The notes under the pieces are model-generated. The model saw nothing but the letters and a program-made list of their open reading frames with translations. It was not told where the DNA came from and made no database searches. From IMG/VR virus record IMGVR_UViG_3300042340_000194, positions 1-64,000 of that record: a stretch of 64,000 nt of DNA. The stretch is one strand, 5' to 3'. Position 1 is the stretch's first letter; every line of letters starts with the position of its first letter. Positions 1 through 64,000 of this stretch are shown one piece after another. This stretch comes from a virus. The translations under genes and the position numbers were made by a program.

Positions 1-49
1 ATTCAGCAGATCACTATCGCCCTTTGTAGACCTCAACTACTCTAATTCC

Positions 50-2014
50 ATGATTAGCAGACTTTTTGACAGTCACTCTTTTTTCAATTCACCAAGTCAA
101 GGTAAACAGTTAGCTGACTGTCTATGGGATTTTTCCCTTTACAACGGGGCGGTAGGGGTGGATACAGAAACCACCGGATTGAACCCATTTAAAGATCGAG
201 TTAGACTTATTCAATTAGGTTCTCCTGGAGATTGTATTATTGTAGATCTTGATGGTTGGCGTTCCAGAGACCCTGATGGGAATTTAATTAGGGCAGTCCC
301 TTGGGGAAAGCCGGGACTTAGAGAGCTGAAGGTGCTGTTAGAAGCGGGGCAACCTAAGGTTTTACAGAACGCCGCGTTTGATTTGAATTTTTTAAGGGCA
401 GAGTCTGTGTTGATCAAGAGTCCTATATTTGATACTATGATAGCGTCTAAAATAATTACTAACGGTACTGACCATAAAAACGACTTAGGTTCTATAGTAG
501 CTCGCTACTTAAAAGTACACATGCCTAAAGAGTTACAGAAAGCTGACTGGGGTGGTGATATTACAACAGAGATGTTGAGTTATGCAGCTAAAGATGCTAG
601 GGCTCTGCCACTGTTAGTAGAACCTCTAACCAGCAAACTACAAGAAAGCAAAATTCTAAATTCGTCATCTACATCTCTGTTTGACGTGTTTACGCTAGAA
701 ATGCAGGCTTTACGGCCCATAGCGTATATGCAATGGTATGGGTTTAAGTTTGATAAGGCCCAAGCGTCAAGACTTAAAGCAGATCTTGAAGTAAAAGCCG
801 ATGAACTAAAAGCTACTTTTTTGACCGCTTTGGATGAGGAACTAAAACAGCGGCACCCCGAGGACGAGTCCAAATGGCTACCTAGGGATCCTGACGGATC
901 TTTGAACTTGCGCAAAACTAATGTTGGTAGAGGTGCAAATAAAATGCTTGCTGGGTTTAATCCTGGAAGCACTCAGCAGATGGCTAGAGCATTTACAGAT
1001 GCTGGGATTATTTTGCCTCCGCCTAAACCGGTAGTGGGTAAACCTTCGGTGCCTGGAAAAGTATCTCTAGATCAGACTCTTTTAGCTTTCCTTCGTAGTG
1101 AGTATCCGCTGATTGATCAATACATGACATGGAGCACGGCTAATACTCGTGTTTCTTGTGTAGAGACTTTGCTAAAAGCTGCCAAAATTCATGGGGATCG
1201 AATACATTGCAGATATTTGCAGATGGGTACTAATACTGGGAGGTTAAGTGCTAGTGAGCCTAACTTACAGCAAGTACCTAAAGAAAAAACGTTCCGTGCG
1301 CTGTTTATCGCAGAACCTGGGTATCAACTGATATGCGCAGATTTTAGTCAGATAGAACTGCGGGTAGCAGCGGAGCTTAGTGGTGACGAACGCATGTTAC
1401 AGGCGTATGCCGATGGTAGGGATTTACATACTGAGACTGCTTCTCTAATAGCACAGGTGGCTTTAGAGGATGTCACTAAAGAGATGAGGACTTCAGCTAA
1501 AATTGCTAATTTTGGGTTGTTGTATGGAGCTGGAGCTAAGACTTTCCAGCGCCAAGCGTTAGCACAATATGGCATCTTATATGCTATGACGGAATGTGAA
1601 GAGATTGTGACTGGTTTCCGTAGAGCTTATCCCAGATTGTATGAGTGGCAGCAAGAGCAAGGTCAAGGTACTTCAAAAGCCGTATTTACTAGGTATGGCC
1701 GCAGGCGTGTTCTTATAGGTTTTAACGACAAATACACAACTAGAGTGAATACTCCTGTTCAAGGCACTGCTGGCGACATCTGCAAGATCTCTATGGCTAT
1801 GCTTTGGGAGACTTTAGCAATAACCTCTGACTTAGACGCTCGCTTACTCAGTCAGGTCCATGACGAATTGATTATGGAGGTGAGGGATGAACTGGTCAAT
1901 GAGTGGCGGCACAGGCTGAAATCCACCATGGAGGCTGCCGGAGCTGTCGTTTGTAAGCGTGTCCCAATCTTGGCTGAGGTCGGAGTTGGAAGCACATGGG
2001 CGAATGCCAAATAG
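50..2014 (+). CDS. polA: Family A DNA polymerase (3'-5' exonuclease + polymerase, no 5' nuclease)
   Basis: Exo motifs DTETTG, QNAAFD, YAAKD; TGRLSASEPNLQQVP; motif A ADFSQIELR; motif B KIANFGLLYG; motif C QVHDE. Confidence 0.97.
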   Translation: MISRLFDSHSFFNSPSQGKQLADCLWDFSLYNGAVGVDTETTGLNPFKDRVRLIQLGSPGDCIIVDLDGWRSRDPDGNLIRAVPWGKPGLRELKVLLEAGQPKVLQNAAFDLNFLRAESVLIKSPIFDTMIASKIITNGTDHKNDLGSIVARYLKVHMPKELQKADWGGDITTEMLSYAAKDARALPLLVEPLTSKLQESKILNSSSTSLFDVFTLEMQALRPIAYMQWYGFKFDKAQASRLKADLEVKADELKATFLTALDEELKQRHPEDESKWLPRDPDGSLNLRKTNVGRGANKMLAGFNPGSTQQMARAFTDAGIILPPPKPVVGKPSVPGKVSLDQTLLAFLRSEYPLIDQYMTWSTANTRVSCVETLLKAAKIHGDRIHCRYLQMGTNTGRLSASEPNLQQVPKEKTFRALFIAEPGYQLICADFSQIELRVAAELSGDERMLQAYADGRDLHTETASLIAQVALEDVTKEMRTSAKIANFGLLYGAGAKTFQRQALAQYGILYAMTECEEIVTGFRRAYPRLYEWQQEQGQGTSKAVFTRYGRRRVLIGFNDKYTTRVNTPVQGTAGDICKISMAMLWETLAITSDLDARLLSQVHDELIMEVRDELVNEWRHRLKSTMEAAGAVVCKRVPILAEVGVGSTWANAK

Positions 2015-2064
2015 TGACAAAGTGTGGTAATTGGTGCTAGAGTGATAATAGCCGCACTACTGCA

Positions 2065-2277
2065 GTGGCTTCCAGCCAAAACTCTCAGCTACGTCGTGAA
2101 ATAGCTTGCGCCCTCGGGGAAGCTCAGTCAGAAAGCTCCTGGGTGGAGGCGGGTATCGCGCTGGAGGTCACTAAACAGATCTTGAGGCGCCGGCTGCAGC
2201 ATATTACGCTCTTCGCTGCTGACGGGGCTGCGGTCGCTGGTGACCAGTTCATCCAGGATCTGCTGACAGCAAGTTGA
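2065..2277 (+). CDS. Small hypothetical protein
   Basis: 70-aa ORF filling the gap between polA and the abrB-like gene on the same strand. Confidence 0.5.
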   Translation: MASSQNSQLRREIACALGEAQSESSWVEAGIALEVTKQILRRRLQHITLFAADGAAVAGDQFIQDLLTAS

Positions 2278-2296
2278 GTTTTGCGTCTTCCAGGGG

Positions 2297-2325
2297 TTGT
2301 GTTAAGGCCCACCAGGGCGTACAAT
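2297..2325 (+). promoter_or_regulatory. Putative sigma70-type promoter for the abrB-like gene
   Basis: TTGTGT-17 nt-TACAAT, 26 nt upstream of the GTG start. Confidence 0.5.
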
Positions 2326-2351
2326 ACTAAGGTCTGAACCAATTCAACTCT

Positions 2352-2807
2352 GTGACTCTTCTTACTGGCCGTGACCTCCTGGCCCTAGTCAAGGACAACC
2401 CTGAAATCAAGAACCGCTCGGTGCTGGCTCGCATGGCCGGTTACGAACGCAAGACCCGTAAAGGCGATATTGTCGCTGATCTTGGTCGGTTCACCGACGC
2501 TGTGCTTGAAGCCAAAGGTGTGAAGTTCGATTCTGAGACCCGAGGTCGTGCTGCTGCCAATGAGACAACTGTCCATAAAAATGGCTCGGTGCTGATTGGT
2601 GCGATCTACTCCAAACAGGCTGGTATCGGCCCTGGTGACACTCTGAGTATTACTGTCGATCCTGCTTCTGGGCAGATTGTCCTTGATGTGGCACAGCGGG
2701 TGGAGGGCAGTCCGTTGCCGTTCAAGGTGTACGAGAAGAAGCCGAAGGCTGTTGCCGAAGCGCCGGAGGCTACTGAGGCTGCTGGAGGGGAAACCACCGA
2801 AATCTAA
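2352..2807 (+). CDS. Cyanobacterial AbrB-like (cyAbrB/CalA family) regulator
   Basis: LTGRDLLALVK...ARMAGY...FTDAVLEAKG...RGR...TVHKNGSVLIGAIYSKQAGIGPGD follows the cyAbrB pattern. Confidence 0.85.
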   Translation: MTLLTGRDLLALVKDNPEIKNRSVLARMAGYERKTRKGDIVADLGRFTDAVLEAKGVKFDSETRGRAAANETTVHKNGSVLIGAIYSKQAGIGPGDTLSITVDPASGQIVLDVAQRVEGSPLPFKVYEKKPKAVAEAPEATEAAGGETTEI

Positions 2808-2819
2808 TTCGGTAATATC

Positions 2820-2890
2820 GGGCGGTCGTGAGCTGCCCTTTTTCTAAGTGATGAGCCTAGGGACGTAAAAGCCCTAGGCTTTTTTTTTTT
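2820..2890 (+). terminator. Two tandem intrinsic terminators
   Basis: GGGCGG-loop-CTGCCC+TTTTT (2820-2843) and AGCCTAGGG-loop-CCCTAGGCT followed by a T run (2854-2890). Confidence 0.85.
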
Positions 2891-2895
2891 GTCTG

Positions 2896-2925
2896 TTGAC
2901 AGATGCACGCGAGATAAGATAGAAT
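2896..2925 (+). promoter_or_regulatory. sigma70-type promoter
   Basis: TTGACA-18 nt-TAGAAT upstream of ATG 2952. Confidence 0.7.
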
Positions 2926-2951
2926 AGTGTAAGTCACATCAACGGTTTACT

Positions 2952-3671
2952 ATGGCTGCCCAGAACGCTTCGACTCCTGGAGACAAGGCAGTGCAAAAGA
3001 TGGATAAGCAAGTACCTGTGGTGCAAGAAACTGTTAAGCCTGCGGTGCTATTTACTATAATTGCGCTGCATCCAACATTGTTGATGGAGATGGCGGATCC
3101 TGAGGAGGAAGGGCTTACGGATAAAACTGCATTAGTAGAAACGGGAGAGTGTTATGATGTGGTTAAAGTAGGTAATGTGGTGAAGTGCGGAGAACAAAAT
3201 GTCGTACTCGGGGGGTACGGGGGTAGCCGCGTAATCAGATCTTCAGCCTGGAGGCGGACTTTTCCAGGAGCATTACCGTTTGAGCCAGGTATTACTATAG
3301 ATTGGACTAACTTTATGTGCAGAGTGTCTCCTAATCTAACAGTAGGGGAGGTAGTACAATGGAATACAGAAGAAAGGCCAGTAAACGGCTCTTGGGAAGA
3401 GGGCGCAATTATGCGGATGGTGGATCTTTACGAAACCATAAGAGCTGCTTGGGGTGGATCTATTGGTGTAAGCTTGGTGTATCCTAGTACGATATACATG
3501 TATCCTACAAATGGTGCCGGCTTTTATGAGTTTTACAACTGGATTCGTACCAGATGGACTGGCGAACTCTGTGATGGGTCTAAAGCAGGATTCATCGGTT
3601 TGTCAATTCTGACTGGTGGTCACTTCGTGCCCGGTGCTGGGCGCACCCCTTCAGCGGAATGGGTCTACTAG
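2952..3671 (+). CDS. Peptidase M15A-like (endolysin-like) protein lacking catalytic residues
   Basis: IDWxxF..VSPNLTVGEV...IRAAWGGSIGV...YPTNG...WTG...GFIGL...W-x-Y resembles cyanobacterial M15A proteins, but SxH..D is missing and GFVHLD has become GFIGLS. Confidence 0.6.
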   Translation: MAAQNASTPGDKAVQKMDKQVPVVQETVKPAVLFTIIALHPTLLMEMADPEEEGLTDKTALVETGECYDVVKVGNVVKCGEQNVVLGGYGGSRVIRSSAWRRTFPGALPFEPGITIDWTNFMCRVSPNLTVGEVVQWNTEERPVNGSWEEGAIMRMVDLYETIRAAWGGSIGVSLVYPSTIYMYPTNGAGFYEFYNWIRTRWTGELCDGSKAGFIGLSILTGGHFVPGAGRTPSAEWVY

Positions 3672-3684
3672 AATATTCTTGATC

Positions 3685-4068
3685 TCAACTCTCTTCATGA
3701 TGGTTCCTTAGTAGCCCATCGTGGAGAGACGTTTTTTTCTCCAGGTCTTCTATCCTGTTAAACACACTCACACGGTATTCCCTATTTTCTTCTTTCATAT
3801 CTTTAAGCTCATCACCAATGCGAGTTATACTTTGATGTATTCCCTCAAAGGCTACTGCAGCGTTCTGCCGCTCTTCAATGAATGCTTCAAATAGTTTGGT
3901 GTATTTTAGCTCATTAGTTTGTCTAAAGGCTAACTCTTCTCGGCGCTCTACTGCCTTAGCCTCATTTTCTTTCTTCTTTACCTCTTCTCTACGTTTCACC
4001 CCCTCCTCTACACGTTTACCAAGCAGCAAAAAAACTCCACCGATAAGTGCTACTGCAATTTCGCCCAC
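3685..4068 (-). CDS. N-terminal TM + coiled-coil protein (holin/lysis accessory-like)
   Basis: IAVALIGGVFLLLG followed by a charged coiled coil; last gene of the late operon. Confidence 0.55.
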   Translation of the reverse strand: MGEIAVALIGGVFLLLGKRVEEGVKRREEVKKKENEAKAVERREELAFRQTNELKYTKLFEAFIEERQNAAVAFEGIHQSITRIGDELKDMKEENREYRVSVFNRIEDLEKKTSLHDGLLRNHHEES

Positions 4069-4129
4069 AGTGGTAACGCGGTGTGCTCAGGTCAAAGCAT
4101 AGCTGAGGGGGTAAAGCTGCCTTCAAGCC

Positions 4130-4990
4130 TCATTCGCGGAATAGACGCACTGGGCCGGTTGTCACAAAATTTACAGAACCTTTAATAAAATCATCAGGGT
4201 TTGTATCTAGACTCGTATCTACTAAAAGCATTGAAGTTTGATAATACACACTTCCAGGTAGATATGCTACAGTGGTGTCCTGGATATTAACAGTTTTAAC
4301 TGCTGTGCGTTTTTTTAAGTATAGTTTCGCTTGAGCTATAGCATCATTTTCTACCATTAGAGCCATCCTAAGGATAATGTCTATGTCATTTGTGTTGTTA
4401 CTGTTTTCTAAAAAATCGACTAAAAAATCAAAAGTGCCAGAGCCTGATATAGTAGCTTTAATGGAATCTCCGAATTTTTCTCCTAACGATCCTGTATCGG
4501 TGGTGTTGCTACCTAACTTAAGGCTCCATTTTTTTATGTGCCCTTGAATATTCCATAGAGTTGTCCCTGTATTAGCTGCTATGTAGCTACTATTGGCTGT
4601 AGGATATGCTAGTAGTGTTACTTCTGTGGTGATGTTGGTTAAGCTAGGATGTAATGCGGTTAACACCGATGTAGCGTTGGTTGTACCTTTTAAGCATAAA
4701 ATAGTAGCTGTGGACGGTATTCCACTTAAACTTATTCTGGTAGATATAGTATTATCTTGGGCACCCACGGCTGTAGAATGCAAAGTTATTCTGTCCAGAG
4801 TGTCTCTCCAGACAAACCCGGTCTTAGTGCCTCCAGAGTGTATAAGTATAACTTCATCTCCAGGCCAAAATGCTGTAGAGTTAATAGTAAATCGGCTATT
4901 AGCAATGTCTAGCGCACTCGGGGGGAGCACTATGGGATCTGGGTAGGATCGGGCTAGTTGAATAATACCGTCTTTGCCGATAAGTGACAT
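4130..4990 (-). CDS. Minor tail structural protein (C-terminal tail-tube-like domain)
   Basis: IKKWSL...DTGSLGE...SGSGTFDF...VNFVTTGPVRL; position in tail module. Confidence 0.6.
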   Translation of the reverse strand: MSLIGKDGIIQLARSYPDPIVLPPSALDIANSRFTINSTAFWPGDEVILIHSGGTKTGFVWRDTLDRITLHSTAVGAQDNTISTRISLSGIPSTATILCLKGTTNATSVLTALHPSLTNITTEVTLLAYPTANSSYIAANTGTTLWNIQGHIKKWSLKLGSNTTDTGSLGEKFGDSIKATISGSGTFDFLVDFLENSNNTNDIDIILRMALMVENDAIAQAKLYLKKRTAVKTVNIQDTTVAYLPGSVYYQTSMLLVDTSLDTNPDDFIKGSVNFVTTGPVRLFRE

Positions 4991-5388
4991 TAGAATGATT
5001 TAGCAGTAGGTTTACCAGATAGTTGAACTGAGAGTTTACACACTTGAGCTTCCCCATAAGTAGCTGACAATCCAATATTAGTTATAACTGCATCTGATGT
5101 TAATGATCTATTCGTGTTGATGTCCCATACAAATTTGAAGTTTGGTAGAATTTCTGGGGTATCTGCATATATAGTGTCAAGGATGTTGACTACTGTAGGA
5201 TCTTGAGGATCGTAAAATAATAAAGCTGAAGCCTTAGTATCACGTAACCCAGCAATATAGGTATTATCAAAAAGATCAATAGTAGTTGTACGCATGGCTT
5301 CTCGACTTATGTCTAAGTCGATATTTTTGACTTTGCCAACCCGCACGTTATTAAAGTATAGACCTGCGGTGGTGCTAGTAAGAATCAT
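4990..5388 (-). CDS. Minor tail protein, tail-tube-like
   Basis: VGKVKNIDLDISRE..RTTTID...YIAGLRD...VQLSG pattern; coupled to neighbouring genes. Confidence 0.6.
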   Translation of the reverse strand: MILTSTTAGLYFNNVRVGKVKNIDLDISREAMRTTTIDLFDNTYIAGLRDTKASALLFYDPQDPTVVNILDTIYADTPEILPNFKFVWDINTNRSLTSDAVITNIGLSATYGEAQVCKLSVQLSGKPTAKSF

Positions 5389-5813
5389 GCGGCGAAACTG
5401 GCCCTAAGCCCCCCAAGTGTACCGTCGAAGTCAAATAGGAAGGTGTCCCCGGAGACTAGATTTTGGGCTACGCCGTAATCCCACCAGCAGATGACTTTGT
5501 TGCCTACTGAAGAGTTGTATAGGACAGGATATTGGAAAGTATTGACGGTGCCAGTTGGGGAGAATGTAAGATCGTTGATCAGGGCTTTATAGACACCAGA
5601 ACTCTGTGTCGAGGAGGCTACTGTAAGGGTAAACCCTCCTAAAGTGTAGCCTCCCCCGGCAGTTATCTGGGTGATCCCCCCGAGGTCGGTTATTGTAGCA
5701 ACAGGGAGCGTGTTGGAGAGGGCCAGTTTTAGCGTATTAGAGCCGATGTTATGAATACCATTGTGAAGATCGGCTATGTAGGAATTGAAGAAATACTGGG
5801 GAGCGGTTGTCAT
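5385..5813 (-). CDS. Virion structural protein (tail/fibre-associated)
   Basis: TLKLALSN...GGGYTLGG...VLYN...WWDYG...SGDTF pattern common in tail modules. Confidence 0.6.
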   Translation of the reverse strand: MTTAPQYFFNSYIADLHNGIHNIGSNTLKLALSNTLPVATITDLGGITQITAGGGYTLGGFTLTVASSTQSSGVYKALINDLTFSPTGTVNTFQYPVLYNSSVGNKVICWWDYGVAQNLVSGDTFLFDFDGTLGGLRASFAA

Positions 5814-5872
5814 AATAGTGGATGCACGATGGACTGGTGTAATGATAGCATAGCGTAGAGGCTTAAATAATA

Positions 5873-7003
5873 CTATATATTAACTGTTATAGTAATAGTC
5901 CCACTATTTAGACTGTAATAAGGAGATTGTTGGGTAATTGTGGAAGCGTAGAATTGTAGTGTACCGGTTATACCTGAAGCCCCAAATACTATATTATATG
6001 TAGAACTATTTATAGAGTTTTGGCTACCTGCTAGGCCCAAGGGTGATGTACTTATTGATTGTGCGGAAGCGGTGTTATTGACACTAAGTAAATTAACAGT
6101 GTTGGCTGATCCGCATATAGGGTAAGGACCTACAAGATAGAAAGCACCAAATATTAAATTGAGTGTGTTTGTCCATATTATAGTATTAGCCCCTGCAGAA
6201 TTACCAGTACCGAAATAATAATCAAATCGTTGAGAATTTATAGTATTAGCCGCAATTGGATTGTTGTCATTAAAAGCACTTTCATTTATATTTCCGGCTA
6301 CTTCTTGCCCTACTGGCTGCCAGGATACCAAAGGGGCATCACACACTAATCTGGTGTAGATACAATTTCTTAAGTTAGGTGTCCCTCCGGTATTCATTGC
6401 CGATCCAGTATTGTTTAATTGTATAGCTCTTGTGTTACCGCTACTGTTAGGCACTGGTACATACCTTAAATTAGGATTATTAGACGTAAACACCATTGTG
6501 TTCGGTGTGGGATTATCTACAAATACGCCTTCATGGGATATTCTAGCTAGTGCAAGGGAGCGCGAAGTAAGTAATGCGGGTGTATTTAATAAAGCTGTGC
6601 TGCTGTTGTTTATTTGGTAAAATTCTCCTTCTAATTCTACTGATATGCTACCTACTCCAGCTATTAAATTATTTAATTTAGGTTCTGCTAAAAAACGCCA
6701 ACCTGTTGATTTAGGTCCAACTATCCGCCCTGCAAAATCCGTAGATTTAATGCCAGCTACGATCTCGGGGGGCAGTGCCAGGGGAAAGAACCCAGAGTAT
6801 GAAGAGTCCCAGGCGGAGAAGATAGACAGTATTTTGGCGGCTGATATGTTTGTGTAGTTTAATGTTAAAACAGCAGCGTTAGGTTTAGACGAGTTTAGGC
6901 GAGGCGAGAAGGTAGAATTAAGGAATTTCGGGGCAGTGACGTTGTAAACGGCTGGAGTAAAGCTGTAACTGGATGGTTTGTAAGCCGGGTAGAGGATAGC
7001 CAT
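5873..7003 (-). CDS. Tail protein: distal-tail (gpM/Dit-like) N-domain + beta-rich C-domain
   Basis: Likely start MAILYP at 7003; LTLNYTNIS...WRFLAEP domain shared with 7009-8274. Confidence 0.65.
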   Translation of the reverse strand: MAILYPAYKPSSYSFTPAVYNVTAPKFLNSTFSPRLNSSKPNAAVLTLNYTNISAAKILSIFSAWDSSYSGFFPLALPPEIVAGIKSTDFAGRIVGPKSTGWRFLAEPKLNNLIAGVGSISVELEGEFYQINNSSTALLNTPALLTSRSLALARISHEGVFVDNPTPNTMVFTSNNPNLRYVPVPNSSGNTRAIQLNNTGSAMNTGGTPNLRNCIYTRLVCDAPLVSWQPVGQEVAGNINESAFNDNNPIAANTINSQRFDYYFGTGNSAGANTIIWTNTLNLIFGAFYLVGPYPICGSANTVNLLSVNNTASAQSISTSPLGLAGSQNSINSSTYNIVFGASGITGTLQFYASTITQQSPYYSLNSGTITITVNI

Positions 7004-7008
7004 ATAAT

Positions 7009-8274
7009 TTATGTGGAGCCTCTCCGCAAGCGAGAGTAGCCACTCCATGTTGTTAGGACTGTATAGGAGGCATCAGCGAACTCCCATCGACCTCTAGATC
7101 TAGCTAAATCAAATGTGTCCGGGGTACTGAAGTTAATACCCATACCATAGTTAGTGTTTCCACTTGTTATGGGCTGTCCTTGTATCTTACTATATAGGTA
7201 AAATACGTCCGCACTTCCGCCTATACCGACATTTTGATAATATGATTCTACATAAACATCTATGTTAGAATACCAAGGCCCTAAGTAATACTGGGCGCTG
7301 TACTTTAGGTACGGAGAGCCGTCTAATTGTATGCCCCCTAACCCATAAGTTACTGGCACTCCCAATGAGGTGCGTAGTGGTAACCATCCGCTAACAACGT
7401 CGAATGTGGTCGGAGGGCCGCCGCCGCCAGTTCCCCCGTAACCACTTCTTTGATACTGTGTTCCAACCCATCTAACATAGGTGTAATCTGACATATCTGG
7501 AGACTGCCCTTCGTAATCGCAATCAGAGAAAGTAGACAAAGCTTCATCGTTACTAATAGGATTTATAGGTATAAAGGGAAAGTTTCCTCCTATCTCACTG
7601 GCCACAACTACAGGCTGTGAAACTAATATGACGTTAAGATCGCCATATCCTTTAATCTTACCGACCCATTTAGGGACTTCAGCAAAAAACCATTGTGAAT
7701 TTTTACCTCCAGTTAACATATATACAGCTAGCTGTTGGTTTACTCCAGTTAACGTAGCTATAGGAATACGCAGCGATTTATATGTACCATATAAAGCATC
7801 CCATAGAGCTAAAATTTGTTCAGCTACTGTGTCCGATAAATTTGTATAGTCAAGAGTTAGCGTAGCGTTAGTATTTGAATCTGACCATAACTGTACTTCT
7901 ACCTCACCTGACTGCGTTGGGTGTTCAGTTACAGGGTATTTAGGTGGTTTGAACTGTACTTGTGTGGGAATTGCAGAAGGGTAGAGTAAAGTCCCGGACA
8001 AGGTCCCCCCGAGTACGACTCTATCTATAACAAGGTTACGAGAAGTATGTCTTTGGGTTTTACTTGTAAATCGTCCTATGTGTGCGATTCTTTCTAGAGT
8101 AAGCACTCTGGAGCTTAGTGGGTACGCTCTTGAGACTATTAACCCATCAGAGGAATTTCTTGATATTATAAGATTTCTGCTATTTAGAGAGCTTTCGTTA
8201 GTGTAAGTAAGCGATAGTCCAGTTCTACCTATCAGTAGATTACGACTTACAAGATCAGCGGGAGTACCTGGCAT
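7009..8274 (-). CDS. Tail protein with SRxLxxxR repeats and a distal-tail-like domain
   Basis: LTLDYTNLS...WFFAEVP domain; repeats SRNLLIGR, SRNLIISR, SRVLTLER, SRNLVIDR. Confidence 0.65.
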   Translation of the reverse strand: MPGTPADLVSRNLLIGRTGLSLTYTNESSLNSRNLIISRNSSDGLIVSRAYPLSSRVLTLERIAHIGRFTSKTQRHTSRNLVIDRVVLGGTLSGTLLYPSAIPTQVQFKPPKYPVTEHPTQSGEVEVQLWSDSNTNATLTLDYTNLSDTVAEQILALWDALYGTYKSLRIPIATLTGVNQQLAVYMLTGGKNSQWFFAEVPKWVGKIKGYGDLNVILVSQPVVVASEIGGNFPFIPINPISNDEALSTFSDCDYEGQSPDMSDYTYVRWVGTQYQRSGYGGTGGGGPPTTFDVVSGWLPLRTSLGVPVTYGLGGIQLDGSPYLKYSAQYYLGPWYSNIDVYVESYYQNVGIGGSADVFYLYSKIQGQPITSGNTNYGMGINFSTPDTFDLARSRGRWEFADASYTVLTTWSGYSRLRRGST

Positions 8275-8277
8275 TAT

Positions 8278-11200
8278 CTAACCTCTTTGTATGATCCAAT
8301 TAGTGTCAGTTACATAAGTGGTCCAGTTTTTGGTTATTAAAGAGTATCCATCATTATCAGTAGGATGATGTGTAGCTTTGACATCAATATCTCTATTGCT
8401 ATTTATAGATACCTCATCGACTTTGTAAGTACGCACTTGAGAGGTGATTGTTTTCTTCATAAAAATAATTCCAGCAGGGCTCGCTTTACCGTAAGTCCCT
8501 ACGGTAATAGTTCCTTCCGACAAGGCTGAGCTTAATCCATCCCAGTATGTAACTGTGTGGTTACCTGCAGGTAGAAGGTCTGGACGAGTAGTGACAAGAG
8601 TACCATCATTCAAAACAATACCATTAGCGAACGCATCATAATATGTATAATCAAGAGCTACACGAATATAAGCTCCTGGGTATAAGCCTCCAAGTATCCC
8701 TGAAGGACGGGTACTGAACTGCACAGAATGGGTGATCAGCCGGCGAAGCCGTACAATATAGCAAAGCGCATCGACACATTGTTCAAAATTGGTACAATAT
8801 TCGGATAGATCGAAAACCTCTATGGGGTCAGATTCTGGCCGGTCGGCCTCCCGCAATCGTACCTCTCGCTCAACTGGAAATACACCATTTCTCGTGTATG
8901 ACGCCCGCGAACGCTCTTCTCGCCATTTACCTGATGCTTGGATAGGTTGTCTATCTTCTTCTGGTATAAATGTTAGCGAAAACGAGTTGGGTAATATGTT
9001 GCCTGCAGTGTAAAGCCCGGATATTGGAGGTTTTCCGGTCCCGTCCTCGGGGAAGACCACCGCCGGCTCCATCGCTAACCTACCGTTTTTCTCTGTAATA
9101 TCTACTAACATAGTCCCGCCAATGTCAGCTAGCCATTGGCGTATATTAACTTTTTCTGTTAGTACACCATCAAAAAAGTATCGCCTCTTCTTTAGCCATA
9201 AGCCTGTATTGTAAAATGATTCTAGATCTAGCTGTTTATCGCTTACAGATTGACCAAGTCCTAAACGTGAGCTACGACATAGGTCATAACCTATGTCTGG
9301 TAGCAAATTACTGGGACCTGGACTATTGCTATGTAAAACTCGCCTTACCATACGTCCCCCGGTAACCCTAACCGAGAATTGGGCAAACTGGCTCCATTCA
9401 GTCGCTGCACGGAATACACCACCGACTATGGCTAAAAAGTCATATTTAGGTGTTGTTTCATTGGCGGTTATGACGTTAACATAGGTTATTTCATGTTCTG
9501 GACCCTGAGCAGCGGTAGTCTGCACCTCTTCGTACACAAAAGCTTCAGCTACCTTACCCCAACAATCAAGCATAGAGTCTCTACCTGCAGTGTCTGTCCA
9601 CTTATACCCTAAATCTTCGTTAGGTTCCCAAGAATGAAGTCTAAATGTATCGGATGTATTTTCTACTACTGTTCCAGACCATGTTATTAAATAACCTCCT
9701 AAGTTAAGAGTATTAGATGAAGATATGTTACCGTCTAATACAATAAAGGGGGCTACAGCCAGCCCATTGCGTATTTCCCAGCCGGTCAGTGGCTCAAGCT
9801 CAATTTGTGGTGTAGCTGCTACTGGCTGCTCTACACGTATGTAATTATATATTGCTTGCTGGCTTTGACTACGAATACCAATAGACGCCGGCAGCACAAC
9901 ACGAGTACCATCTTCAGTGACTATACTCATCCTCCAAAATGAGTATCTCTCTGCGGTGTCATTTAACTGACCTGATTGGAAGTTTTGAGTATCTATGTCT
10001 TTGTCTGGATCATGCAGAGTTTCATGGTATTTGTAGCCGGCTATATAGTTGACCTCATCCAATCTTTTAGCATCTTTGAAATTACAAAGACCTGAAGCTC
10101 TAATGCCTACTGCAGATTTTATTCCTATTTCAAAGCATTTTACTCTCTGGTTTAGCTGAATGTTTGCTATAGCGCAGCGGAATATCTGTGCAGTGCTCGT
10201 AGCGGTATCATAGTCAGTGCCGTTGGGATAACTAGCTAGGTTCTGCTGTCTAGTATTTGTGGCTTTTGCCCACTGTGGAGGATATATTATTTTGTCAGTA
10301 TCATCATTGTCTACTCTAGACAAAGGTATAATAGTAATAATTCCGCTACGGACTACTGTAAAGGTGTAGTATACAGATTGCCCCCCTCTAACCGGGTAGT
10401 TGTCCACTTCGCTACTAAACACTTTGTCTGATGGTGATATTTCCGTAACAACAGCTAGACAAGAACCTACCTTATATAGCTCACCTATGGATAGCGCATT
10501 AGCAGCACTCATTTGACGCGATGCTATTGTATTAGCTATATCTGCGCATTTTGCAATTCCAGGTTCGGCCTCAGATGGATTATTTGTGTTAGAAGCCTCA
10601 AATTTTATCTGTGTAGTCGCTGCAGATGTTTTCGACAACATATACACAAATGTATCTCCAACGTTTAGCACGGAGCTGCCAGTGCTTGTAGATATAATCC
10701 CACTGCGCCCTGACCACCAGTATCTAGATTTCCACATATCAGCTAGTGCTACGGCATCGTCATTTACACGAACCTCATATTTTTTCTTACTTTCTCTATT
10801 TTTAGTCCATAGATTTATTGTTGGACGAATACGAGGATTTATTCTCAACCCTAAGTTGTTAGGTATTATGTTGTAGACTCCAAATGTGGTTTGAGTAGAT
10901 GGCTTGGCCGTAAAGCAAGAATCTTGCCTCCATGCGTTCCCTTCAGATCTAATTGAAAATACATCGGCTCCTCCAGTATTTTCGGCGTTACCTATATCAG
11001 TGCTTGGGGATCTACCAGCTAAATAATCAGTGCTTCTTAATCTACCTCCATTACCAGCGTAGTATAGCGTTAGCCTCCCTGCAGCTTGGGCGGCTGCGGT
11101 GTCTAAATCATAAGTGCCTAAAGTGTTATCCCCTACGGCGAAACTCTTTGGATCTATACAGCAAATCCTGCCTTCCCCGAGCATGAAAATAGCTTTTAAT

Positions 11201-11673
11201 ATCTGGCTGCCACTGGAGCTGAGCATCTGGCTCCAGAGTAATTGCATGTTGACCCTCACTCCTCCATAGCGACCTTCCGGCCTCGGGGGTGAAGCCTGCG
11301 CCAGCATATAAAGCTGATTGGCGTATATTACTGGGGTAGTAGTACCAAGAATTGCTGGCTGTTGTACGCTATCGAAACCTCTTCTAGGGGCAAATTTCTG
11401 GTTTCTTGTGATGTTTACAGGATCTGGCGATTGTGTTTTAATGCCCCCATTTTTACCTCCACCTTGTTTTGGCTTAAAAAAGCTTGCAGCTATGTTAAAT
11501 CCTATGCTCAGTCCAGCAGATACTATTGCTAAAGTCTCAAGACCTGCTTGCGGTACACCAGGGTCTATTTTAACTTTGCTATCAATTTCTTGCTGAAACC
11601 ATTCCATTTGAGCTGGAGTAAGTCCCAGCATTTCTGCTAGGTACTCGTCGCTAGGTAAAGGTTTGTACCCCAT
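8278..11673 (-). CDS. Tail tip / central fibre (gpJ-like) protein
   Basis: 1131 aa after TMP and gpL/gpK-like genes; GFDSVQQPAILGTTTPVIY, YFFDGV, PGAYIRV. Confidence 0.8.
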   Translation of the reverse strand: MGYKPLPSDEYLAEMLGLTPAQMEWFQQEIDSKVKIDPGVPQAGLETLAIVSAGLSIGFNIAASFFKPKQGGGKNGGIKTQSPDPVNITRNQKFAPRRGFDSVQQPAILGTTTPVIYANQLYMLAQASPPRPEGRYGGVRVNMQLLWSQMLSSSGSQILKAIFMLGEGRICCIDPKSFAVGDNTLGTYDLDTAAAQAAGRLTLYYAGNGGRLRSTDYLAGRSPSTDIGNAENTGGADVFSIRSEGNAWRQDSCFTAKPSTQTTFGVYNIIPNNLGLRINPRIRPTINLWTKNRESKKKYEVRVNDDAVALADMWKSRYWWSGRSGIISTSTGSSVLNVGDTFVYMLSKTSAATTQIKFEASNTNNPSEAEPGIAKCADIANTIASRQMSAANALSIGELYKVGSCLAVVTEISPSDKVFSSEVDNYPVRGGQSVYYTFTVVRSGIITIIPLSRVDNDDTDKIIYPPQWAKATNTRQQNLASYPNGTDYDTATSTAQIFRCAIANIQLNQRVKCFEIGIKSAVGIRASGLCNFKDAKRLDEVNYIAGYKYHETLHDPDKDIDTQNFQSGQLNDTAERYSFWRMSIVTEDGTRVVLPASIGIRSQSQQAIYNYIRVEQPVAATPQIELEPLTGWEIRNGLAVAPFIVLDGNISSSNTLNLGGYLITWSGTVVENTSDTFRLHSWEPNEDLGYKWTDTAGRDSMLDCWGKVAEAFVYEEVQTTAAQGPEHEITYVNVITANETTPKYDFLAIVGGVFRAATEWSQFAQFSVRVTGGRMVRRVLHSNSPGPSNLLPDIGYDLCRSSRLGLGQSVSDKQLDLESFYNTGLWLKKRRYFFDGVLTEKVNIRQWLADIGGTMLVDITEKNGRLAMEPAVVFPEDGTGKPPISGLYTAGNILPNSFSLTFIPEEDRQPIQASGKWREERSRASYTRNGVFPVEREVRLREADRPESDPIEVFDLSEYCTNFEQCVDALCYIVRLRRLITHSVQFSTRPSGILGGLYPGAYIRVALDYTYYDAFANGIVLNDGTLVTTRPDLLPAGNHTVTYWDGLSSALSEGTITVGTYGKASPAGIIFMKKTITSQVRTYKVDEVSINSNRDIDVKATHHPTDNDGYSLITKNWTTYVTDTNWIIQRG

Positions 11674-12068
11674 TACCGCAAATTATAGTAAAGCGGACTT
11701 TTTAACTGTAGTAGAGGTACTGTCGTGAGCCCTTGGCGGTGATGTACGGCTAGCAATAACTTATCAGGAACTACAACCCCAATGCCGAAAGACACTGGAG
11801 TTAGTAATGGGACTAGAGACCATAGCTCTTCATCTACAGCGGCTTTAATCGCAATGAGCTGGAACTCTTCGTATAGATCAGTCCAGCGGCGTTCTCGGGC
11901 CAAATTCTCCCATCGGGGGTCGATCTCGGGGGGATCCCTCCCGATCTCCTCCATGATGATCTGGGCCATCCTCAGGCAGCAACAGGCTTCACCGTTGCGG
12001 GGGTCGGCACCAATGCGGTGAGGTAGTCCTAGCCAGGGGTGCCAGCCGGTGTAACTCGGAGAAGTCAT
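11673..12068 (-). CDS. Tail assembly protein, NlpC/P60-like (gpK-like)
   Basis: WLGLPHRIGADP..GEACCCL N-terminus; position before the J-like gene. Confidence 0.6.
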   Translation of the reverse strand: MTSPSYTGWHPWLGLPHRIGADPRNGEACCCLRMAQIIMEEIGRDPPEIDPRWENLARERRWTDLYEEFQLIAIKAAVDEELWSLVPLLTPVSFGIGVVVPDKLLLAVHHRQGLTTVPLLQLKSPLYYNLR

Positions 12069-12089
12069 GAATCAGTCTAAGGCTCTAGC

Positions 12090-12575
12090 TTAGGACGACA
12101 AAATATTACCAGTTGGGGGTAGATTACCCACGCGGTAGGACGATAGAACACCTTTAGGTACTTGTTGTACAACAGCATCAAAGGGGTTACGGAGATTTAT
12201 TGAACACTTTTGATCATTCTGGGGACCTCCGCTACAAGCCCATATCTGTGTTAATGCTGTGGTGCCTTCGGTGGGCTCTACACCTTCGGCGGTAGTGATT
12301 ATTACAGTTTGTATTTCTACTAACCAACCAGATAGGATGGCTTCGGTAAATAAAGATACTGTTAGCTCGTTAGGTACAGTAACTAATCCGCCGGATGATG
12401 TGGCACCACCTCGTTTGGATGATGATCCTGAAACCCCAAAGGGGGCGAATGTGTAGTAAGTACCTTCATACAGTCTGGCTTTGTTGATAAAATAATTTTG
12501 AAATGCTCTAGCCGGGATATAGTTGCCAGCTTTATCCACGAAGCGTATGTATTCAGCAAAACTGGATCTACGCAT
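12090..12575 (-). CDS. Minor tail protein (gpL-like)
   Basis: FQNYF...YTFAPFG...LRNPFDAV..QVP; immediately after the TMP. Confidence 0.6.
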   Translation of the reverse strand: MRRSSFAEYIRFVDKAGNYIPARAFQNYFINKARLYEGTYYTFAPFGVSGSSSKRGGATSSGGLVTVPNELTVSLFTEAILSGWLVEIQTVIITTAEGVEPTEGTTALTQIWACSGGPQNDQKCSINLRNPFDAVVQQVPKGVLSSYRVGNLPPTGNILSS

Positions 12576-15500
12576 TAGGTTAGACCTAGGGCTCTGCGGA
12601 CATTGGGGTCGAGCTGCATACCACTATAGGCAAGGTCGCGCCCCTGGTTGGCGGCTTCTTGCACGCCCTGCCGGAACTCCTTCACGGTGACATACTCGAC
12701 ACCATTGATTGGCTGCGGTTCGTAGCGGATGTCTATGGCACCTCCGGGCAGGGACATCGGCCTCGGGGGAGCGGGGGGAGCCAGTGGGGTCAGGGCCGCA
12801 CGGGTGTTGCTGAACATCCCAGCGGTGGCGTCGGCAGGCAGGATCGAGCCGGGGCCCGAGGGGCTGAATAGTTCAGGGCCCCGTTCACCGACGATGTAGG
12901 AACTGGAGGGGAGGACGGGGCCGCCAGAAGCGCGGAAGCCTCCGAAGGTCTTGCCGAAGATGCCCAGCCCGCCGCCACCGAGCAGCCCCCCGAACCCGCC
13001 AAAAACACCACCCAGGCCCGCGAGGACATTCTGGGTGCCACCTTTGCCGATCTGGGAAAGGCCACCGAAGATAGTAGCCGCACCGGTCGCGAGAGTAACC
13101 ATCCCCCCGAGTACGGTCTGCAGACCAGTTGCTGCTTGGGTGGTAGCGGGGGCGAAGTCTTTGATAGTGTCGCCCAGGCCGGTTAGATCCGTATTGAGGG
13201 TTGTGATTGTAGAGCCTGCGCTCGTGGGGGCGAAGGCGTCGAAATAGCCGGCCTCGGGGGAGAAGCCTTTAGGGTCTAGGCCACCGAAGGTGGAGTTTGG
13301 TCCGGGGACAATGTTGTTTGTAGGATTTGCTGCAATCGCCAAAAGTGCTGCGGTATTCTCACGGGTAGCTATAGTGTTGTCTACTGTAGGGTTGGAAACA
13401 TCAGCACCAAAGAACTTAGCAAACATTTTGGTCATATTGTCTTCCATCGGCTTTAAGGACATATCCATAAACTGCTCCATGACACGCTCAGTCAGAGATT
13501 GACTAAAGGAGCTGGTAGCTTCTTTTATATCACCTCCAGATATAATAGATTTGAATACACTACGGAACCCTCCGCTAAATTCTTTGGCTAGCTCAGTACC
13601 TTTAGCCCAAGCCTCATTTTGTTTTTTCAGGGCTTTATCAAGAATAGCCAGTTCTAATGCAGCGGCGCGGGTAGCTGCAGCAAAAGCTGCAATCTCTTTC
13701 TCTACTTGACTATCAGACATACCTGGATTATTTTTCTTATAGTCCAAGCGATAGGTGGCTATGGATTCTTCTGCGCTATTAAGCCGTTGCCCTTGAAGAT
13801 CGTCTGGGTTTATACGAAGCCCTCTGAGACGGCCAGCTATAGAGATCTTTGCTTTTTCTATGTTATACCCAATATCGCGCACATCAGCTTGCACTTTTTC
13901 TATGCGAGTAGTTTCAGACGTAACAGCAAGAATTTCTTGACGTGTCTTTAAGTTAGTTCTTAGTATTTTTTCTTGCTCCGCGTAATAAGTATTTGTCTTT
14001 TTAATAAGTTCAGCTTTTTGTGTTTCAGTTAACACACCTCCTTCTGCAGTACGTTTTTCGTTTATAGATAAAAGTGTGTCTTTTCTGACTTTTTCCAGAG
14101 CTACTAGTTTCTGAGCATTATCAATAGTTAAGTCTAGCTCTTTAGGGTTATAGACTTGACTAGCAGCTTTTTTAATATTTTCTAGTGCAATCTTAGCATT
14201 ATTGAGTTCTATTGTGTACTGTTCAGTGCTTTGTATAGGCAGTGCATTTTTTAGGATTGCCTCAAACGCATCTTTTGTTTCAGCTTTGATTAACTGTGCT
14301 TTAAGGTCTTCTATTTTACCCATTTGAGCTTCCAAGCTTCTAGTGATCTTCTCCTGCTCGGAAGCTTGAGTATTCTGTATTTTAGCTAAATCTGGTATTA
14401 CCGGGGCGGTAGGGGGTGCAAGGTTTTGCTTTGCCGAGGGAGTGTCTCTGACTTTCCCATCAGTCCCTACCCACGCCTGGCCGTTCCAAGTGACGGGCTT
14501 GCCATTGAGGGTACTTTTTTCGCCAGGAGCCCTCCCACTGACCATGGTTGGCCCCATGCTTGTCCCTGTGGCTGTAGAACTGGCTAATCCATGTAAGAAT
14601 TGATTCCCAGTAGTAAGGGATTGAGCGACATAACCCCCACCTCCATCTGTCCACCTCGGGGCACTAGCAGGCATTGGGATCAATGTCCCTGCTGGTAACG
14701 ATATGTCAATAGCATTACGACTTTGTCCGGGTCTACGATTTCTTGTTGAATCGTGAGCACCTTGTTCAACGGCTAACCGCCTCCTTAGTTCCCGTTGATC
14801 AGTAAGATTTAGTATGTTTTTATTACCGGGCTCTAGTTTAGCAAGATTCGGTAGTTCCATGTACTCTACCCCTGACTTTTGCAGGGATAAGACTATGGCT
14901 AGTGCTTCCTCAATTACTTTCTGCTTGTTAGGTCCGCGTATATCAAGATGGGGTCCAGAAGAATTACCGGAAGATCCAACGCGGAAGCCAGAACTGACAC
15001 CTGGGGCGGTCATTGGACTAGCCCCACCACCTGTAGAATTTCCGGTTTCTCTGGCTTTCTGCTCCAACGCAGCCTGCTTCACTCTGTAATCTGAGACTTG
15101 CTTCTCGTAATCTCCGATTTTTAGACGTAAAGCTGCGATGTTCTTCTCCGTCTCATAACGATAATCAGCTATAGATTTCTCCATGCTATTGATTTCGATC
15201 TGCATCTGCCGGCGATTATCTTCAATCGTTTTCTCTCCCCTCATCTTAGTTGCAAGATATTCGTTAATACCTTGAGTTACACTGCGGCGCACCCCTTCTT
15301 GGCCTTCTAAGAGTTTGGTGTTAAGCCGCTCCGCAGCTTTAATTCTAATGTCACCCTCTAAGCTGATAATATTTGCAGTCTTTTGTAACGCCTGTTGACG
15401 CAGTTGGAACATATTATTCTCGTGTGCGCGTTCAAGGTCGCGTAATTGTTTACTAATATCAATTTTCTTTTGGCTAAGGATTTGGATGTTAGACTCTTGC

Positions 15501-18055
15501 TGTTCTAAATCTTTTTGATTAGCGATACGAGTCTGCTCTGCTTCTAGCTTGCCTTTCTCTTCTACAAGCTCTTTCATTTTCTCCGCCTGCATCGTTGTCC
15601 AGTCTGCATTAGGAGTAAAAGAGTTTAGAATAGCCATGCCTAACTCTTGCCAGGAGTTAACACCTCTAGTGGCTATGTCATAGTTAAGATCATTTATGGC
15701 TTTGCTAGTTTCTTGGATTTTCTTTGTTAATTCATCCCATCTGCCATTTACCGTAGCCTCATCCAGCTCTTTTGCTTTTTTAGCTGCGTATGAACTACTA
15801 TCTCCAACATCTTTATAGACAGTAGCTAAGCGCTTAAGCGCGAGTTCTGTTTTTGTCTGAGATGCAATTTCGTCATTTCGCCGCTGGAAGCGCCCAAAAA
15901 GGTCTACTGCAATGGTAACCGCTACTTGAACAAGTGTCATTATAGCTAAAAACTTGAAAAAGCCTAGTAGTTGAGTTCCTATAAAACCGCCTATTGAACT
16001 GCCTAGAGTTTTTATACCATTACCGACGTTCTCTGCTCCTTTCTTTGCCGCGTTCCCAACATCAACAGCACTGAATTTAAGTTTCTCTAAAGCAATAGCC
16101 ATTCTAATAGATTCTATTTCTACATCAGTAGCTGCTTGGTTTGCCCCTCGTCCTATATTTCTAAAAGTAGCAGCTACTTCAAGAATAATTATCTGCAGTT
16201 TAGCAAATTGTGGGAATATCCTTGCAAAAAACGAGGATATGCTAATCAACACTGTGCTTATAGTTTGAGATACTAAAGCTCCTATCCTGATCGCAGTGGC
16301 TATTACTAAAGTCCCTAACTCTAGTATTTTAGTAAGCGTAAATCCAAGTCCTTGGGCTATAGCTGCTATAGCTGAACTGACCCAAGTGCCAACTTTTGCT
16401 AGACCTGCCCCTATGGCTGCTATAACACTGTCAAACCCTCGCTTAAAGGCTACAAGACTCTGGATTACTGATGGGACAGTCATCCCAATTCTAATCATAC
16501 CATTTACACCTATCTTTTCCAGTACCGCGAACTGTGCGGTTAGCTGACTAAGATACTGAAATAAGGGCTGTTCTATTAGCTTCCCATAAAGAGTTAGCAG
16601 CGTAGAAACTGCAGGAATTACTGTGGCGTTAAGTACAGTAGCCAAGTTAGTGAACGAGTTTACAAGAATTTTTAATTGCTCGAATCTAAAGCTTGCGAAT
16701 CCTTCAAACAGTTCTTTCAGTCCTGAACCAACCATTACAAACGCCTTAATCATCTCATCTGTAAACTTGGCAATAGTAGGCCGTAGTTTCTCAATCTCTT
16801 GTTGAACTCGCAGAAACAAATCCGTTGTAGCTTTATTAACATCATCGAATACCCTCTTTTGCGAGTTGTCATCGAATTTCTGCAGGCTCGGGGCGGCCAT
16901 TGCTCCCCCGACCAGCCCTTGACCAAGGGCGGCCCCAGCTCGGCCCAGACCATCTGCGATCTGCATAGTCGGTTTGACGACCAGAGACATGCGCCGGTAG
17001 ACCTCCCCCAGGCCATCGAGCAAGGGCTGCAACATGGGTGCCCCGAGTGCGCGGCCCATTTCCTGCTGGATTTCTTGGATGTTGGAGGTGATCCCAGCAA
17101 AGCCCTGCGCTTGAATCTTTTGGCCGGCGGTGAACGCCGCTAGTTTCTTTGTAATAAACTCTACTAAATCTCCTGTCTGCTTCGCTTTTTGGATGTCTTT
17201 GTTTGTAATTCCTAGGGAACGGGCTAGGATTGAGTTGTTGTCAATGTCCCCACGGAGCATCGAGCCGACTTCTTGGACTGCTAGTCCAGGATCACTCATG
17301 CCAATAGTCCCTAGAGCTGCGCTAAAGCTAAGGGCGAGTTTTTTAGCATCTTCGATTGAACCGCCCACCTGGCCAATCTGGCTAGATACTGTGCCGAATA
17401 CTTGAATAATTGCTTCAGAGGTGGTCCCTGCTATGTTTAGTGATTCTCTACGAATATCTTCAATAGCTTTTTGAATAGGCCCTTTGAGCGCAAGCACGCT
17501 GTCTAACGGATTAGTTAGCTCAACCCCATTCCGAAGAACCTTATTTGTGGCAGCTATGGTAGTCTGAGTTTGCAGCATTACTTGCTGTAATCTGACTTCT
17601 CTACCTATGGTTTCCGCGAACATCCCGCCGTAAGCGGATTTTAATATGTTGACACTTTGAGTAATACCGAATATAGTAAAGCCTAGGCGGGCTAGACTAC
17701 TAATAAGAGTGTCAGATGCTAATAATGCTCCTTGGAGACTAACTGCTAAGGTTTTGCCTGGAGTAGCCTGGCTGAGCAAAAGCGCGGCTTTTGCGGTTGT
17801 TCTAAAAGTGTTCCCTAGAGATATCCCAATGGATTCAATATCCATCAGAGCCGGAACTACGTTCCTGGCGATGCCGTAGGTTATTTGTAGAGCTTTACCT
17901 ACATCTTGGATACCCTTGACTGTTTCGCTTAAACTCGGAAACTGAATATTAACTTTAATCGGGGTTTGTAAATTTTTTAACTTTCTATCTATACTATCAA
18001 TATCCTTATGCGTTGCGCTGGATTCACTCTCGATTCTAATTGTATAATCAGCCAC
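12575..18055 (-). CDS. Tape measure protein with an internal M23-like domain
   Basis: 1826 aa, helical/Ala-rich; C-terminal FRASGGPV...YIVGERGPELF motif; internal SGPHLD. Confidence 0.93.
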   Translation of the reverse strand: MADYTIRIESESSATHKDIDSIDRKLKNLQTPIKVNIQFPSLSETVKGIQDVGKALQITYGIARNVVPALMDIESIGISLGNTFRTTAKAALLLSQATPGKTLAVSLQGALLASDTLISSLARLGFTIFGITQSVNILKSAYGGMFAETIGREVRLQQVMLQTQTTIAATNKVLRNGVELTNPLDSVLALKGPIQKAIEDIRRESLNIAGTTSEAIIQVFGTVSSQIGQVGGSIEDAKKLALSFSAALGTIGMSDPGLAVQEVGSMLRGDIDNNSILARSLGITNKDIQKAKQTGDLVEFITKKLAAFTAGQKIQAQGFAGITSNIQEIQQEMGRALGAPMLQPLLDGLGEVYRRMSLVVKPTMQIADGLGRAGAALGQGLVGGAMAAPSLQKFDDNSQKRVFDDVNKATTDLFLRVQQEIEKLRPTIAKFTDEMIKAFVMVGSGLKELFEGFASFRFEQLKILVNSFTNLATVLNATVIPAVSTLLTLYGKLIEQPLFQYLSQLTAQFAVLEKIGVNGMIRIGMTVPSVIQSLVAFKRGFDSVIAAIGAGLAKVGTWVSSAIAAIAQGLGFTLTKILELGTLVIATAIRIGALVSQTISTVLISISSFFARIFPQFAKLQIIILEVAATFRNIGRGANQAATDVEIESIRMAIALEKLKFSAVDVGNAAKKGAENVGNGIKTLGSSIGGFIGTQLLGFFKFLAIMTLVQVAVTIAVDLFGRFQRRNDEIASQTKTELALKRLATVYKDVGDSSSYAAKKAKELDEATVNGRWDELTKKIQETSKAINDLNYDIATRGVNSWQELGMAILNSFTPNADWTTMQAEKMKELVEEKGKLEAEQTRIANQKDLEQQESNIQILSQKKIDISKQLRDLERAHENNMFQLRQQALQKTANIISLEGDIRIKAAERLNTKLLEGQEGVRRSVTQGINEYLATKMRGEKTIEDNRRQMQIEINSMEKSIADYRYETEKNIAALRLKIGDYEKQVSDYRVKQAALEQKARETGNSTGGGASPMTAPGVSSGFRVGSSGNSSGPHLDIRGPNKQKVIEEALAIVLSLQKSGVEYMELPNLAKLEPGNKNILNLTDQRELRRRLAVEQGAHDSTRNRRPGQSRNAIDISLPAGTLIPMPASAPRWTDGGGGYVAQSLTTGNQFLHGLASSTATGTSMGPTMVSGRAPGEKSTLNGKPVTWNGQAWVGTDGKVRDTPSAKQNLAPPTAPVIPDLAKIQNTQASEQEKITRSLEAQMGKIEDLKAQLIKAETKDAFEAILKNALPIQSTEQYTIELNNAKIALENIKKAASQVYNPKELDLTIDNAQKLVALEKVRKDTLLSINEKRTAEGGVLTETQKAELIKKTNTYYAEQEKILRTNLKTRQEILAVTSETTRIEKVQADVRDIGYNIEKAKISIAGRLRGLRINPDDLQGQRLNSAEESIATYRLDYKKNNPGMSDSQVEKEIAAFAAATRAAALELAILDKALKKQNEAWAKGTELAKEFSGGFRSVFKSIISGGDIKEATSSFSQSLTERVMEQFMDMSLKPMEDNMTKMFAKFFGADVSNPTVDNTIATRENTAALLAIAANPTNNIVPGPNSTFGGLDPKGFSPEAGYFDAFAPTSAGSTITTLNTDLTGLGDTIKDFAPATTQAATGLQTVLGGMVTLATGAATIFGGLSQIGKGGTQNVLAGLGGVFGGFGGLLGGGGLGIFGKTFGGFRASGGPVLPSSSYIVGERGPELFSPSGPGSILPADATAGMFSNTRAALTPLAPPAPPRPMSLPGGAIDIRYEPQPINGVEYVTVKEFRQGVQEAANQGRDLAYSGMQLDPNVRRALGLT

Positions 18056-18085
18056 GGCTTTTGTCGGTAGACCTCATAAACGAGT

Positions 18086-18607
18086 TTATCGCGGGGGCCC
18101 AGACGGGCTCGGGGGGCGGCTCATCCTCATATACACATGTACTGGGATGCGACGTTCTTGTACTAGGCGGTTTAACACATGTTTAGTATTTTCGGTTATC
18201 TGGAGTTTGCTTTCTTCGGCAGACACCCCGGAAGAACTAATGGCATCAGGGAAAGGCAAGAATAAATTAGGGTTCTTGAACTCTGTCTTCGCTTCAGGGT
18301 TAATGCTTCGCATGCCTATAAAATGAACGATACTAGCTAGCTGTGCCGTGGTAGCCGCTGCTATGTTAGCTTCTCGATGTTCTATCTCATCTAATTTCTT
18401 CATCAAAGCTTCAATAAGCTTTATCGGGGTTCTGATAAAGCGGTGCGCAGGGAAGTCATCCGCTAAGCAGGAATTGCGAAAGCGGATGTATATTTCCCCC
18501 CAGTCGAACTCTGGCTCACTCCAGAGTTTCTCGTAAGAACTCAGGACGGCGTCTATGTCTAGGTCGCCTTCGGCTGTGCGCGGGTTTTCGTTGTTTTTTC
18601 GTTTCCC
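18086..18607 (-). CDS. Tail assembly chaperone frameshift extension (gpT-like)
   Basis: The -1 frame is open from slippery GGGAAAC (18601-18607) into the 18086-18406 ORF. Confidence 0.85.
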   Translation of the reverse strand, partial: GKRKNNENPRTAEGDLDIDAVLSSYEKLWSEPEFDWGEIYIRFRNSCLADDFPAHRFIRTPIKLIEALMKKLDEIEHREANIAAATTAQLASIVHFIGMRSINPEAKTEFKNPNLFLPFPDAISSSGVSAEESKLQITENTKHVLNRLVQERRIPVHVYMRMSRPPSPSGPPR

Positions 18608-19110
18608 TCAGTACCTTCGGATTTAGGCCAGCCATCACGCTCCCATAGTACAAATTCCAGCATGCTAGTAAGGACTTTGATTGGGATAATATTTGTTTCC
18701 TCCAGTTCCCATTTTTCTGTCGATTCCCATTCGGCAGTGTCTGGATTCTTAACTTCTCCCCGGTATTGGAGTAACATTAGAGCATAGGCTTGTAGCTTAG
18801 CGGTCGTGTTTTCCTGTGAGTTATTAAGCTCTTCGATTTCGTCAATGTAATCAAAAACAATACTACTGTCGTCTGCAGTATTGAGGTTCTGTAGTAGATC
18901 GACCGCTTCCTGATTAGTGATATTGCGAGCTATTGCGATTTTCTTAGCTAATCGCATCGAATCATAACTACCCTTCGAGTATTCTTTTTCGATAGCTAAA
19001 ATCTTAGTAGCTTCTGCTGGAGTTAAATCATTATGAATAGGGAACCTGAAAGGGCCGATTTCATGATAGGCGTCAGCCGGAAACAGTAGTCCTTTGTTGA
19101 AGTTGAGCAT
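18559..19110 (-). CDS. Tail assembly chaperone (gpG-like)
   Basis: Between tail tube and TMP; G GGA AAC slippery site in frame near the 3' end. Confidence 0.85.
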   Translation of the reverse strand: MLNFNKGLLFPADAYHEIGPFRFPIHNDLTPAEATKILAIEKEYSKGSYDSMRLAKKIAIARNITNQEAVDLLQNLNTADDSSIVFDYIDEIEELNNSQENTTAKLQAYALMLLQYRGEVKNPDTAEWESTEKWELEETNIIPIKVLTSMLEFVLWERDGWPKSEGTEGNEKTTKTRAQPKAT

Positions 19111-19342
19111 GATGGTGGGGAAGCTCAACCGACCAGGCAACCAAGGCGTTCTGGCAGTTGAGCCATTCGAGGGGTAGATCGACTACCACAGTAGCATCTT
19201 CAGAGGATAGGTGTACAGTCTGGTCTACACAATGAGGTTCTAAGTAGATAGCTCCGACCTTGACGGCCTCGGGGAGGATCTCGCAGTTAGCTGCGAAGAT
19301 CGTGCAAATCGGATCTAGTAGCAAATCGACTGCTTTCGACAT
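19073..19342 (-). CDS. Small hypothetical protein in the tail module
   Basis: Likely start MSKAVDLL at 19342, after the terminator hairpin. Confidence 0.55.
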   Translation of the reverse strand: MSKAVDLLLDPICTIFAANCEILPEAVKVGAIYLEPHCVDQTVHLSSEDATVVVDLPLEWLNCQNALVAWSVELPHHHAQLQQRTTVSG

Positions 19343-19356
19343 TGGTAGAGGGAAAG

Positions 19357-19382
19357 CAAAGGAAAACCCCCGAGGTCGGGGG
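19357..19382 (-). terminator. Intrinsic terminator after the major tail gene
   Basis: Minus strand CCCCCG-ACCT-CGGGGG-TTTTCCTTT. Confidence 0.65.
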
Positions 19383-19407
19383 CGGAGAAGCGGCGGGGCC
19401 GCCTCGA

Positions 19408-20436
19408 TCAAGCCGTGCGGAAGCTGGTGGAGAACCCACCCAAGGCCCGCCTGGTGCCGGTAGCACTGGCAGCACCGTTGCTGTCCACAGCCTGGGTCAC
19501 GGCGCCGTCGCGCATGATGAATTTGAAATTTGTGGCGGCAGGCAGGGATGTAGTGGGCGTGATGGTGGCCACTGCCGTGGTGGAGTTGAAGGCCACGGTG
19601 GCTGGGATCTGGACACCCGTAGAGGCCAGCTCCAGGCGGAACCCGGATCCATCGGCCTGCCCCAGGCTGGTTTGGGTCAGGGCCAGGGTGCCGTTGGAGG
19701 TGAACGTCACCGTCAGTGGAGCTGAGACCACAATGGCCGTGGCATTGTCGGCAGGGACCGGAGCGTACCTACGAGTGCCAGTTGACAAAGTGGCGTTAAA
19801 TGTCTGCAACAGGCCGGTCTGCAGCGACCCGTAGCTCAACGGTGTAGAGCCTGCATCGTAAAGACCGCTGATGACTTCGCCTCGACCAATAAGGTCGTAT
19901 GTGAGGTTCGTCAGGTTCTGCGGATCTACCCCTGGTTTGAGGTTCTGGACAGAACAATTAACCCCAGTAAAGCTGTAGATGTAGTTGCCGGTAGTACCAT
20001 TGGCTTGGCCGAGATCTTGCAAGATCTCCAGGTAGATTTCACTGTCGGCTGTCTGAGAGGCTAGTTCGATAATTCGGTAGCCTTCTTCGTAGGCACCACG
20101 GAAGGATGGGACATTAGAACCTGCGGAGAACTCCATGTCCTTCATAAGGAAGGATGTGATGGAGGCTTGCCAGCCAGCACCGGTCTTTCGGCTGTCTTCC
20201 CACCCACCGTCGCCGATCAGGCGGAATTTTTGGTCTTTATCGGATTTTGACCAGTTGAGGTTCTGGATCCCCTGAATCTCTGTGTAAGAGACACCAGTAT
20301 CTAGGGTTGGCAGGGTTACAAAGCCGGCATTGTCACGAGTACCGAAATAACGTGCGCCTGGTGCTAGAGCGACACACCGAACAATAGTTTCATTTGCATT
20401 GTGAAAGCTCTGGCCCACGGCGTAGGTGAATGGCAT
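19408..20436 (-). CDS. Major tail tube protein with a C-terminal Ig-like domain
   Basis: FRLIGDGGWEDS tube motif; C-terminal PADNAT..V...TVTF...IPATVAF...ATITP..LPAATNF (Big_5-like); GC-rich codon usage. Confidence 0.8.
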   Translation of the reverse strand: MPFTYAVGQSFHNANETIVRCVALAPGARYFGTRDNAGFVTLPTLDTGVSYTEIQGIQNLNWSKSDKDQKFRLIGDGGWEDSRKTGAGWQASITSFLMKDMEFSAGSNVPSFRGAYEEGYRIIELASQTADSEIYLEILQDLGQANGTTGNYIYSFTGVNCSVQNLKPGVDPQNLTNLTYDLIGRGEVISGLYDAGSTPLSYGSLQTGLLQTFNATLSTGTRRYAPVPADNATAIVVSAPLTVTFTSNGTLALTQTSLGQADGSGFRLELASTGVQIPATVAFNSTTAVATITPTTSLPAATNFKFIMRDGAVTQAVDSNGAASATGTRRALGGFSTSFRTA

Positions 20437-20447
20437 GACTTAAACCT

Positions 20448-20933
20448 TTAGAAAGGGCGGAGGATCGAATTGAGGGAAGTGCCGCGAAAACGGACGGTCA
20501 GAGCTTCCAGGGCCACGTCAGACCCGGAGTTATACCGAAGGTTAGCTGTGGGAAAAAGCCTTGCCATACGGGATTGGACTTCTTTAAGGGTCACTGTTTG
20601 TCTAGTGGTGTCGTCGAATCCGTAATTGGTGAAGATGACTTTCCAGGTAGATACTAGAATTATCTGACCTATACCTGGGGTAACGCTTTGTTCGGGGACT
20701 TCCTCGATAATACATTGAATGCCGGAAGGTTTCCAGGACGACGGTACTTGATCTTTGCCTTCAGCAAAAATACATGGTATTTTCTGCCCAGTTTTTAGCG
20801 TGTAGTAGCCTGGCCACTGGCTGTCAGGTTTAAGCGTGATGTTGTCTGTTAAAAAATATTCTAACACAACCCTCTCTATCGGGTAACGTATGTCAGAGGG
20901 TTCGGGCACGTAAGTGCTGGTGGGTAGCGTCAT
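20448..20933 (-). CDS. Putative tail terminator/completion protein
   Basis: Size and position before the major tail gene. Confidence 0.5.
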   Translation of the reverse strand: MTLPTSTYVPEPSDIRYPIERVVLEYFLTDNITLKPDSQWPGYYTLKTGQKIPCIFAEGKDQVPSSWKPSGIQCIIEEVPEQSVTPGIGQIILVSTWKVIFTNYGFDDTTRQTVTLKEVQSRMARLFPTANLRYNSGSDVALEALTVRFRGTSLNSILRPF

Positions 20934-21310
20934 AAGGATTTCGCAGCTTTTAGATTTTTAGCCAATAACTGAGCGTACATGGCGGGAAGTTCCGCGATAG
21001 GGTCTCGGGTCCAGGGCCGTCCGGGGAAACGAACGCCCTCGGGGGAAGTTCCGCCTTCATGGACTTCAGTGGAGTAGTCAACTTCCCAAGTTATCTCAAA
21101 CCCTCCTGTAGGTAATAGGCGTAGTACCGCGCTGTCTCGTAACTTTCCTGTAGAGACAATATCTCGGATTTTCGGGTTACTTGGGTAAGCCCATTCAGGG
21201 GATTCGATTTCTTGACGACATCTTTCATTAAACCATTCCCCGAGTTCGACTATGGTTTTTGTTTGGGCCGCTTCAAAATCATCAGCGATTGAACGGGTGT
21301 TGGCTATCAT
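20930..21310 (-). CDS. Neck/tail completion protein (HK97 gp10-like)
   Basis: RDIVSTGKLRDS...YSTEVHEG...PGRPW. Confidence 0.7.
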   Translation of the reverse strand: MIANTRSIADDFEAAQTKTIVELGEWFNERCRQEIESPEWAYPSNPKIRDIVSTGKLRDSAVLRLLPTGGFEITWEVDYSTEVHEGGTSPEGVRFPGRPWTRDPIAELPAMYAQLLAKNLKAAKSL

Positions 21311-21705
21311 TAGCCACCTCCGGTTACTCGGAATATGCCGGATATGAGTTGCTTAAGGTCTGGGCGTGAAGCTGCGTGCATGCTAAGGTCAAATACAAGC
21401 TCAAAACGCCCTTCTACACCGTTGAGGGTGGCTAGTGCTTGAGATCCGTTTATGATGCGTGGGTCTAGCGTGCTCGGGGAAAGTAGTCGCCCGGATACGT
21501 TGTAAGTGGTTTGGTCAGTACCTGTAGATGACTTCCAGTTTGGTGGTTGAATAGCAAGATGGGCTATGTATTCAACTGTCTCTTCGTTGTAGTTATAGTT
21601 GCCGGTATCTGTGTTTATAGTTAGTGTGGTGCCGGGTACTTGGAATGCAAGTATTGCGTTACTCCAAGGGCTGTAGGCGGCAATAGTTTGGGTATTGGGG
21701 GGCAT
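21310..21705 (-). CDS. Putative head-closure protein
   Basis: Position in neck module; DTGNY, GRLLSP. Confidence 0.5.
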   Translation of the reverse strand: MPPNTQTIAAYSPWSNAILAFQVPGTTLTINTDTGNYNYNEETVEYIAHLAIQPPNWKSSTGTDQTTYNVSGRLLSPSTLDPRIINGSQALATLNGVEGRFELVFDLSMHAASRPDLKQLISGIFRVTGGG

Positions 21706-21774
21706 GGTATCAAATCAGACATTGCTTAATTGAGCTTTCTTTATCATTGGGGTTTCATGGTTGCTGCTCTCCGC

Positions 21775-21900
21775 TCACGGCTGCAACCTCCCCCGCATCC
21801 ATCGCTGCAGGGACGGCACCGCCGTCACCAGATACCAGGCAGCCGGGAACAGCGCCAGGTGCCAGGCGGTCATAAGGGCGAGGTCGGCGGGGAACAGCAT
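21775..21900 (-). CDS. 41-aa hydrophobic peptide (not in the ORF track)
   Basis: MLFPADLALMTAWHLALFPAAWYLVTAVPSLQRWMRGRLQP; ATG overlaps the upstream TGA (TGATG). Confidence 0.5.
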   Translation of the reverse strand: MLFPADLALMTAWHLALFPAAWYLVTAVPSLQRWMRGRLQP

Positions 21901-22400
21901 CATGGCGAAGAAAACGAATCCAACGCTTCGATCAATTCCGTTATGAACTGGCCCGGCAAATTACACCGAGTAATCAGCGCCAGCAGCTCTGACGCAAGGT
22001 CACTTTTTTCTGCTACCGGCAGAGTGGAGCCTCCCAGAATCCACACGATGCAATCTAAGTAGTCTTTGTGATCTCCTCGATCTTGAAACGAATTTAACGC
22101 AGCAGATATGTTCATCGCGCCATACTTTGCTTCCGGAGTTGACGAAAGCGCTGCCGCAACAATGCTGACGTAGCACGGATCGCGCAGTCCTTCCCGGTAT
22201 TCGATCCAGTCCGGCGGGGCGGGTGGTGCCGGCAAGGCCATCCATTCGGCCAGGTCGGCTTCGCTGGGCATAGGGTAACCCATGGCGTCCGCATCCCAGT
22301 GGTAAATCTCATCGGCTGTGCCATTAAACAAAACTCCCCAATCCACAAGCGACACCGAATGCGGGAAACGAGCGGCGATAGCTGCAGCAATTCCTACCAT
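21900..22400 (-). CDS. XkdW-like fibre assembly chaperone
   Basis: IAAAIAARFP...DW.V.....EIYHWD....PMPSEADL directly after the fibre gene. Confidence 0.6.
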   Translation of the reverse strand: MVGIAAAIAARFPHSVSLVDWGVLFNGTADEIYHWDADAMGYPMPSEADLAEWMALPAPPAPPDWIEYREGLRDPCYVSIVAAALSSTPEAKYGAMNISAALNSFQDRGDHKDYLDCIVWILGGSTLPVAEKSDLASELLALITRCNLPGQFITELIEALDSFSSP

Positions 22401-24949
22401 GACGGAACCTCAATAGCCATTAGCTGAGTGGTATCAGTAGTGGGGTGCCCATAAACGTTTGTTACGTTAGCTGATTTGTACGCTTGTAACTTTATCCTTG
22501 ATGTTGCCAATAAAGCGACCAAAGCGTAGGGCTGGCATGAAGGGTAGCAGGAAGCTGCAAAGGCAGTCATCTCGTGCGCCGTTATAGCTACAGATGTATT
22601 TGAATTAAAAATCTGGCCAATCAATCGCGTAGCCGAGCCAGTAGTATTGTCCCACATTAAATGCGCCATAAGAATGTACTGCCCAGGCCGAAAATTTATT
22701 ATTCTGGAGTTAGCCGTATCTGCCATCGCCCCAGTATTATCAACATCAACACGAGAAAACGTCACGTCGGTCATCGTTAAATTCGAGATTGTCTGGTTTG
22801 ATGTCAAGGAGATCTGGCATTGCATAGGCTTGGTCACCCCAGAAAGCTTCAGCCATCCAGATCCGTCGCAATAAAGCACGGCAGACTCACCGGCCCACAT
22901 GATACGCCTATTCTGACCATTTATCAATTCAGAGGCATTGCCGCTAATTGTAAATCTCCTAGTCGCCGCGTCACTAATGCGAAATGATATAAACTTGCCA
23001 GCGTTACCGGCTGCAGCTGGCAAAGTTACCGTGTAATCAGCAGTTGTCCCAGATATAAGATGTTGCCTGCTTATTGTTGCTGTGGCTGTTGTAGTTACTG
23101 CAACTTCAGAACTTGCAAGAATGGCAAGGTAGTCAGAGCCACTGTCGGTGGCAGTGACGGTGAGTGCGCCCGCAACGATCGACAAACCAGAGCCCAGGGG
23201 ATAGACCTGCGGCGCCCCGGTGCCGCTCTCGCGGCCTAGCACGCCGGCCGTCATGGTCAGCCCGCTGGAGCCGATTGCCCCAGCAAGCGCCCGGCCAGCA
23301 ATGTTGCCGACAATCTTGTTAATTGCTTGAAGGATTGAATCTGTGGCGGCAACAGTTCCCGCCTCAGCAACAAAGCCCGTTAGTGCCGATCCAATCGCTC
23401 GGGCTGCGGCAAAGAATTGGTTGCCGCCGGTTTCCGTAAGGTCGCCTGTGCCACCAGATGTGGCCACCGTGGCTAGGCCCGAAACCTGGCCCGCCGAAAT
23501 CGTCGGAATATCGCTAGCCACCAGAGATCGAAACGTCGGGGCTGCTGCCATGCCGGTCGCAGGGCCAGCCCATACCAAGTTTGCACCCTGGGCCGCCAGC
23601 GTGGCGGTCAGGGTCCCCGCCGTGGTGACGGGCGACCCGGTAACACTGAACAGGGCCGGCAGGCTCAGCCCAACACTGGTAACAGTGCCGCCATCAGGGC
23701 CACCATGGCCGCCCGTGACGCTGATGGTTTGGTTGGGCCAGGTGCCGGTAATGTTTACGTGTGTGCCTGCCACCAGCCCAGGGGTGGCCGTTCCCGTGCC
23801 GCCATTGGCGATCGACAGCAGCCCAGACACCCCCGTCGCCAGGGGGAGCCCAGTGGCGTTCACCAGGCCCAGACTGGAGGGAGTGCCCCCTGCCCCGTCA
23901 AACAGCACGGGGGCCCCCGTGGCGCCGGCGTTCACCGCCAGGGCATTGGCAATACCGGTTCCTAGGCCGCTGATGGTGCTCAGGGCCTGCGTGCCGGTGT
24001 GGTTGCTTCGGGCCAGGTAATAGGCCGCGTTGTTTGCCGCCAGGGCCGTCAGGTTTGCGGAGAGAGGCTGATAGCTGCTGGCTGCGCTGACTGTGGTCAG
24101 GTAGGCGGCCAGCGTTGAGGCCAGCCCTGGAGGCTGCACCGCCGTCGCGGCTAGGGCCCCCTGGGCAGAGCTGGCAAAGTCCCCCGCCGACGCCAGCGCC
24201 GCTGAACCCAGCTCTAGGCTTACGCGCCCAGTGGCAGCATTGAGCCCGGTAGCCCCGCCAGACCACTGCCCGCGCATTGAGTAGGCCGTATCCCAGTTGG
24301 TCTGGCTGGTGTTGCTCGGCAGGCTGAACCCTGCCGGCAGGCCCAGCGTGAGGGTGACGCTGCCGCCCGTGGTGGTGCTGCTTGTGCTCCAGCCGCTAGG
24401 AACCGACAGCGCAACCGCTTGCACCGCCGCTTCAGCCTTTGCCCGGTTGCTGGGCGCCTGCAGCCCCGCCAGCTCAGCAGTCGCCAGCGGAACATCTGCA
24501 TCCTCTCCGGTACTGGATGTAAGCCTAAAGCCGTCTGGCCCACGTAGAGTTACTGAAAGGTCTGTCCCTACTGTGGGTTGGGGCGACGGAGTGATTGAGT
24601 CAGGTGTAGTCGATGAGTCGTAGAAATCATAGTAGCTATCAGTAAACCCTACTACTGCAATAGAATCTCTAAGTCTTTTATACTCTTGTCCATAAAGAGT
24701 GGAATCAAGACCTCCGCCTAGAGCTGCCCCCGAGGGTGCTCCTACTTGAGACCCGATTTGACTAATACGAGATGCGAGAAGATGTGCGGATAGATAGGCA
24801 ACCCCATCCATCCGCATACCGCCGTTTCCCCATACTGAGGCTGGAGTTTCGCGCTCAGCTTGCGCAATAATGGGGGTGATTACTCCAGCAGGCTGCTCCC
24901 CGAACTCGGGGAAACGCTCACAGAGGCTGGTAGCGTCAAACAGCGCCAT
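22394..24949 (-). CDS. DUF4054-like head-tail adaptor fused to a long fibre domain
   Basis: N-terminal RFPEF...YLSAHLL...STLYGQEYKRL (about 100 aa), then about 750 aa of G/A/T/S-rich fibre repeats (ARSNHTGTQ, ANGGTG, GTVTSVGLS, PTFRSLVASDIP). Confidence 0.75.
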   Translation of the reverse strand: MALFDATSLCERFPEFGEQPAGVITPIIAQAERETPASVWGNGGMRMDGVAYLSAHLLASRISQIGSQVGAPSGAALGGGLDSTLYGQEYKRLRDSIAVVGFTDSYYDFYDSSTTPDSITPSPQPTVGTDLSVTLRGPDGFRLTSSTGEDADVPLATAELAGLQAPSNRAKAEAAVQAVALSVPSGWSTSSTTTGGSVTLTLGLPAGFSLPSNTSQTNWDTAYSMRGQWSGGATGLNAATGRVSLELGSAALASAGDFASSAQGALAATAVQPPGLASTLAAYLTTVSAASSYQPLSANLTALAANNAAYYLARSNHTGTQALSTISGLGTGIANALAVNAGATGAPVLFDGAGGTPSSLGLVNATGLPLATGVSGLLSIANGGTGTATPGLVAGTHVNITGTWPNQTISVTGGHGGPDGGTVTSVGLSLPALFSVTGSPVTTAGTLTATLAAQGANLVWAGPATGMAAAPTFRSLVASDIPTISAGQVSGLATVATSGGTGDLTETGGNQFFAAARAIGSALTGFVAEAGTVAATDSILQAINKIVGNIAGRALAGAIGSSGLTMTAGVLGRESGTGAPQVYPLGSGLSIVAGALTVTATDSGSDYLAILASSEVAVTTTATATISRQHLISGTTADYTVTLPAAAGNAGKFISFRISDAATRRFTISGNASELINGQNRRIMWAGESAVLYCDGSGWLKLSGVTKPMQCQISLTSNQTISNLTMTDVTFSRVDVDNTGAMADTANSRIINFRPGQYILMAHLMWDNTTGSATRLIGQIFNSNTSVAITAHEMTAFAASCYPSCQPYALVALLATSRIKLQAYKSANVTNVYGHPTTDTTQLMAIEVPSW

Positions 24950-24953
24950 CGGC

Positions 24954-25397
24954 TTAGCTGCCTCCGGTTAAAGTATCAATGCGTTTTTGAATAGCAGTGC
25001 GGACAGGCACGCGCTGGTCTTGCTCCAGCCAGGCTGCTAGACGCTGGAGATCATGAGTAGTTGTAATGACCTTGGTTGCATCTGGTAGTTTGAGATTAGC
25101 AATGGAGACATCCTCAGGAACTTTAAGGTCAGCTTCACTTAGAACTTCTTTGACCTCATCGCTTTCCATGACGCGGAGGGCGCCTAGATCCAAAAGACGG
25201 AGTGCATGGGGTCCGTGCGTTCCTGCTTTGATACTCTCCCAGTCGTCCTCGGGGATATTGTTGATCCCTTCGCGGATAGTCACACGAGTGGATTCCTCCG
25301 TTTCCTTAGAGATCGTGGTGTAGGTAATAGAACACCCATCCATAGGGGGGTTCTCCAGTGCAGGGCTGTAGAAAATGTTGACTCGATCGTGGCTCAT
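24954..25397 (-). CDS. Head-associated hypothetical protein
   Basis: Directly after the MCP; TIREGINNIP..DW; C-terminal QRVPVRTAIQKRI. Confidence 0.6.
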   Translation of the reverse strand: MSHDRVNIFYSPALENPPMDGCSITYTTISKETEESTRVTIREGINNIPEDDWESIKAGTHGPHALRLLDLGALRVMESDEVKEVLSEADLKVPEDVSIANLKLPDATKVITTTHDLQRLAAWLEQDQRVPVRTAIQKRIDTLTGGS

Positions 25398-25430
25398 GGG
25401 GAGATTTGTGTAGGGGCCGCTGGTAGCTTA

Positions 25431-26345
25431 TCAGGGTTTGTCCATCGCCATGACGGATCGGGGGAAGTAGATGGCCACACCACCGTGGCGGGCGTGGGCG
25501 GGAACGGTATATTCCAGGCCCTGGAGTTGAGGAGGGAAAAACTCCAGTGGCTGGGGGAGGTGCATCTCCAGCTTGTCCGGGTTACGCTCATAGGTCATGA
25601 TCCGGTCTTTAGACAAGAACCCGCCGGATTTAGAGGCAGTAAGCTCATTGATGGGTTCAATGTCCTTAATAACCTCGTTGGTATCGAGGAAAAACTCCAT
25701 GACAGTGGTGTCCGAAGCCGTCCCGAGCTTCATTGTGGAGATCTTTCGGAACACATTGTACGGAACCAACATGGTGTCTGGTTGTTCTTTCATGTTGCTG
25801 TTCTCGACGATCCGGGTTACCGGTTCATTGAGGAGTTCGAGAACTTCATCGGCGGTGATGCCGGACGTGTCGAACCACTTATCAGGTACGATCTTGTCGA
25901 GTTGATCGGAGTTGAAGAAGCCGCGAAGGCCGGCAGCAGGATCTCCGAAGTAGGAAATGCGCTGCATAGTTTCTTCATAGACGCGACGCACAGCGTTAGC
26001 GCGGCGTTGCTCCAGGTTTGTGTTGGGGACTTCAGCCGCAGCTCGCAGCTCCTGGACGGTGTAGCCAAAGCTGGAACCGTAGGATTCAACCTTGTGGGTT
26101 ACTTCCTTACGGAACACATCAGCGCGGGGGAGATCCTTTGCCTTATCGGCAATTCGCCGCATGGAGCCTTGTTGGTCGTAGATCCTATATGTGTAGGAAT
26201 CCTTCCCATTAGACACCTCGCTGTTAATGGGGAGTACACTAGCGTATTTGATGTCGGCATACTCGACTTCAAAAGCCCTAGTGATGATATGCTCAAGTTC
26301 CCTCGCGAGGAAGAAACCGTGGTTGTCGAGGCGTTGGTTGGACAT
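25431..26345 (-). CDS. Major capsid protein (DUF2184, HK97 fold)
   Basis: FLARELEHI, DLPRADV, FGYTVQELRAA, YFGD...GFFN, HGGVAIYFP; strong codon bias. Confidence 0.9.
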   Translation of the reverse strand: MSNQRLDNHGFFLARELEHIITRAFEVEYADIKYASVLPINSEVSNGKDSYTYRIYDQQGSMRRIADKAKDLPRADVFRKEVTHKVESYGSSFGYTVQELRAAAEVPNTNLEQRRANAVRRVYEETMQRISYFGDPAAGLRGFFNSDQLDKIVPDKWFDTSGITADEVLELLNEPVTRIVENSNMKEQPDTMLVPYNVFRKISTMKLGTASDTTVMEFFLDTNEVIKDIEPINELTASKSGGFLSKDRIMTYERNPDKLEMHLPQPLEFFPPQLQGLEYTVPAHARHGGVAIYFPRSVMAMDKP

Positions 26346-26417
26346 GGTCAGAGCCTCTCGCGAGGGGAAATAGAAGGAGGGAGGGTTAAGTAGTGGGGGA
26401 CCTGTGATGGTCAGGGA

Positions 26418-27041
26418 TTAGGTGTCGGCGGTGAAGGTCGCGGCGGCCATCTCGATCTCCAAGACAGCCAGGCCAGCCCCGGTGGTCTTGGTGATCCAGC
26501 GGGCACCGTTGGTGAACAGGGTCGTCCGGGTGCCGGAGGCTGTTTTGCAGAACCTTCCCAGGAATGCCCCGGCCACGGTGCCGGAGTGGTCGGTATCCCA
26601 GAACCTGACAGCATCCGTCAGGGCCACGGCCTCGGTGACGTAGACCCAGATTTGGCCCCGGCGGATGACGTTGAGCGACTTCCGGTTGGGGTAGCCAGGC
26701 CGGCCATCGGCGGCCAGGTTGGTCCCTGGGATCCCGGCCGATAGATAGCTGGCATTGCCGGAGGTGACCCCTTCGAATGTGAAGGAATCCGCCAGGATGC
26801 CGAAGTTGCCGGTGACCCCGGTGGAGAGGGTCATGGCGTTATCGTCTCGACCGCCGGCTGTATCTACCTGCACCAAGGCTCCAAACGGCAGCGCCGCGCT
26901 GGTCTGATTGATCCCGGTGAAAGAGTCGTAAGAGTTGAGATTGGCCAGCATCCCTTCATGGGCACCAGCGGAAGTCAGGGGGTATGAACCTTGAACCCCG
27001 ATAGGGGAGGTTACTGTGGTTGGGGTGAAAGTTACAGGCAT
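26418..27041 (-). CDS. Head decoration/cement protein
   Basis: Between DUF2213 and MCP; LPFGALV, NVIRRGQIWV, GARW. Confidence 0.75.
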   Translation of the reverse strand: MPVTFTPTTVTSPIGVQGSYPLTSAGAHEGMLANLNSYDSFTGINQTSAALPFGALVQVDTAGGRDDNAMTLSTGVTGNFGILADSFTFEGVTSGNASYLSAGIPGTNLAADGRPGYPNRKSLNVIRRGQIWVYVTEAVALTDAVRFWDTDHSGTVAGAFLGRFCKTASGTRTTLFTNGARWITKTTGAGLAVLEIEMAAATFTADT

Positions 27042-27089
27042 GGCCGGAGGTGTGAGTAGAGGGGATTAGCCTTTAATAGAAAGCAAGAG

Positions 27090-28400
27090 TCATCGCCTCT
27101 TAGAAGCAGTCAGCGGTTTCTGCCAACTATTGTTGGTTTTTTGCTTGTAGCTATCGGAGGATGCTGCAGCATCGCGCCGTTGAACCCCGCGAAGGGCCGT
27201 GCGCAGCTTGCCGGTGGAATCGGCAGCATCGGTTCGGGGAGCTGGTTCGGCCTCGGGGGGATCTTCGGCATCAAGCGTGGCCAGGGCCCCCTCAACCCGG
27301 CCCCTCATTTGGGCGACTTCCATCTCCTCATCTGGGGCCTCACCGAAGATGTTTTCGTATGCTTGGACATACAACTCATCGGCCTCGATGCCGTCGAAGA
27401 CGAAATCGTCTTCAAAGGCGGGTGCGAGGAGTTGAAGAGTGTCGAGGCGGGCGGCTACTAGGGTGTCCAACCGGGAGGCTGGGATTTGAGCGAGAACCGC
27501 GTCGATGTTGTCTTCATCGAGGTGAATCTCACTGGGTTCCCCGGCATCAATCGTGGCCTGGAGCCCATCGGCCCGCCCTTCGGCGATCTCCTTCTCAGCC
27601 TCCAGGTCGGAAAAATCACTCTGCAGGGTATTTAGCTTTTCCTGCAGAGTGGAATTAGCAGTGCGCAGTTCAGTAAGGGCCTTGCTGGAATCCCTCACAT
27701 AGGCTTGCACCAGCGGAGCATATTCAGAGGCAACCTCAACATCGACTCCATCGAGATTGATACGGGCCATAACGGGGTTCGCGGGGGGTACGGGCTCGGG
27801 GGAATCGAGGAGTGCTTGATCAAAAGATACCGCTGCCGTAGAATCCATTCGATCTAACAGCAACCTGACTTCTGGGCCAGCACGTCCTTTAGGGACAATG
27901 GCGATGTGGTTGACGCGGATATTGCGTTGGACACCGTCATAGGACTCGCCTGATGGTGTTTGACCGGGGGTAGGGTCATAATCGACTCGGTAGCCGGCGG
28001 ATACTTCTACAGCGTGATCGGGAGAATCTTTACGTTGGATGTTGTCGATGGATTTTTGGTCAGTGACAAGAAGCGCGACTTCAACAAAACCGTCGCTGAA
28101 GTGGACATGCGAGCCGGCATGCCCGATTTGATACATCTTTGTATTATCCGCATCAAGGAGCTGCGGAGGATGACGCCAAGTAACTGGCTTCATCCCGAAG
28201 GATGCTAGGGTTTCTGGCTTTCCTACTTCCTCTTCCGGGCGGTACTCAGTTTCGACCCTGCCGTCAGCGCGGCGATATTTCTGGAGGCCAGTGCGGGCGG
28301 TGCGGGCCCGGACCTGGAGGTATCCCGACTCCGGGTCGATCTTGCAGCCGACGATAGGCAGCGAGAGGAAGTCGTATCGGGTAGCTGTTGCTAGGCTCAT
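27090..28400 (-). CDS. DUF2213 prohead protease/scaffold
   Basis: GYL...ARTGLQKY...EYRPEEEV...KPVTWRHP...EVSAGY...YDGVQRNIRVNHIAIVPKGRAG; acidic coiled-coil C-terminal half. Confidence 0.9.
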   Translation of the reverse strand: MSLATATRYDFLSLPIVGCKIDPESGYLQVRARTARTGLQKYRRADGRVETEYRPEEEVGKPETLASFGMKPVTWRHPPQLLDADNTKMYQIGHAGSHVHFSDGFVEVALLVTDQKSIDNIQRKDSPDHAVEVSAGYRVDYDPTPGQTPSGESYDGVQRNIRVNHIAIVPKGRAGPEVRLLLDRMDSTAAVSFDQALLDSPEPVPPANPVMARINLDGVDVEVASEYAPLVQAYVRDSSKALTELRTANSTLQEKLNTLQSDFSDLEAEKEIAEGRADGLQATIDAGEPSEIHLDEDNIDAVLAQIPASRLDTLVAARLDTLQLLAPAFEDDFVFDGIEADELYVQAYENIFGEAPDEEMEVAQMRGRVEGALATLDAEDPPEAEPAPRTDAADSTGKLRTALRGVQRRDAAASSDSYKQKTNNSWQKPLTASKRR

Positions 28401-28436
28401 GCACCAGTTTACGGCTGGCGTTTAGGGGTAATCAGC

Positions 28437-29486
28437 CTAGTAGCTTTTTAACAAAGCGGTCTCTAAACTTCTGTAATAACCTTTTACAACTTTGTCTACG
28501 TGATCGGTTTCATAAGTGCGCAGCGCGTTTTCTAGAGGATCCCATTGAGGAGCCCAACGCCTTTCAAATGTTTCTACTGCGTATTCTGATAAACCTACGC
28601 GGCGTGGTACTTGAGTAAGCTCGTTGATGAAATCGCGGGCGCTAGTTCGATTTTCTGTAGCGAACTCAGCTAGGCCGAAGTCGATGAATTTAAGGCTTCT
28701 GGTTTTTGGGTTAAACATTATGTTTTTTAAGTGCCCATCGTTGTGTACGAGACCACTAATGTGTAAAGAGCGATAGAGGTCTAACATTTGGCGTTTTAAC
28801 TGTAGTGGTGCGGTGTATTTAAGCGAGAAAATACTAGAACTTACCCCATGCGTAGATAAAGGGGAATAATTGTTCAAGTGCTCCATGACCAATACCCGGT
28901 CAGTAGCTTTGTATAGCTGAGGGGATGGCACATTATTGATGTTAGCGTGCCTTAGTATCTCACCTTCAGGGAGTAAGCTTTCTGTGGGGCCGCTCAGGAA
29001 TTTATTAGGTGTCCCCCCGAGGTCGTTGTTCTTTAAGTATTTTATACCGTATTTATTAGACGGGTGGACAACATAATTACCGTAAGCACCTTGGCCCCCT
29101 AGACATCGTGGAGTCGGAACAAAGTCATCTTCTCTAATCCAGTGATCAATCTTGGATGCTGCACATGCAATTGCGTTGGCTTTCTTGTTATCTTCAAAGA
29201 CATCCCACTGTTTGCCGCGCTTCCGCGCCTCAGCTTCGATCCGATCCCAGTCCTCACCAGGGGCGGTGAATCCCTTCCAATCGGGGTCGCGGCGAACGAA
29301 ACGGCGGGCGGCGGAGATGCCTAGGGCTGCGATCCCGGCCCCAAGGGCGACTTTGCCGATCAGGCTCGGGGTGATTGTTGGATTAGAACTGGGCGCAGTG
29401 GTCTTTTTGGAGCATTTCTTGTTGTCTGGTATGCCTGACGCACCGCATTTTTTGTCGAATCTTAGTGAAGCGGTGGTTATGGGCAT
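28437..29486 (-). CDS. Ser/Thr-type protein kinase with Cys leader and TM helix
   Basis: GGQGAYG, YGIKY, LVMEHL, HNDGHLKNIM, FIDFGLA; leader RFDKKCGASGIPDNKKC; TM VALGAGIAALGISAA. Confidence 0.85.
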   Translation of the reverse strand: MPITTASLRFDKKCGASGIPDNKKCSKKTTAPSSNPTITPSLIGKVALGAGIAALGISAARRFVRRDPDWKGFTAPGEDWDRIEAEARKRGKQWDVFEDNKKANAIACAASKIDHWIREDDFVPTPRCLGGQGAYGNYVVHPSNKYGIKYLKNNDLGGTPNKFLSGPTESLLPEGEILRHANINNVPSPQLYKATDRVLVMEHLNNYSPLSTHGVSSSIFSLKYTAPLQLKRQMLDLYRSLHISGLVHNDGHLKNIMFNPKTRSLKFIDFGLAEFATENRTSARDFINELTQVPRRVGLSEYAVETFERRWAPQWDPLENALRTYETDHVDKVVKGYYRSLETALLKSY

Positions 29487-29540
29487 GATTACCGGTGGTA
29501 TGTATGCTATTCTAGCGAGGCACCTGCGTGGACACTTGTC

Positions 29541-30014
29541 TTGGGTTTTATGGATAGAGAGACTCTGGTCAAGCTAAATGGCGATGTGGCGCAGTTAAAA
29601 GGTATTATGCAGCCTTTTAATGATGCTGCCGCTCAGGCCAATAAAGGTTTTATTGAGCTTGGGCGTACTCTGAACTTAGAGGCCCAACGGCGCAATGCCA
29701 TCTTGCGAGCATTGTTTTATTCATCGGTCAAGGCCGCATCACCTACTATTGGGCGTAAACGTCGCGCCCGCAGGGCTAGGGGAAGGCGGCTAGAGGTCAA
29801 GGCAGGAAATAAAACCAATAACGAGTTTCAGTCATACGACAGTGTCTGTCCTCCGATTAGTTCAAACCATATTGCGATCAGCGAAGATGGCGAACTCAGT
29901 TTTGTTTACCGTGCTCATATTGAGCACACATCAGGAGTGACTCCTGATGGGTCAGAATATAAGGCCATTGTAAGATCAATAAAACCAATCAGTGCTAGGA
30001 TTAAGGCGTTATGA
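29541..30014 (+). CDS. Hypothetical protein with an Arg-rich motif
   Basis: ASPTIGRKRRARRARGRRL; first gene of the + strand island (start could be ATG 29550). Confidence 0.65.
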   Translation: MGFMDRETLVKLNGDVAQLKGIMQPFNDAAAQANKGFIELGRTLNLEAQRRNAILRALFYSSVKAASPTIGRKRRARRARGRRLEVKAGNKTNNEFQSYDSVCPPISSNHIAISEDGELSFVYRAHIEHTSGVTPDGSEYKAIVRSIKPISARIKAL

Positions 30015-30280
30015 TATCCCCACTCCTCATGATAGACTTTGTAACCGTACAAACCACTGTAGCATTTGAGTTGTACATGGACGAACCCGCTGGTGGGTCT
30101 AGCCTAGAGGATCTAAATACTAGGATCTTAGTATTTAGAGAGAAGCTTATCGAGATTTATGGTTGCAATCCTGCAATTCTACGTGTAGTGGAACACCCTT
30201 TCTGGATACTTAATCCAGTGGCGGATCAGCCATTTAATCTAGTTAAACCACGCTCTTATTTTTCAAACTGCCATGTTTAA
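30011..30280 (+). CDS. Hypothetical protein
   Basis: ATGA-coupled to the upstream gene and overlapping the downstream gene. Confidence 0.55.
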   Translation: MISPLLMIDFVTVQTTVAFELYMDEPAGGSSLEDLNTRILVFREKLIEIYGCNPAILRVVEHPFWILNPVADQPFNLVKPRSYFSNCHV

Positions 30281-30614
30281 GGACGACCTAGGGATAAACA
30301 TACAAAATGCTGCTTGCAGTACTACAGGCATGACTGCTGATGAAATGCTTGAACTACTAAATGAGCCGGTTACGCGCATCGTAGAGAACTTTAACATGAG
30401 GGAGAAACTGGACACTATATTGCTCGATTCTAAGCAGTTTGCGTCTATATTATCTGAACGCACCAAGGCGGCAATGAATCGCGTCTATCACAATACGAGA
30501 CCTAACTATCTACCTATCTTTGTTAACGCCTCCCCCACTATTGGACGTAAACGCCGCAACCGTCGCGCTCGGGGGCGTAAACTAGCAGCTAATCGCCAAA
30601 AAGCTTGTGCTTAA
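30273..30614 (+). CDS. Small protein carrying a copy of a major-capsid segment + Arg-rich motif
   Basis: TADEMLELLNEPVTRIVENFNMREKLDT vs MCP TADEVLELLNEPVTRIVENSNMKEQPDT; ASPTIGRKRRNRRARGRKL. Confidence 0.75.
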   Translation: MFKDDLGINIQNAACSTTGMTADEMLELLNEPVTRIVENFNMREKLDTILLDSKQFASILSERTKAAMNRVYHNTRPNYLPIFVNASPTIGRKRRNRRARGRKLAANRQKACA

Positions 30615-31212
30615 GAACGACATCTGGATAGGACAGCAAGCTGCCGCTGGGATGATCGAGCCCTATCAGGAATGTCTGTTGCGCCGCATTGAAACCTGGG
30701 AGGATAGCATTCTACAAGTAAAGCCGGTGTTGTCTTTTGGTGTTAGCAGTTATGGCTATGACATCCGGCTGTCGGCTCAGGAATTTATGACCTTCCGCCA
30801 TGTCCCTGGCACGGTGATGAACCCCAAGCGGGCCAATCCCGCCAACCTGGAGCCGGCCCCTCTCCATCAGGACGAGGATGGGCGCTACTTCATCCTGCCG
30901 GCGCATACCTACGGCCTCGGGGTAGCTCTGGAGAAATTGCGGGTGCCGCCGAATATCACTGTGATCTGCTTGGGGAAAAGCACTTACGCCCGGTTGGGGA
31001 TCATTGTGAATACCACGCCGGCAGAAGCGGCATGGGAGGGGCACCTAACCCTGGAGTTCAGTAATTCTTCTGGTGCTGATTGCCGTATTTATGCCGAAGA
31101 GGGTATCTGCCAACTGCTTTTCTTTGAGGGGGATCCCTGTGAAACTACTTATGCGGATCGGAATGGTAAATATCAATATCAGCCGGAACTGGTGACATTA
31201 GCAAGGGTTTGA
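30607..31212 (+). CDS. dcd: dCTP deaminase
   Basis: SFGVSSYGYDIRL, GKSTYARLG, TPAEAAWEGHLTLE, YAEEGICQ, YADRNGKYQ. Confidence 0.95.
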   Translation: MLKNDIWIGQQAAAGMIEPYQECLLRRIETWEDSILQVKPVLSFGVSSYGYDIRLSAQEFMTFRHVPGTVMNPKRANPANLEPAPLHQDEDGRYFILPAHTYGLGVALEKLRVPPNITVICLGKSTYARLGIIVNTTPAEAAWEGHLTLEFSNSSGADCRIYAEEGICQLLFFEGDPCETTYADRNGKYQYQPELVTLARV

Positions 31213-31242
31213 TTCTTACTTTATTGTGAAACATAATTAAGG

Positions 31243-32133
31243 CTATCGCAGCCGATTTCCCACACGTCTTGTCAGGCGGGGCGCATTACCTAAGTACCTA
31301 TCCCAGAACTTGTTGTAGGCTTGCTGTGTGGGAGCGTTTTTAGTAAGCCCGGTCTCCTTGATCAGATCAGAGAATTTCCTATGTTCTATAGGATCTAGTT
31401 TATTCAGCATGTAGTTAATGTGGTCCATATCATTGCGTAGACCTGAAGTAGGCATGAATTTGATCGGCTTGGCGTAGCCCCAGTCGATCAATTTAACATC
31501 GCCATCCTTGACCATAACATTACCCAGGTGCATGTCTCCATGTGCGTACCCGGCCTTATGCAGCTTCGACATCTCTAAGACAAACTGCTTCGCGTAGCGG
31601 GCCTTCTCCTGCTTGGTTCCGCTTTCTACGATTTTGGTTAAGTTCTTGTACCCGTCCATGTACTCGATTTGAGTTATAGATCGCGCCGAATCGACAGCTA
31701 GGACATTCGGAGTGTTGATGCCCTTATCGTGTAGTTTGGCCTGCAGCGTGACTTCACGCAGGAACTGTCGCCGCCCGACAAGGGTTTTCTTGAAGTTTGT
31801 CTTGAAGACTGATTTACGATCCGGGGAGACGTGAATGGCCCCGGCATAACCTTTGGCTAGGAACTTACTACCTTTGGGGAGATTTTGCGGAGTTGATAAT
31901 GCAATAGCTTCCTTGAAGGCACGTTCAATTGCAGGAGTCCATCTTCTCCTGTTGAGCACTCCTACAAGAACGACTCCTGTAGCTACGGCTGCGGTGGTTG
32001 TTCTCGGGGTTATGATACCTCCTGAGCTGCTTGCAGGGGCTACGCTTTTTCCACACTTCTTGTTCGCTGCAATGCCGGATTTCCCGCACTTCTTATCCAG
32101 GCGCAGCCGCGCTGCGGTCAGTTGCAATTCCAT
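31243..32133 (-). CDS. Ser/Thr-type (RIO/Bud32-like) kinase with Cys leader and TM helix
   Basis: AKGYAG, VFKT, FLREV, IEYMDG, HGDMHLGNVM, LIDWGYA; leader RLDKKCGKSGIAANKKC; TM AAVATGVVLVGVL. Confidence 0.85.
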   Translation of the reverse strand: MELQLTAARLRLDKKCGKSGIAANKKCGKSVAPASSSGGIITPRTTTAAVATGVVLVGVLNRRRWTPAIERAFKEAIALSTPQNLPKGSKFLAKGYAGAIHVSPDRKSVFKTNFKKTLVGRRQFLREVTLQAKLHDKGINTPNVLAVDSARSITQIEYMDGYKNLTKIVESGTKQEKARYAKQFVLEMSKLHKAGYAHGDMHLGNVMVKDGDVKLIDWGYAKPIKFMPTSGLRNDMDHINYMLNKLDPIEHRKFSDLIKETGLTKNAPTQQAYNKFWDRYLGNAPRLTRRVGNRLR

Positions 32134-32444
32134 TTCCGTAACGACTTATTGATCCGTGAATCCTGGTTATTAGCGGTTTTCGCGCTGGTTAGCTTACGCT
32201 TCATTCCCGACATGCGGGCACAGAACCTCCGTCGTCTTTCTGCTCTCGCTGATCCGGGTTTGAGCTTGGAGGGGTCGGTCGTTACCGCGAGGGAGAGCTT
32301 CGAGCCTGGATGTTGCTTGCGGTAGGAGGCGATGCCTGCGGCGTTAAGGCCGCCCTCGGGGTTTTTGCCTTCCTTGCGCTGCCAAGCGGGGGATTTGTCA
32401 AGGCGGATGGTTAGAGGTGTGAGTAGTCCCACCTCAGTTACCAC
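32118..32444 (-). CDS. DUF6321-like small basic protein
   Basis: AWQRKEGKNPEGGLN...RRRFCARMSGMK.KLTSAKTA...SRINKSLRKWNC, preceded by RLD. Confidence 0.7.
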   Translation of the reverse strand: MVTEVGLLTPLTIRLDKSPAWQRKEGKNPEGGLNAAGIASYRKQHPGSKLSLAVTTDPSKLKPGSARAERRRRFCARMSGMKRKLTSAKTANNQDSRINKSLRKWNCN

Positions 32445-33270
32445 TAAAGAGCCTGCGCTTCTGCCTAATCAGCCCGATTTGGGTTTTACGCGCAGCGCGG
32501 CGTGTTGAAGCAACCCCAGCTTGGGCTTTAGCCATTGTTGTAGATACTGCAGCTTTTGTCGCCTTCCGTACTCTCGCTTTAGATGGAGGTATAGCGCCTT
32601 GAGACAACATCCCCCGAGCTTGTTTGTTATTCATAGACCGTGCCATACTGGCTTGTGAGTTGCTAACTTGATTTGTCCATGGGTCTGGAATGCCACCAGC
32701 GGAATTGGTAGGGCGAGGATTGGACATGCGGCTAGTCACACGTAAGTTTTTCGCAACTCTTAGGTTAGACATAGCATTTTTCTGCATTCCTCGATATTTC
32801 ATAGCACCCACTGTACCTGCAGCAATACTACCAGCAACGGCGGCTACTTTAAGGCCGGTCTGGACGTTTTCATTACCAAGGGAGGATTTTACAGTACCGA
32901 CTAAGCCTTTAGTACACTTTTTGCCTTCAGCAATGCCGGAAGCACCGCACTTCTTGTCCTCTCTTACACTCAACACACCACGGATATAATTCTTACTGTG
33001 TTTATTGATTCCAAGTTCACAAGCATCAAGATATTCCATAGGAGTAAGTACAGCGTCCATTGCTGCTTTAGCTGCGCAGCCACAAGAGCCACTCTTCTTA
33101 CCCTTCTTCATGCAAGCGGCACAAGGCTTCTTACCTTTCCCGTGGGGGGCATCACCGTACTCGGGGGACTCTCCCTCCTCCATCTTCGAAGACTCCATTC
33201 CTTTCCCCGCAGCGCTGCCCTCGGCGGCCTTTTTACGACCCTTTTTAAGGAATGCTGCGGGGATCGGCAT
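32434..33270 (-). CDS. Basic protein with internal Cys leader and TM helix
   Basis: CAAC..CGC N-terminal part; REDKKCGASGIAEGKKC; TM VAAVAGSIAAGTVGAM; K/R-rich C-terminus. Confidence 0.7.
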   Translation of the reverse strand: MPIPAAFLKKGRKKAAEGSAAGKGMESSKMEEGESPEYGDAPHGKGKKPCAACMKKGKKSGSCGCAAKAAMDAVLTPMEYLDACELGINKHSKNYIRGVLSVREDKKCGASGIAEGKKCTKGLVGTVKSSLGNENVQTGLKVAAVAGSIAAGTVGAMKYRGMQKNAMSNLRVAKNLRVTSRMSNPRPTNSAGGIPDPWTNQVSNSQASMARSMNNKQARGMLSQGAIPPSKARVRKATKAAVSTTMAKAQAGVASTRRAARKTQIGLIRQKRRLFSGN

Positions 33271-33302
33271 GGCCTGGGTAGATAGGGATTCTCCCCCTCA
33301 GG

Positions 33303-33881
33303 TTACCGTTGAGGCACAGCCGGCAAGATTCTATGCACCCAGGCCCTCTTTAGGTTGTAATCAGGTCGGCGATCGTACCATTGAGCAGCGTCCCAAACAC
33401 TCACGCTGGGCATGCACGCAGCATAGATGGTTTTATCGGAATAAAACCCGTCGTAGAATGTGGACTTGGGGTTGTTATAGGTCCAGCTAGGGCCGTCGAA
33501 CTCCGACCAAGGATCTTTGACATTGAAGGCATAAGTGGCGTCCGCTTTCAGTTTCACACCATCGAGAGCAATAACATGCCCAGATCCGGTGAAATAGCCG
33601 TGAGTGATGAGAAACTCACCAGCTTTTAGATAACCAACAATGTCATTGAGCGAAGCGGTGTTGTTGTAGATATACCGGTCACCGATATAACCACGAATTA
33701 CTTTGCCCATGTTGGTAGTATCCCCCGCCGCACCAGGCAGGCGGTTCAATTTACGACGAACACCTAGCACGTCTTTATCACCTACCGCCATCGCAATGCA
33801 GGCGGACTGACATGTAGAAGCGTCAGGCTGGGAGAGGTTGAGTGCGTGGACTGTTGTTTTCCACTCTTGACTGATGATCAT
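33303..33881 (-). CDS. C39-like cysteine peptidase (candidate endolysin)
   Basis: SQPDASTCQSACIAM (Q...C), GHVIALDG (H), VKDPW (D). Confidence 0.75.
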   Translation of the reverse strand: MIISQEWKTTVHALNLSQPDASTCQSACIAMAVGDKDVLGVRRKLNRLPGAAGDTTNMGKVIRGYIGDRYIYNNTASLNDIVGYLKAGEFLITHGYFTGSGHVIALDGVKLKADATYAFNVKDPWSEFDGPSWTYNNPKSTFYDGFYSDKTIYAACMPSVSVWDAAQWYDRRPDYNLKRAWVHRILPAVPQR

Positions 33882-33929
33882 GACGATAATTAAGGATAAA
33901 GAGAGAAAAAGGGAGAGGTGGATGTGTGA

Positions 33930-34181
33930 TTAAGTGACCTCGTCCTCCTCACGAGGTTTGCGAAGAGCTGGGTTATATGTATTAAAACCATTCACGAAGC
34001 CAGCCTTCTCAGCCATACTTTTCATAAAAGGAACTCCCATAATAGAGCCACTGACAATCCAACAGCTAGGCCACCCACCAGGCAGGGTGGGGGAATGTTC
34101 GCAACGGATTAGAAAACCTACGCCGAATATAACTGTGGCTACGACAGGAACAGTCAACACCTTTGGCCAGCGTATTTGCAT
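33930..34181 (-). CDS. Two-TM small protein (holin-like)
   Basis: Likely start MQIRW; two hydrophobic segments and a charged C-terminus; upstream of the peptidase. Confidence 0.5.
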   Translation of the reverse strand: MQIRWPKVLTVPVVATVIFGVGFLIRCEHSPTLPGGWPSCWIVSGSIMGVPFMKSMAEKAGFVNGFNTYNPALRKPREEDEVT

Positions 34182-34200
34182 TTTGATTGGGTGTGGCACT

Positions 34201-37200
34201 TTAGTTAGAGGAAGTGGCGGGCTCGGGGGGAACTGTCTTAGCTCCGGTGGCATTCTGCTGTACTTCAGCTCGCAGGGATTTACTACTACGCTTTACCTTG
34301 TTAGGATCGTAACCTCCGTACCATACATCAATCATACGATCTTCAATTTCTGAGCGTAGTTGAAGTAGTGCTTGCTGCTTATTTGTGCTAAGAGCTTTGA
34401 TATACCGACTTTTAACATCTCTACTTTTATTACCAAATAAAACTTGTAGATCACCCTCTATTGGTTTATCGCTGGCTATACGCCATACCATTTCATTAGT
34501 CAACTCCTTTGAGCGGGCACGGTCCACTGTTAAATAACTGTGTGCCTCTTTCTGTAACTGCTTATCTAATAAATAACTATCACCAGCCTTAAAGTATTTT
34601 CTCCAGTTAGCCCCAAACTCTGGGTTATTAGGATCAATTTTTTCGCTAAGTCCATGAGGAATATTATTATTCTGTAACATGCGCACCGGACTGCTAGCGA
34701 ACGCACGTTTACCCATAGTTGCGTAAAACACATCTCCTTTGCTGACCCATGTTCGCATATTCTCATCTGTATGATTAAACACCCCGAAAGTGGGGCCTGC
34801 TACATTAACAACTTTGACATCTCTATAACCCATTTCGGCTAGAATAGCTAATGTTTCCGACGCCACATTTCCCCCATTGCTGTAGGCTAGCATGTGGACA
34901 GGCTTGCCGGTTAACCGCCGTTGTGCTGCGACAAAAGCTGCTGCACGTACTGCATCAGGATTAAACCCACGAGTTTCTATATTACCTCGCAAATAATCCA
35001 TCTGCTTAAACGCATTCTTCATCTCTATACCCATAGTAACCGGCTTCTGAGCTACTTTAGGGAGCATACCTATGCGGGCTTTCCGCGTCTTCATGTCTAG
35101 ATCGTCGGCACCTTGCTTAATAGGTTGGGAGATTTTGTTAGCAAAAGGGAGTATATCATGCTCGCCCCAGATCTCCCGAAAAGCTCCACCTTCAGCCATC
35201 AAATGACTACCTTGACCACGCTTAGTAAAAGTACCATCGTCTGCATAAGAAAGCATGACCACTGCGCCTTTGCTATTCTGTGTTTGCCCGTAAAATGCTG
35301 GGGTATTGTCCATACCACTAAACCCAGTATCATATCCTTTATCTTTGAAGTTGTAAGTAGATGCTTCAAACGGAGTAACGTCTTTGACATCCTTACCTAA
35401 ACGCTTCGCCGCTTTTTCGTTAAACTCGCGCACCATATCCTTAGCCATAGCCTCGGCGTCTATAGCAGATCTGGACACATTTCTCCTATAGGCGAATACC
35501 TGCTGAGATTTCACCCCGAGTGCGAGCCCTACGGCTGTGGCAGCCACTGCTCCAGCACCGATAGCCACATTACGGAGAGTATTGTCCTTATCTTTTGGGA
35601 TTGCTGCAGATTGCCCACCTCCGCCAGAAGCGGCTTGAGCGGCCAATGTTTTCTTAGAGCAGTTCCTATTATCAGGAATACCGGATTTACCGCAGCGCTT
35701 GTCCTGCCTAATAGTCGCAGCGAAAGCCTGGAAATAAGCATCACCGCGCTCGGGGGGCTTTCTTGCTTCCATGCGGCGGCGCTGGATTACTACGCGGGCA
35801 GCCGCCTCCGCTGACTTCTGGTTTTTATATAAAGGCTTGCCATTAGGCAATGTCCTATCCATTAGGGCTTTAAGCACGTCTAGATAAGACTGCTGCTCCT
35901 CTACATTAGTAAATTTGAAACTCTCCCTAGCCCGTCGAGGACGGTTCATCGGAGGTATCGGCGGAATAGCTCTACCGGTACGTGTGTTTAGCTCATTAGG
36001 GGGTCTTATTTGAAGCCCTTCGAATGCACCGGTCCCCCTGAGTATTGTCAAAGCTTCGGAAGGGTCTTTGATCGGCCTACCTGCGTGCTCTGAGGCAGCC
36101 TTTTGGATAGTCAGGCTCGGGGCAGACCATATCGTATTGACACTGGCGGGAAAGCCATTAGTTTGGAAATAATGCTGGTTAACTAGATCCGCAGAGTATG
36201 GGCCTTTAACCGCCTGCCTACCTGCTGTAGGGTAGAGCCGCGTAGCAAAGAACTCCGCATGCCCCTGCATCGCGTTCTGCATTACTGGGTATTGGTCTAG
36301 AGGTACGGATTTCCTTAAGCCTGTTGGCCCATAGACTTTAGGTAAAGAGTTAATAATAGACTCGTAGAAAGTATCATAGCTTGAGATTGTCTTACCATAG
36401 ATAGTTCTTGCTGTGCCAATTGCTCGGAAATTGGGGTGCAGCGTACCTAGGAGCTGGCTACGGGCTTGTTCTCTGGCTGCTGGGGTTAGCTGTTGAGCAT
36501 CGAGCAGCGTGTTAGCTAAGCTATGGCGATCTTCTAATTTACCTAGGTTAAAGCCCCGGTCTTTCGCGTAATTAGTCAACGTTTTATGCTCAGCATCCAA
36601 TTGATCTGCGATCTGCTGCACCAGCTTCACGCCTGACACTTCAGCCCCGCCAGTCACCTTGTAATGAGTTCTGAGGAAATCCTCCCCCGAGAGCGTCGCG
36701 AATTGATAACCGTCACCGACTCTATAGATTTGCTGCTCTTTCAAGCGTGGCGTGCTCCACATCGCTTTGTATGAGGCTTTATGCCACTCACCAAAGTCTG
36801 TGTAGGCGCTAGGACTTACATTTTTAACCCGCTGGCCGACAGCCGAAAATGGGGAATAGTCTAAAGGACTGGTTTTAAGAATATCAGAAGTATCGGGTAA
36901 TCCGTAGTTTCTACCAGCTACTGCTCCTACGCCATTGCGACGGCGCACTAATTCAGCGACAGCATTACGAGCTTCAGTTTTGGTACGCGCACGCGCCGGA
37001 TGTAGATCTAGCACCGAATGCAGTGCATTACTTACACTGTCATCAATGTTTTTACCAATACCTTCCCTGTAGCTGCGGATATTGCTTAAGATGCCGTGGG
37101 CACGAACTCCTCCCCCGAGTACGGCAAGAGCTACACCGATGCCTATAGACCCTTGAACTAGAGCAGCTTGTAGTTCTTTTTTCTTCTTAAGATCTTGAGG

Positions 37201-37515
37201 GGATGCTTTAACAGCACCGCGAATGACGGCTTTTCTACCGCCTTCTAATTCTGAGAAGTTACCAGTAGTTATGCCTTTTCTAAGGCGACCGAGCCCTCTT
37301 TGTGTGCTGGCGAGTGCAGCTAATGGATCACTACCTCTTCCCGCAGCTTTTAAATGTCCATCACCGCCTTCCCCCTTTAGCCGGCAATCCCATTCAGGAG
37401 GAATGCAGCGAGATCCACAACGCCGATTAGGCGGCTTACACGCAATGGTGTTTCGAGTCTTAGCGTCGATCCTCGATTGAGTAATCAGGAAAGTAGCCGT
37501 ACGAATGTTGGTCAT
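34201..37515 (-). CDS. 1104-aa two-module protein with a C-terminal alpha/beta hydrolase (lipase-like) domain
   Basis: Two Cys leader + TM units (RRCGSRCIPPEWDC; RQDKRCGKSGIPDNRNC); PVHMLAYSNGG nucleophile elbow, SKGD, IPHG. Confidence 0.7.
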   Translation of the reverse strand: MTNIRTATFLITQSRIDAKTRNTIACKPPNRRCGSRCIPPEWDCRLKGEGGDGHLKAAGRGSDPLAALASTQRGLGRLRKGITTGNFSELEGGRKAVIRGAVKASPQDLKKKKELQAALVQGSIGIGVALAVLGGGVRAHGILSNIRSYREGIGKNIDDSVSNALHSVLDLHPARARTKTEARNAVAELVRRRNGVGAVAGRNYGLPDTSDILKTSPLDYSPFSAVGQRVKNVSPSAYTDFGEWHKASYKAMWSTPRLKEQQIYRVGDGYQFATLSGEDFLRTHYKVTGGAEVSGVKLVQQIADQLDAEHKTLTNYAKDRGFNLGKLEDRHSLANTLLDAQQLTPAAREQARSQLLGTLHPNFRAIGTARTIYGKTISSYDTFYESIINSLPKVYGPTGLRKSVPLDQYPVMQNAMQGHAEFFATRLYPTAGRQAVKGPYSADLVNQHYFQTNGFPASVNTIWSAPSLTIQKAASEHAGRPIKDPSEALTILRGTGAFEGLQIRPPNELNTRTGRAIPPIPPMNRPRRARESFKFTNVEEQQSYLDVLKALMDRTLPNGKPLYKNQKSAEAAARVVIQRRRMEARKPPERGDAYFQAFAATIRQDKRCGKSGIPDNRNCSKKTLAAQAASGGGGQSAAIPKDKDNTLRNVAIGAGAVAATAVGLALGVKSQQVFAYRRNVSRSAIDAEAMAKDMVREFNEKAAKRLGKDVKDVTPFEASTYNFKDKGYDTGFSGMDNTPAFYGQTQNSKGAVVMLSYADDGTFTKRGQGSHLMAEGGAFREIWGEHDILPFANKISQPIKQGADDLDMKTRKARIGMLPKVAQKPVTMGIEMKNAFKQMDYLRGNIETRGFNPDAVRAAAFVAAQRRLTGKPVHMLAYSNGGNVASETLAILAEMGYRDVKVVNVAGPTFGVFNHTDENMRTWVSKGDVFYATMGKRAFASSPVRMLQNNNIPHGLSEKIDPNNPEFGANWRKYFKAGDSYLLDKQLQKEAHSYLTVDRARSKELTNEMVWRIASDKPIEGDLQVLFGNKSRDVKSRYIKALSTNKQQALLQLRSEIEDRMIDVWYGGYDPNKVKRSSKSLRAEVQQNATGAKTVPPEPATSSN

Positions 37516-39377
37516 TTAACGTCCTCGGGGGCGGGCTTGAGCGTGAAGATCGTCTGCTCGGGTAGAAAAGCCGCTAAGCCTTTCCTAGCAGCCCGGAGCG
37601 AGGCATAGCCAGTAACCTGCGGGCCAGGGAGGATCGCCCCATCGAGCTTAATGGTGGAGTTGAGCAGGGCATAGCGCCGGGATCGGCTGGGCCCGAGCAA
37701 CACCAGGCCGCCAATATCCGGGCCTGTTGCGTCGTTCCGGGTAGTGGTCCCCACCGGATAGCCCAGGCTGGCGCCGTCTTGATGCTTGATCACGTCGATG
37801 GTCAAGCCCAGAGCCTCGTAGCTGTCGGTCTTGGGCGCGGGCTTCGCCGGTTGAGACTCTTGAGACGCAGGTTGAGACTGGCCAGGGACCTCGCCGCCCT
37901 CGGGGGGAATCGGCTGGCCGTCTGGTCCTAAACCCTGCGCCTGGAATGCTTGTGCTTGTAACTGATTCATATTGTTCTCAAACATGCTATCCTCTTGCAT
38001 TTGTAGCTGGGCAGATACGTTCTCGTCCAGCACAGTCTCAATACTGTATTCCGCTGAGCCGTAGCGATTATTTCTAATTTCTATAGGACTTAGCACTCTT
38101 AATGCTGCATAAATATTGTCTATTTCAGCTCTGGACTTCTGTACAGCGAGCTTCTCCGTGGCGGTCTCAACGAACACCGAGGGGAACGAAATTTCCCACG
38201 ATTCTGGTGGGGTGCCCCGCATGGGACTGTCCTTGGCCCGCATGAAAAGCTCAAAAATATCGGAAATAGGGTCTTGGCAATAGACAGTCTGCCAGTCCTC
38301 TACTAGAGAGGCCCATACTCGCTCTTCAAACCGCCCTTCTTTCCCGAGGCCGCCAGGACTGGTGCCCATTAGAATTGACGCAGGCCAACCAGTAGTAGCC
38401 TGCATGTACTCAGCAAAAGGTGCGGTGGCTTGCGCCATGTTACTGAGGGATCTTTCAGCAAAGCCTATCTCTTCATTCGCGTCTATTAAGAATCCTCCAT
38501 AGGAGGATCTAGACATGTTGTTTATTTCCATGCGTTTCATCACCTGATTAGCGTTACCGGCTCTCACCATCTCCATTAACCCTGGCACTTTATGCCAAAA
38601 CAAAGAAGAGTCTGTAACACTAGAAGATAATCCTCTAATGGACGTTTCATACAGTTTCCATGAATCCCATACTACTTGTAATGGTGCTTGGCCCCAGCCT
38701 TGTTGTTGTTGGCGCTGTCGCCAGGGTAGGTACAGTCCATCAAAGCGGCTAACTCTAGTGTGATGGATACGCATATTTGTTACAGGGCTTTTCTGGTTCT
38801 CGTCTAATTTTTGATTAGTAGTAATTCTGTACATCTCGGGTTTGGAGTAGTCCATAACGGACACGTCCATGGGAAATATTTCGTGGCGTGATAACGCACA
38901 CAGCCCACGAATACCACGAATGCGGTCGTAGTTTACAGGTGTTTCCGGGTCTTCGTTGCCATCATCAACTAGAGCGACAATGACCGATCCGCCGTAGAGG
39001 CGTTGAAGGCGGACAGCTTCGGCATACACCCGGTGGAATTTCAACTGTTTAAGGTAGGCTTCAAAATCTGTGATCTGGTCAATCTCTTGGGAAGCTTTCC
39101 GGCCTCCTAGTTTAATTGTGACACGATGTTTGAGAACTTCATCGGCAATAGAATCGACAAAACGCCGGGGTAGTCCTACGGAGTAAAGAGCTTCGAGTTC
39201 TGGATGAGAGAGTAGATAGCTAGTCCGTATGCTTGTTGATTGGCTTCGGTCTTTACCTGCTATTCCCATGCCTGTAAAGGCATTGACTAAAGCTCCATCT
39301 GTACGCATGCCATCAGCATCGCTACGATTGCCGATAGCGACGGAATTATCGGGAGCTTCGGGAGATACTGATTTCAA
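37512..39377 (-). CDS. Portal protein (DUF1073) with a C-terminal extension
   Basis: DGALVNAFTGMG..KD, RLYGGS, PEMYRI, IHHTRV, WPASILMGTSPGGLG, WEISFPS; follows terL. Confidence 0.9.
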   Translation of the reverse strand: MKSVSPEAPDNSVAIGNRSDADGMRTDGALVNAFTGMGIAGKDRSQSTSIRTSYLLSHPELEALYSVGLPRRFVDSIADEVLKHRVTIKLGGRKASQEIDQITDFEAYLKQLKFHRVYAEAVRLQRLYGGSVIVALVDDGNEDPETPVNYDRIRGIRGLCALSRHEIFPMDVSVMDYSKPEMYRITTNQKLDENQKSPVTNMRIHHTRVSRFDGLYLPWRQRQQQQGWGQAPLQVVWDSWKLYETSIRGLSSSVTDSSLFWHKVPGLMEMVRAGNANQVMKRMEINNMSRSSYGGFLIDANEEIGFAERSLSNMAQATAPFAEYMQATTGWPASILMGTSPGGLGKEGRFEERVWASLVEDWQTVYCQDPISDIFELFMRAKDSPMRGTPPESWEISFPSVFVETATEKLAVQKSRAEIDNIYAALRVLSPIEIRNNRYGSAEYSIETVLDENVSAQLQMQEDSMFENNMNQLQAQAFQAQGLGPDGQPIPPEGGEVPGQSQPASQESQPAKPAPKTDSYEALGLTIDVIKHQDGASLGYPVGTTTRNDATGPDIGGLVLLGPSRSRRYALLNSTIKLDGAILPGPQVTGYASLRAARKGLAAFLPEQTIFTLKPAPEDVK

Positions 39378-39423
39378 GCGCGGTCCTGCCTGCTTTCAGT
39401 GTAGCGACGGCCTCGGGGGGCGA

Positions 39424-39576
39424 CAAGAGATGAGGGTCTTTTCATAGAGATGGAGGTTTTTTAATAGAGATGAGGGGTGGTTTTTCATAGAGATGGAGCT
39501 TTTTTCATAGAGTCCAGGGGTTTTTAAGAGAGTTGGGGGTATTTTCATAGAGTCCAGGGTTTTTTAAGAAATCCAG
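39424..39576. repeat. Tandem array of about 20-bp imperfect repeats (7 units + 1 partial), consensus CATAGAGAT/GTCC-GGG-TTTTT
   Basis: Units start at 39424, 39443, 39463, 39486, 39506, 39526, 39546 and 39566 in the terL-portal gap. Confidence 0.9.
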
Positions 39577-39608
39577 CAATATATGTACATTTTTCGCGTA
39601 GCACGCGC

Positions 39609-41105
39609 TCAGGCCGCCTTGAGGAAGCCCAGGAGATCGACGGATCCGGGGGCCGCCATGGCTGCCAGAGCCACACCCATCACCGTGTCATCGTGGGCCG
39701 ACCCCCCTGCCCCCCGCTTTCCGTGGTCATCCCGGCGGAATGCTCGATGCTCAGCAGCAATGATCCCATCAGGGAATATTAGGTCATCATCCTCCATCAT
39801 AAAGAGAGTTCTGTCGGTTATTGCGTTTTTGATGGGATCAGACATATAGACTAGCTCTATTTCAGTCCCCATGGATTGCAGTGCAAGCGCCTCCGCTATG
39901 ACAATGCCCATGGAGTTCTTCTCTACTATGATTTTAGAAGGTAGAAAATTCTCTATCAACTCTTTTACTTTGGCTAAGCTGTACGGGGAGGATTTGTAGT
40001 GTTCCCGATACATGGCTGCCACGCGCCGTGGTTTAGAGGTTACGTCAAGCACTACAGCGGTGAAGTAGTCATTACCTCCTCCGTTGGGATCCACTCCCAT
40101 GGAGTAGATGCGGTTTGCCATACCGCATTCATCGAAGGAACCTTTAGCACATTTTTTGACTAACAGGCTGTCATATATGGCAGATGCGGTAGCACCGAAT
40201 TTAAGCTCAAATTCCGCCGCCCATTGGTTTAGTGTTAGCTTCTCTTGTTTTCTATAAGTTGCTGGCCAGGTAGGATCTGCACCATACTGTGGGTGCATTG
40301 AGTAATGAAGCGCTACCCGTGCCCATCCGTCCGCTTCCCCGGCTTTGTTTAGAAGGGCTTGAAGGCCTATTAGATCACGACGTTCTACATAGTCATACCA
40401 GTCGGAGGGGAGGCCCGTTGTCCACATTTCGCCGAACCAGTCTGACTCCATGTCTGGAGTAGAGACTATGATCACTTTCCCGGCTTTGCCTAACTTCATC
40501 AGTGAAGGGCTGGCTCCTTGATATAAATCTTTTACTCCGTCGATAAAGGCGGCTTCGTCGAGGAAGAGTACAGAACAGGCTGGGATACCACGAACGCCCC
40601 GACCTGTAGGAGCTAAGAAATGTAGAGTGCCTCGCCCTTTCCAGGATAGCCGCTTAGTGCTATCCGATAGCCATGTTAATGACTCACCTTGGAGGGATTC
40701 CGCCATGAAGCGGACCCGTATAGCTAGCTCCTCGGAGTCCTTGCCTGTTTTTGAGACAATTACGGCAGTAAAGCCGGGTTCTGTTAATGCCCTGTTTAAT
40801 AGATAATTACAGATAACTTCCGATATGCCGATCTGCCTAGATTTGAGGACTTGAATCCGGCGAGAATTGTGGAGTATGCGTACAAATTCTTTCTGAAATT
40901 CATACGGCGCAAAGGGTTCAATCTTGGCACCGTCATCGTCACCAGTTTTGATCCAAGTAAGCGGCGCGAACTCCTCCCAGTTCTTTACAGGAGGTAACGA
41001 AGTTAGTAGCTTTGCACTGGCGTGATTAGCTGCTGCAGCTTCGCGCTGAGCTACCTTCTTCTCCAGTTGAGCCAGACGAGATTTGAGTGACGCTCCGGTT
41101 CTCAC
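39609..41105 (-). CDS. terL: Terminase large subunit
   Basis: PYEFQ, VLKSRQIGISE, LFLDEAAF, VSTP, GVDP..GND, VEKNSMG, HDDTVM. Confidence 0.95.
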   Translation of the reverse strand: MRTGASLKSRLAQLEKKVAQREAAAANHASAKLLTSLPPVKNWEEFAPLTWIKTGDDDGAKIEPFAPYEFQKEFVRILHNSRRIQVLKSRQIGISEVICNYLLNRALTEPGFTAVIVSKTGKDSEELAIRVRFMAESLQGESLTWLSDSTKRLSWKGRGTLHFLAPTGRGVRGIPACSVLFLDEAAFIDGVKDLYQGASPSLMKLGKAGKVIIVSTPDMESDWFGEMWTTGLPSDWYDYVERRDLIGLQALLNKAGEADGWARVALHYSMHPQYGADPTWPATYRKQEKLTLNQWAAEFELKFGATASAIYDSLLVKKCAKGSFDECGMANRIYSMGVDPNGGGNDYFTAVVLDVTSKPRRVAAMYREHYKSSPYSLAKVKELIENFLPSKIIVEKNSMGIVIAEALALQSMGTEIELVYMSDPIKNAITDRTLFMMEDDDLIFPDGIIAAEHRAFRRDDHGKRGAGGSAHDDTVMGVALAAMAAPGSVDLLGFLKAA

Positions 41106-41581
41106 TCGGCCTCGGGGGGCGTAGCTTCCTCGACGGTTGCCGACTCAAGGTCAAGAAACGCCTGGCCTGTAACACCTGTGGTGGCGCTAGTGAGACGTTC
41201 AATGCGCTCTTCGAGTTTTTTGATTATGGCTTCCGTCTCTCGCTGTTCTCTGTAGACATTAGCGGACGCCATTATGGTCGATGCTGCCCTGATTCTATCG
41301 GCTTTTAGCGCTGTGTTATCGTTCATAATCGTCTTGAGCACATTTAGGCATTCAGGTATTAACCCAACACCTTGTGTTCCGCTAATATCGGTCCTCTCTT
41401 GGATCCGGCGGGTCAGGCCGGTCATGAACACAGCGGTGTTCCTCCAGTTGTGGACCGTTTTGGGGTCCACCTTAGCGATCCTGGCGGCTTCGCCTAGAGT
41501 ATGGCCTTCCGCAATGGCCTCCGCGCAGATGATCTGCTTTGCGGTGAGTCCTTCATTGTTTACTGGGCGCTGAGCAACCAC
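41102..41581 (-). CDS. terS: Terminase small subunit (N-terminal HTH)
   Basis: LTAKQ..AEAIAEG...EAARIAKVDPKTVHNW; RIRAA; overlaps the terL start. Confidence 0.75.
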   Translation of the reverse strand: MVAQRPVNNEGLTAKQIICAEAIAEGHTLGEAARIAKVDPKTVHNWRNTAVFMTGLTRRIQERTDISGTQGVGLIPECLNVLKTIMNDNTALKADRIRAASTIMASANVYREQRETEAIIKKLEERIERLTSATTGVTGQAFLDLESATVEEATPPEAE

Positions 41582-41694
41582 TGGGGGTATGGGCGAAGCC
41601 GGAGAGATAGGCAGAGTCTATCTAAGGGTGCCAGAAATTACCGCAGATTGCCGGGTTTTTCCACCGGAGGCGGAGAAGTGGCGTGGTAGTAAGC

Positions 41695-42075
41695 TCATGT
41701 CGATGTCTGCTCGTGGGGATCAGTAGCGAACATCCACGGTGCAAATTCCTTTAGCAGAGCTTCCGCTACATTAGGTTTTATCTGTCGTACCATCCTCTCT
41801 ATCAACCCTTCTACCAACTCCTCAATAAAAACATCAATATCGTCGTTGTATATGGATTCCACCCTATCCATATCTACACGAAGGGCGAACTTTACTTGTT
41901 CGTATATCGGATGATCTCGACCAGACTGGACGATCACCATATATGTGTTGTCTATTGGTTGTTTAACATCGCACATTACTAATGGGAAGTTTTGCGTTAC
42001 TTCGTGTGCCACCCGGTAGGGTAGAAAGGCGGGCAGCGGGGCAGGGTTAGAAAACGGGAAAGCGATGGCGGGCAT
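41695..42075 (-). CDS. Hypothetical protein
   Basis: Likely start MPAIAFP; same strand as the surrounding array. Confidence 0.55.
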   Translation of the reverse strand: MPAIAFPFSNPAPLPAFLPYRVAHEVTQNFPLVMCDVKQPIDNTYMVIVQSGRDHPIYEQVKFALRVDMDRVESIYNDDIDVFIEELVEGLIERMVRQIKPNVAEALLKEFAPWMFATDPHEQTST

Positions 42076-42077
42076 GG

Positions 42078-42359
42078 TTAGGATCCAATAAGGTTTGCTC
42101 GGCGGTCCCATCTCTTGCGCACGTCACGGGTACGTTTAGCAAGATCAGTTCCTAGTGGGGCTTCATCTGATACCTGTGCTAAACATTTAACGCAATATAT
42201 CATAACCACGTCAGTAGGGTCATTAAGTTTGATGCTGACAAAAAGCTTATCCTTAATGGTTAGACGTTTTCGGATGACGAATTTACCCTTCCCGCCACAG
42301 AATGGGCAAGGCTTGACAGCTATCAATGGTTTAGCAGGGACTCTCGCATTCGGTGGCAT
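42078..42359 (-). CDS. Lar-like zinc-ribbon protein
   Basis: KPCPFCGG...CVKC...WDRRA. Confidence 0.65.
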   Translation of the reverse strand: MPPNARVPAKPLIAVKPCPFCGGKGKFVIRKRLTIKDKLFVSIKLNDPTDVVMIYCVKCLAQVSDEAPLGTDLAKRTRDVRKRWDRRANLIGS

Positions 42360-42418
42360 GGGATCAAGCGGGCTCGGGGGTCACAGGGGCTGTCTCAGTA
42401 TGAGTCTCATGGGACTCC

Positions 42419-42985
42419 TCATCGGTTGTCACCGCTCCCGCCCAGTTGGCCGCGCTTCTGGCGGTCTTGAGTCTTTTGGATATTGGCCTTAGCTATTGCG
42501 TCAAGACTTAGTCCTAGTTCAGTGGCTAGTTGGGTCAGATACCAGAGGACATCACCTAATTCTAGTTTGATTGCTGCTATGGTATCGGCGTGGAATTGTC
42601 CGTTATGATCACGGAGAACTTTTTTAATCTTCTCAGCAACTTCTCCGGTTTCACCGCATAAGCCTAGTGCGCAGTAGATGATGGAGTTCTTGTCGGGGTA
42701 GACCGCAGTCTCTGATGACGTTATTTGGTAGTCTGTGAAAGTCATTAACTCCATGAGTTGTGGTGATTGCGGTGATGGGGGTTCTGAGATGAGTCCTGAG
42801 CGTTGGAGTTGGGCCTGGAGAAGCTCATCACTGCCGGGTTCGTCATTAGTGACTTGAAACACGCATGAAGACTTATCCTGACATGTTTCGCGCAAGAAGA
42901 TTTTAGCCGCATGTTCGGGTGAAGCCTCGTGGCGGTGGTGATACCTTTCACGAGTGACGTCACAGACAACGCATTTAATGATCAT
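42419..42985 (-). CDS. mazG: MazG-like NTP pyrophosphohydrolase with a Cys-containing N-terminal extension
   Basis: YQ...TAVYP...LGLCGETGEVAEKIKK...ELGDVLWY...NIQK...R..G.GDNR. Confidence 0.88.
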   Translation of the reverse strand: MIIKCVVCDVTRERYHHRHEASPEHAAKIFLRETCQDKSSCVFQVTNDEPGSDELLQAQLQRSGLISEPPSPQSPQLMELMTFTDYQITSSETAVYPDKNSIIYCALGLCGETGEVAEKIKKVLRDHNGQFHADTIAAIKLELGDVLWYLTQLATELGLSLDAIAKANIQKTQDRQKRGQLGGSGDNR

Positions 42986-43176
42986 GGGAATCTGGGTGGT
43001 AATGAATAATGGAGATGTCCGTTCTCAGGATAGCGGGTGATCTCGTCAGGATCGGCCTGCTGAAGCCAGGCCCACCAGTGAGCGCAGGCGACTAGGAAGG
43101 TCACTGGGTCATCTGGGAAGAGGGGATGATCATCCATGGACAGGGTGTAACAGGCTCGGGGGTAATACATCGTCAT
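42982..43176 (-). CDS. Small hypothetical protein
   Basis: ATGA-coupled at both ends. Confidence 0.5.
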   Translation of the reverse strand: MTMYYPRACYTLSMDDHPLFPDDPVTFLVACAHWWAWLQQADPDEITRYPENGHLHYSLPPRFP

Positions 43177-43868
43177 GGGGCTGTCTCATCTTGAGACTCA
43201 TGAGACTGAGAATGATTCTCATCCCCCAGGCTGTGCCGCCGGGTCCGCTTCCTCACAGACTTGGCACTATTTTTGAGCCAGCGCTCTTTGACAACTTCGG
43301 GTATATCTTGTTGCTGCTTTACCCACTCTGTCACTTCCTCGATAGCGTTAGCATGGGCTGCAGCTTCCATGCGGTTGTAGAGAACATCATCCTGTAGCAA
43401 TTGCCGAAGTTGGCCACGCAGGATACTGTTATAGGCTAATACTACTTTGTGGGCAATAGTTGTGTATGATTCTGCATTCTCTGGTGTTAGCCGGTTACGT
43501 GCTCGTCTGCGGCTTTCATGCTCACGTTTGCGCGCTCTATCCGCAGCAGCTTTCCTCTCGGTTTCTCTAATATCTAAGATGGCTCTAATCTGAGTGCGGA
43601 ATCTAATGTAAACTTCTCTAGTGCGATCTAGTTTCCACATCTTAGTCTCTATGCTCCGTCTATTAGTAATAAGCAGATTATCTCCTTGTAAACTCGTAAC
43701 CATAGATCTGTAATCATGCTTGATAGTATCAATATTGGCGGCTAGATGGGCTAGTAACAGTATAAGTCCGTCGTTATCTAACTTATCTAAGTCGTCAAAA
43801 TAAAGAGGCTCATCAAGATTTTCACCCCATAAAACATAAACTCGTTCTTTACTCGGATCGAAAGGCAT
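43173..43868 (-). CDS. Hypothetical helical protein
   Basis: Likely start MPFDPSK overlapping the upstream TAA. Confidence 0.6.
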   Translation of the reverse strand: MPFDPSKERVYVLWGENLDEPLYFDDLDKLDNDGLILLLAHLAANIDTIKHDYRSMVTSLQGDNLLITNRRSIETKMWKLDRTREVYIRFRTQIRAILDIRETERKAAADRARKREHESRRRARNRLTPENAESYTTIAHKVVLAYNSILRGQLRQLLQDDVLYNRMEAAAHANAIEEVTEWVKQQQDIPEVVKERWLKNSAKSVRKRTRRHSLGDENHSQSHESQDETAP

Positions 43869-44305
43869 TAGGTGGACTCCGTGTGAGTAGTGAAAATCCG
43901 GCGGGCCGCTTCGATGACGGTGTTCATGTCGTCCTCGGGGTAGCCCCACCCGTAGTTCGAGCAGAAGATTTGATCACCATAATGGATCGGCAGTTTGTCG
44001 AATAACTCAGCTCCGGTGGGGATTACTCCTTGGATGTATTCTCTTAATCGGATGATGAGACTTCGCATGGTCCCGCCTTGAGAGAATCCCCGCCATTCCC
44101 CGTTGTAGTGGGTATAGATGAGGCGCTTTGTGTAACAGTCGATTAGATTTATTCGGCCTTGTCCGTCCAGGCACAGTACGCTTACGCGGTCTTGGTGGGA
44201 AAAGAACTTTCGCCCGGTAGTGGCTATGACTCGGATGAACTCATTGGCTTTAGCCAGTCTTTCGGCTTTGTCGGGCAGGGCCCGTAAACGATGAGGATAG
44301 GTCAT
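43868..44305 (-). CDS. Conserved phage hypothetical protein
   Basis: IATTGRKFF...WRGFSQGGTMRSL...WGY; likely start MTYPH. Confidence 0.65.
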   Translation of the reverse strand: MTYPHRLRALPDKAERLAKANEFIRVIATTGRKFFSHQDRVSVLCLDGQGRINLIDCYTKRLIYTHYNGEWRGFSQGGTMRSLIIRLREYIQGVIPTGAELFDKLPIHYGDQIFCSNYGWGYPEDDMNTVIEAARRIFTTHTEST

Positions 44306-44433
44306 AATTGATTCTCCCCACAAGCGTAAGCGATTAAAGTCCAAGCAAGTATTCCAAGAGGTGTAGGATGAAGTGCAGTTGTTATGAAGAGGGTGCCTAA
44401 GCCTAACAGTAAAGAAAGTTGGGATTCTGTCAT
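44302..44433 (-). CDS. 43-aa membrane peptide (not in the ORF track)
   Basis: MTESQLSLLLGLGTLFITTALHPTPLGILAWTLIAYACGENQL; ATGA-coupled at both ends. Confidence 0.5.
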   Translation of the reverse strand: MTESQLSLLLGLGTLFITTALHPTPLGILAWTLIAYACGENQL

Positions 44434-44636
44434 GGCTTCCCTCCACGTCTCATACAGCCATATGCGGTCAGCAGTAGTATTAAAGCTGGTAGTGCTATAG
44501 AACTTAAAATCAAAATATCCATCTTAGTTATAGGTGTAGATGGGGCGTTGGACTCTTGAGACATTAAGCGGGCTGCGTTGGAGGCGGTCATAGAGGCTCC
44601 GGTAGCTATTACTCCTGATGCCGATGCTCCGATCAT
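44430..44636 (-). CDS. Small membrane protein
   Basis: C-terminal TM ILILSSIALPALILLLTAYG; ATGA-coupled. Confidence 0.5.
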   Translation of the reverse strand: MIGASASGVIATGASMTASNAARLMSQESNAPSTPITKMDILILSSIALPALILLLTAYGCMRRGGKP

Positions 44637-45091
44637 GATTGCATCTCCCCGGCTTTAGCCTGGGGCAGCAACTGCCTAGCCGCCCAAGCGCGAACTCTTG
44701 ACCAGCGCTGGCGCATGGCGGCCTCGCAATTACTGGCTGACCAGCCTTCGTTTGCCTCGACAACCTCCCATGCGAGCGCCGTCGCAACATTGAAAGGCTC
44801 CGCAAAGTGGGGAGGGTCCAAATCCTCTTCTCGTGGGTCGAAGTACAACGGCACAGCATCGGTTCCTCTGTAGCGGCGAACCGCGCCAAAGGCACAGCAG
44901 CAACCTGTTTCTTCGTTTTCTAGTGCTCCGGCGGAGAGCTTCGGTTCAGGCAAGGCGTCGAGCCCCGCCGCAAGATCGCGCAGGAACTGTTGGCCGCGAT
45001 TGCCACGGATAGCAGATCGCAGGGCCCCGGCTTGCTGGCCCTCCATCCAGGGTTCGGCGTCGCCATAGTCGTCTTGGTAGAGGCGGCTCAT
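44633..45091 (-). CDS. Conserved phage hypothetical protein
   Basis: SAIRGNRGQQFLRDL..LDALPE..L...CAFGA...LAWEV...N...RW..VRAW. Confidence 0.65.
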   Translation of the reverse strand: MSRLYQDDYGDAEPWMEGQQAGALRSAIRGNRGQQFLRDLAAGLDALPEPKLSAGALENEETGCCCAFGAVRRYRGTDAVPLYFDPREEDLDPPHFAEPFNVATALAWEVVEANEGWSASNCEAAMRQRWSRVRAWAARQLLPQAKAGEMQS

Positions 45092-45357
45092 GGCTCCACC
45101 TGCCCGGCCACGGGCGCTGGTATTTTGTGGCAGCATTCAGAGCACAGGTAGTGCCCGTCCGACTCGCAATCGGTAAAGTCCCCCAGCTTGCAGGGGCGAG
45201 GTTCGAACGCTGGGCACGGGCTATCTGGGTCGCGGTTGCCGGGGATGCCGGTCGGCTTTTTGCCGCTGGCTTGCATCTGCCTGGCGTAATGGCGATAGGC
45301 CCAGGTCGCGATTGCGAGGTAGGCGTCTGCCAGGGTTGGGATCTGGAGTAGTAACAT
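45088..45357 (-). CDS. Cys-rich hypothetical protein
   Basis: RDPDSPC..FEP...CESDGHYLCSECCH. Confidence 0.6.
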   Translation of the reverse strand: MLLLQIPTLADAYLAIATWAYRHYARQMQASGKKPTGIPGNRDPDSPCPAFEPRPCKLGDFTDCESDGHYLCSECCHKIPAPVAGQVEP

Positions 45358-46340
45358 CACTCCCCCTCCCCAGCCTGGGGCGCCTGACCGAAACCGCCCG
45401 CAGTTGCAGTGGCGTAAGTGGCCCACGCCCAAGATGCACCTGAGGTAAAAGCATCAAATTCGGCGTCCTGAGAGGTTAGTCCGTAACGGGAGCTTGCCTC
45501 TTTCGTTAACTGAGATCTAAAGGCATGAATAGCTGATTGCCGTGTCAAGCCCGATCCCGCCTCTGCCGGCGCTGGCGGGCTGGCCAGGTTTTCCCCAGGC
45601 CCTGGGGCCGCTGCAGGGGGGTGTCCCCAGCGGGCAAGCGAAGCGGAGAGCATGTCTCGCAACATCTCAAGGGTTTCACCCTGATCGTTGTAATAATGAA
45701 ACCCGAACTCGGCGCACAGCTCGTCAACATCGGCGAGGGTGGGCCCTTCCCCCTTCTCCGGCGCGGGCGGGGATGGCAGTGTAGCAATCATGCGCTTTAA
45801 TCGCTGACGCAATCTGTGGTGATTGCTGCTATTGGCGCGACTGTCAGAGTCGCCAATACAAAAATCAAGCGCTTCAATTATTCGCTGAACATCAGCCGGT
45901 GCCAAACGGGAGGAGGAAGAAGCAAACTGAAACGCTCTCACTCCCCAGATGCCTCGTAAAAGGGTTTCTGGATGCACCTCCAGCCCACGACCCATCTGGC
46001 GGAAGAAAACCTCCAGCAGTTGCTTGTCCGCATCCTCACCTTGGGGATCAATGTAAGGAGCTGGCGGGATGGCGTCGTAGCGGCGTAACTGGCCTAGTGC
46101 ATTGGCGACTAAATCGAAGTCGTCAGAGCCGGAGCTTGCGTCTCCATGTTGAATCCGCTCCAGTGCGCACAGGGCCTCTTCCGCCAACGTTGGCCTATCC
46201 GGCTCAGTGTTCAGGGCGGCGCGGCCTGCGGCGACGGCATCATCCCAGGCCGTCATATCAGGGTCTGCGCCATTGGCGCTGGCCAAGTCTTCCAGCTCGA
46301 TCAACCGCTTCAGTGCGGCACGGGGCGTTGGGGTGCTCAT
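45357..46340 (-). CDS. Mosaic hypothetical protein
   Basis: Likely start MSTPTPR; Pro-rich linkers; ARWG motif. Confidence 0.6.
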   Translation of the reverse strand: MSTPTPRAALKRLIELEDLASANGADPDMTAWDDAVAAGRAALNTEPDRPTLAEEALCALERIQHGDASSGSDDFDLVANALGQLRRYDAIPPAPYIDPQGEDADKQLLEVFFRQMGRGLEVHPETLLRGIWGVRAFQFASSSSRLAPADVQRIIEALDFCIGDSDSRANSSNHHRLRQRLKRMIATLPSPPAPEKGEGPTLADVDELCAEFGFHYYNDQGETLEMLRDMLSASLARWGHPPAAAPGPGENLASPPAPAEAGSGLTRQSAIHAFRSQLTKEASSRYGLTSQDAEFDAFTSGASWAWATYATATAGGFGQAPQAGEGE

Positions 46341-47323
46341 GGTTGGGTTGCAATGGTGGAAGGATTCCCGGCCACGGGCGCTGGTTGTGAGATAGCGCGA
46401 TAGGGGAGCAGCCAGCCTGCGGGGTAGACCATATCTGGGTTGGTCAGTTGCCAAGGGCCCTGCGGCCCCGGACTCCACCAGCACTCGCCATTGGAGTTGC
46501 TCCACCCAAGCTGCTGCCTCCATGCCGAATCATCCCCGGTCGGGACTGGCGTGGTGGCGGGGACACCCCAGCGGGCGATAGCGTACTCAATGGCAGGGAG
46601 TAAATCACCATCAAGATGCTTCTTACTGATCAGATACGCTACGGCTCCTCGGATCTGGCCCTCAGTTGCTATCTGGCTTACCAGGTTGCGGTGATGGTCA
46701 GATAACACCGCCGCAGCTTGAGCTTGAGTGTTGAAGGGATACACAGAGGCATCCCAGTCTTCCTCGACAATACCGGCCAACCTGGCGGCCTCATCGAATA
46801 AAGGGCTGAACTGTTGATGGGTGACCCACCCATAGGCTGAGTAGGCATGATGGAAAGCGGTTAGTAACGCATCAATATTGTCTTGTTTCTCGATAAGGCT
46901 GGAGGCATGAAGGTTTCGATCACGGGCGATGGCTCGGGACTGGGCCCAGGCCAGTTGCTCGAAAGACTCCAGAGACTCCCATTGATGGAGCTGATCAGCT
47001 TGAGCGTTCCACTGCTCGATTAGATCATGCTCAGATAGCGGGCCGGGAGGAATGTCGTCACAGGTCGCATTGGCCTGTTGCAGGCCCTGCTGTTGTGGTT
47101 GTTGTGATTCGGTAGGCTGCGGGCTCGGGGGATCCTCGGTCATTTCCAGTAAAATTGGTTCATTTTTAACCGGGCACATCGCCCAATGAGTTATCCCTGC
47201 AGCGAAACTCGCTGGTTGTTGAGAGAACTTTTTGAAGAGTAGCGAGGGGTGATGCCCGTTACATCGAGAACAGCCTACTACATCGGTGTAGTAGGTTTCA
47301 GGTAGATCTGTGAGGTTTGTCAT
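46337..47323 (-). CDS. Mosaic hypothetical protein
   Basis: CSRC..H...THWAMCP N-domain; WNAQAD..QWESL; ARWG; GECWW...WLLP. Confidence 0.65.
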   Translation of the reverse strand: MTNLTDLPETYYTDVVGCSRCNGHHPSLLFKKFSQQPASFAAGITHWAMCPVKNEPILLEMTEDPPSPQPTESQQPQQQGLQQANATCDDIPPGPLSEHDLIEQWNAQADQLHQWESLESFEQLAWAQSRAIARDRNLHASSLIEKQDNIDALLTAFHHAYSAYGWVTHQQFSPLFDEAARLAGIVEEDWDASVYPFNTQAQAAAVLSDHHRNLVSQIATEGQIRGAVAYLISKKHLDGDLLPAIEYAIARWGVPATTPVPTGDDSAWRQQLGWSNSNGECWWSPGPQGPWQLTNPDMVYPAGWLLPYRAISQPAPVAGNPSTIATQP

Positions 47324-47337
47324 GAATGGGGATCTTT

Positions 47338-47838
47338 TCAGGAGTTGGTTAAAGAATGCGGTAGTTGTGGAGTTGGGCTCAACGCCTGTAAAATCAGATA
47401 TTGGTTGTTCTTGTCTTCAAGGTTGTGCAGTGTGCCGTCCCTCCGATACAGCCAGTTGCGCATAATAGGGTCTTCTACCATCTGTACCACATCTCCGTGA
47501 TGGATGGTTCTATGCCCCAAAGCGCCATGCCGAACCATGTACCAAGTTGGGCCCGGTTCCACAGACCCAGCACTGACTCCAGGGCTTAGCTGCAATTGCA
47601 TGGGCGCTACTTGCGGGAGCACCCATGCAATATTAGGGTCTCTGTAGCCTGGTGGGACAATGCAACCGAAGTTGTTATCGGAATAGCTGATGTTACCAAT
47701 TACCTCGGCGTAGCCTTGCCCTACTGCTAGTAATGGCCGATCAGGTCGGGCATGTACATCACCGATGATAATTAGATCACCTTGAGATAAGAAGCGGAGT
47801 AACGGGCGGCGGATTGAGCGGATTAAGCGTTTGAACAT
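47338..47838 (-). CDS. Hypothetical protein
   Basis: 166-aa ORF in the co-oriented array. Confidence 0.55.
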   Translation of the reverse strand: MFKRLIRSIRRPLLRFLSQGDLIIIGDVHARPDRPLLAVGQGYAEVIGNISYSDNNFGCIVPPGYRDPNIAWVLPQVAPMQLQLSPGVSAGSVEPGPTWYMVRHGALGHRTIHHGDVVQMVEDPIMRNWLYRRDGTLHNLEDKNNQYLILQALSPTPQLPHSLTNS

Positions 47839-47873
47839 GAGGGTTTTCGTGATAGAAGGGTGTTTGAGGTGGG

Positions 47874-48257
47874 TCAGATGTCGCCCCAGTCTTCGGGGCC
47901 TAGCCCGTAGTAATCTCGATAATTCCCAAAATCTGTAATATTAGAATCTGAAGGATAGCGCGATAGGGCTTTCGTAATAAGGTAATCATTTAGCGCTCGC
48001 AGTTGTCTAGGAGATAGCCACGGAGGGTCGTAGTCACGCGGATAACGGGTAAGCGTACATTATTGGCCTACACATGAAGCAATTATATAAGCGTAGGCTG
48101 AGGTAGTTTTTGTACTAAGTCTAAGCCGGAACGGCTTGTTGTCTAGTAACTTCTGTAGCAGTATATTCTGTTGCTTAGCATTTAGATCTCTGCCTACTAA
48201 TCTGTTTAATTTTAATCTATCGTAACTTATGATACAGAATCGTGAAGAATTGCTCAT
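47874..48257 (-). pseudogene. Hypothetical gene interrupted by an in-frame TAA at 48060-48062
   Basis: Frame continues 61 sense codons past the TAA (CTLTRYPRDYDPPWLSPRQ...WGDI) and fills the gap. Confidence 0.45.
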
Positions 48258-48691
48258 TGTAGATTCAATGCCTGTCTTGCTGAAGGTCTATTGATAGCAG
48301 CGGTGTCCTTGATAAGAACACTATTTGACAGTTCTTGCTGCTGCATATCTATGTACTCTCTAATCTTTCTTAAGCGTAAATCTACCTGGGAAGAGTTCGA
48401 ATATCTACTAACCCAAGCCATATCATCGGCGATCTGCTCTCGTGTAGGAGGAGGCACATTGTGTATATTAGCAGCTATCTTTAATATCGGATGGGCCTGG
48501 GGCCTATCACTTCCGCTGTATGCAGTGTATGCAGGGAATGCTTGGTACACCGCTTCGCGGAGTGCGGCTGCTACCGCTCTACGGTAGTACATGTTAGTCG
48601 CCCCATTAGCGTCTCGATACGCCTGAAGTATTGCCTCCGAGGCGGGAGTTAGCTCAGGAAATTCGACGGAGTTTGAAGTAGAGCTGGTCAT
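48254..48691 (-). CDS. Hypothetical protein, paralog of 51707-52123
   Basis: EFPELT...AALREA..Q..P...IAANIHN. Confidence 0.65.
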   Translation of the reverse strand: MTSSTSNSVEFPELTPASEAILQAYRDANGATNMYYRRAVAAALREAVYQAFPAYTAYSGSDRPQAHPILKIAANIHNVPPPTREQIADDMAWVSRYSNSSQVDLRLRKIREYIDMQQQELSNSVLIKDTAAINRPSARQALNLQ

Positions 48692-48741
48692 GACGAGTGA
48701 TGCTGTGGTTGTAACGTTGGTGGTGAGTGGATGAAGATTGG

Positions 48742-49056
48742 TTAAGGGTTAACCGAGGATCTGGCCACTACGGCGAGATCCTCTAGAGCTTTAGCAATAT
48801 CTTCAATGCCCGCTAGCGCGGCCGTAGGGTTTAGGAAAGGCCGCTGAGCGATATTAGCACGAACGGGGTAGTTACGGTGATCTTTTTGATCACGGACATA
48901 AATCACAGAGTTCGCAGGAAGCTCGAACTCTCCGGTCCACCAGGGCTGACCGCATTGTTTACTACTGCATCGTCGTTTGCGGATAATGGACTCGATGGTG
49001 TCATTTCTGGTTGTAACGACAGAGTGGGTTTTGCCTCCACAGGACGGGCAGAGCAT
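48742..49056 (-). CDS. NrdR-like zinc-ribbon protein (no ATP cone)
   Basis: MLCPSCG...VVTTR...IIRKRRC...CGQPWWTGE. Confidence 0.65.
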   Translation of the reverse strand: MLCPSCGGKTHSVVTTRNDTIESIIRKRRCSSKQCGQPWWTGEFELPANSVIYVRDQKDHRNYPVRANIAQRPFLNPTAALAGIEDIAKALEDLAVVARSSVNP

Positions 49057-49061
49057 GGCGA

Positions 49062-49316
49062 TCAGGGCTGTTGAGATTGAGAATCAGTCGCAAGAGGCTT
49101 TGGAGATTCCCAGTAGACGCAGTGGTCATCGAGTTCCTAGCGGCGAGAAATGGAGCCTCCTGTCGGCCTCGGGGGGATCCCCCCTGGCCAGTATTGGCAG
49201 GCCGGGATGGCTGGGATCTTGATGCGCTTTGTGCATTGCCCCTCCCCGCTGGGGTGGAGCCGCCCGGTGCTGGTGAGGCGCCATTTGGCGTGAATGCAGC
49301 CGTTGCAGGTTTTCAC
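49062..49316 (-). pseudogene. Cys-rich small gene interrupted by an in-frame TAG at 49137-49139
   Basis: VKTCNGCIHAKW..TGRLHPSGEGQC...YW...GGSISRR*ELDDHCVYW...; frame fills the gap. Confidence 0.55.
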
Positions 49317-49320
49317 GGGA

Positions 49321-49530
49321 TCAGGAGGTTAATTCGGAACTACGGGCGGCGGATCGAGCGAAACGCCTATAGTTTATTTTGTGGTCGATGTCAAGACTTT
49401 TATTTGTGGCTTGTAATATGTAGCGTGAACGGTTGATTAACGATTGTACTCTGTGTGGGTCTTTATCTGGTTGTTCTAAAGTGTTGCATAGCTCAGTGCA
49501 GAGATCAGAAAGAGTTTTGATACTGGTCAT
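49321..49530 (-). CDS. Small hypothetical protein
   Basis: ATGA-coupled to thyX. Confidence 0.5.
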   Translation of the reverse strand: MTSIKTLSDLCTELCNTLEQPDKDPHRVQSLINRSRYILQATNKSLDIDHKINYRRFARSAARSSELTS

Positions 49531-50291
49531 GGTGCCAGCCTCGCCTTACCCCAACGTTTTTCTTTGTAGTAAGCAGCGATAGCTGGCGTCCATTTTTCAA
49601 ACTCAACCATCATCAGCTCGCAGAGGGCTTGGATCTCTAGCTGTGCGTCGAGCTTCGTTCGTAGATCGAGGAAGTGCATAAGCGAACGGATGTTGAAGCT
49701 AACTACGAAATTCTGGCGATACTCAAAGGCTAATACTCCTCGGGCGTGTTCTTCGGCTACGCCTTGATGGACTAGATCTGAATAGCGCTTAGCAGTTTCA
49801 TTCATAAGATACATGTCGTTGTCACGGTCTTCTTTGGAATACTTGTAATAGCTTCCATTTCGTCCATGATAGAGCCCCACAGGGCGTTGAAAAAATATGT
49901 CATTGAACTTAAGCATGCTATTTATATGTCTAACATAATCCACAATCCTTGATCCTGTGTAACGCATCGACTGAACATCGAAAGAAATCCCGACCCGATG
50001 TGTACGGGCCTGTTGCATTACCGAATGAGGGAATCCTGCTACACCGAAGACAATGACGTTGTGCTCTAACGGGCCGTAATGGCCTCGTTCACCGGAGAGG
50101 AGGCGTTTAACGAGGATTAGGCCGGCATCGTGCTCGGGGGGCGGTGTCTCATCCCCCACGAAGCCTTCGGAGTAGTCCTGGTGCATGCCGAACCAAGAGG
50201 CTTGGCTGGGATTGTGGAGGGCAGTGAGGGTTTTGACGCGGAGCCGGGGGTCGCTTTGGATGATGTCCGAGGCGGTGATGGTGAGAGACAT
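49527..50291 (-). CDS. thyX: FAD-dependent thymidylate synthase
   Basis: GHYGPLEH, QQARTHRVGISFDVQSMRY, EHARG, NIRSLMHFLDLR..DAQLEI, KARLAP. Confidence 0.95.
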   Translation of the reverse strand: MSLTITASDIIQSDPRLRVKTLTALHNPSQASWFGMHQDYSEGFVGDETPPPEHDAGLILVKRLLSGERGHYGPLEHNVIVFGVAGFPHSVMQQARTHRVGISFDVQSMRYTGSRIVDYVRHINSMLKFNDIFFQRPVGLYHGRNGSYYKYSKEDRDNDMYLMNETAKRYSDLVHQGVAEEHARGVLAFEYRQNFVVSFNIRSLMHFLDLRTKLDAQLEIQALCELMMVEFEKWTPAIAAYYKEKRWGKARLAP

Positions 50292-50296
50292 GGGGA

Positions 50297-50716
50297 TCAA
50301 GAATTAAATGGTTGAGATGGGGATTGAGCTAAATCATAATCATCGACTAACTTTTTAGCAGCGCGGATCTTTCGGACTAACGTCTTCTGCTCACGCTTAG
50401 TCATCGAAGTGATATGCCAGTGATCACAGCATTGACATAGGTAGCTAGAGCCGGCGTGGCCGGTGTGTCGGAGAAAGGTAGAGATCTCGCGGCGGCTGTT
50501 GTAAGCCGCTTTGCAGCGGCATGCACCCTCTAATCTCTGGAGAAAGTTTCGGGCTTCTGCGAGTTCACAGAAGAAGTTGGGGGATTCTCCAGAAACTCCG
50601 CTGAGGATGTTTGGATTAGCCGGTGCAGCCGCTGGCGGGGCCTGTCCATGCTGGGGACTCCTGTTTTTTCTGGAGGCGGCGGGGCGCCGATGGGATAGGT
50701 GGGTAAACTTCGCCAT
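50297..50716 (-). CDS. Zinc-finger hypothetical protein
   Basis: CRCKAAY...YLCQCCDHWHITS; likely start MAKFTH. Confidence 0.6.
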   Translation of the reverse strand: MAKFTHLSHRRPAASRKNRSPQHGQAPPAAAPANPNILSGVSGESPNFFCELAEARNFLQRLEGACRCKAAYNSRREISTFLRHTGHAGSSYLCQCCDHWHITSMTKREQKTLVRKIRAAKKLVDDYDLAQSPSQPFNS

Positions 50717-50810
50717 CGGCGGGAGAGGAGAAAACGGATTAGCAATGATAATAGGAGGATGAGAGTGATGTAAGGGGTTAGCCAGAGGCGAAGCCGTTTT
50801 AGAAAAGGCA

Positions 50811-51014
50811 TCAGTCTCCACCTTCGGTGAGATAGCTAGTGGCGGAGGAATCCGCGAACCGCCGGGGGCGGGGGGCCTCACCGGAGGAGATGCTCTGGGC
50901 TCGGTCGATAGCAGCGGAGGTCTCGCTCAAGACGCTCACCAGGGGGCTGGCGACGGGAGCGAGTTCCTGGAGCAGGGCTGCGGCGGCGGCGAAGAACGGG
51001 AGGGGTTTAGACAT
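50811..51014 (-). CDS. Small hypothetical protein
   Basis: Likely start MSKPLPFF overlapping the upstream stop. Confidence 0.45.
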   Translation of the reverse strand: MSKPLPFFAAAAALLQELAPVASPLVSVLSETSAAIDRAQSISSGEAPRPRRFADSSATSYLTEGGD

Positions 51015-51390
51015 GGGGAAGTTCGTCGAGGGGTTCAATAAGGTTGCTGCTAAGCAACGAGGCGCGGTAGCGATTAACCGCCGCGTGGAGGATGTAGGCG
51101 GGCTGGATGTGAAGCAGCTTCGCCAGGTCTCGTATGAACTCGTCGTTCTCGGGGGAGAGTGACGTGTTGAATCGCTGAGTCAGCTTGGTCGATGTTGGTC
51201 GGTAGCTGTCTGCTCGCTCCTGGCTGATGGCTCCTTGTGCGACGGCTGTGGTGAGCCGTTGGTGTACGGCCTGGCGGCTGATGTCTAACCTCCTCCCGAC
51301 TTCTGCGTAATTGCAGACACCGTATTTGGTTAGAACCTCTTCGCAGGTATCAAGGATTGATTGAAGAGAAGTCTTCGAGACGTAAGTCAT
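51007..51390 (-). CDS. HTH DNA-binding protein
   Basis: NYAEVGRRLDISRQAVHQRL; possible C-terminal ribbon-helix-helix. Confidence 0.7.
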   Translation of the reverse strand: MTYVSKTSLQSILDTCEEVLTKYGVCNYAEVGRRLDISRQAVHQRLTTAVAQGAISQERADSYRPTSTKLTQRFNTSLSPENDEFIRDLAKLLHIQPAYILHAAVNRYRASLLSSNLIEPLDELPHV

Positions 51391-51571
51391 CTGGACGGTG
51401 AAGCGAGGGGATGCTGAAGTCCCCTGGCGGGAAGAAGCGATACGGTTGGTCGCAGTTTTTTAAGTTTTGATTGGCTTGCTGGATCTCCTCCTCGGTGGCT
51501 GTTGTTTGGTAGAGGATTACTCCGGTTTCCAGGTGGTGCATGGCGTAGACCGCGTGGATATTGGAAGACAT
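51350..51571 (-). CDS. Small hypothetical protein
   Basis: YAMHHLETG.ILYQT.AT.EEI..AN..L....YRF. Confidence 0.5.
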   Translation of the reverse strand: MSSNIHAVYAMHHLETGVILYQTTATEEEIQQANQNLKNCDQPYRFFPPGDFSIPSLHRPDDLRLEDFSSINP

Positions 51572-51706
51572 GCAGAGGCAAGCCTTTTAGGAGGCTTAAA
51601 GGAGATTTAGAGAACTCCGTTGCAGCGGGCGCAGTGCCGGGGAGGCTGGTCGGGCCTTCATAGTCTGGCGCAGGGGGTGAGGAGGTGGGGTTCTGCATGG
51701 GGCGGC

Positions 51707-52123
51707 CTAGGCGGGAAGGTGGTGGGCCAGGCCACGTTGGAGGGTCCTGAGTTTGTCTTGAGATATTGTTGCTGAGTTGTTGAGGCTAATCGCGTCATTA
51801 CTGTCGATCATCTCCTGTAATAGCTTGTGCATCTGCGATGGTGTGGGGTGTATGTTGTGGATATTGTCGGCAATATTGCTGAGCTGATTCCATGCTCGAA
51901 ACTGCTCCCCAGATACTGCTCCAGGATAAGATTGCCTCATTGCTTCACGGAGGGCAGCACTGAAGAAGCGGCGGATTACTTGCACTTCTAAAGTAGTTAT
52001 GCCATCTAAATCTAATAGGCAATTTCCAAGCATATCACTACTGAGTACGGCTTTAGATTGCTCTGTTAACGGAGGGAACTCTTCGTAGGGGTTCACGGAT
52101 TTGACTGGAATAGTTGATGGCAT
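51707..52123 (-). CDS. Hypothetical protein, paralog of 48254-48691
   Basis: EFPPLT...AALREA..QSYP...IADNIHN. Confidence 0.65.
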   Translation of the reverse strand: MPSTIPVKSVNPYEEFPPLTEQSKAVLSSDMLGNCLLDLDGITTLEVQVIRRFFSAALREAMRQSYPGAVSGEQFRAWNQLSNIADNIHNIHPTPSQMHKLLQEMIDSNDAISLNNSATISQDKLRTLQRGLAHHLPA

Positions 52124-52129
52124 TGTAGA

Positions 52130-52291
52130 TCAGCAGAGGTTAATAAGAAGATAAAGCGTCATGAGCTGGCCTACCACAGCGGCGATAGAAAGGTCTAATG
52201 ACGGGGATTTGATGTTGTACCCCATCAACCCTCCGGTGAGAAAGCTGATGAGGAGGGTTAAGGCTATCTCGACTCCCTTTTGCATAGTCAT
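52130..52291 (-). CDS. 53-aa two-TM protein (not in the ORF track)
   Basis: MTMQKGVEIALTLLISFLTGGLMGYNIKSPSLDLSIAAVVGQLMTLYLLINLC; ATGA-coupled. Confidence 0.5.
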   Translation of the reverse strand: MTMQKGVEIALTLLISFLTGGLMGYNIKSPSLDLSIAAVVGQLMTLYLLINLC

Positions 52292-52563
52292 GAGATCATC
52301 TGCTCCAGGGTGACTACATCAGGCTCGTTACGAGCTATCGCAGCATTTGCCCACATCATGGCTTCCTCAATCTTAGTTAAAGCGAGCGATTGCTCGCGGG
52401 AACGTGGGGTGAGATCGAGGACGAGCTGAGCTAGAGATTTAGCGTTTTCTCTGAGTAAGAAATACTTAGAGACTTGGTCAGGGCTGGGAGTGTGATAGCA
52501 GAAGATGTTGTTAATGTTGTAAGGGTGCGGAGAAGTGGCGGGATTGTCGTGAGTAGAGGCCAT
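52288..52563 (-). CDS. Acb2/Tad1-like hairpin protein (candidate nucleotide-signal sponge)
   Basis: F.YH.P..Q..KY..LR..AK.LA...P.SREQSLALTKIEEAMMWANAAIARN. Confidence 0.7.
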   Translation of the reverse strand: MASTHDNPATSPHPYNINNIFCYHTPSPDQVSKYFLLRENAKSLAQLVLDLTPRSREQSLALTKIEEAMMWANAAIARNEPDVVTLEQMIS

Positions 52564-52612
52564 TGGTGCAAAATCGGATGATAGTGGAAGTTTAGAGCGT
52601 AGCCGCTGGTTA

Positions 52613-53629
52613 TCAGCAGACTTCGCTCCAGTCGATAGAAATCGCCGGGTGGAGTTCTCCGTCTACAAGCAGTTGCGCAAAGTCTTTGGCCGAGTGATCC
52701 AAGACCATTTCCTGGATAAACTCGGACAGCTTGCGGCGTTGCGCTTTGGTAGGGACGGTGGTAGGAGAGGGGGGCGTGGCTACGGGCTCGGGGGTACGGG
52801 CCCAGGGGGCACATCCTCTATTCACCACCAGGCTTACTTGTGGAACTACTTCAACCTTCGCTGCAGCGGCTGCCACCACTACTTCTTTCTCCTCTTCTGC
52901 TCTCGCGGCACGTTGCTCGGCGGCTTCGGTTTTCTTACGCTCCGCGTCCAGCGCGGTAGCGGCCTCTGCCTCCGCTTCTTCTTTAGCCTTGGCTGCGGCC
53001 TTATCAGCTATATCCTGCTCCCGTTTAACACGGGCAGCTTCTGCAGCATCCTTGCGCTCTTGTTCCCTTCGGGCCGCCGCTTCTTCAGTGTCCAAAGCGG
53101 CTTGGAGGGTTTGCTCCAACGCGGCGGTAGCAATGACTAGCTCCGCATCCGCCTTAGGGGTAAACTCTTCAAAGGTTTTATGGTCAATCCCCTTCAGGAT
53201 GTCTAGGTATTCCTGGATCTGTGCGGATCCAACTCCTACTGGAGCTTTCCCCATGTCGATGATGACCTGAATATTGTTTTCGTGCTCTGCTATACGAGCA
53301 TCTTCTTCATCTTTGATACTCTTGAGGATTGTTTCATGAGGCGTTATGAGCGATGTAACACGCGCTTCTAGTTTTTTAGAGAATGTGTTGACATCTTGAA
53401 TATATGTTTGAGCTGCTTCATTCTGCGCTTTGCGAGTCTTATCAACCGAAGCTCTTACTTTACGCAGCTTGGCTACATAACTACGCGCTCTCTTATTTAC
53501 ATCGGGATTTTTATAGTCACCAAAATCGGCTATTGCTTCTTTTTCCGCTATTTTAATGTCTGAAGTGACACGGTCAAACGGTGTAAATACTTCAGTATCC
53601 AGAATTGGGGCAGTGGTAGCGAGAGTCAT
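52613..53629 (-). CDS. Coiled-coil hypothetical protein
   Basis: 338 aa, E/A/K-rich helical. Confidence 0.7.
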   Translation of the reverse strand: MTLATTAPILDTEVFTPFDRVTSDIKIAEKEAIADFGDYKNPDVNKRARSYVAKLRKVRASVDKTRKAQNEAAQTYIQDVNTFSKKLEARVTSLITPHETILKSIKDEEDARIAEHENNIQVIIDMGKAPVGVGSAQIQEYLDILKGIDHKTFEEFTPKADAELVIATAALEQTLQAALDTEEAAARREQERKDAAEAARVKREQDIADKAAAKAKEEAEAEAATALDAERKKTEAAEQRAARAEEEKEVVVAAAAAKVEVVPQVSLVVNRGCAPWARTPEPVATPPSPTTVPTKAQRRKLSEFIQEMVLDHSAKDFAQLLVDGELHPAISIDWSEVC

Positions 53630-53892
53630 GACGTGGAGGGGCGAGAGGAGTAAAGAGAGACGGCAGCGCGGGTGGTGGTAGACGCTCGATGGAGGTTCCG
53701 CCCTGCAGCGAGGATGTCGCAGACCACTGCCGGGGGAAGATCTTTGAGATGGCCCTGCCGCAGGAGTAGAGCGAGATGAGCTTTGATTTGGTCGAGTCGA
53801 TTGGCTGTGTTGTTTAGTTCTACGGCTCGTTGGTAGCTTCTGCCATGGGGGGATTGGAGGTTGTGTGGTTGAGATAACTGGAGGGATGGCAT
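53626..53892 (-). CDS. Hypothetical protein
   Basis: Likely start MPSLQL; stop overlaps the next ATG. Confidence 0.45.
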   Translation of the reverse strand: MPSLQLSQPHNLQSPHGRSYQRAVELNNTANRLDQIKAHLALLLRQGHLKDLPPAVVCDILAAGRNLHRASTTTRAAVSLYSSRPSTS

Positions 53893-53941
53893 CAAGGGAT
53901 AAAGGGAGGTAGAGGGGAGAGCTAGTGCTATCCCCGTGGGG

Positions 53942-54334
53942 TTAACTAGAGGTGGTGTCCTCCTGCTCCGCACGCTTGTCGATTTTCTGGTAGGCAAGTT
54001 TGAGTAGCTCGTCTACAGAAAGTTCAGCGGCGTTGAGGAAGACATCGTCTAGGGCATGGCGGTCTGCGGTTTTGACAGATCCTGCGGATTTGAGATGGAT
54101 GGATAGTTGTTTACCCACAGCAGATTGTAGGTAATAACGCCCAGTATCCCACACGGGATCGCAGTAACCTATCCCTGTTTCTACTGATAGCTCAGCAACG
54201 ACGAAGCTAGAAAGAAGGAAAGATCTCTCTCCCCATCTTAGTGCTAGTTGTTTACCGTCAGAGACTAGATTGACACCTTGCTCGTTAAACCGCCGATGGT
54301 CCGCATCGCTGCTTGTATGCGAGAACACGACCAT
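53942..54334 (-). CDS. Hypothetical protein
   Basis: 130-aa ORF in the array. Confidence 0.55.
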   Translation of the reverse strand: MVVFSHTSSDADHRRFNEQGVNLVSDGKQLALRWGERSFLLSSFVVAELSVETGIGYCDPVWDTGRYYLQSAVGKQLSIHLKSAGSVKTADRHALDDVFLNAAELSVDELLKLAYQKIDKRAEQEDTTSS

Positions 54335-54337
54335 GGA

Positions 54338-54697
54338 TCAATACCGCAAAGCGGCGATCTCTTCAGGGGTTTTCTTGAGGAGTTTGGCCAGCTCGTTTTC
54401 TGATTTTGGTAGCAGCATTCGTAGGCGATTGCGCTCCGTGAGGCGCTCGGAGATTAGCTTTTTTGCTTCGCCTCTAGTAGTCAGGGCTGATTCGGCTTCA
54501 GCCTCTTCGAAGATAGCTAGTGTGCTGTCTTTTGTAATAAGCTCGGAGGGAGTAATTAACAATTCGGGACCTACATCACCTACATTGAGCAAGGACTCGC
54601 TGGAAATGAAACACTCACGAGGATCGTTATTGGATTGGGCGGGCTCGGGGGGAGTGGTGGGGCCGCCCATGCTGCGACTGAAGGAAGGTGAAGACAT
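54338..54697 (-). CDS. Hypothetical protein
   Basis: 119-aa ORF with a C-terminal coiled coil. Confidence 0.55.
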   Translation of the reverse strand: MSSPSFSRSMGGPTTPPEPAQSNNDPRECFISSESLLNVGDVGPELLITPSELITKDSTLAIFEEAEAESALTTRGEAKKLISERLTERNRLRMLLPKSENELAKLLKKTPEEIAALRY

Positions 54698-54823
54698 CAG
54701 AGGGTGGTAATGGAAAAAGAAGGGGGAATTAACTCAATCAAGGTTAATTAGGTGTGGGCGTTACAAGAGTAACGGGGGGCTTTAGAGGACCTTGGGCAGA
54801 CCCCCACCTTCAGTGATTCGGTC

Positions 54824-55075
54824 TTAAATATAAAGCACCCCCTTAGTGTCATTCACCTCGCGCCAGTATTCGGGCCAGGAGGGTTGAGTGCGTGGGAGAG
54901 CAGTGGAGTCACACCTAGCCCTAAACCAGGCGTAGCGGGCTTGCATGCGGCGGCCTCGACGAGGGACAGCGGGCCAGTTTGCAATGTTCTTGGCGGCGAG
55001 GTTTACCTCGCGAGAGGATGCAATGGGGAGAGATGCGCAACTTTGGGCTATTCGTCGGATCTTGCGGAGGTTCAT
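54824..55075 (-). CDS. Basic hypothetical protein
   Basis: Arg-rich; pyrimidine-rich leader like neighbouring genes. Confidence 0.5.
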   Translation of the reverse strand: MNLRKIRRIAQSCASLPIASSREVNLAAKNIANWPAVPRRGRRMQARYAWFRARCDSTALPRTQPSWPEYWREVNDTKGVLYI

Positions 55076-55120
55076 GGGAGGAGAAAGAGAGGGAGGGAAG
55101 AAAGGGGGAGGAAGAGTTAG

Positions 55121-55381
55121 TCAGGCTGCGATAAAGTCTGCGCAGATGACGCATTGCTGTAGTCCGGGTACAGCAATGCCGATCAATTCGACCTTAACCA
55201 TATCTGGGCTTTCACACCATGCACTGCAATGGGAAGGGCTGCACCAATCCATTAGTTCGCCATCTCCATTAGGGCGAATGTTTCTTGCTGTATCCTCATC
55301 CTTCGCGCATACAACAGCACTCTTGAAAGTGTCATAATCGTCTGCTTCTAAGTCTTCTCGGCTGATTTTGTAGATGTTCAT
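55121..55381 (-). CDS. Conserved phage hypothetical protein
   Basis: YDTFKSAVVCA.DE..AR..P...W...V.VELIG.A...VICADF.A. Confidence 0.7.
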   Translation of the reverse strand: MNIYKISREDLEADDYDTFKSAVVCAKDEDTARNIRPNGDGELMDWCSPSHCSAWCESPDMVKVELIGIAVPGLQQCVICADFIAA

Positions 55382-55629
55382 GGTTGGGACTTGCTGCTTT
55401 TGGGTCCAAATGGCACCCAGTGATGGGTAATTCCAGGAAACTGGAGATTTAATCCGCTAACCACTTCTTCGGGATTTGGTAGATGTACACCCTGACCAAC
55501 ACCTTGTGCGCCGGTCAGGGCACTGCGCCAGTGTATGTGGCCAAACTGCGAGTCATTCTGCGGGTCCATAGAATTGCCTCTGTGATGATGGATGAATGGA
55601 TAAAAGTTAATCAGAGTCGATTTCAACAA
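55378..55629 (-). CDS. Hypothetical protein
   Basis: HW.S.LTG..G.G...LN..FP..THHW; true start may be ATG 55569. Confidence 0.5.
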   Translation of the reverse strand: MLKSTLINFYPFIHHHRGNSMDPQNDSQFGHIHWRSALTGAQGVGQGVHLPNPEEVVSGLNLQFPGITHHWVPFGPKSSKSQP

Positions 55630-55798
55630 ATCGCAGATTGTGGCGGTAGAAACCTTCCGCGACTAGATCGTCGATAGCATTGATAGCTTCTAGATCATCA
55701 GCAAATTCGTTGTCTTCATTTACAATGCCATGCCCTAGCAAGCTGGGATCATCAGTCCAGTGACCATCATGAAAAGTTTCGATGCGGTAATAAGCCAT
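55607..55798 (-). CDS. Small acidic hypothetical protein
   Basis: Likely start MAYYRIE. Confidence 0.5.
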   Translation of the reverse strand: MAYYRIETFHDGHWTDDPSLLGHGIVNEDNEFADDLEAINAIDDLVAEGFYRHNLRFVEIDSD

Positions 55799-55854
55799 GG
55801 TTGTTGATGCGATGGAATTGAATTGATTGCCGGGAAGCCCCGGCGGGCTGGGGG

Positions 55855-56961
55855 TCAAACCAAAGCAAGGCACGCTTCGCGAGCACGCTCGATGCGCTGG
55901 GAGCCGGCTCCGCCGTAGAGAGCCTCCAGGCGGCCACGGGCCCGATCGAGAGGGTCCTTCGCCCGCCCGGTGTCCCAAGTGGTGTACTGGGTGATGGCGT
56001 TGTAGAGCCCCCAAAGGGAACCACGCATGCCAGGGAAGTCGAAGCCGATCCCAGTGTCGCCATAGGCGTGGCTGCGGATTGCATCCACCTCGTCGTTGAG
56101 ATCTAGCAGTGTGCGCTTGCGCATTGTCGAACGGTCGGTGCTGGTGCGGTCACGGATGGGGACTGCGAGGCGATCCGCGAAGGCAGCGCTCAATACCTGT
56201 GCGGCATGTTCAGTGGTCACCTGGACATCCGCCATGGCGCGGAAGCCCTCGATTGTGGTGTGGAATTGCTGGATCTCCGCGTCTATGATACCGGGAAGAC
56301 GACGGATAAATTCCGTGATCCCACGGCTGTGCCTGTGCTTAAGCGCATCGCCTTTCTTAGTGGCTTGGTTGAACACCGTGCCGTCGAAGTATGATAGTTG
56401 ATTGGCGCAGAACAGTCGTTTATCTGTGAAGTAAGCGCGGAGAGAGCTACCCTTGTGGCCGTTACTTAGATGGAGGTAGCGGCGGACTACGTCGCCGGGG
56501 AGGACATCATTCTGAGCGTTGATTGTAGCCGTGATGTAGACACGCTCGCCTCCGTTGATGGAGAGGATGTCCTCTATTTGGGCGCGGCCTTCTAGAGCAT
56601 CGAAGATGCCTCTAAGTTCGTGGTTCTGGACAGGGGTATAGCCAGGGCCGTGGATGGCCAGGAGCCCACCTGTGTCGGAGCGGACGATGGATTTATAGGC
56701 TGCGGTTGGGTGATATGCACCACCGGGGACTCCAGTGGTAAAGCCCACATCGGTGGTGTCTGCAGTCCAGGTGAGTCCAGCCTGGGAGAAGGCGGCCTCG
56801 GGGGTGGCGTCGGAGGAGACAAGGATGCCGCCAGCTACCTCGCTGAGGGGGTTGACGGCGTAACCGGCGGCGCGGTAGTTGCCGTAGACCATGAGACCCT
56901 TGCCGTCACGAGCAAAGGCTTGATCGACAGTGGTGCTGGTCTGGTTGAAGGAGTTCTGCAT
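55855..56961 (-). CDS. DUF932 (LGT_TIGR03299-like) protein
   Basis: AGLTW...VRSDTG...YTPVQN...GGERVY...LSNGH.G...R.FCANQL...HRHS...SLWGLYNAITQY. Confidence 0.85.
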   Translation of the reverse strand: MQNSFNQTSTTVDQAFARDGKGLMVYGNYRAAGYAVNPLSEVAGGILVSSDATPEAAFSQAGLTWTADTTDVGFTTGVPGGAYHPTAAYKSIVRSDTGGLLAIHGPGYTPVQNHELRGIFDALEGRAQIEDILSINGGERVYITATINAQNDVLPGDVVRRYLHLSNGHKGSSLRAYFTDKRLFCANQLSYFDGTVFNQATKKGDALKHRHSRGITEFIRRLPGIIDAEIQQFHTTIEGFRAMADVQVTTEHAAQVLSAAFADRLAVPIRDRTSTDRSTMRKRTLLDLNDEVDAIRSHAYGDTGIGFDFPGMRGSLWGLYNAITQYTTWDTGRAKDPLDRARGRLEALYGGAGSQRIERAREACLALV

Positions 56962-56997
56962 GAAGGTGGGGGGGGCCGCGATTGCGGGTATGAGGTC

Positions 56998-57026
56998 AAC
57001 CTATCAAGAACAGGAGAGGTTGTCAA
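56998..57026 (-). promoter_or_regulatory. sigma70-type promoter within an inverted repeat
   Basis: Minus strand TTGACA-17 nt-(TG)TAGGTT upstream of DUF932; flanked by CCTATCAA/TTGATAGG. Confidence 0.65.
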
Positions 57027-57110
57027 CCTGTTGATAGGGGGCAGGTTAGAAAGCCTGCGACGACTGGACTTACGTCAACGTGGTTGACCGCCAGGCGGAT
57101 AAGGCGAAGC

Positions 57111-57719
57111 CTAGGAGGGTTCCCTTATGGCGTCCAGATGGGCAACGAGGTAGCTCTCGATGGCGCGGAGGTGGTCAAAGATCTCGTTGCGGGATTTTCG
57201 AGCAGCTTCGAAGCTCCCGTCCGGTAGGTCTTGGTAATTGCGCCCGTGGAAGTCAATCTTTAGGAACAGGGCCGACGCTGCATTCTGAGCATCAAGAGCC
57301 TCGGTATAATCTTTTACCAGTGATTCACGGGTGTTGCCGTTTATATTGATCCTAGGGAGGATAAGCTCGGGGGGCTGTGGGGTGGAAGGTTGGGTCATTG
57401 GAGGAGGGGTTGGATTAGACTGAAGATCGAGTTGTAATTGAGTGGTCTTAGCTAGCCGCCGCAGTTCTATAGCGGTAGCTAGCCCGGCATTGGTGAGGCG
57501 CAGGTTGAAGTAAGGAGGGTCAGTGTGTTGGTGCTCGACAATTACGATTAGATGTAATCGTTGGAGAACGTAGGCAGTTTTTCTAAAGCGTTGAGAGTTT
57601 ATGGCTATAGCTGTAGCCCCTGCGTTTAGGAGGTTTAGGAGTAGCCGCTGTTGAGCTATAGAGAGCTTAAAGCTATAGCTGCCGTCAGGTTTGAGTTTAA
57701 GGGCTTTCGGGGATTTCAT
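57111..57719 (-). CDS. Hypothetical two-domain protein
   Basis: wHTH-like N-half (LRLTNAG), Pro linker, C-half ININGN...FHGRNYQ. Confidence 0.55.
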   Translation of the reverse strand: MKSPKALKLKPDGSYSFKLSIAQQRLLLNLLNAGATAIAINSQRFRKTAYVLQRLHLIVIVEHQHTDPPYFNLRLTNAGLATAIELRRLAKTTQLQLDLQSNPTPPPMTQPSTPQPPELILPRININGNTRESLVKDYTEALDAQNAASALFLKIDFHGRNYQDLPDGSFEAARKSRNEIFDHLRAIESYLVAHLDAIREPS

Positions 57720-57904
57720 GGCTCATCCTCATCTTTCTCATCAATAACGGGTGGTTCGGCTTCGTGTTTGGTGATGGCTCTTGTCCATCTACCGATGTAC
57801 TCCTTGAGCATTTCACGGCGTTCATCGTCATAGAGTAAATCACTGGAAAAGATTGAAGCGTCGATGCCTTCGCAGGCGTCTTCTAGATACTTGAGCATGT
57901 TCAT
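57716..57904 (-). CDS. Small acidic hypothetical protein
   Basis: ATGA-coupled at both ends. Confidence 0.55.
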   Translation of the reverse strand: MNMLKYLEDACEGIDASIFSSDLLYDDERREMLKEYIGRWTRAITKHEAEPPVIDEKDEDEP

Positions 57905-58065
57905 GGTTGATCAGAAGGTAAAGTCTCATCTAAGTGGTCGGTCATCCTTAGTACAACATTGTTGTAAGTGACTTCTAGATCGTGCGCCTCTTGGCGAAGC
58001 GCTAGCGCTCGGTTGTAGATGGCTGTGCCGATTCTGACAAGAGCATCAATTTGTGGTTCGGTCAT
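57901..58065 (-). CDS. 54-aa hypothetical protein (not in the ORF track)
   Basis: MTEPQIDALVRIG...PSDQP; fills the gap, ATGA-coupled. Confidence 0.45.
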   Translation of the reverse strand: MTEPQIDALVRIGTAIYNRALALRQEAHDLEVTYNNVVLRMTDHLDETLPSDQP

Positions 58066-58069
58066 CGGA

Positions 58070-58438
58070 TCAACCGGCTTTAGCCGGGACAGAGGGTGAT
58101 GGTAAATTAGTTATCCTTAGCGCCCAGTACCCATCTTGACGCTCCTGCCATTCGCCTGCGCGGATACTGCGCCCATCGTCGGTTTCAACCTCTATGAATC
58201 GAGGACCTTCTGGCCCAGGCGGACCGTCAAAGATAATATTCACAGCTTCTACTTTAGTGGTAGAAGCTGCTGGGGCTGGACAAAGTGTTTGGATAAGCAG
58301 ATCGGCGGATGCTTTGTTGTTGAAGTAGGCAACGATCCCACCGGATTGTTCGTCTACGACTCCGTACCAATCCGGCATCCACTGAAACAGATAATGCGAA
58401 GTGTCGATGTCGGTAATCCAAAAACGTGAGTTACTCAT
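58070..58438 (-). CDS. Hypothetical protein
   Basis: Likely start MSNSRF; C-terminal FDGPPGPEGPRFIEVE.DDG.SI..GEW. Confidence 0.6.
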   Translation of the reverse strand: MSNSRFWITDIDTSHYLFQWMPDWYGVVDEQSGGIVAYFNNKASADLLIQTLCPAPAASTTKVEAVNIIFDGPPGPEGPRFIEVETDDGRSIRAGEWQERQDGYWALRITNLPSPSVPAKAG

Positions 58439-58670
58439 GATGGGTGTTCGCCGGCTGCTGCCGGAGAGAAGGAGGTAAAAGAGGAAGACAGTGGTGTGGC
58501 TGATGTCTAGTATAAAGCATGTTTGCTCGTGCCATATCTTCACGCAGTATGATGTTATCAATCATCCAAGTAATTACCCAATCATTGTGTGCATCCCAGT
58601 CTGTAAACAGGGTGTTACATGGATCCGGCTCATAAATGGGATCTCGATACTTGCCGTGGTAAAGGCTCAT
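58431..58670 (-). CDS. Hypothetical protein
   Basis: Overlap-coupled ORF. Confidence 0.5.
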   Translation of the reverse strand: MSLYHGKYRDPIYEPDPCNTLFTDWDAHNDWVITWMIDNIILREDMARANMLYTRHQPHHCLPLLPPSLRQQPANTHHE

Positions 58671-58882
58671 GGCTTTACTAAGAAATATTGACTGGTTTCC
58701 CCATTGATGCGTTCCGACTTAGATACGCCTACGACTGTTCCGTCTCTCTTCTTCCAGTCAGAGGTGTATGGATAAGGAGTTCTGCGCAAATAAGGATGAA
58801 CGTCAATGCCTTTTTTAGACAGTTCGTTGATTATTGCATAGAATTGTTCTTGTGTAACTGGAGTGAGGTTGTTAGTGCTCAT
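58667..58882 (-). CDS. Hypothetical protein
   Basis: Likely start MSTNN; VTQEQFY...DVHP...YPY.S.W. Confidence 0.55.
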   Translation of the reverse strand: MSTNNLTPVTQEQFYAIINELSKKGIDVHPYLRRTPYPYTSDWKKRDGTVVGVSKSERINGETSQYFLVKP

Positions 58883-58886
58883 GGGG

Positions 58887-59339
58887 TCAACCGGCGTTAG
58901 CCGGGGCGAGGGTGTTCTTATTCTTAGCAAACGGGAGAAGGGGTGGTGGCGCCTGATTGGGCCTTACCGCATAGAGCACACCGAGGATGCCGTTGACATC
59001 GCCATTTCGCAGATACTTGGCTCGCTCGTGAGCCTGCTTTCGAGCGTGTACACCGGTCTCATCATCGCTCTCGCTCTGATAGCGCTCATCCAGTTGCCAG
59101 CCAGAAACGTCAGACCAGTCGTGTTCATCGGAATAGTCCTCGCACATCCATACGCTGTAGATGGTATTGGGGTTGGGGTAAAGGTCCATGGGGCTAATTG
59201 CGACCTGCACGTTTACCCAATAGACACCGTACTGGTCCGGGCAATACGAAAGGTCCTCAGGGTCATCGCCAATTCGGACTTCGGCTTCGTCATAGTTGGC
59301 GCGGATGGCGTCGCGCAGTCGTTCTTCAATGGTGCTCAT
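58887..59339 (-). CDS. Acidic hypothetical protein
   Basis: 150-aa ORF in the array. Confidence 0.55.
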   Translation of the reverse strand: MSTIEERLRDAIRANYDEAEVRIGDDPEDLSYCPDQYGVYWVNVQVAISPMDLYPNPNTIYSVWMCEDYSDEHDWSDVSGWQLDERYQSESDDETGVHARKQAHERAKYLRNGDVNGILGVLYAVRPNQAPPPLLPFAKNKNTLAPANAG

Positions 59340-59350
59340 GATTGTTTACC

Positions 59351-59578
59351 TTAGGATACTTTTAACAATTGACGGACTTTAGCTGGATGGGTCTGTAGCC
59401 AGTTAACTAGATCATCAAATGGTACTTTTAGCCCAAAGTCGTATGTGAGTTGGTTGTCGTTGTACCACAAGTTGAGGTCTAGGCGGTCCTGATGGGAACT
59501 AGCCTCAACCGGGTCCTCAAAGAGAAGCCCGTCAGTTGTAGCAAAGCGCTCAACTTTTTTAACAGTCATGGTAGCCAC
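59351..59578 (-). CDS. Hypothetical protein
   Basis: F.TTDG.LFED..EA..HQ motif. Confidence 0.6.
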   Translation of the reverse strand: MATMTVKKVERFATTDGLLFEDPVEASSHQDRLDLNLWYNDNQLTYDFGLKVPFDDLVNWLQTHPAKVRQLLKVS

Positions 59579-59784
59579 CGCATAATAATGATCCCCTCAG
59601 GAGTGAAACGGACACGTTTTTGTTCGTGGTCAAGCTCAACCAGATCTGGGGGGCTTTGGTCTACAACATGTGGCCAAAGAGGGGTGCTGCATTGACGCCA
59701 GCCATCCCCAATGTCAGGGCTACGCTCGATTAGGCGGAGCATGATTTTTTGATTGTCTGTAATTGATGGTTTAGCGGTGCTCAT
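59566..59784 (-). CDS. Hypothetical wHTH-like protein
   Basis: LRLIERSPD.GDGW...LVEL...RVRFTPEG. Confidence 0.6.
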   Translation of the reverse strand: MSTAKPSITDNQKIMLRLIERSPDIGDGWRQCSTPLWPHVVDQSPPDLVELDHEQKRVRFTPEGIIIMRWLP

Positions 59785-60107
59785 TGGGCGGGCTCGGGGG
59801 ATGGTTTTAATGCTGTAAATACTGGTAACTTCAAGTCCTCAACATTGCCGTTAGCTTTTATCTCTTCTTTAAGATAAGAGAGGAAGAAGCGCTCAGGGTT
59901 GCATTCGGCTGAGCTAGCGCATAAATGCCAGCGTATAAACAGGATCTGATAGATTACATGGTTCCTGCATTGGTCTAAAGTCCATCCTTGACGGATTTTG
60001 GACATTAGATCATTAGTGGCATCACTATTGACAAGATGCCATTCAACACTCTCTACAGCGTTGCTGATCTCTTGCCGAACCTTCTCATCCGCTATTTGAT
60101 GACTCAT
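59781..60107 (-). CDS. Hypothetical protein
   Basis: ATGA-coupled ORF. Confidence 0.5.
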   Translation of the reverse strand: MSHQIADEKVRQEISNAVESVEWHLVNSDATNDLMSKIRQGWTLDQCRNHVIYQILFIRWHLCASSAECNPERFFLSYLKEEIKANGNVEDLKLPVFTALKPSPEPAQ

Positions 60108-60110
60108 GGC

Positions 60111-60521
60111 TCAACCCTGCGAAGTAGCTTTGCTGCTAACAGCCAGCGCAGCGTAGATTGTCGGAGTATTCTTTGCTGTCTTATTAAGCTGCTCCAGCTT
60201 CTGCTCTTGCTCAATCTTAAGCATTTTCGCCTGCAGCGCTACGCTGTATTCCCACTTATTCCTACTCTTGATCTGCACTTGAAACTCCCCAACATCAATC
60301 CGGCTGATGTTATTCTTAACAGCGTGCGCTTTTAGCGCTGCGACATGACCGTCTAGCTGCGCTTTCAGCCGGTCCATCTCTAACTTGATGGCGAACGCCT
60401 TGGCCACCCTGCCGCCAATCTCCCCAGTAGGAGAGTAAGTCTTTGGCTGAGGGGGTACTTTGATCTGCGAACGGGGCTTTGTGGCAGTTGTGGAAGTGGC
60501 TGGAGCAGTGGAGGTAGGCAT
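60111..60521 (-). CDS. Hypothetical basic coiled-coil protein
   Basis: 136-aa ORF after an intergenic hairpin. Confidence 0.55.
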   Translation of the reverse strand: MPTSTAPATSTTATKPRSQIKVPPQPKTYSPTGEIGGRVAKAFAIKLEMDRLKAQLDGHVAALKAHAVKNNISRIDVGEFQVQIKSRNKWEYSVALQAKMLKIEQEQKLEQLNKTAKNTPTIYAALAVSSKATSQG

Positions 60522-60620
60522 GGATGGTACGGCAGAAGCCGGGGTGAGTGGGACCAGGGCGCAGAGGGCGCCAGGAAGCCCCCTGCCGGGGGAGACAGGA
60601 GGCTTCGGGGCGTCGTCTGA

Positions 60621-60860
60621 TTAGTATAGAACCGTTTGTGTAAGAGTAAACCAGACTTGTTCGTCATTGATGCGTCCTCCACCCTTTTGGAGGTGTAGGA
60701 GGAACTTGAGCAGATCTGTGACGTTACTGTAATCGACTTCGTCTTTAGTAAAGTCGAGTAGCTGCTCTACTGTAGGTAGTTGTTTGAAGGGGGCTACGAA
60801 GTAGTGTCCGTGTTGGTTGTGGTCATTGTGGGATCGGGTTAGGATCCAGACTTTACCCAT
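60621..60860 (-). CDS. Conserved phage hypothetical protein
   Basis: VWILTRSHND.NQHG.YFVA.F...PT...GGGR...WF.L. Confidence 0.65.
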   Translation of the reverse strand: MGKVWILTRSHNDHNQHGHYFVAPFKQLPTVEQLLDFTKDEVDYSNVTDLLKFLLHLQKGGGRINDEQVWFTLTQTVLY

Positions 60861-60878
60861 GATGGTTAGTGGAAGAGG

Positions 60879-61160
60879 TTACTCTTGTAGAGGTGTGATG
60901 AACCTTATCTTATCAACATGGACGGCTTCTACCTTACCGTCTACATATTCAACGATGGCCACGGGTTGTAACCCCGGCCCATTTTCGTATTCCTCGTGGT
61001 CGGTAGAGAAGCAGTGGAACTCTGCTCGTTTGTCAAACGGGGCGCTCCAGGCACCATTTACCCATAACTTACAAGTTACGATGCAGGTACGGGTGGTCTT
61101 CTGTTTGCGTAAAAAGCGGGAGAGGAAGGACATGGGGAGAACGGTTAGGATGGGTGGCAT
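60879..61160 (-). CDS. Conserved phage hypothetical protein
   Basis: FHCFSTDHEEYENGPG..PVAIVE..DG.V.....I.F. Confidence 0.65.
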   Translation of the reverse strand: MPPILTVLPMSFLSRFLRKQKTTRTCIVTCKLWVNGAWSAPFDKRAEFHCFSTDHEEYENGPGLQPVAIVEYVDGKVEAVHVDKIRFITPLQE

Positions 61161-61232
61161 GGAATACCGCAGATGCGGCGAAAGCTAGGCCCATAGCCAC
61201 GCCGAAGGCGTATTGGGAGAGATGGGCTAGTT

Positions 61233-61496
61233 TCATGGAGTTTCCGCTAGCCCTGCTTGCTCGACCACCCAGTCTTTTAGATCCAGAGTGGTTGACCCCT
61301 CATTAGTAGCTGCTCCCCAGGCGGAACAAATCCATCTGTGTTCCTGTGCTGGTATGTAATTAGCAAGAGCTTTTTCATTAGCAAGCGGATCTCTGCTCAT
61401 GGCATCTACGGCGATCTTCATGATAGGCCGTAGCCTATTTAGAACCAATCGCTTAGCTACTTGCTCTTCAGAAAGTGGTGGGGTTGACATGTTCAT
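61233..61496 (-). CDS. Hypothetical protein
   Basis: Likely start MNMSTPP, downstream of the hairpin cluster. Confidence 0.5.
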   Translation of the reverse strand: MNMSTPPLSEEQVAKRLVLNRLRPIMKIAVDAMSRDPLANEKALANYIPAQEHRWICSAWGAATNEGSTTLDLKDWVVEQAGLAETP

Positions 61497-61628
61497 CGGA
61501 ATCAGGATTGGGGTAGTAGGAAAGAAAATCGTCAAGCCAGTCCCCCGGAGGGGACTCGTTATCATCCCCCTCCGGGGGGTCGGGTGGGTCCATGGGAGGA
61601 TCCATGGACCGGACAGAGCGGGGATACA

Positions 61629-62327
61629 TCAGAGATCCCCGGAGTTATCGCCACGGGCGATAGCCGCTGCTTTTTTGCGACCAGCCCCGTGGGCCCAGAA
61701 CGCGACAATAACTGTGCGAGCTGGACGAGCACAGATAGGGCCCTGCTTTCCTCCGCAGTTAGAGCAGGTAATATACTCTGCTGTGTTAGCGGGACATTGG
61801 ATGACGGGGATCCCGTCGATCTTGAAGTGGGTGGGGGATTCAGGAGGAACCACTAGGACAGTTGGGAGGCCCTGCCGGAAGGAGGAGGCGGCGTCCTCGG
61901 GGGTCTCCGTGGAGATGTTTATGCAGAATCCCCGGCTGATTGCTTCTCGAATTACGAGGAGATTGGCGGGAGATAGGACGTGATGCGTGTATGTCCAGGC
62001 TTTGAGATGGGCAGCGGCAGCGGCCAGGCCAAGGACAAGCCGGGGGATGAGCTGGCCGGTATTGTGCCAGAGATCGCCAGCCACATTGTGGCGGAAATAG
62101 GCGCCGGGGCGTAACTCCCGGAGCTTGGCGAATAGGGATTCTGGGGAGATCCCGGTAGTGGGGACTTTTGACCAGTGGAACAGGACCATGCCGTAGGAGG
62201 CATAGCAGCCGTGGCCCTTGAGCGGGCAGGTTGTGGGACAGGAGGACTCTTCGGTTAGAGTCAAAGAGATCGGCCCGGTTTTGGCATTGCCGGAGCGGGC
62301 GATGAAGTGGGACAGAGGTGCAGTCAT
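61629..62327 (-). CDS. Cys-rich Gp88/DUF7227-like protein (radical-SAM-like Cys cluster)
   Basis: SGNAKTGPI...SCPTTCP....CYA...RHNVAGD...WTYTH...CPA...TC.NC...C...F.AHG. Confidence 0.65.
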   Translation of the reverse strand: MTAPLSHFIARSGNAKTGPISLTLTEESSCPTTCPLKGHGCYASYGMVLFHWSKVPTTGISPESLFAKLRELRPGAYFRHNVAGDLWHNTGQLIPRLVLGLAAAAAHLKAWTYTHHVLSPANLLVIREAISRGFCINISTETPEDAASSFRQGLPTVLVVPPESPTHFKIDGIPVIQCPANTAEYITCSNCGGKQGPICARPARTVIVAFWAHGAGRKKAAAIARGDNSGDL

Positions 62328-62707
62328 GGGGATGAACGAGTGTCGGTCATAGTCCAGCAGAAGCCGTCCCAGTAATGCCAAGTGATTAGCTCAGCATCGC
62401 GGAGGAAGGCTTTTACTTGACTAAAGGTCCTGAAGTGTAGACACATCTCACTACGACAGTAGTGGTAAGATGGCCCTTCGGTAGAGGATTCTATATCCTC
62501 TCCCTTACTGTTATATCGACCTGTTAGTCTTTTGATTTTGTCGTTGATGCCTGACATGCCTCCAGGCGATACCAACATGGCGGCTAAGGGGCCGCTATTG
62601 TAGGATTCGACTAGGGTTTTTTGGAGAGATTCGCCGTAAGACCCGTGGCAGCGGGACACGAGGAATAGCTCGTCAGCTACTTTAGCGACGAGGTAAGAGC
62701 GGTTCAT
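62324..62707 (-). CDS. Hypothetical protein
   Basis: CHGSY...L...YNS...Y.WDG..W. Confidence 0.55.
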   Translation of the reverse strand: MNRSYLVAKVADELFLVSRCHGSYGESLQKTLVESYNSGPLAAMLVSPGGMSGINDKIKRLTGRYNSKGEDIESSTEGPSYHYCRSEMCLHFRTFSQVKAFLRDAELITWHYWDGFCWTMTDTRSSP

Positions 62708-62730
62708 GGGAAGATTGTGGGTAGAGGGAT

Positions 62731-63036
62731 TTAACGTTTACCAAGTCGTATACATCGCTCCTCCCAACTAACAATATCTCCAGATGGCACCATGCGGTGA
62801 GTGCCGTCACCTAACGGATCCGCCCCGTAGTCGGGATCACCCGGTTCCCAGGGTAGGATTGACTTTGGCGGTTCGTAGTGTATCCCGGCTGATTCGTACA
62901 TCAGACGCTTTTGGCCTTCACCAGTGGTGTAGTCATAGCCGTAGTTGGGTTTAGGCATGAATATGGCGGCAGGAAGGGCCCCGCGTATATACTCCCCGGT
63001 CCATACCGAGGTTTGGTCGGTTTTGGATTTAGACAT
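62731..63036 (-). CDS. Hypothetical protein
   Basis: DYGADPLGDGTHRMVPSGDIV. Confidence 0.55.
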   Translation of the reverse strand: MSKSKTDQTSVWTGEYIRGALPAAIFMPKPNYGYDYTTGEGQKRLMYESAGIHYEPPKSILPWEPGDPDYGADPLGDGTHRMVPSGDIVSWEERCIRLGKR

Positions 63037-63039
63037 GGT

Positions 63040-63243
63040 TTAAGCCTCTGGGTTTGGAGTAAGTCCTAGAACCTTAATAATGGCCCCAGTGGTGTGGTAA
63101 GGATAGCGGACACAGGTGTGGCCGCAGAACTGCCAAGACGAGAAAGTCTGTGAGAACCAGAGATCTGCTGGGTTGATTCCTACAGAGGTAAGCTGTTCCG
63201 CAGTTACGGGAGGAATTGAAGGGTTGCTGAAGTGTGTTTTCAT
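63040..63243 (-). CDS. Small hypothetical protein
   Basis: Likely start MKTHF, ATGA-coupled. Confidence 0.5.
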   Translation of the reverse strand: MKTHFSNPSIPPVTAEQLTSVGINPADLWFSQTFSSWQFCGHTCVRYPYHTTGAIIKVLGLTPNPEA

Positions 63244-63884
63244 GAAAAAGGTTCCTCTTTCAGCCAACAGTCGTATCTACTAAAGTCCACACACAAGTAA
63301 GCGGTCTGCCCTTCATCAGCGCAGTTAAGAAACTCATCAGCTACTGAAGCTATTTTGTCAAACAGGCGTGTAGAGATTGTGTAATTGTCCAATTTTTTGA
63401 ATCTTCTTATATAAGCCTGGTAGCCTTTACACACCCAAGCCACAGATGAGCCTATGTCGATCGTTATGGTTCCTTCAACTTCATGTTCAGCTTGTTTTAT
63501 TCCCTGTTCTATACCTTTTCGCATTAGCTCAACAATCTTCTTATCTTGTATGTAGCTATTACACGGCAAGCTACAGAAAGCGTTTCCATTGTAGTAACAA
63601 CTTTCAGCCATACGGGATACGTCCATCGCAATATCATCTAGATCCAGCATTCTATACCCCCCAGGACTACTCCAACCACACTCTAGCCTTCCAGCTACAA
63701 TCCCTCCTATAGCCATTAGCTCATCAACTACTGGATTAGGGTGAGGAGTCACGGGGTGTTCAAGTATGTCATGGGCTATACCTAATCCCCGCAAGGGGTC
63801 GAAGTAGGGTCTACCTACGTCTACGACGAGCCCAAGCCCACCATACTCTTCGTGCTCTTTGACTGTGATCTTGTAGGTTTTCAT
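63240..63884 (-). CDS. Hypothetical protein with HDxxEH...DE (metal-binding/peptidase-like) motif
   Basis: GIAHDILEH...DELMAIGG; likely start MKTYK. Confidence 0.55.
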   Translation of the reverse strand: MKTYKITVKEHEEYGGLGLVVDVGRPYFDPLRGLGIAHDILEHPVTPHPNPVVDELMAIGGIVAGRLECGWSSPGGYRMLDLDDIAMDVSRMAESCYYNGNAFCSLPCNSYIQDKKIVELMRKGIEQGIKQAEHEVEGTITIDIGSSVAWVCKGYQAYIRRFKKLDNYTISTRLFDKIASVADEFLNCADEGQTAYLCVDFSRYDCWLKEEPFS

Positions 63885-64000
63885 GAGAAAAGGGTTACCT
63901 CTGCAAGATGAGAGAATCTTCCCCAAATCGAGTGCATGTGCTCATCTGAGATTAGACGAGAGTGGAGCATTCGACCTGTTTGGTCGGAAGCTTCTACTTT

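Follow-up and report, generated by a model that had tools for sequence, protein, structure and literature searches.

A strand-biased, bipartite DNA word in a large uncultured phage family as a candidate primer-start signal

Known primase words are 3–8 bases long; that of T7 gp4, for instance, is the template word 5′-GTC-3′ within GGGTC, TGGTC or GTGTC. Known Chi words are contiguous and span 5–8 bases, and the repressors of cluster A mycobacteriophages bind asymmetric multi-copy sites, the stoperators, that are spread through the phage genome. NrS-1 PrimPol uses the template words 5′-TTTGGTTA-3′ and 5′-GTG-3′, and ORF904 of pRN1 uses 5′-GTG-3′, with synthesis starting just 5′ of the word (PMC8718748). 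In phage tf the 9-base TACTRTGMC occurs 14 times, always on the same strand despite convergent transcription units, and every copy is nicked; consensus nick words likewise exist in phiKMV-like phages (CGACNNNNNCCTACTCCGG) and in T5 (PMC3517423).

The window analysed here comprises bases 1–64,000 of a single virus record of 75,601 bp, a complete phage genome of 75.6 kb. The data for this phage and its relatives are assembled contigs of lake metagenomes, and the source is an uncultured lake phage, probably with a cyanobacterial host. A sequence-only reading of the window had drawn attention to an octamer, CTCGGGGG, and all 40 of the positions and strands it listed (31 on the + strand, 9 on the −) proved exact; the over-representation is real and stronger than had been claimed; dinucleotide shuffles of the window yield a mean of 2.3 copies and a maximum of 8. 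In the full record the octamer occurs 36 times on + and 11 times on −. It is a portion of a longer, bipartite word, C-R-N-N-CTCGGGG(G), whose CR-NN prefix had been missed, as had the link to a replication origin and the occurrence of the motif throughout a whole uncultured phage family. Among 67 CTCGGGG cores, C stands at position −4 in 65, and position −3 is G in 57 and A in 9; 47 of them have the eighth G, and the following two bases are mainly purines. CRNNCTCGGGG occurs 48 times on + and 16 times on − in the genome (~64 in total), and 42 and 14 times, respectively, in the window.

In window coordinates, the forward copies kept in the alignment of the relative G001 are CGCCCTCGGGG at 2109..2119 (intergenic), 21034..21044 and 32351..32361; CGCACTCGGGG at 4913..4923; CGGCCTCGGGG at 11278..11288, 12758..12768 (where the NN bases differ), 27248..27258 and 39408..39418 (between the portal and terminase genes); CGTGCTCGGGG at 21469..21479 and 50129..50139; CGAACTCGGGG at 24901..24911; CGGGCTCGGGG at 27791..27801; CAGGCTCGGGG at 29361..29371; CGTACTCGGGG at 33156..33166; and CGTCCTCGGGG at 37520..37530 and 43930..43940. 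Further forward copies are CGTACTCGGGG at 3203..3213; CGATCTCGGGG at 6760..6770 and 11921..11931; CGTCCTCGGGG at 9042..9052, 25244..25254 and 61892..61902; CGGCCTCGGGG at 13249..13259, 19264..19274, 30912..30922, 41107..41117, 49164..49174 and 56793..56803; CAGGCTCGGGG at 16883..16893, 36112..36122 and 43151..43161; CGGGCTCGGGG at 18104..18114, 34218..34228, 42369..42379 (intergenic), 47120..47130, 52783..52793, 54640..54650 and 59789..59799; CGCGCTCGGGG at 30564..30574 and 35745..35755; CGCCCTCGGGG at 37895..37905; and CGTTCTCGGGG at 51144..51154. On the − strand, copies conserved in G001 are CGTCCTCGGGG at 856..866, inside the DNA polymerase A gene (50..2014, +, a member of the + strand replication block), CATGCTCGGGG at 11175..11185, CGTACTCGGGG at 13105..13115 and CGACCTCGGGG at 19368..19378; the others are CGACCTCGGGG at 5678..5688 and 29015..29025, CGTACTCGGGG at 8007..8017 and 37113..37123 (the final − copy ahead of an all-+ stretch), CGCACTCGGGG at 17041..17051 and 35514..35524, CGAACTCGGGG at 21238..21248, CACCCTCGGGG at 24728..24738, CAAGCTCGGGG at 32612..32622 and CGCTCTCGGGG at 36685..36695. 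CTCGGGG cores without the CR prefix lie at 14655..14661 and 32003..32009, and the octamer at 57366..57373, which was on the earlier list, also lacks it (all +).

Almost every copy falls within coding sequence rather than between genes, and the sequence-only reading had named Pro-rich coding as the explanation that might undo it. The enrichment persists under codon shuffling: a synonymous-codon shuffle within genes gives an expectation of 5.7 forward and 0.7 reverse copies, against 48 and 16 observed, and codon permutation gives 3.7 and 0.6. Copies occupy all three reading frames and both orientations relative to the genes. The preference for gene ends noted earlier is weak: the outer 30% of a gene's length holds 44% of the copies (p = 0.018), and a KS test is not significant. 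At the level of individual sites, close relatives show 0 mismatches in 1206 specified motif positions versus 3.8% in the flanks (P = 2e-19), and G001 (~70%, 72% DNA identity) keeps 26 of 32 alignable sites in place and orientation, with variation at the NN bases; the corresponding rates are 7% for random windows and 15% for GC-rich ones (P = 3e-16). Selection acts on the motif as DNA, and it is strongly purifying at each site. Because of the codon-shuffle null and this site-level selection, we reject a by-product of Pro-rich coding and regard the motif as a DNA signal, so that the cis-acting role proposed earlier is well supported. No hairpin signal was found at the CRNNCTCGGGG copies.

The motif, the most enriched 7-mer in the IMG/VR relatives, is common to a large family of uncultured phages. 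Copy numbers in five complete genomes are 64, 97 (G130), 96, 43 and 52; one further record, of 86% completeness, has 73, while reversed-pattern controls number 0–2 in motif-bearing genomes. These genomes form one family with ~15 shared core genes, including those for an exonuclease, a DUF932 protein and a sigma-70 factor, and four of the five encode a cyAbrB-like regulator. This phage's clade uses GGGG alone and a distant clade GG[G/T]G, a lineage-differing specificity that suits a motif reader co-evolving with the phage. The sequence-only reading had suggested looking in the host and in related phages. The motif shows no enrichment in 123 picocyanobacterial genomes (121 sampled Cyanobiaceae, Vulcanococcus and Synechococcus UW140), and two Synechococcus phages, S-CBS4 and S-LBS1, likewise show none. 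Counts in the 123 genomes equal those of the reversed-pattern control, at ≤0.02 per kb versus 0.57–0.85 per kb in the phage.

Orientation tracks the genome strand, independently of gene or transcription direction: pooled over five genomes, + genes contain 58 forward and 16 reverse copies and − genes 189 and 42. The motif-rich strand has G>C genome-wide, in genes of both orientations and at third codon positions too, with the motifs masked; about 75–93% of copies lie on this G-rich strand, about one per 1–1.5 kb, with 90–93% on one strand in G132 and G133. Forward copies recur on the + strand of this genome at ~one per 1.5 kb and are evenly spaced here and in G001 (CV 0.62–0.71 vs 0.97). Even spacing is not universal, since sites are clustered in G132 and G133, with gaps of up to ~8 kb, and look random in G130. 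Reverse copies make up a quarter of the total in this genome, some of them ~100 bases from a forward copy, and are as well conserved as the forward ones.

The earlier statement that all copies beyond 37.5 kb are on + holds inside the window; past it, − copies recur twice, at 73496 and 73598. They abut iterons clustered at the 3′ end of the primase-helicase gene (genome 70959–73718, = L015:10959–13718), the first gene of the + strand replication block, and the iterons, found nowhere else in this genome, together with these two copies occupy genome 73428–73664. The same architecture, with other iteron sequences, recurs in G001, G130, G133 and G132, so that five lineages have the motif in this origin-like region, and it is at this very place that reverse copies first turn up in many distant loci. 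The region is likely the phage's replication origin. The 919-aa gene product contains domains of the PrimPol, CHC2 zinc ribbon and AAA_25 types; its C-terminal domain is modelled as three helices plus a β-hairpin, and the best PDB matches of the model, Orc1/Cdc6 in complex with origin DNA among them, are without exception winged helices, so that it is taken as a winged helix here.

We tentatively read CRNNCTCGGGG(G) as a phage-specific replication signal, most likely the single-stranded primer-start site of the phage's own primase. The candidate reader would be the 919-aa protein itself, combining PrimPol, a DnaG-type CHC2 zinc ribbon, a RecA/DnaB-like helicase and a C-terminal winged helix. 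The winged helix would bind the lineage-specific inverted iterons within the DNA that encodes the protein's disordered tail (genome 73.43–73.66 kb), the two reverse-strand copies abutting them would prime the rightward leading strand, and the helicase would move 5′→3′ along the + strand, where the ~48 forward copies would serve as starts for lagging-strand or complementary-strand synthesis. The template, read 3′→5′ as GGGG|CTC-NN-RC, would give a purine-started primer 5′-GAG-NN-YG, and the G run would be recognised without being copied. A word with 9–10 specified bases would be too rare by chance, and the genome would therefore need planted, conserved copies. We only infer the primase as motif reader, the direction of replication and the primer start point, and co-occurrence cannot single out the primase because the motif genomes are one family sharing its core genes. 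Several observations count against the primase reading. The quarter of copies on the other strand is superfluous in a purely unidirectional model, the even spacing of forward copies is not general, and 9–10 specified bases would be unusually long for a primase word; to our knowledge, neither a genome-wide strand bias nor conserved sites have been described for any primase word. By analogy, moreover, the motif might mark nicks, as one-strand motifs of similar length do in phage tf (PMC3517423).

Among the functions listed by the sequence-only reading, a priming site fits best, and site-specific single-strand nicking by a phage nickase, as in T5, tf and phiKMV, is a serious alternative, if a somewhat unlikely one. 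The phage word is likewise asymmetric and long, strongly confined to one strand in G132 and G133, and oriented independently of gene direction. However, no HNH, GIY-YIG, HUH or further nuclease was recognised among the phage proteins save a recombination-type exonuclease, and 64 sites, 25% of them on the opposite strand and some so close to a forward copy, sit poorly with nicking; we know of no described nicked genome whose site density comes near. Nicks are dispensable in T5, yet the motif sites are strongly selected, and nicking leaves the conserved placement beside the origin iterons unexplained. The nick and primase readings could coincide if the nicks were unsealed primer junctions. Binding by another phage protein, be it a replisome accessory, a polar fork barrier, a nucleoid-type or stoperator-like regulator, cyAbrB or a sigma factor, seems to us unlikely. 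It has the precedent of the stoperators, the candidates in the family core and the cyAbrB-like regulators, and site density in distant relatives peaks in the early-gene region; against it, orientation bears no relation to transcription direction, nearly all sites are within coding sequence, cyAbrB is missing from G130 with its 97 sites, and the co-orientation with G>C skew is unaccounted for.

Quite improbable, in our view, is a Chi-like signal that switches a host or phage RecBCD/AddAB-type nuclease from degradation to recombination and would shield permuted linear or rolling-circle phage DNA from one direction. The word is G-rich, frequent and skewed to the G-rich strand, no Gam-like inhibitor was recognised in the phage, and marine picocyanobacteria carry recBCD (PMC5101192). 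The absence of enrichment in the picocyanobacterial genomes nevertheless disfavours a host-type Chi or KOPS, the motif is absent from S-CBS4 and S-LBS1, its bipartite, 11-base form is unlike known Chi words, and the copies built into the origin go unexplained. A target of sequence-specific DNA modification, by methylation or a hypermodified base, is the least plausible reading, and a very improbable one. Type IIL and BREX recognition sequences share the word form of the motif, whose CCCCGAG face, with A second-to-last, resembles MmeI/BREX-type words, and the nucleotide-metabolism proteins of the phage form an unusual set, with ThyX, MazG and a second thymidylate-synthase/dNMP-kinase-like protein. 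Yet none of the phage proteins was recognised as a methyltransferase or a base-modifying transferase, phages normally avoid defence targets rather than accumulate them, and a role as target would leave the 10- to 70-fold enrichment, the conserved site positions and the origin placement unexplained.

Returning to the primase reading, the arrangement at the likely origin resembles that of RSF1010 oriV, where initiator iterons have primase start signals directly beside them, the single-strand initiation signals ssiA and ssiB read by the RepB′ primase; the union of primase, helicase and DNA-binding domain in one protein likens it to the alpha protein of phage P4. Unlike the ssi signals, which are hairpins of ~40 bases confined to the origin, the phage word is short, unstructured and present in ~60 copies across the genome, and both origin copies point the same way. 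With Chi and KOPS it shares G-richness, frequency and a skew to the G-rich strand, but those are properties of host chromosomes, candidate host genomes show no enrichment of the motif, and the phage word is bipartite and longer. Like the stoperators, tens of asymmetric 13-base sites through the genome, it is widely dispersed; stoperators, however, are intergenic and follow the direction of transcription, whereas the phage sites lie within genes and ignore that direction. The words of tf, the phiKMV-like phages and T5 are similarly asymmetric (7–19 bases), over-represented and largely on one strand (PMC3517423), but they comprise 3–14 major sites on one strand with no reported origin link, whereas this genome has copies on both strands and inside the origin. 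As in T7 gp4, NrS-1 PrimPol and pRN1 ORF904, the primase of the phage protein, whose activity and specificity are predictions from sequence here, is fused to a helicase. With 9–10 specified bases in two blocks its putative word differs from the known primase words; the likeness would lie in a zinc ribbon or helper domain that reads a specific single-stranded template word, in a start that adjoins an uncopied 3′ part, and in the distant clade's variants GGTG and GTGG, which contain GTG as do the words of NrS-1 and pRN1.

The strand-biased octamer CTCGGGGG, which the sequence-only reading took for a cis-acting DNA signal, leads to a bipartite word, CRNNCTCGGGG, that is a real, strongly selected and family-wide cis-acting DNA signal tied to what we infer to be the replication origin. 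The octamer coordinates reported for the window are all correct (31 copies on the + strand and 9 on the − strand), and the over-representation is real, as dinucleotide shuffles of the window yield 2.3 copies on expectation and 8 at most; across the whole 75,601 bp genome there are 36 and 11 copies on the two strands. When the 67 CTCGGGG cores are aligned, C occupies position −4 in 65 and position −3 is G in 57 and A in 9, defining a CR prefix (absent from only three cores) followed by two free positions and the core, beyond which a further G and two purines usually come; CGGCCTCGGGGG is a motif-bearing sequence set out with its specified bases, NN positions and G run. The resulting word occurs 48 times forward, that is on the + strand, and 16 times in reverse, is enriched 10- to 70-fold, and represents by far the most over-represented family of 7- to 10-mers in the genome.

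Selection on this word acts at the level of DNA. Synonymous-codon shuffling within each gene leaves 5.7 forward and 0.7 reverse copies against the 48 and 16 observed, part of this remainder stemming from intergenic DNA that was left unshuffled, and codon permutation leaves 3.7 and 0.6. The enrichment thus survives the test that the sequence-only reading had proposed as its refutation, and these shuffles, together with the spread of copies over all three reading frames whichever way they face with respect to the genes, rule out a coding artefact such as Pro-rich linkers. ORFs contain 61 of the 64 copies, and the reported preference for gene ends proves only mild, the outer 30% of gene length holding 44% of copies (p = 0.018). 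A hairpin or other structured element was rejected, since the folding energy of 81-base windows resembles that of GC-matched controls (p = 0.80), as were broad GC-rich islands, the rise in mean GC being restricted to ~10 bases around the word. Among close relatives (~96.5% identical), none of 1206 aligned specified motif positions is mismatched, compared with 3.8% in the flanks (P = 2e-19). In G001, a complete, collinear relative of 71.7 kb that is ~72% identical across the 30 kb still alignable, the word is found 50 times forward and 14 times in reverse (reversed-pattern control, 1/0), and 26 of 32 sites keep their position and orientation while their NN bases differ; the same nine positions are retained in only 7% of random and 15% of GC-rich windows (P = 3e-16). 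The sites missing from G001 align with substitutions and not gaps, and a mobile mini-insertion was therefore rejected.

The word extends well beyond these close relatives. Searching with the primase-helicase retrieved 70 IMG/VR loci at 39–99% identity, in most of which it is enriched and co-oriented with the primase-helicase gene (e.g., 19:0, 17:0, and 23:2). Scored relative to the orientation of the primase gene, and against 0–2 copies of the reversed-pattern control, the relatives G130, G131, G132, G133 and the 86% complete G134 carry 78/19, 72/24, 40/3, 47/5 and 60/13 forward and reverse copies, respectively. Gene-by-gene comparison of G130, G132 and G133 finds the portal, terminase, polymerase, primase-helicase, exonuclease, sigma factor and DUF932 proteins ~40–56% identical, and these phages belong to the same family as the present genome. 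The last block is almost exclusively GGGG here and in G001 and is relaxed in a distant clade to GG[G/T]G, where GTGG and GGGT also occur. As a core of structural and early genes is common to every motif-bearing genome, co-occurrence does not single out the protein that reads the word. Literature searches returned no published description of the word or of strand-biased primase motifs.

Several peculiarities of individual relatives deserve mention. The palindrome CGAGCTCG is over-represented in distant relatives at 12–19 copies per ~20 kb (e.g., loci L035–L038, L066, and L088) and places motif copies back to back on the two strands, as in CACCGAGCTCGGGG; palindrome-type sites also lie at G134:C1:26138-26151 and 38509-38522, the commonest site in G133 is a variant, CGAGCTCGGTG, and the present genome has none. 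In the distant relative L051, GTTAGTAC was considered as a replacement motif and rejected, being part of nine tandem ~72-base units within a gene (L051:15107-15693), probably encoding a repeat-containing tail or fibre protein, that mimic a strand-biased motif in k-mer rankings. The IMG/VR contigs L080 and L072 contain runs of G or C (107 overlapping GGGGGGG and 16 CCCCCCC 7-mers) that are probably assembly artefacts.

The genome in which this signal resides is a single IMG/VR record rated 100% complete, presumably circularly permuted, as contigs of relatives begin at differing points of one circular map. All sequencing runs containing the phage sequence, as judged from assembled Logan contigs, are lake-water metagenomes, with no RNA run among those listed; a 20 kb megablast against cultured phages gave no match, and the portal protein shares 35% identity with its counterpart in the Synechococcus siphovirus S-CBS4. 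The − strand carries most genes, among them TerS, TerL, portal, the structural genes and a long early-gene block, while a + strand replication block encodes a 919-aa primase-helicase (70959–73718), a Dda/RecD-like helicase, DNA polymerase A and a cyAbrB-like regulator. An exonuclease is also encoded, as is, on the − strand, a sigma-70 family factor with canonical regions 2 and 4 that is conserved throughout the phage family (L015:7019-7915, in the locus past the window). The − strand further specifies ThyX (L015:8204-8824), a second nucleotide-metabolism protein matching the thymidylate-synthase and dNMP-kinase phage families (window 49527–50300) and MazG (window 42419–42985), a combination found in phages with modified pyrimidines. 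Four early-region places, window 41676–41686, 44442–44541, 45584–45922 and 52421–52586, are replaced or deleted in related-phage contigs from other lakes, marking them as hot spots at which strains differ in gene content.

Motif orientation is independent of the direction of transcription: in the pooled set of five genomes, 58 forward and 16 reverse copies fall in + genes and 189 and 42 in − genes, corresponding to forward fractions of 78% and 82%. The strand bearing the motif is also the strand with G in excess of C, in genes of both orientations, at third codon positions included and with motifs masked, and is richer in T than A overall; the G-over-C skew spans the whole genome and is the type of single-strand asymmetry generally attributed to replication. 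As the G-rich strand lies opposite most genes in the window, G001, G130, G132 and G133, third codon positions of both gene orientations included, most genes are C-rich on their coding strand and would be transcribed head-on to the presumed direction of replication. Copies on the opposite strand amount to 7–25% across genomes. Here they are limited to a stretch running from the 3′ end of the primase gene rightward through the late genes to ~37 kb, which also shows the lower G-over-C skew; the early-gene region from 37.5 to 73 kb contains none, in agreement with the earlier remark that all copies in the window beyond 37.5 kb are on +. Forward copies are spaced more evenly than chance in this genome and in G001 (CV 0.62–0.71 vs. 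0.97, P ≤ 0.005), a regularity not seen in G132, G133 or G130.

The point from which reverse copies begin has an origin-like architecture. At least five TGGTTGCAAAAT boxes of alternating orientation, found nowhere else in the genome, occupy positions 73428–73664 (L015:13428-13664, outside the window), within the 3′-terminal part of the primase-helicase gene, and two reverse motif copies each lie 9–10 bases past a box within a 102-base repeat unit. The homologous regions of G001, G130, G133 and G132 have the same layout with different boxes, GGTTTGTGTC, AGCAATGGACA, TGTCCAAAAC and TTGTCCGAAC, respectively, and with reverse motif copies touching or close to a box, so that in five lineages the word stands beside lineage-specific iterons at the end of this gene. 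In many distant loci, too, reverse copies first appear at this point, with only forward copies upstream. The iteron architecture points to a replication origin. As relatives' boxes differ at the same place, origin and initiator specificity appear to co-evolve, and the combination of lineage-dependent iterons with an unchanging word suggests two readers, a fast-evolving origin binder and a conserved part of the enzyme.

The primase-helicase itself is a candidate sequence-reading primase, combining PrimPol (E = 8e-13), a CHC2 DnaG-type zinc ribbon (27.7 bits against a cut-off of 24.9) and an AAA_25 helicase, and is conserved in all motif-bearing genomes. Residues 621–919 (L015:12819-13715) follow the helicase with a modelled winged-helix-like domain and then a ~120-residue acidic tail that ends in a conserved D-W motif; it is this poorly conserved, predicted disordered tail that the iteron DNA encodes. 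The conserved domain just before it, at about residues 720–800, is modelled as three helices and a beta hairpin (pLDDT 63–81), whose best PDB matches are all winged-helix DNA-binding domains, including Orc1/Cdc6 on origin DNA, at weak Foldseek E-values of 3e-3 to 5e-2. A PDB sequence search with the whole protein gave no match, and among cultured phages it has one weak match only, in S-LBS1.

Who else might read the word? The sequence-only reading had offered Chi- or KOPS-like elements, and a Chi-like role was worth testing because picocyanobacteria carry recBCD, as reported for marine Prochlorococcus and Synechococcus (PMC5101192). Looked for in host and related phages, as the sequence-only reading had proposed, the word recurs in the IMG/VR relatives and is not enriched elsewhere: S-CBS4 and S-LBS1, each with 1/0 cores, are without it; Vulcanococcus limneticus has 233 copies against 221 of the reversed control and Synechococcus UW140 39 against 66; Prochlorococcus, Pseudanabaena and Trichodesmium genomes have almost none; and none of 121 sampled genomes of the Cyanobiaceae differs from its reversed-pattern control, each reaching at most ~0.02/kb compared with 0.57/kb for the same 12-mer in the phage. 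The cyAbrB gene, as a host clue, had no relative in the genome collection. On these 5 named and 121 sampled cyanobacterial genomes, a sample that need not include the true host, a host-wide or host-chromosome signal is disfavoured, and the Chi-like role with it. A modification target, again a weaker reading, would fit the set of ThyX, the thymidylate-synthase/dNMP-kinase-like protein and MazG; against a restriction-modification or BREX target, and against the methylation target suggested earlier, stand the 10- to 70-fold enrichment and the lack of any recognised methyltransferase among the ~50 larger ORFs compared with Pfam and/or PHROGs, where no HNH or other nickase-like domain was recognised either.

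The word might also be the site of another binding protein, and stoperator-type repressor sites come to mind; this too is a weaker reading, as the location of nearly all copies in ORFs and the orientation, about as often forward in − as in + genes, speak against it. The strongest rival holds that the word is nicked. In phage tf, a 9-base word occurs 14 times on a single strand and is nicked at every copy; consensus nick words are also known from T5 and phiKMV-like phages (PMC3517423). Such words are one-stranded in tf, a pattern nearly reached in G132 (40/3) and G133 (47/5) and departed from by the opposite-strand copies of the present genome (48/16), G001 (50/14) and G130 (78/19). Nicking and priming could, moreover, coincide.

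That the word is a priming signal for the phage primase-helicase is the reading we put forward, tentatively and as somewhat short of probable. The primase-helicase would bind the iterons, and priming on the − strand at the origin copies would start a rightward leading strand; the helicase, assumed to move 5′ to 3′ as other RecA/DnaB-type ring helicases do, would then travel on the + strand, where its primase domain would meet the forward copies, such that lagging or complementary strands would start there. The origin copies point as a rightward leading strand would require, the fork direction itself being one that we infer, and this single model accounts for how the origin copies are oriented, why forward copies prevail throughout the genome and why the skew has the sign it has. 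It leaves unexplained the clustering of sites in some relatives and the reverse copies conserved in the late region, whose role might lie in restarting leading strands that meet late transcription head-on, or which might reflect a second fork direction. A bolder version, which we consider doubtful, is that the family has a private priming code, its PrimPol-helicase starting DNA synthesis only at the 11-base word. The genome must then carry a conserved copy every 1–1.5 kb along the strand that the helicase tracks, as well as at the origin, and host DNA, with the word below useful density, would hardly be primed.

Known sequence-specific primases recognise words short enough to require no adaptation of the genome. 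Across an entire and apparently abundant family of lake phages, coding sequence has here been shaped to accommodate ~45–100 fixed copies of a long word. If this is a primase signal, it lets one read from the sequence of uncultured viruses where replication starts, which way it runs and where fragments begin, and it further provides a simple metagenome marker by which to recognise the family, and a primase of unusually long specificity as a possible tool and a model for template reading. If the sites are nicked, they would constitute the densest and best-conserved such system known, linking nicks to an origin. The acidic tail of the primase-helicase recalls the one with which T7 gp4 binds its polymerase, gp4 being a primase that also combines an uncopied 3′ recognition part with a purine-started primer. 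Read 3′ to 5′, the word runs G-run, CTC, NN, RC, and thereby resembles this arrangement. It equally resembles that of the NrS-1 and pRN1 PrimPols, in which an uncopied 3′ recognition part likewise accompanies a primer started with a purine (PMC8718748). If the private priming code is real, the enigmatic nick words of phages such as tf, phiKMV and T5 might themselves be fixed primer start points left unsealed.

Follow-up and report, generated by a model that had tools for sequence, protein, structure and literature searches.

Why should several proteins encoded between the portal and the head-maturation protease of a tailed phage carry the same short, cysteine-containing leader in front of different C-terminal domains? 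The question is posed by an array of genes at 28437-37515 in the DNA analysed here, a window of 64 kb from a 75.6-kb viral genome. The original prediction read the leader as a MuF-independent tag that loads effectors into the capsid for ejection at infection.

Gene content of the leader array

The slot is the one predicted. On the minus strand, the array is flanked by a portal protein of PF06381, formerly DUF1073 (37512..39377; E 7e-53), and by a DUF2213 head-maturation protease (27090..28400; E 7e-44) whose C-terminal half is an acidic, scaffold-like coiled coil. A six-frame regular-expression scan of the 64 kb recovered all five motifs at the positions claimed for them, all on the minus strand inside the array. 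The two-cysteine motif occurs exactly four times (29412-29462, 32053-32103, 32914-32964 and 35659-35709) and the remaining motif once (37384-37425), with no further leader motif elsewhere in the window. An HMM of the five modules retrieved the same five, and no others, from the whole 75.6-kb genome. As had been proposed, an Ala/Gly-rich hydrophobic helix comes after every one of the five leaders, and then a C-terminal part that differs between proteins. The window's leader genes adjoin or overlap one another, with no small ORF after each cargo, the place where polymorphic toxin systems have a cognate immunity gene.

The first leader gene (34201..37515) encodes a core post-portal protein of 1104 aa, and its start codon shares bases with the stop codon of the portal gene (ATGA), an example of the tight or overlapping junctions in leader loci. 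All features of this protein lie on the minus strand. Its order is an N-peptide, a type-A four-cysteine knuckle, helices, a hydrophobic helix, an all-alpha mid-domain, an internal type-B leader, a helix and a candidate lipase-like domain. The motif near its start had been called a variant of the leader; it is present there once, but it is a distinct four-cysteine motif, C-x6-CG-x-RCIP-x4-C (residues 26-44; 37384..37440). Eight residues upstream of its first cysteine lies RIDA (37462..37473), an [RK]xD[SA] site within a conserved N-peptide (..AAYLAxxxRLD[A]..). An Ala/Gly/Val-rich hydrophobic helix follows the type-A domain (residues 117-133; 37117..37167), and a mid-domain of ~430 aa (35716..37023) is conserved in over 100 big relatives. 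Its structure model is confidently all-alpha and matches no known fold: Foldseek against PDB and BFVD returned nothing at E<=1e-3, and VIA-align reached a Z of at most 6.5, over 75 residues. The internal type-B leader, RQDKRCGKSGIPDNRNC (35659..35709), is also preceded by an [RK]xD[SA] site, RGDA (35737..35748), whose Asp stands 16 residues upstream of the leader's first cysteine. A hydrophobic Ala/Gly helix follows (residues 650-666; 35518..35568).

The C-terminal cargo of this protein comprises 415 aa (residues 690-1104; 34204..35448). The alpha/beta hydrolase predicted for this region has no direct match to Pfam or to PDB sequences (E<=1 in each search) and is reached through transitive jackhmmer links only, namely to P0133, P0142, P0144 and P0195, which match Lipase_3, Abhydrolase_1 or DUF900. 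Together with a candidate nucleophile elbow, AYSNG, these relatives make the cargo a candidate lipase or alpha/beta hydrolase.

The other leader proteins are smaller and likewise encoded on the minus strand. A second core protein of 278 aa (32434..33270; pI 10.4) combines a conserved N-domain and a K/R-rich tail with a type-B leader (32914-32964) and a helix (32803-32853). Both kinase calls stand, with matches to Pkinase, RIO1 or ABC1 models and intact HxDxxxxN and D[FW]G motifs. The Pkinase/RIO1-like protein of 296 aa (31243..32133; leader 32053-32103, helix 31951-32001) matches Pkinase at 2.4e-10 and RIO1 at 3.8e-08, and its sequence reads HGDMHLGN..IDWG. The Pkinase/ABC1-like protein of 349 aa (28437..29486; N-terminal leader 29412-29462, helix 29316-29366) matches Pkinase at 6.7e-08 and reads HNDGHLKN..IDFG.

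Two further minus-strand genes lack the leader. One encodes a 107-aa protein with a single strongly hydrophobic helix (33930..34253), kept in the window's subclade, and the other a candidate papain-fold peptidase of 192 aa, weakly C39-like (33303..33881), which sits in the slot used for MuF by most relatives. An opposite-strand island (29541..31212, plus strand) lies outside the leader system; it comprises a dCTP deaminase gene and small ORFs in which pieces of this same phage's protease and capsid protein occur together with an Arg-rich tail.

Architecture of the module

Two motif types are newly recognised: a four-cysteine knuckle on the core post-portal protein and a two-cysteine loop on the others. 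The type-A motif (C-x6-C-x3-C-x6-C) heads a conserved domain of ~110 aa, and its four cysteines are invariant in 21 sequences. Its AF2 model is a beta-hairpin (pLDDT ~80), and the knuckle is predicted to be, probably, a metal binder. Over 46 diverse modules, D, C, G and C are invariant and R, I and K nearly so. Where the module is N-terminal, the first cysteine is residue 14 in 123/155 cases, therefore indicating an N-peptide of fixed length, as in the T4 capsid-targeting sequence (CTS). The consensus of this peptide is M-[TAS]-L-T-P-x-x-x-R-x-D.

The hydrophobic helix is a family-wide element. Scored as a 19-residue Kyte-Doolittle window of >=1.2 within 100 aa after the motif, it is found in 83% of 313 modules versus 9% of control windows. 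The median score is 1.57; the classical transmembrane threshold, >=1.6, is attained in 47% of modules. Ala (31%), Gly (20%), Leu (14%) and Val (12%) dominate its composition, both flanks are basic (+2.5 and +3.2), and a small-xxx-small zipper is present in 84% of helices. A single polypeptide can carry up to four modules. Between the four leaders of the window, many synonymous positions vary and no long stretch of DNA is identical; conservation therefore operates at the peptide level.

Diversity and charge of the cargo

The predicted diversity of C-terminal domains is borne out widely, with at least 10 Pfam families and ~85-117 clusters, among 468 segments, behind one leader. Among 122 representatives, the cargo includes DnaJ (17), kinase-like (~12), LRAT (4) and several lipase/abhydrolase domains, besides ATLF, ART, Tle3 and DUF5872; the majority have no Pfam match. 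Turnover of cargo is visible between close relatives, for example between loci L008 and L011.

A newly found feature is that this cargo is uniformly basic. With the leader masked, its median pI is 10.0 and 92% of values exceed 9, versus 5.1 for the portal, 4.5 for the protease, 5.4 for the capsid protein, 4.9 for the cement protein and 5.8 for TerL. MuF proteins, established as internal to the head, are alike in this respect (median pI 9.3). The contrast between basic cargo and acidic shell proteins points, indirectly, toward an intracapsid location.

A putative prohead protease site

The motif [RK]xD[SA] precedes 58% of 195 internal leaders at a distance of no more than 20 aa, versus 4.7% of control windows. 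Relative to shuffled sequences, it is enriched 7.4-fold in the protease-scaffold, 3.1-fold in the portal and 2.3-fold in leader proteins, although these statistics overstate independence, since the sequences share ancestry and the sites of protease, portal and MuF fall in stretches that are conserved in general. In TerL, capsid and cement proteins the motif is depleted. The window's protease-scaffold has four sites, one of them (residue 184) at the domain boundary, and its portal has three (residues 18, 516 and 547); no site was found in the 278-aa protein or in either kinase. This distribution, with enrichment at internal leaders and in protease-scaffold and portal and depletion in the capsid shell, suggests processing by the prohead protease, which may trim leader proteins at a putative RxD[SA] site.

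Family size and genomic distribution

The module defines a large, previously undescribed family. Among 1.84 billion protein representatives, 398 clusters match its HMM at E<=1e-3 and 103 at E<=1e-10, and a 5.8-billion protein set holds more than 218 matches. The carriers are tailed phages with genomes of ~70 kb that form an uncultured siphophage clade. The motif was found in no isolated phage and, among 185,579 species genomes, in one MAG contig; the module is thus not cellular, and cellular genomes as well as isolated phages are essentially devoid of it.

Position was surveyed for 362 leader ORFs in 120 viral loci. Where both landmarks, portal and DUF2213 protease, are visible, all 146 of 146 leader genes fall within the interval that these bound and on the same strand; where one landmark is visible, 183 ORFs lie on the correct side (113 downstream of the portal, 70 upstream of the protease). 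One contig of the 120 breaks the rule, and the proposed confinement of leader and helix to this interval accordingly holds almost throughout. In S-CBS4, the nearest isolated relative, unrelated accessory genes crowd the interval. Because the interval is an accessory hotspot there and harbors an opposite-strand island here, position alone is a weaker argument than it appears.

Comparison with MuF systems and known internal proteins

The leader proteins occupy the slot after the portal that is also that of MuF/SPP1 gp7. That no MuF motif would be found here proved correct: PF04233 matches none of the window's proteins at E<=0.1 and, at E<=10, nothing across the full 75.6 kb of the genome. Independence from MuF applies to this genome but not to the group, as a MuF gene of its own (~290 aa; E 1e-12 to 1e-15), never fused to a leader, stands among the leader genes in the same slot in 90 of 120 related loci.

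MuF-fused polymorphic toxins and polyvalent proteins were described by Iyer et al. 2017 (PMC5512222). Like the former, the leader family combines a constant, putative head-association part with variable effectors (kinases, ARTs, peptidases, lipases), and it fits the broader scheme of polymorphic toxins and polyvalent proteins, with a constant N-terminal trafficking part and highly variable C-terminal effectors. Unlike MuF systems, the leader proteins themselves have no MuF domain; and whereas a polyvalent protein is one giant polyprotein, here most effectors have a gene and a leader of their own. No such leader is mentioned in PMC5512222, in whose text "cysteine" and "transmembrane" occur 0 times each. 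The same paper uses late-operon position combined with early-acting functions as an argument that polyvalent proteins are packaged.

The closest parallel in design is offered by phage T4, to whose CTS the leader bears no sequence similarity. The T4 CTS is a short N-terminal peptide of ~10-11 residues with an acidic end, present on several unrelated basic proteins. Among T4 internal proteins, IPI-III and Alt are delivered with the DNA and act early, and the prohead protease site, (L/I)xE, recurs in the scaffold. Here too, a fixed-length N-terminal peptide with an acidic end is common to unrelated basic proteins, and the putative consensus site recurs in the scaffold. The leader system differs in that its module also includes a hydrophobic helix and a Cys loop, its putative site reads RxD and not (L/I)xE, its protease belongs to another family (DUF2213), and the capsid protein apparently lacks an [RK]xD[SA] site.

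PMC8402733 and PMC4992974 describe P22 gp7/gp16/gp20 and T7 gp14/15/16 as packaged products of structural-module genes, with hydrophobic segments, that act at the host envelope during entry. Encoding in the structural module and hydrophobic segments are shared with the leader proteins. The P22 and T7 systems are, however, podoviral and without swappable enzyme domains, whereas the phage here is long-tailed, with a tape-measure candidate of 1826 aa. The 415-aa C-terminal domain gave no sequence match to known ejection or internal proteins, and the mid-domain gave no profile match and no significant fold match to T7/P22 ejection proteins.

Proposed packaging and its alternatives

The explanation that we favor, with a confidence somewhat above even, is that leader proteins are internal proteins, encapsidated and probably ejected, that have in common a module for loading and processing, comparable to the T4 CTS and internal proteins. 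They would be synthesized late, along with the capsid, enter the procapsid, be trimmed inside it by the DUF2213 protease, presumably at RxD, and probably leave with the DNA when the next cell is infected. The module consists of an N-peptide of ~11 residues ending in R-x-D, a basic Cys loop (C-x10-C on most proteins, the four-cysteine knuckle on the portal-coupled core protein) and an Ala/Gly-zipper helix with basic flanks, which may bundle in the head, insert into the host membrane, or both. It would thus serve as a common handle behind which any enzyme could be swapped (kinase, J-domain, lipase, LRAT, ART or metalloprotease), and both core proteins, the 278-aa one and the big one after the portal, carry the same module. 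The pI contrast, the protease-site-like motif and the overlap of the first leader gene with the portal stop are indirect pointers to an intracapsid location. Against packaging count the use of the interval by unrelated accessory genes, the lack of an [RK]xD[SA] site in the 278-aa protein and both kinases, and the searches that gave no sequence or fold link to known ejection or internal proteins. So does the helix, which is awkward for soluble capsid cargo and fits anchoring in the membrane of the producing cell equally well.

Such anchoring would mean that the proteins are made late and stay unpackaged, with the helix as a true transmembrane anchor, the basic Cys loop at the membrane surface, and kinases, J-domains and lipases tethered to the inner membrane for functions such as envelope remodelling, lysis timing or superinfection exclusion. 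The prevalence of the helix (83% of modules, about half at >=1.6) is consistent with this, as are the non-structural accessory genes in the same interval of S-CBS4. E. coli DjlA, with a transmembrane helix followed by a C-terminal J-domain, offers a precedent. We nevertheless regard anchoring as unlikely, because it leaves unexplained the near-absolute confinement over 120 loci, the fusion of the module to a core protein whose translation is coupled to that of the portal, the basic character of the cargo throughout and the protease-site-like motif before internal modules; moreover, flanks that are both basic give no clear topology, and the helix is Ala/Gly-rich and in half of the modules weakly hydrophobic.

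The presence of the module on two universally conserved core proteins, the frequent zipper, the occurrence of up to four modules per polypeptide and the large all-alpha mid-domain, like that of many internal core proteins, would also suit a channel. The helices of core and variable proteins would then co-assemble after ejection into a conduit through the host envelope, comparable to the P22 and T7 proteins, with loading secondary and the enzymes as passengers. This is quite unlikely in our estimate: a long tail with a tape-measure candidate normally supplies the conduit, the mid-domain showed no significant fold similarity to T7/P22 ejection proteins, and a channel role alone does not explain the conserved N-peptide and Cys loop. 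Finally, the peptide itself might have no role, the leader being a handle by which cassettes recombine, or a similarity due to chance or low complexity. Conserved 5' regions serve cassette exchange at polymorphic toxin loci, and the cargo turnover between L008 and L011 would agree with such a handle. This exchange is discussed in PMC5512222. We disfavor this reading as very improbable, given the synonymous divergence of the window's leaders, the invariant D, C, G and C, the fixed spacing from the N-terminus and the 103 clusters retrieved at E<=1e-10.

A DUF6321 protein related to a cyanophage protein

Within the array, a DUF6321 protein (32118..32444, minus strand; E 3.6e-17) begins with a copy of the leader N-peptide without the cysteines (LTPLTIRLD). 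It shares ~51% identity with the C-terminus of a "T4-like cyanophage-only structural protein" (GC0119), "structural" being the annotation of the record. This relationship and the shared N-peptide count in favor of packaging. Both are basic and contain cysteines, whereas GC0119 is a cyanomyovirus protein without the RxD-Cys-loop leader and without the helix. A mini-motif, MVPNCVP, occurs upstream of some leaders and also in the cyanophage DUF6321 protein.

Leader modules in the window

The leader proteins (28437-37515, minus strand) share an R-x-D N-peptide, a cysteine loop and an Ala/Gly-rich hydrophobic helix, which precede varied C-terminal cargo. A six-frame regular-expression scan confirmed the four predicted R-x-D-K-[KR]-C-G-x-S-G-I-x4-[KR]-x-C motifs and the variant at their expected positions and detected no further copies in the window. 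An HMM built from the five modules, when searched against the whole genome, matched those five and no others. The four leader copies differ at many synonymous sites, indicating that it is the peptide that is conserved. A lipoprotein signal was rejected from sequence, because the cysteine comes before the hydrophobic stretch and no lipobox fits.

The supposed variant lies where it had been reported, near the start of the 1104-aa protein (34201-37515, minus strand), but represents a second motif type, C-x6-CG-x-RCIP-x4-C. This type A motif contains four invariant cysteines at the head of a conserved domain of ~110 aa, for which AlphaFold2 predicts a beta-hairpin knuckle plus a helical hairpin and one long helix (mean pLDDT 66). 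Most leader proteins carry the two-cysteine loop, C-x10-C, here termed type B. Complex prediction with four copies of leader plus helix gave a score of 0.01, with a poorly folded partner, a result that counts neither for nor against.

Among the cargo domains, both kinases are backed by Pfam and retain intact catalytic motifs. For the alpha/beta hydrolase tentatively assigned to the C-terminal 415 residues of the 1104-aa protein, no profile or PDB sequence match gives direct support, and PDB sequence and profile searches with this domain and with the mid-domain of the same protein returned nothing meaningful. The assignment draws on an AYSNG elbow and on jackhmmer links from the C-terminus to relatives that match lipase/abhydrolase models.

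Family size and cargo diversity

The module appears to be undescribed in the literature and databases searched, and it marks a large family. Searched against 1.84 billion representative proteins, a profile of 46 diverse leaders matched 398 clusters at E<=1e-3; at E<=1e-10 the number is 103, and single proteins hold as many as four modules. The same profile matched more than 218 proteins in a collection of 5.8 billion. Related IMG/VR loci were gathered with back-translated patterns, yielding 42 and then 79. The resulting consensus reads [TAS]-L-T-P-x-x-x-R-x-D-[LK]-K-C-G-[KA]-[GS]-[AG]-I-x-x-[GN]-[EK]-K-C-x-K-G, and the first cysteine is residue 14 in 123 of 155 N-terminal modules. A hydrophobic stretch follows within 100 residues of the motif in 83% of 313 modules, compared with 9% of control windows. 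Its composition is dominated by Ala (31%), Gly (20%), Leu (14%), and Val (12%); basic residues flank it on both sides, and 84% of the stretches contain a small-xxx-small-xxx-small zipper.

Distribution outside uncultured phages is narrow. None of 50,697 isolated phage records matched in tblastn searches with the 1104-aa protein and two leaders. A 9-sequence leader alignment, scanned against one prokaryotic genome per species (185,579 species), found a sole cellular match, the 32.9-kb contig JAGVDA010000062.1 in a Thermosynechococcus sp. WC_1 MAG.

The C-terminal diversity anticipated by the original prediction is borne out. Grouped at 60-75% mutual coverage, 468 cargo segments form ~85-117 clusters; single-linkage clustering at 40% coverage was discarded, since it chained 373 segments into one. 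Pfam searches with 122 cluster representatives identified DnaJ (17), kinase-like families (~12), LRAT/NlpC-P60 (4), several lipase/abhydrolase families, ATLF, an ADP-ribosyltransferase, and Tle3. Most of the 122 representatives lack a Pfam match. DUF5872 occurs in other leader-family members. A literature search on DUF6321, DUF5872, DUF6496, and DUF2213 cleavage sites returned nothing useful.

Position within the head operon

The source record is 75.6 kb long and complete by CheckV, and the minus strand of the window is a classic head module. It comprises the small terminase (41102-41581), the large terminase, TerL (39609-41105), the portal (PF06381, formerly DUF1073; 37512-39377), the DUF2213 head-maturation protease with its fused acidic coiled-coil half (27090-28400), a cement protein (PF22758), and the major capsid protein (PF09950), all on the minus strand. 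An 1826-aa ORF farther along is a tape-measure candidate, which indicates a long tail. An 851-aa protein (22394-24949, minus strand) matches DUF4054 over its first ~65 residues (E 4e-7), and the remainder is without a family match. By portal, Synechococcus phage S-CBS4 is the closest isolated phage at 35% identity, ahead of Aphanizomenon phage CL131 at 27%; the motif is absent from the portal neighborhoods of both. The annotated portal of CL131 (8800-12981) is a 1393-aa fusion of portal and a large C-terminal extension, recalling PHROG 220, "minor head protein and DNA pilot"; this fusion also lacks the leader motif.

Position was scored across 120 loci, which hold 362 leader-bearing ORFs. Both landmarks are visible for 146 ORFs, and every one of these sits between portal and DUF2213 protease, on their strand, as predicted. 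Where only the portal is visible, another 113 ORFs lie downstream of it; where only the protease is, 70 lie upstream of it; and 31 are on fragments with neither landmark. These counts are not fully independent because some loci overlap the same contig. The one positional exception is contig JAGVDA010000062.1 (loci L038 and L050), where the leader gene follows capsid and connector genes. In the encoded 654-aa protein, two leader modules accompany an LRAT-like domain and a J-domain. Several small structural genes also precede its gene, the terminase is on the other strand, and no portal was detected within the 20 kb fetched. This contig may come from a mis-binned phage or be a distinct, smaller element.

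Across the clade, the recurring gene order is TerL, portal, big protein, MuF, a core protein resembling the 278-aa protein of the window (32434-33270, minus strand; K/R-rich tail), type B genes, protease, cement, and capsid. The big protein, represented in the window by the 1104-aa protein, has a start codon that overlaps the portal stop. It consists of an N-peptide, the type A knuckle, a helix, and a conserved all-alpha mid-domain of ~430 aa, and often ends in a type B leader plus cargo. The type B leader genes number one to four, with variable cargo, and are sometimes followed by DUF6321 ahead of the protease. The mid-domain model is confident (pLDDT 77.5); fold searches (PDB, BFVD, VIA-wide) gave no convincing match for it, and ESM Atlas gave no usable match for either the mid-domain or the 278-aa protein.

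The proposed independence from MuF holds only locally. In the subclade of the window, MuF is missing from the whole genome, and the corresponding slot (33303-34253, minus strand) encodes a hydrophobic protein of 107 aa together with a peptidase candidate that is weakly C39-like. However, a separate MuF gene of ~290 aa directly follows the big protein in 90 of 120 related loci (PF04233, E 1e-12 to 1e-15; for example, L033:9590-10468 and L031:6221-7078). Judged by sequence, the leader proteins themselves are not members of the MuF family.

Indirect evidence for a probable internal head location

Several features offer indirect evidence that the leader proteins may reside within the capsid, namely their charge, a candidate site motif, and a link to DUF6321. 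Internal head proteins that contact DNA are uniformly basic. With the leader masked, leader proteins have a median pI of 10.0, and 92% exceed 9, regardless of which cargo they carry; the values for portal, protease, capsid, cement, and TerL lie between 4.5 and 5.8, and MuF is at 9.3.

Of 195 internal leaders, 58% have the motif [RK]-x-D-[SA] no more than 20 residues upstream, compared with 4.7% of control windows. Relative to shuffled sequences, it is enriched 7.4-fold in the protease-scaffold protein, 3.1-fold in portal, and 2.3-fold in leader proteins, and depleted in TerL, capsid, and cement. In the window, it lies shortly before both leaders of the 1104-aa protein and occurs three times in the portal, four in the protease, and not at all in capsid, cement, or TerL. 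Conserved sites in the DUF2213 protein lie near residues 125 and 186 (window numbering), with one at the protease/scaffold boundary and others in the scaffold half. The N-termini of big proteins carry a conserved ..AAYLAxxxRLD[A].. peptide ahead of the knuckle. Prohead proteases are active only within procapsids. The distribution fits the pattern expected for a prohead-protease consensus and marks a candidate DUF2213 cleavage site, graded as suggestive only because the sites fall in generally conserved stretches of related sequences.

The DUF6321 ORF of the window (32118-32444, minus strand) starts with a copy of the N-peptide that lacks cysteine. In T4-like cyanophages, DUF6321 forms the C-terminus of a 427-aa protein annotated as structural (L128:5981-7264), which otherwise consists of several small, basic, cysteine-containing mini-modules. 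One of these, MVPNCVP, is also found upstream of some leaders in the family. DUF6321 is widespread in marine cyanomyoviruses, pelagiphages, and a Planktothrix phage (500 records). Marine virus AG-345-E15, whose DUF6321 is 71% identical, was set aside as an unrelated phage without the module.

Functional interpretation

The best-supported reading is that the leader proteins are encapsidated and probably ejected internal proteins with a common three-part handle, and they would be classed as phage-packaged effectors with a targeting leader. The original prediction is supported in part: the location and diversity results agree with it, MuF independence is valid only locally, and packaging is a likely reading. 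The main rival holds that they are late membrane-anchored proteins that never enter the virion. This would account for the helix, but it leaves position, portal coupling, charge, and the site motif unexplained. The T4 capsid-targeting sequence and its internal proteins are the closest functional analogue; in genomic logic, MuF-fused polymorphic toxins and polyvalent proteins come closest, and the paper that defined them (PMC5512222) contains no mention of a cysteine or transmembrane leader.

Within the encapsidation reading, either the N-peptide or the cysteine loop may be the docking part, and the helix may form a bundle in the head, contribute to an entry channel, or anchor the enzyme in the membrane of the new host. 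A fuller scheme, tentative and on balance doubtful as a whole, treats the module as a portable encapsidation and delivery signal. The 11-residue, RxD-terminated N-peptide and cysteine loop would let any protein that carries them dock in the procapsid and be trimmed there by the DUF2213 protease. After ejection, the Ala/Gly-zipper helix would hold the enzyme at the host inner membrane next to the DNA entry site. The J-domain, the commonest cargo, would bring host DnaK to that site, refolding or pulling through other ejected proteins. Membrane-anchored J-proteins work likewise at mitochondrial and ER translocons. Such a scheme, if true, would constitute a natural modular system for protein delivery via the phage tail.

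Phage proteins carried into cells include T4 internal proteins, P1 Dar proteins, MuF-fused toxins, and the N4 RNA polymerase; to our knowledge, few targeting signals have been described, all from model phages. Here, hundreds of different effector-like proteins from an abundant clade of uncultured phages bear the same sharply defined module of ~60 residues. Should it act as a loading signal, the injected proteome of environmental phages could be listed by sequence alone, including many domains without a known family. It would also supply a candidate cleavage consensus for DUF2213 prohead proteases and a compact tag testable for loading foreign proteins into capsids. The frequent, putatively membrane-tethered J-domains and kinases may point to host-takeover tactics new to phage research.

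An opposite-strand island

An island on the plus strand (29541-31212) interrupts the head operon and is kept in the closest relatives (L008-L013). Its 157-aa ORF (29541-30011) bears a weak likeness to part of the phage's own DUF2213 protease (E 1e-4), and in its 113-aa ORF (30273-30611) a stretch of 56 residues matches positions 147-202 of the phage's own major capsid protein at 54% identity (E 2e-16). Both contain an Arg-rich internal stretch, SPTIGRKRRxRRARGRxL, and are followed by a dCTP deaminase (PF22769, E 4e-23). The two ORFs could be capsid-assembly decoys or remnants.

Follow-up and report, generated by a model that had tools for sequence, protein, structure and literature searches.

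A small arginine-rich phage protein that carries a fragment of the major capsid protein

ORF B, a 113-codon gene beside the head module of a freshwater virus, encodes about 35 residues homologous to the virus's own major capsid protein (MCP), followed by a conserved helix and an arginine-rich tail. The reading that we favour, with a probability of roughly 0.6, is that B is a translated member of a nucleic-acid-binding family and that its MCP-derived piece is a scrap from the capsid gene of a sister phage, brought in by recombination and serving no capsid role. The stretch of DNA that was analysed (64,000 nucleotides; hereafter, the window) comprises the first 64 kb of an IMG/VR virus record that is 75.6 kb long and is rated as complete. 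Sequencing runs containing window DNA are lake and freshwater metagenomes; the dCTP deaminase of the window resembles its counterparts in phages of Cylindrospermopsis, Nostoc and Synechococcus, and the capsid gene shows likeness to that of Synechococcus phage S-CBS4. ORF B lies in a plus-strand cassette of four genes (A–M–B–dcd) that is flanked by two kinase-like genes (Table 1). The original prediction had pointed to the Arg-rich tail of B and to its orientation opposite to that of the minus-strand head module, correctly in both respects.

Table 1 Coordinates of the features discussed, in the window unless a contig is given.
Feature	Position	Strand	Remarks
MCP	25431-26345	-	PF09950, E 3e-51
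Resident MCP counterpart of the piece, residues 160-194	25764-25868	-	inside MCP 25431-26345
Cement protein	26418-27041	-	head module
DUF2213 protease/scaffold	27090-28400	-	head module
Kinase-like gene	28437-29486	-	head module
ORF A, 157 aa, paralogue of B	29541-30014	+	N-terminal helical module, arginine-rich motif, then extension
Arginine-rich motif of ORF A	29736-29786	+	same motif as B
Head-maturation-protease (DUF2213) piece in ORF A extension	29886-29984	+	PHROG 530, E 1e-5; 32 residues
ORF M, 89 aa	30011-30280	+	no family match (Pfam, PHROGs)
ORF B, 113 aa	30273-30614	+	variable N-terminal part, conserved helix, arginine-rich helix
MCP-derived piece, B residues 17-51	30321-30425	+	predicted A-domain helix pair, next loop and first strand of HK97-type fold
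Conserved family core, B residues 49-85	30417-30527	+	predicted helix 53-72, pLDDT 71-83
Arginine-rich motif ASPTIGRKRRNRRARGR of B	30528-30578	+	invariant GRKRRxRRARG; starts predicted helix 88-112, pLDDT ~85
dCTP deaminase (dcd)	30607-31212	+	last gene of A-M-B-dcd cassette
L117 family member, 154 aa	L117:460-987	+	94 residues of own portal
L117 portal gene	L117:3325-5292	+	2.3 kb downstream of family member, same contig

Residues 17–51 of B and residues 160–194 of the resident MCP are identical at 26 of 35 positions, including a perfect 14-mer (LELLNEPVTRIVEN), and other codons are used at 13 of the 26 identical residues, 8 of them within the 14-mer; a recount returned the same figures as originally claimed. 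The DNA of the two stretches is 72% identical with a longest identical run of only 7 nt, so recent gene conversion with the resident MCP was rejected. BLASTP aligned B with the MCP over 56 residues (54% identity, E 2e-16), far above chance, of which only ~35 residues are homologous: the flanks of the alignment match at 2 of 13 (residues 4–16) and 2 of 8 positions (residues 52–59), and the MCP flanks of the segment are highly conserved among real MCPs, yet unmatched in B. The claim of a copied capsid segment consequently stands for these ~35 residues and does not extend to the flanks that BLAST adds. Both head-protein profiles that matched B did so weakly and in part (PF09950, profile positions 107–156 of 251, 17.2 bits against a cut-off of 26.8; PHROG 264 (major head protein), profile positions 179–226 of 321), and, judged by this partial coverage and the PF09950 score under its cut-off, B is a carrier of a capsid-protein fragment, not a capsid protein.

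In an AlphaFold2 model of the MCP (pLDDT 61 overall and 85–89 in the region of the segment), the segment consists of two helices (165–172 and 174–180), a loop and a strand (191–194). It comes after a long spine helix (111–133) and is thus predicted to form the start of the A-domain of an HK97-type fold. Among solved capsid proteins, the best sequence match of the MCP was PDB 8hdt (E 4e-41), presumably the capsid protein of cyanophage Pam3. The model of B has no tertiary fold (pTM 0.26) and pLDDT values of 46–59 in the MCP piece, and a complex prediction of the MCP with B gave a score of 0.01, which counts neither for nor against an interaction.

The codon differences had been taken originally as a sign that the peptide, rather than the DNA, is under selection in B. 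Nei–Gojobori counting over the 35 codons of the piece gave pS 0.78 (saturated) and pN 0.13 between B and the resident MCP, and nearly the same values (pS 0.73–0.78, pN 0.10–0.12) between the resident MCP and its orthologues in sister phages (L023 and L024; 88% protein identity). Given that orthologous capsid genes diverge to the same degree over these codons, capture from a sister-phage MCP suffices and selection within B need not be invoked, which removes the ground for that claim. The combination of a kept peptide and scrambled codons fits best with constraint that dates from before the piece left its MCP. The same caution applies to any comparison of a fragment with a resident gene: 'same peptide, other codons' is no evidence of selection if sister phages with synonymously saturated orthologues exist.

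The piece is equally close (26 of 35 residues) to four MCP lineages and has the family consensus where the resident MCP deviates (for example, M in ADEM). No donor above 26 of 35 residues was found among 39 MCP clusters (drawn from 5.8 billion proteins) and none above 72% DNA identity among 77 IMG/VR MCP loci; the 13-residue core peptide is encoded in IMG/VR by the phage cluster of B only. The sister-capture model thus leans on an unsampled lineage. Recent neutral capture from a related MCP had been named as the alternative to a functional copy; capture is indeed the better fit, although the near-identical donor that a recent event implies was not found. The nearest sister phage (L099/L024, MCP 88% identical) has an 87-aa family member near its terminase that is without any MCP piece. 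In the course of events that we propose, ~105 nt of a sister-phage MCP gene would have been copied into B by illegitimate or homology-anchored recombination, from a donor at roughly the distance of today's 88%-identical MCPs. Nearly all of the divergence would then have arisen while both copies were working capsid genes, hence the conserved peptide and scrambled codons, and the piece would have been left to drift after capture.

Close homologues of B (75–98% identity) are confined to one species-level phage cluster, within which the MCPs are 98–99% identical. A scan of metagenome contigs for relatives of B added one further close copy (L018), a scan of genome contigs found none and a tblastn search of 50,697 GenBank phages returned no match; homologues of the chimeric ORF thus exist, in one species-level cluster only, and near-identical donor DNA does not appear beside them. 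The island between the kinase-like gene and dcd is a variable spot of this cluster, with alleles of ORF A that are 47–51% identical or absent, of ORF M that are 79% identical (L004–L007) or absent and of B that are 90–98% identical. The dCTP deaminase of L004–L009 (213 aa, 12 of them in an insertion near the N-terminus) is ~85% identical to that of the window and the genes at 31243–33270 are 99–100% identical in L005 and L006, a difference that places a sharp recombination boundary at the cassette.

Rearranged forms of B occur within the cluster. In P0003 and P0060, the N-terminus of ORF A is joined in frame to B at two other points, and L008 and L009 hold an A–B fusion with a 35-nt tandem duplication, which shifts the frame such that the ORF begins anew precisely at the Met of the piece; P0060 is this same fusion minus the duplication. 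The duplication (L008:10005–10075, at the same place in L009) sits at the junction of the A–B deletion fusion. P0004 retains only the last third of the MCP piece and P0005 (84 aa) has none of it. The C-terminal 65 residues are intact in all of these forms (P0003, P0004, P0005, P0060, L008 and L009). Natural variants without part or all of the MCP piece mark it as dispensable, and the island is recombinationally unstable.

Where the piece is present, 13 of 15 positions that are invariant or near-invariant among 19 aligned MCPs are kept. The two exceptions are S183 and P189, each found in 19 of 19 MCPs: B has F or C in place of the former and L in place of the latter, and variants in the cluster also replace MCP positions T191, N173 and E167. 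Across ~15 distinct B sequences, 9 of the 35 sites in the piece are variable, compared with 12 of 34 core sites and 4 of 28 tail sites; the piece thus changes at a rate similar to that of the remainder of this fast-evolving protein. Five B genes with DNA show ~2 non-synonymous and 2–3 synonymous changes in the piece, counts too small to test; the replacement/silent ratio among the few B genes with DNA is ~0.1–0.3 in the piece versus 0.4–1.0 in the rest, likewise from tiny counts. From these substitutions, the piece looks to have drifted after capture under relaxed or different constraint.

The part of B that does not vary leads to a wider group of proteins. A HMMER search of 1.84 billion representatives retrieved five distant relatives (P0045–P0049), which align to residues 50–110 of B (38–48% identity, E 6e-5 to 5e-4) and have in common a helix of the form F-A-x-x-L ... 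Y (helix 53–72 of B) and an invariant G-R-K-R-R-x-R-R-A-R-G. Residues 88–101 of B fit this motif preceded by P/S-T/S/P-I/F/L, as do nine of nine aligned members and 48 distinct IMG/VR sequences. These last came from a scan of IMG/VR with the back-translated motif, in which the pattern matched 74 viral stretches compared with 15 for a control of equal composition (the reversed motif); 61 family ORFs, 48 of them distinct, were extracted from the matches, which lie on dozens of viral contigs, many of them cyanophage-like. The conserved helix, ~15–35 residues before the motif, is clear in the B-like subgroup, and other subgroups have a different helix. At least 20 family members were without any Pfam or PHROG family beyond portal, protease and MCP pieces, and the motif string had no match in the literature. 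ESM Atlas matches were discarded, being only generic helical look-alikes (AAA lid domains). On this sequence evidence, ORF B belongs to an undescribed family of small arginine-rich phage proteins. Composition and the predicted helix make nucleic-acid binding the likely function of its constant part; the unit of one helix and a subsequent arginine-rich helix with GRKRRxRRARG would bind nucleic acid, while the N-terminal part would be exchanged freely and rebuilt repeatedly by recombination.

The N-terminal halves of family members are indeed unrelated modules in many combinations, and two further virion proteins have contributed pieces. The extension that follows the motif in ORF A, which occurs in the window only, contains a head-maturation-protease stretch. 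This stretch shows 39% identity to the resident protease and as much as 45% to those of more distant phages, and the ORF A alleles of relatives are without it. Just before it, residues 97–117 of ORF A form a partial second copy matching the same protease stretch. On L117, an unrelated GC-rich viral contig, a family member matches its own portal over 94 aa (57% identity, E 3e-25; PHROG 146 (portal), E 1e-7), and a 45-codon core of this match has 86% DNA identity (pS 0.35, pN 0.066). The copied stretch is the portal's most conserved region, and L145, with an identical copy in L164, carries a shorter part of the same portal piece. An N-terminal module found in several members (QPYQERFLAAL) was considered as a terminase or helicase N-terminal piece and had no significant match. 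The MCP, portal and protease pieces each stem from the most conserved stretch of the virion protein concerned. On a purely neutral model, such an origin would have to come from homology-anchored recombination or detection bias alone; illegitimate recombination anchored by homology would draw preferentially on the most conserved parts of structural genes nearby, which would explain the conserved cores.

The recurrence of such pieces also underlies a functional reading, in which B presents a capsid mimic on a basic tail, as a decoy for a host capsid sensor or as an assembly modulator or targeting tag on the phage's own or a rival's capsid, and in which the family, more generally, displays the most conserved stretches of virion proteins. 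We regard this reading as unlikely. Highly conserved stretches of three virion proteins (MCP, portal and head protease) in one small family are what it would predict, and most cluster members keep the piece, including a 94-aa form that starts exactly at the piece's Met, with a slight excess of silent over replacement changes. Host sensors of the kind it calls for exist, given that Avs proteins of bacteria sense the MCP, portal and terminase (bioRxiv 10.64898/2026.01.04.697583). However, the divergence pattern is explained without selection in B, MCP-invariant positions are broken and natural variants lose the piece. The segment is a helix–loop–strand packed into the fold of the A-domain in the MCP, whereas the model of B is of low confidence there. 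Family genes lie in or beside structural modules, moreover, which makes nearby genes the likeliest source of scraps. For a decoy or dominant-negative role of B in particular, no test speaks and the probability is low, the recurrence with portal and protease keeping the idea alive. We give slightly less credence still to the broader proposal that the GRKRRxRRARG family is a dedicated carrier of the most conserved virion stretches (the MCP A-domain helix, the portal stem/tunnel region and the prohead protease core), fused to a tail that binds nucleic acid. The family would then serve either as a decoy or competitor directed at host defences that recognise these proteins by pattern, or as a tag by which the basic tail enters heads during their assembly.

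Capture of a scrap by a translated gene, the reading that we prefer, would have B expressed from the A–M–B–dcd cassette, in which starts overlap stops through all four genes (ATGA, ATGTTTAA and GTGCTTAA). ATGA joins the start of ORF M to the stop of ORF A, ATGTTTAA joins the start of ORF B to the stop of ORF M, and the stop of ORF B overlaps the GTG start of dcd; these overlaps argue for translation of B from its first ATG. A working protein that starts further downstream (for example, at Met42 before the conserved helix), leaving the MCP-like stretch as an untranslated or irrelevant recombination leader, appears improbable to us. It would accord with the distant relatives, which are 55–87 aa long and start just before the conserved helix, with P0005 and the frameshifted L008 and L009, which show that the upstream part can be lost, and with the model of B, which has no confident structure before residue 50. 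Against this, the overlap between the first ATG and the ORF M stop is seen not only in the window but also in L004–L007 and L018, and no stop interrupts the frame through the piece in any 113–114-aa form or in P0003 and P0060, which are in-frame fusions. A promoter and terminator scan of 29300–31400 gave signal at shuffle level. In metatranscriptome run X20, the cover of which is too sparse to bear on expression, a few contigs fell on the MCP, protease, kinase and dcd genes and none on B.

Several other features of the island were recorded. ORF M was examined as a relic of a cement gene, with the island as a colinear remnant of a foreign head module, and no similarity was found. It contains a 14+14-nt palindrome without spacer at 30112–30139 (TCTAAATACTAGGA/TCTTAGTATTTAGA, one mismatch), and several bases of this region differ in relatives. 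The two kinase-like proteins (28437–29486 and 31243–32133, both on the minus strand) and a 278-aa protein (32434–33270, minus strand) have in common an N-terminal module of ~60 residues (40–47% identity), the remainder of the proteins being different, and this module is found again at other sites in relatives.

Family genes recur in three settings. They directly precede and overlap dcd in the window, L140 and L150; they lie between terminase and portal in L129 and L167 and upstream of the portal in L117; and in 15 of 59 loci they stand immediately upstream of a P4-type tyrosine integrase (L104, L107, L108, L111, L114, L116, L119, L122, L125, L134, L135, L151, L156, L162 and L165). The integrase beside the motif gene has the composition Arm-DNA-bind_3 plus Phage_integrase and is often overlapped by the motif gene; in L114 and L165, a tRNA-Met gene lies 200–500 nt further upstream on the other strand. 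The complete 75.6-kb record of the window's genome had no PF00589 match.

These integrase-adjacent loci bear on whether the motif is conserved as protein or as DNA. The two motif copies of the window (in A and B) have 9 synonymous and 1 non-synonymous codon differences among 16, and the residue before the motif stays hydrophobic (I, F or L) by way of first-base changes, which together argue for conservation as protein. That the motif is instead a recombination or att-like DNA site for the neighbouring tyrosine integrase, with the mosaic ORFs as by-products, seems to us very improbable: the position before integrases, position-specific Arg codons (such as AGG, used by 35 of 48 sequences at motif position 9) and shuffled sequence on both sides of the motif would suit such a site, but the two copies in the window differ almost entirely by silent changes, conservation at the protein level extends, in distant relatives, to the ~35 residues ahead of the motif, no contig scanned has a second distant motif copy in the manner of attL/attR, the window genome has no integrase and no Rfam family or tRNA was found over the motif. 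One copy of the octamer CTCGGGGG lies at window position 30568, within the A-R-G-R codons of the B motif; the family consensus codons at A-R-G-R are GCC AGG GGG CGG.

We consider the carrier family a more interesting object than the MCP piece that led to it. The carrier is a family that lacks annotation, has an arginine-rich motif invariant in all of its 11 residues and has been fused repeatedly to pieces of virion genes, and it recurs at three positions: before dCTP deaminase, before tyrosine integrase and in the gap between terminase and portal. If the pieces are functional, phages would be presenting parts of their conserved proteins in a new manner; if they are not, the family offers a clean natural example of small phage genes assembled from scraps.

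Among the closest known systems are capsid-derived triggers of abortive infection, which the original prediction also named. The Gol peptide of T4 gp23 acts with Lit, and the MCP is the trigger of CapRel; as in B, a short stretch of the major capsid protein is the element of interest, but those stretches are parts of the full capsid protein that host defence senses, whereas B holds a separate copy. We know of no free-standing copy of a capsid piece, encoded by a phage, that acts as a decoy. Excisionases (recombination directionality factors), which usually occupy the slot directly upstream of an integrase, resemble the family in being small basic proteins, and the family takes that very slot in its integrase-adjacent loci; unlike them, it matches no known excisionase family, and in the window, whose genome lacks an integrase, the gene precedes the dCTP deaminase. 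Peptides that bind nucleic acid through an arginine-rich motif (lambda N, P22 N and HIV Rev) are similar in their short helical Arg/Lys run, with RRNRR in B as in the Rev motif, and B is likewise a small, fast-evolving and largely unstructured viral protein with a confidently predicted C-terminal helix. In contrast to N, in which the motif is N-terminal, that of the family is C-terminal or internal, and its lack of variation across 11 residues is uncommon among such motifs; the likeness is one of composition and predicted structure. Finally, the family behaves like mosaic accessory genes of phages in its intragenic module boundaries, its variable presence in near-identical genomes, its in-frame fusions at several junctions and its 35-nt tandem duplication, and differs from them in joining one constant C-terminal unit to many N-termini (at least 48 distinct sequences), some of which are internal pieces of virion genes.
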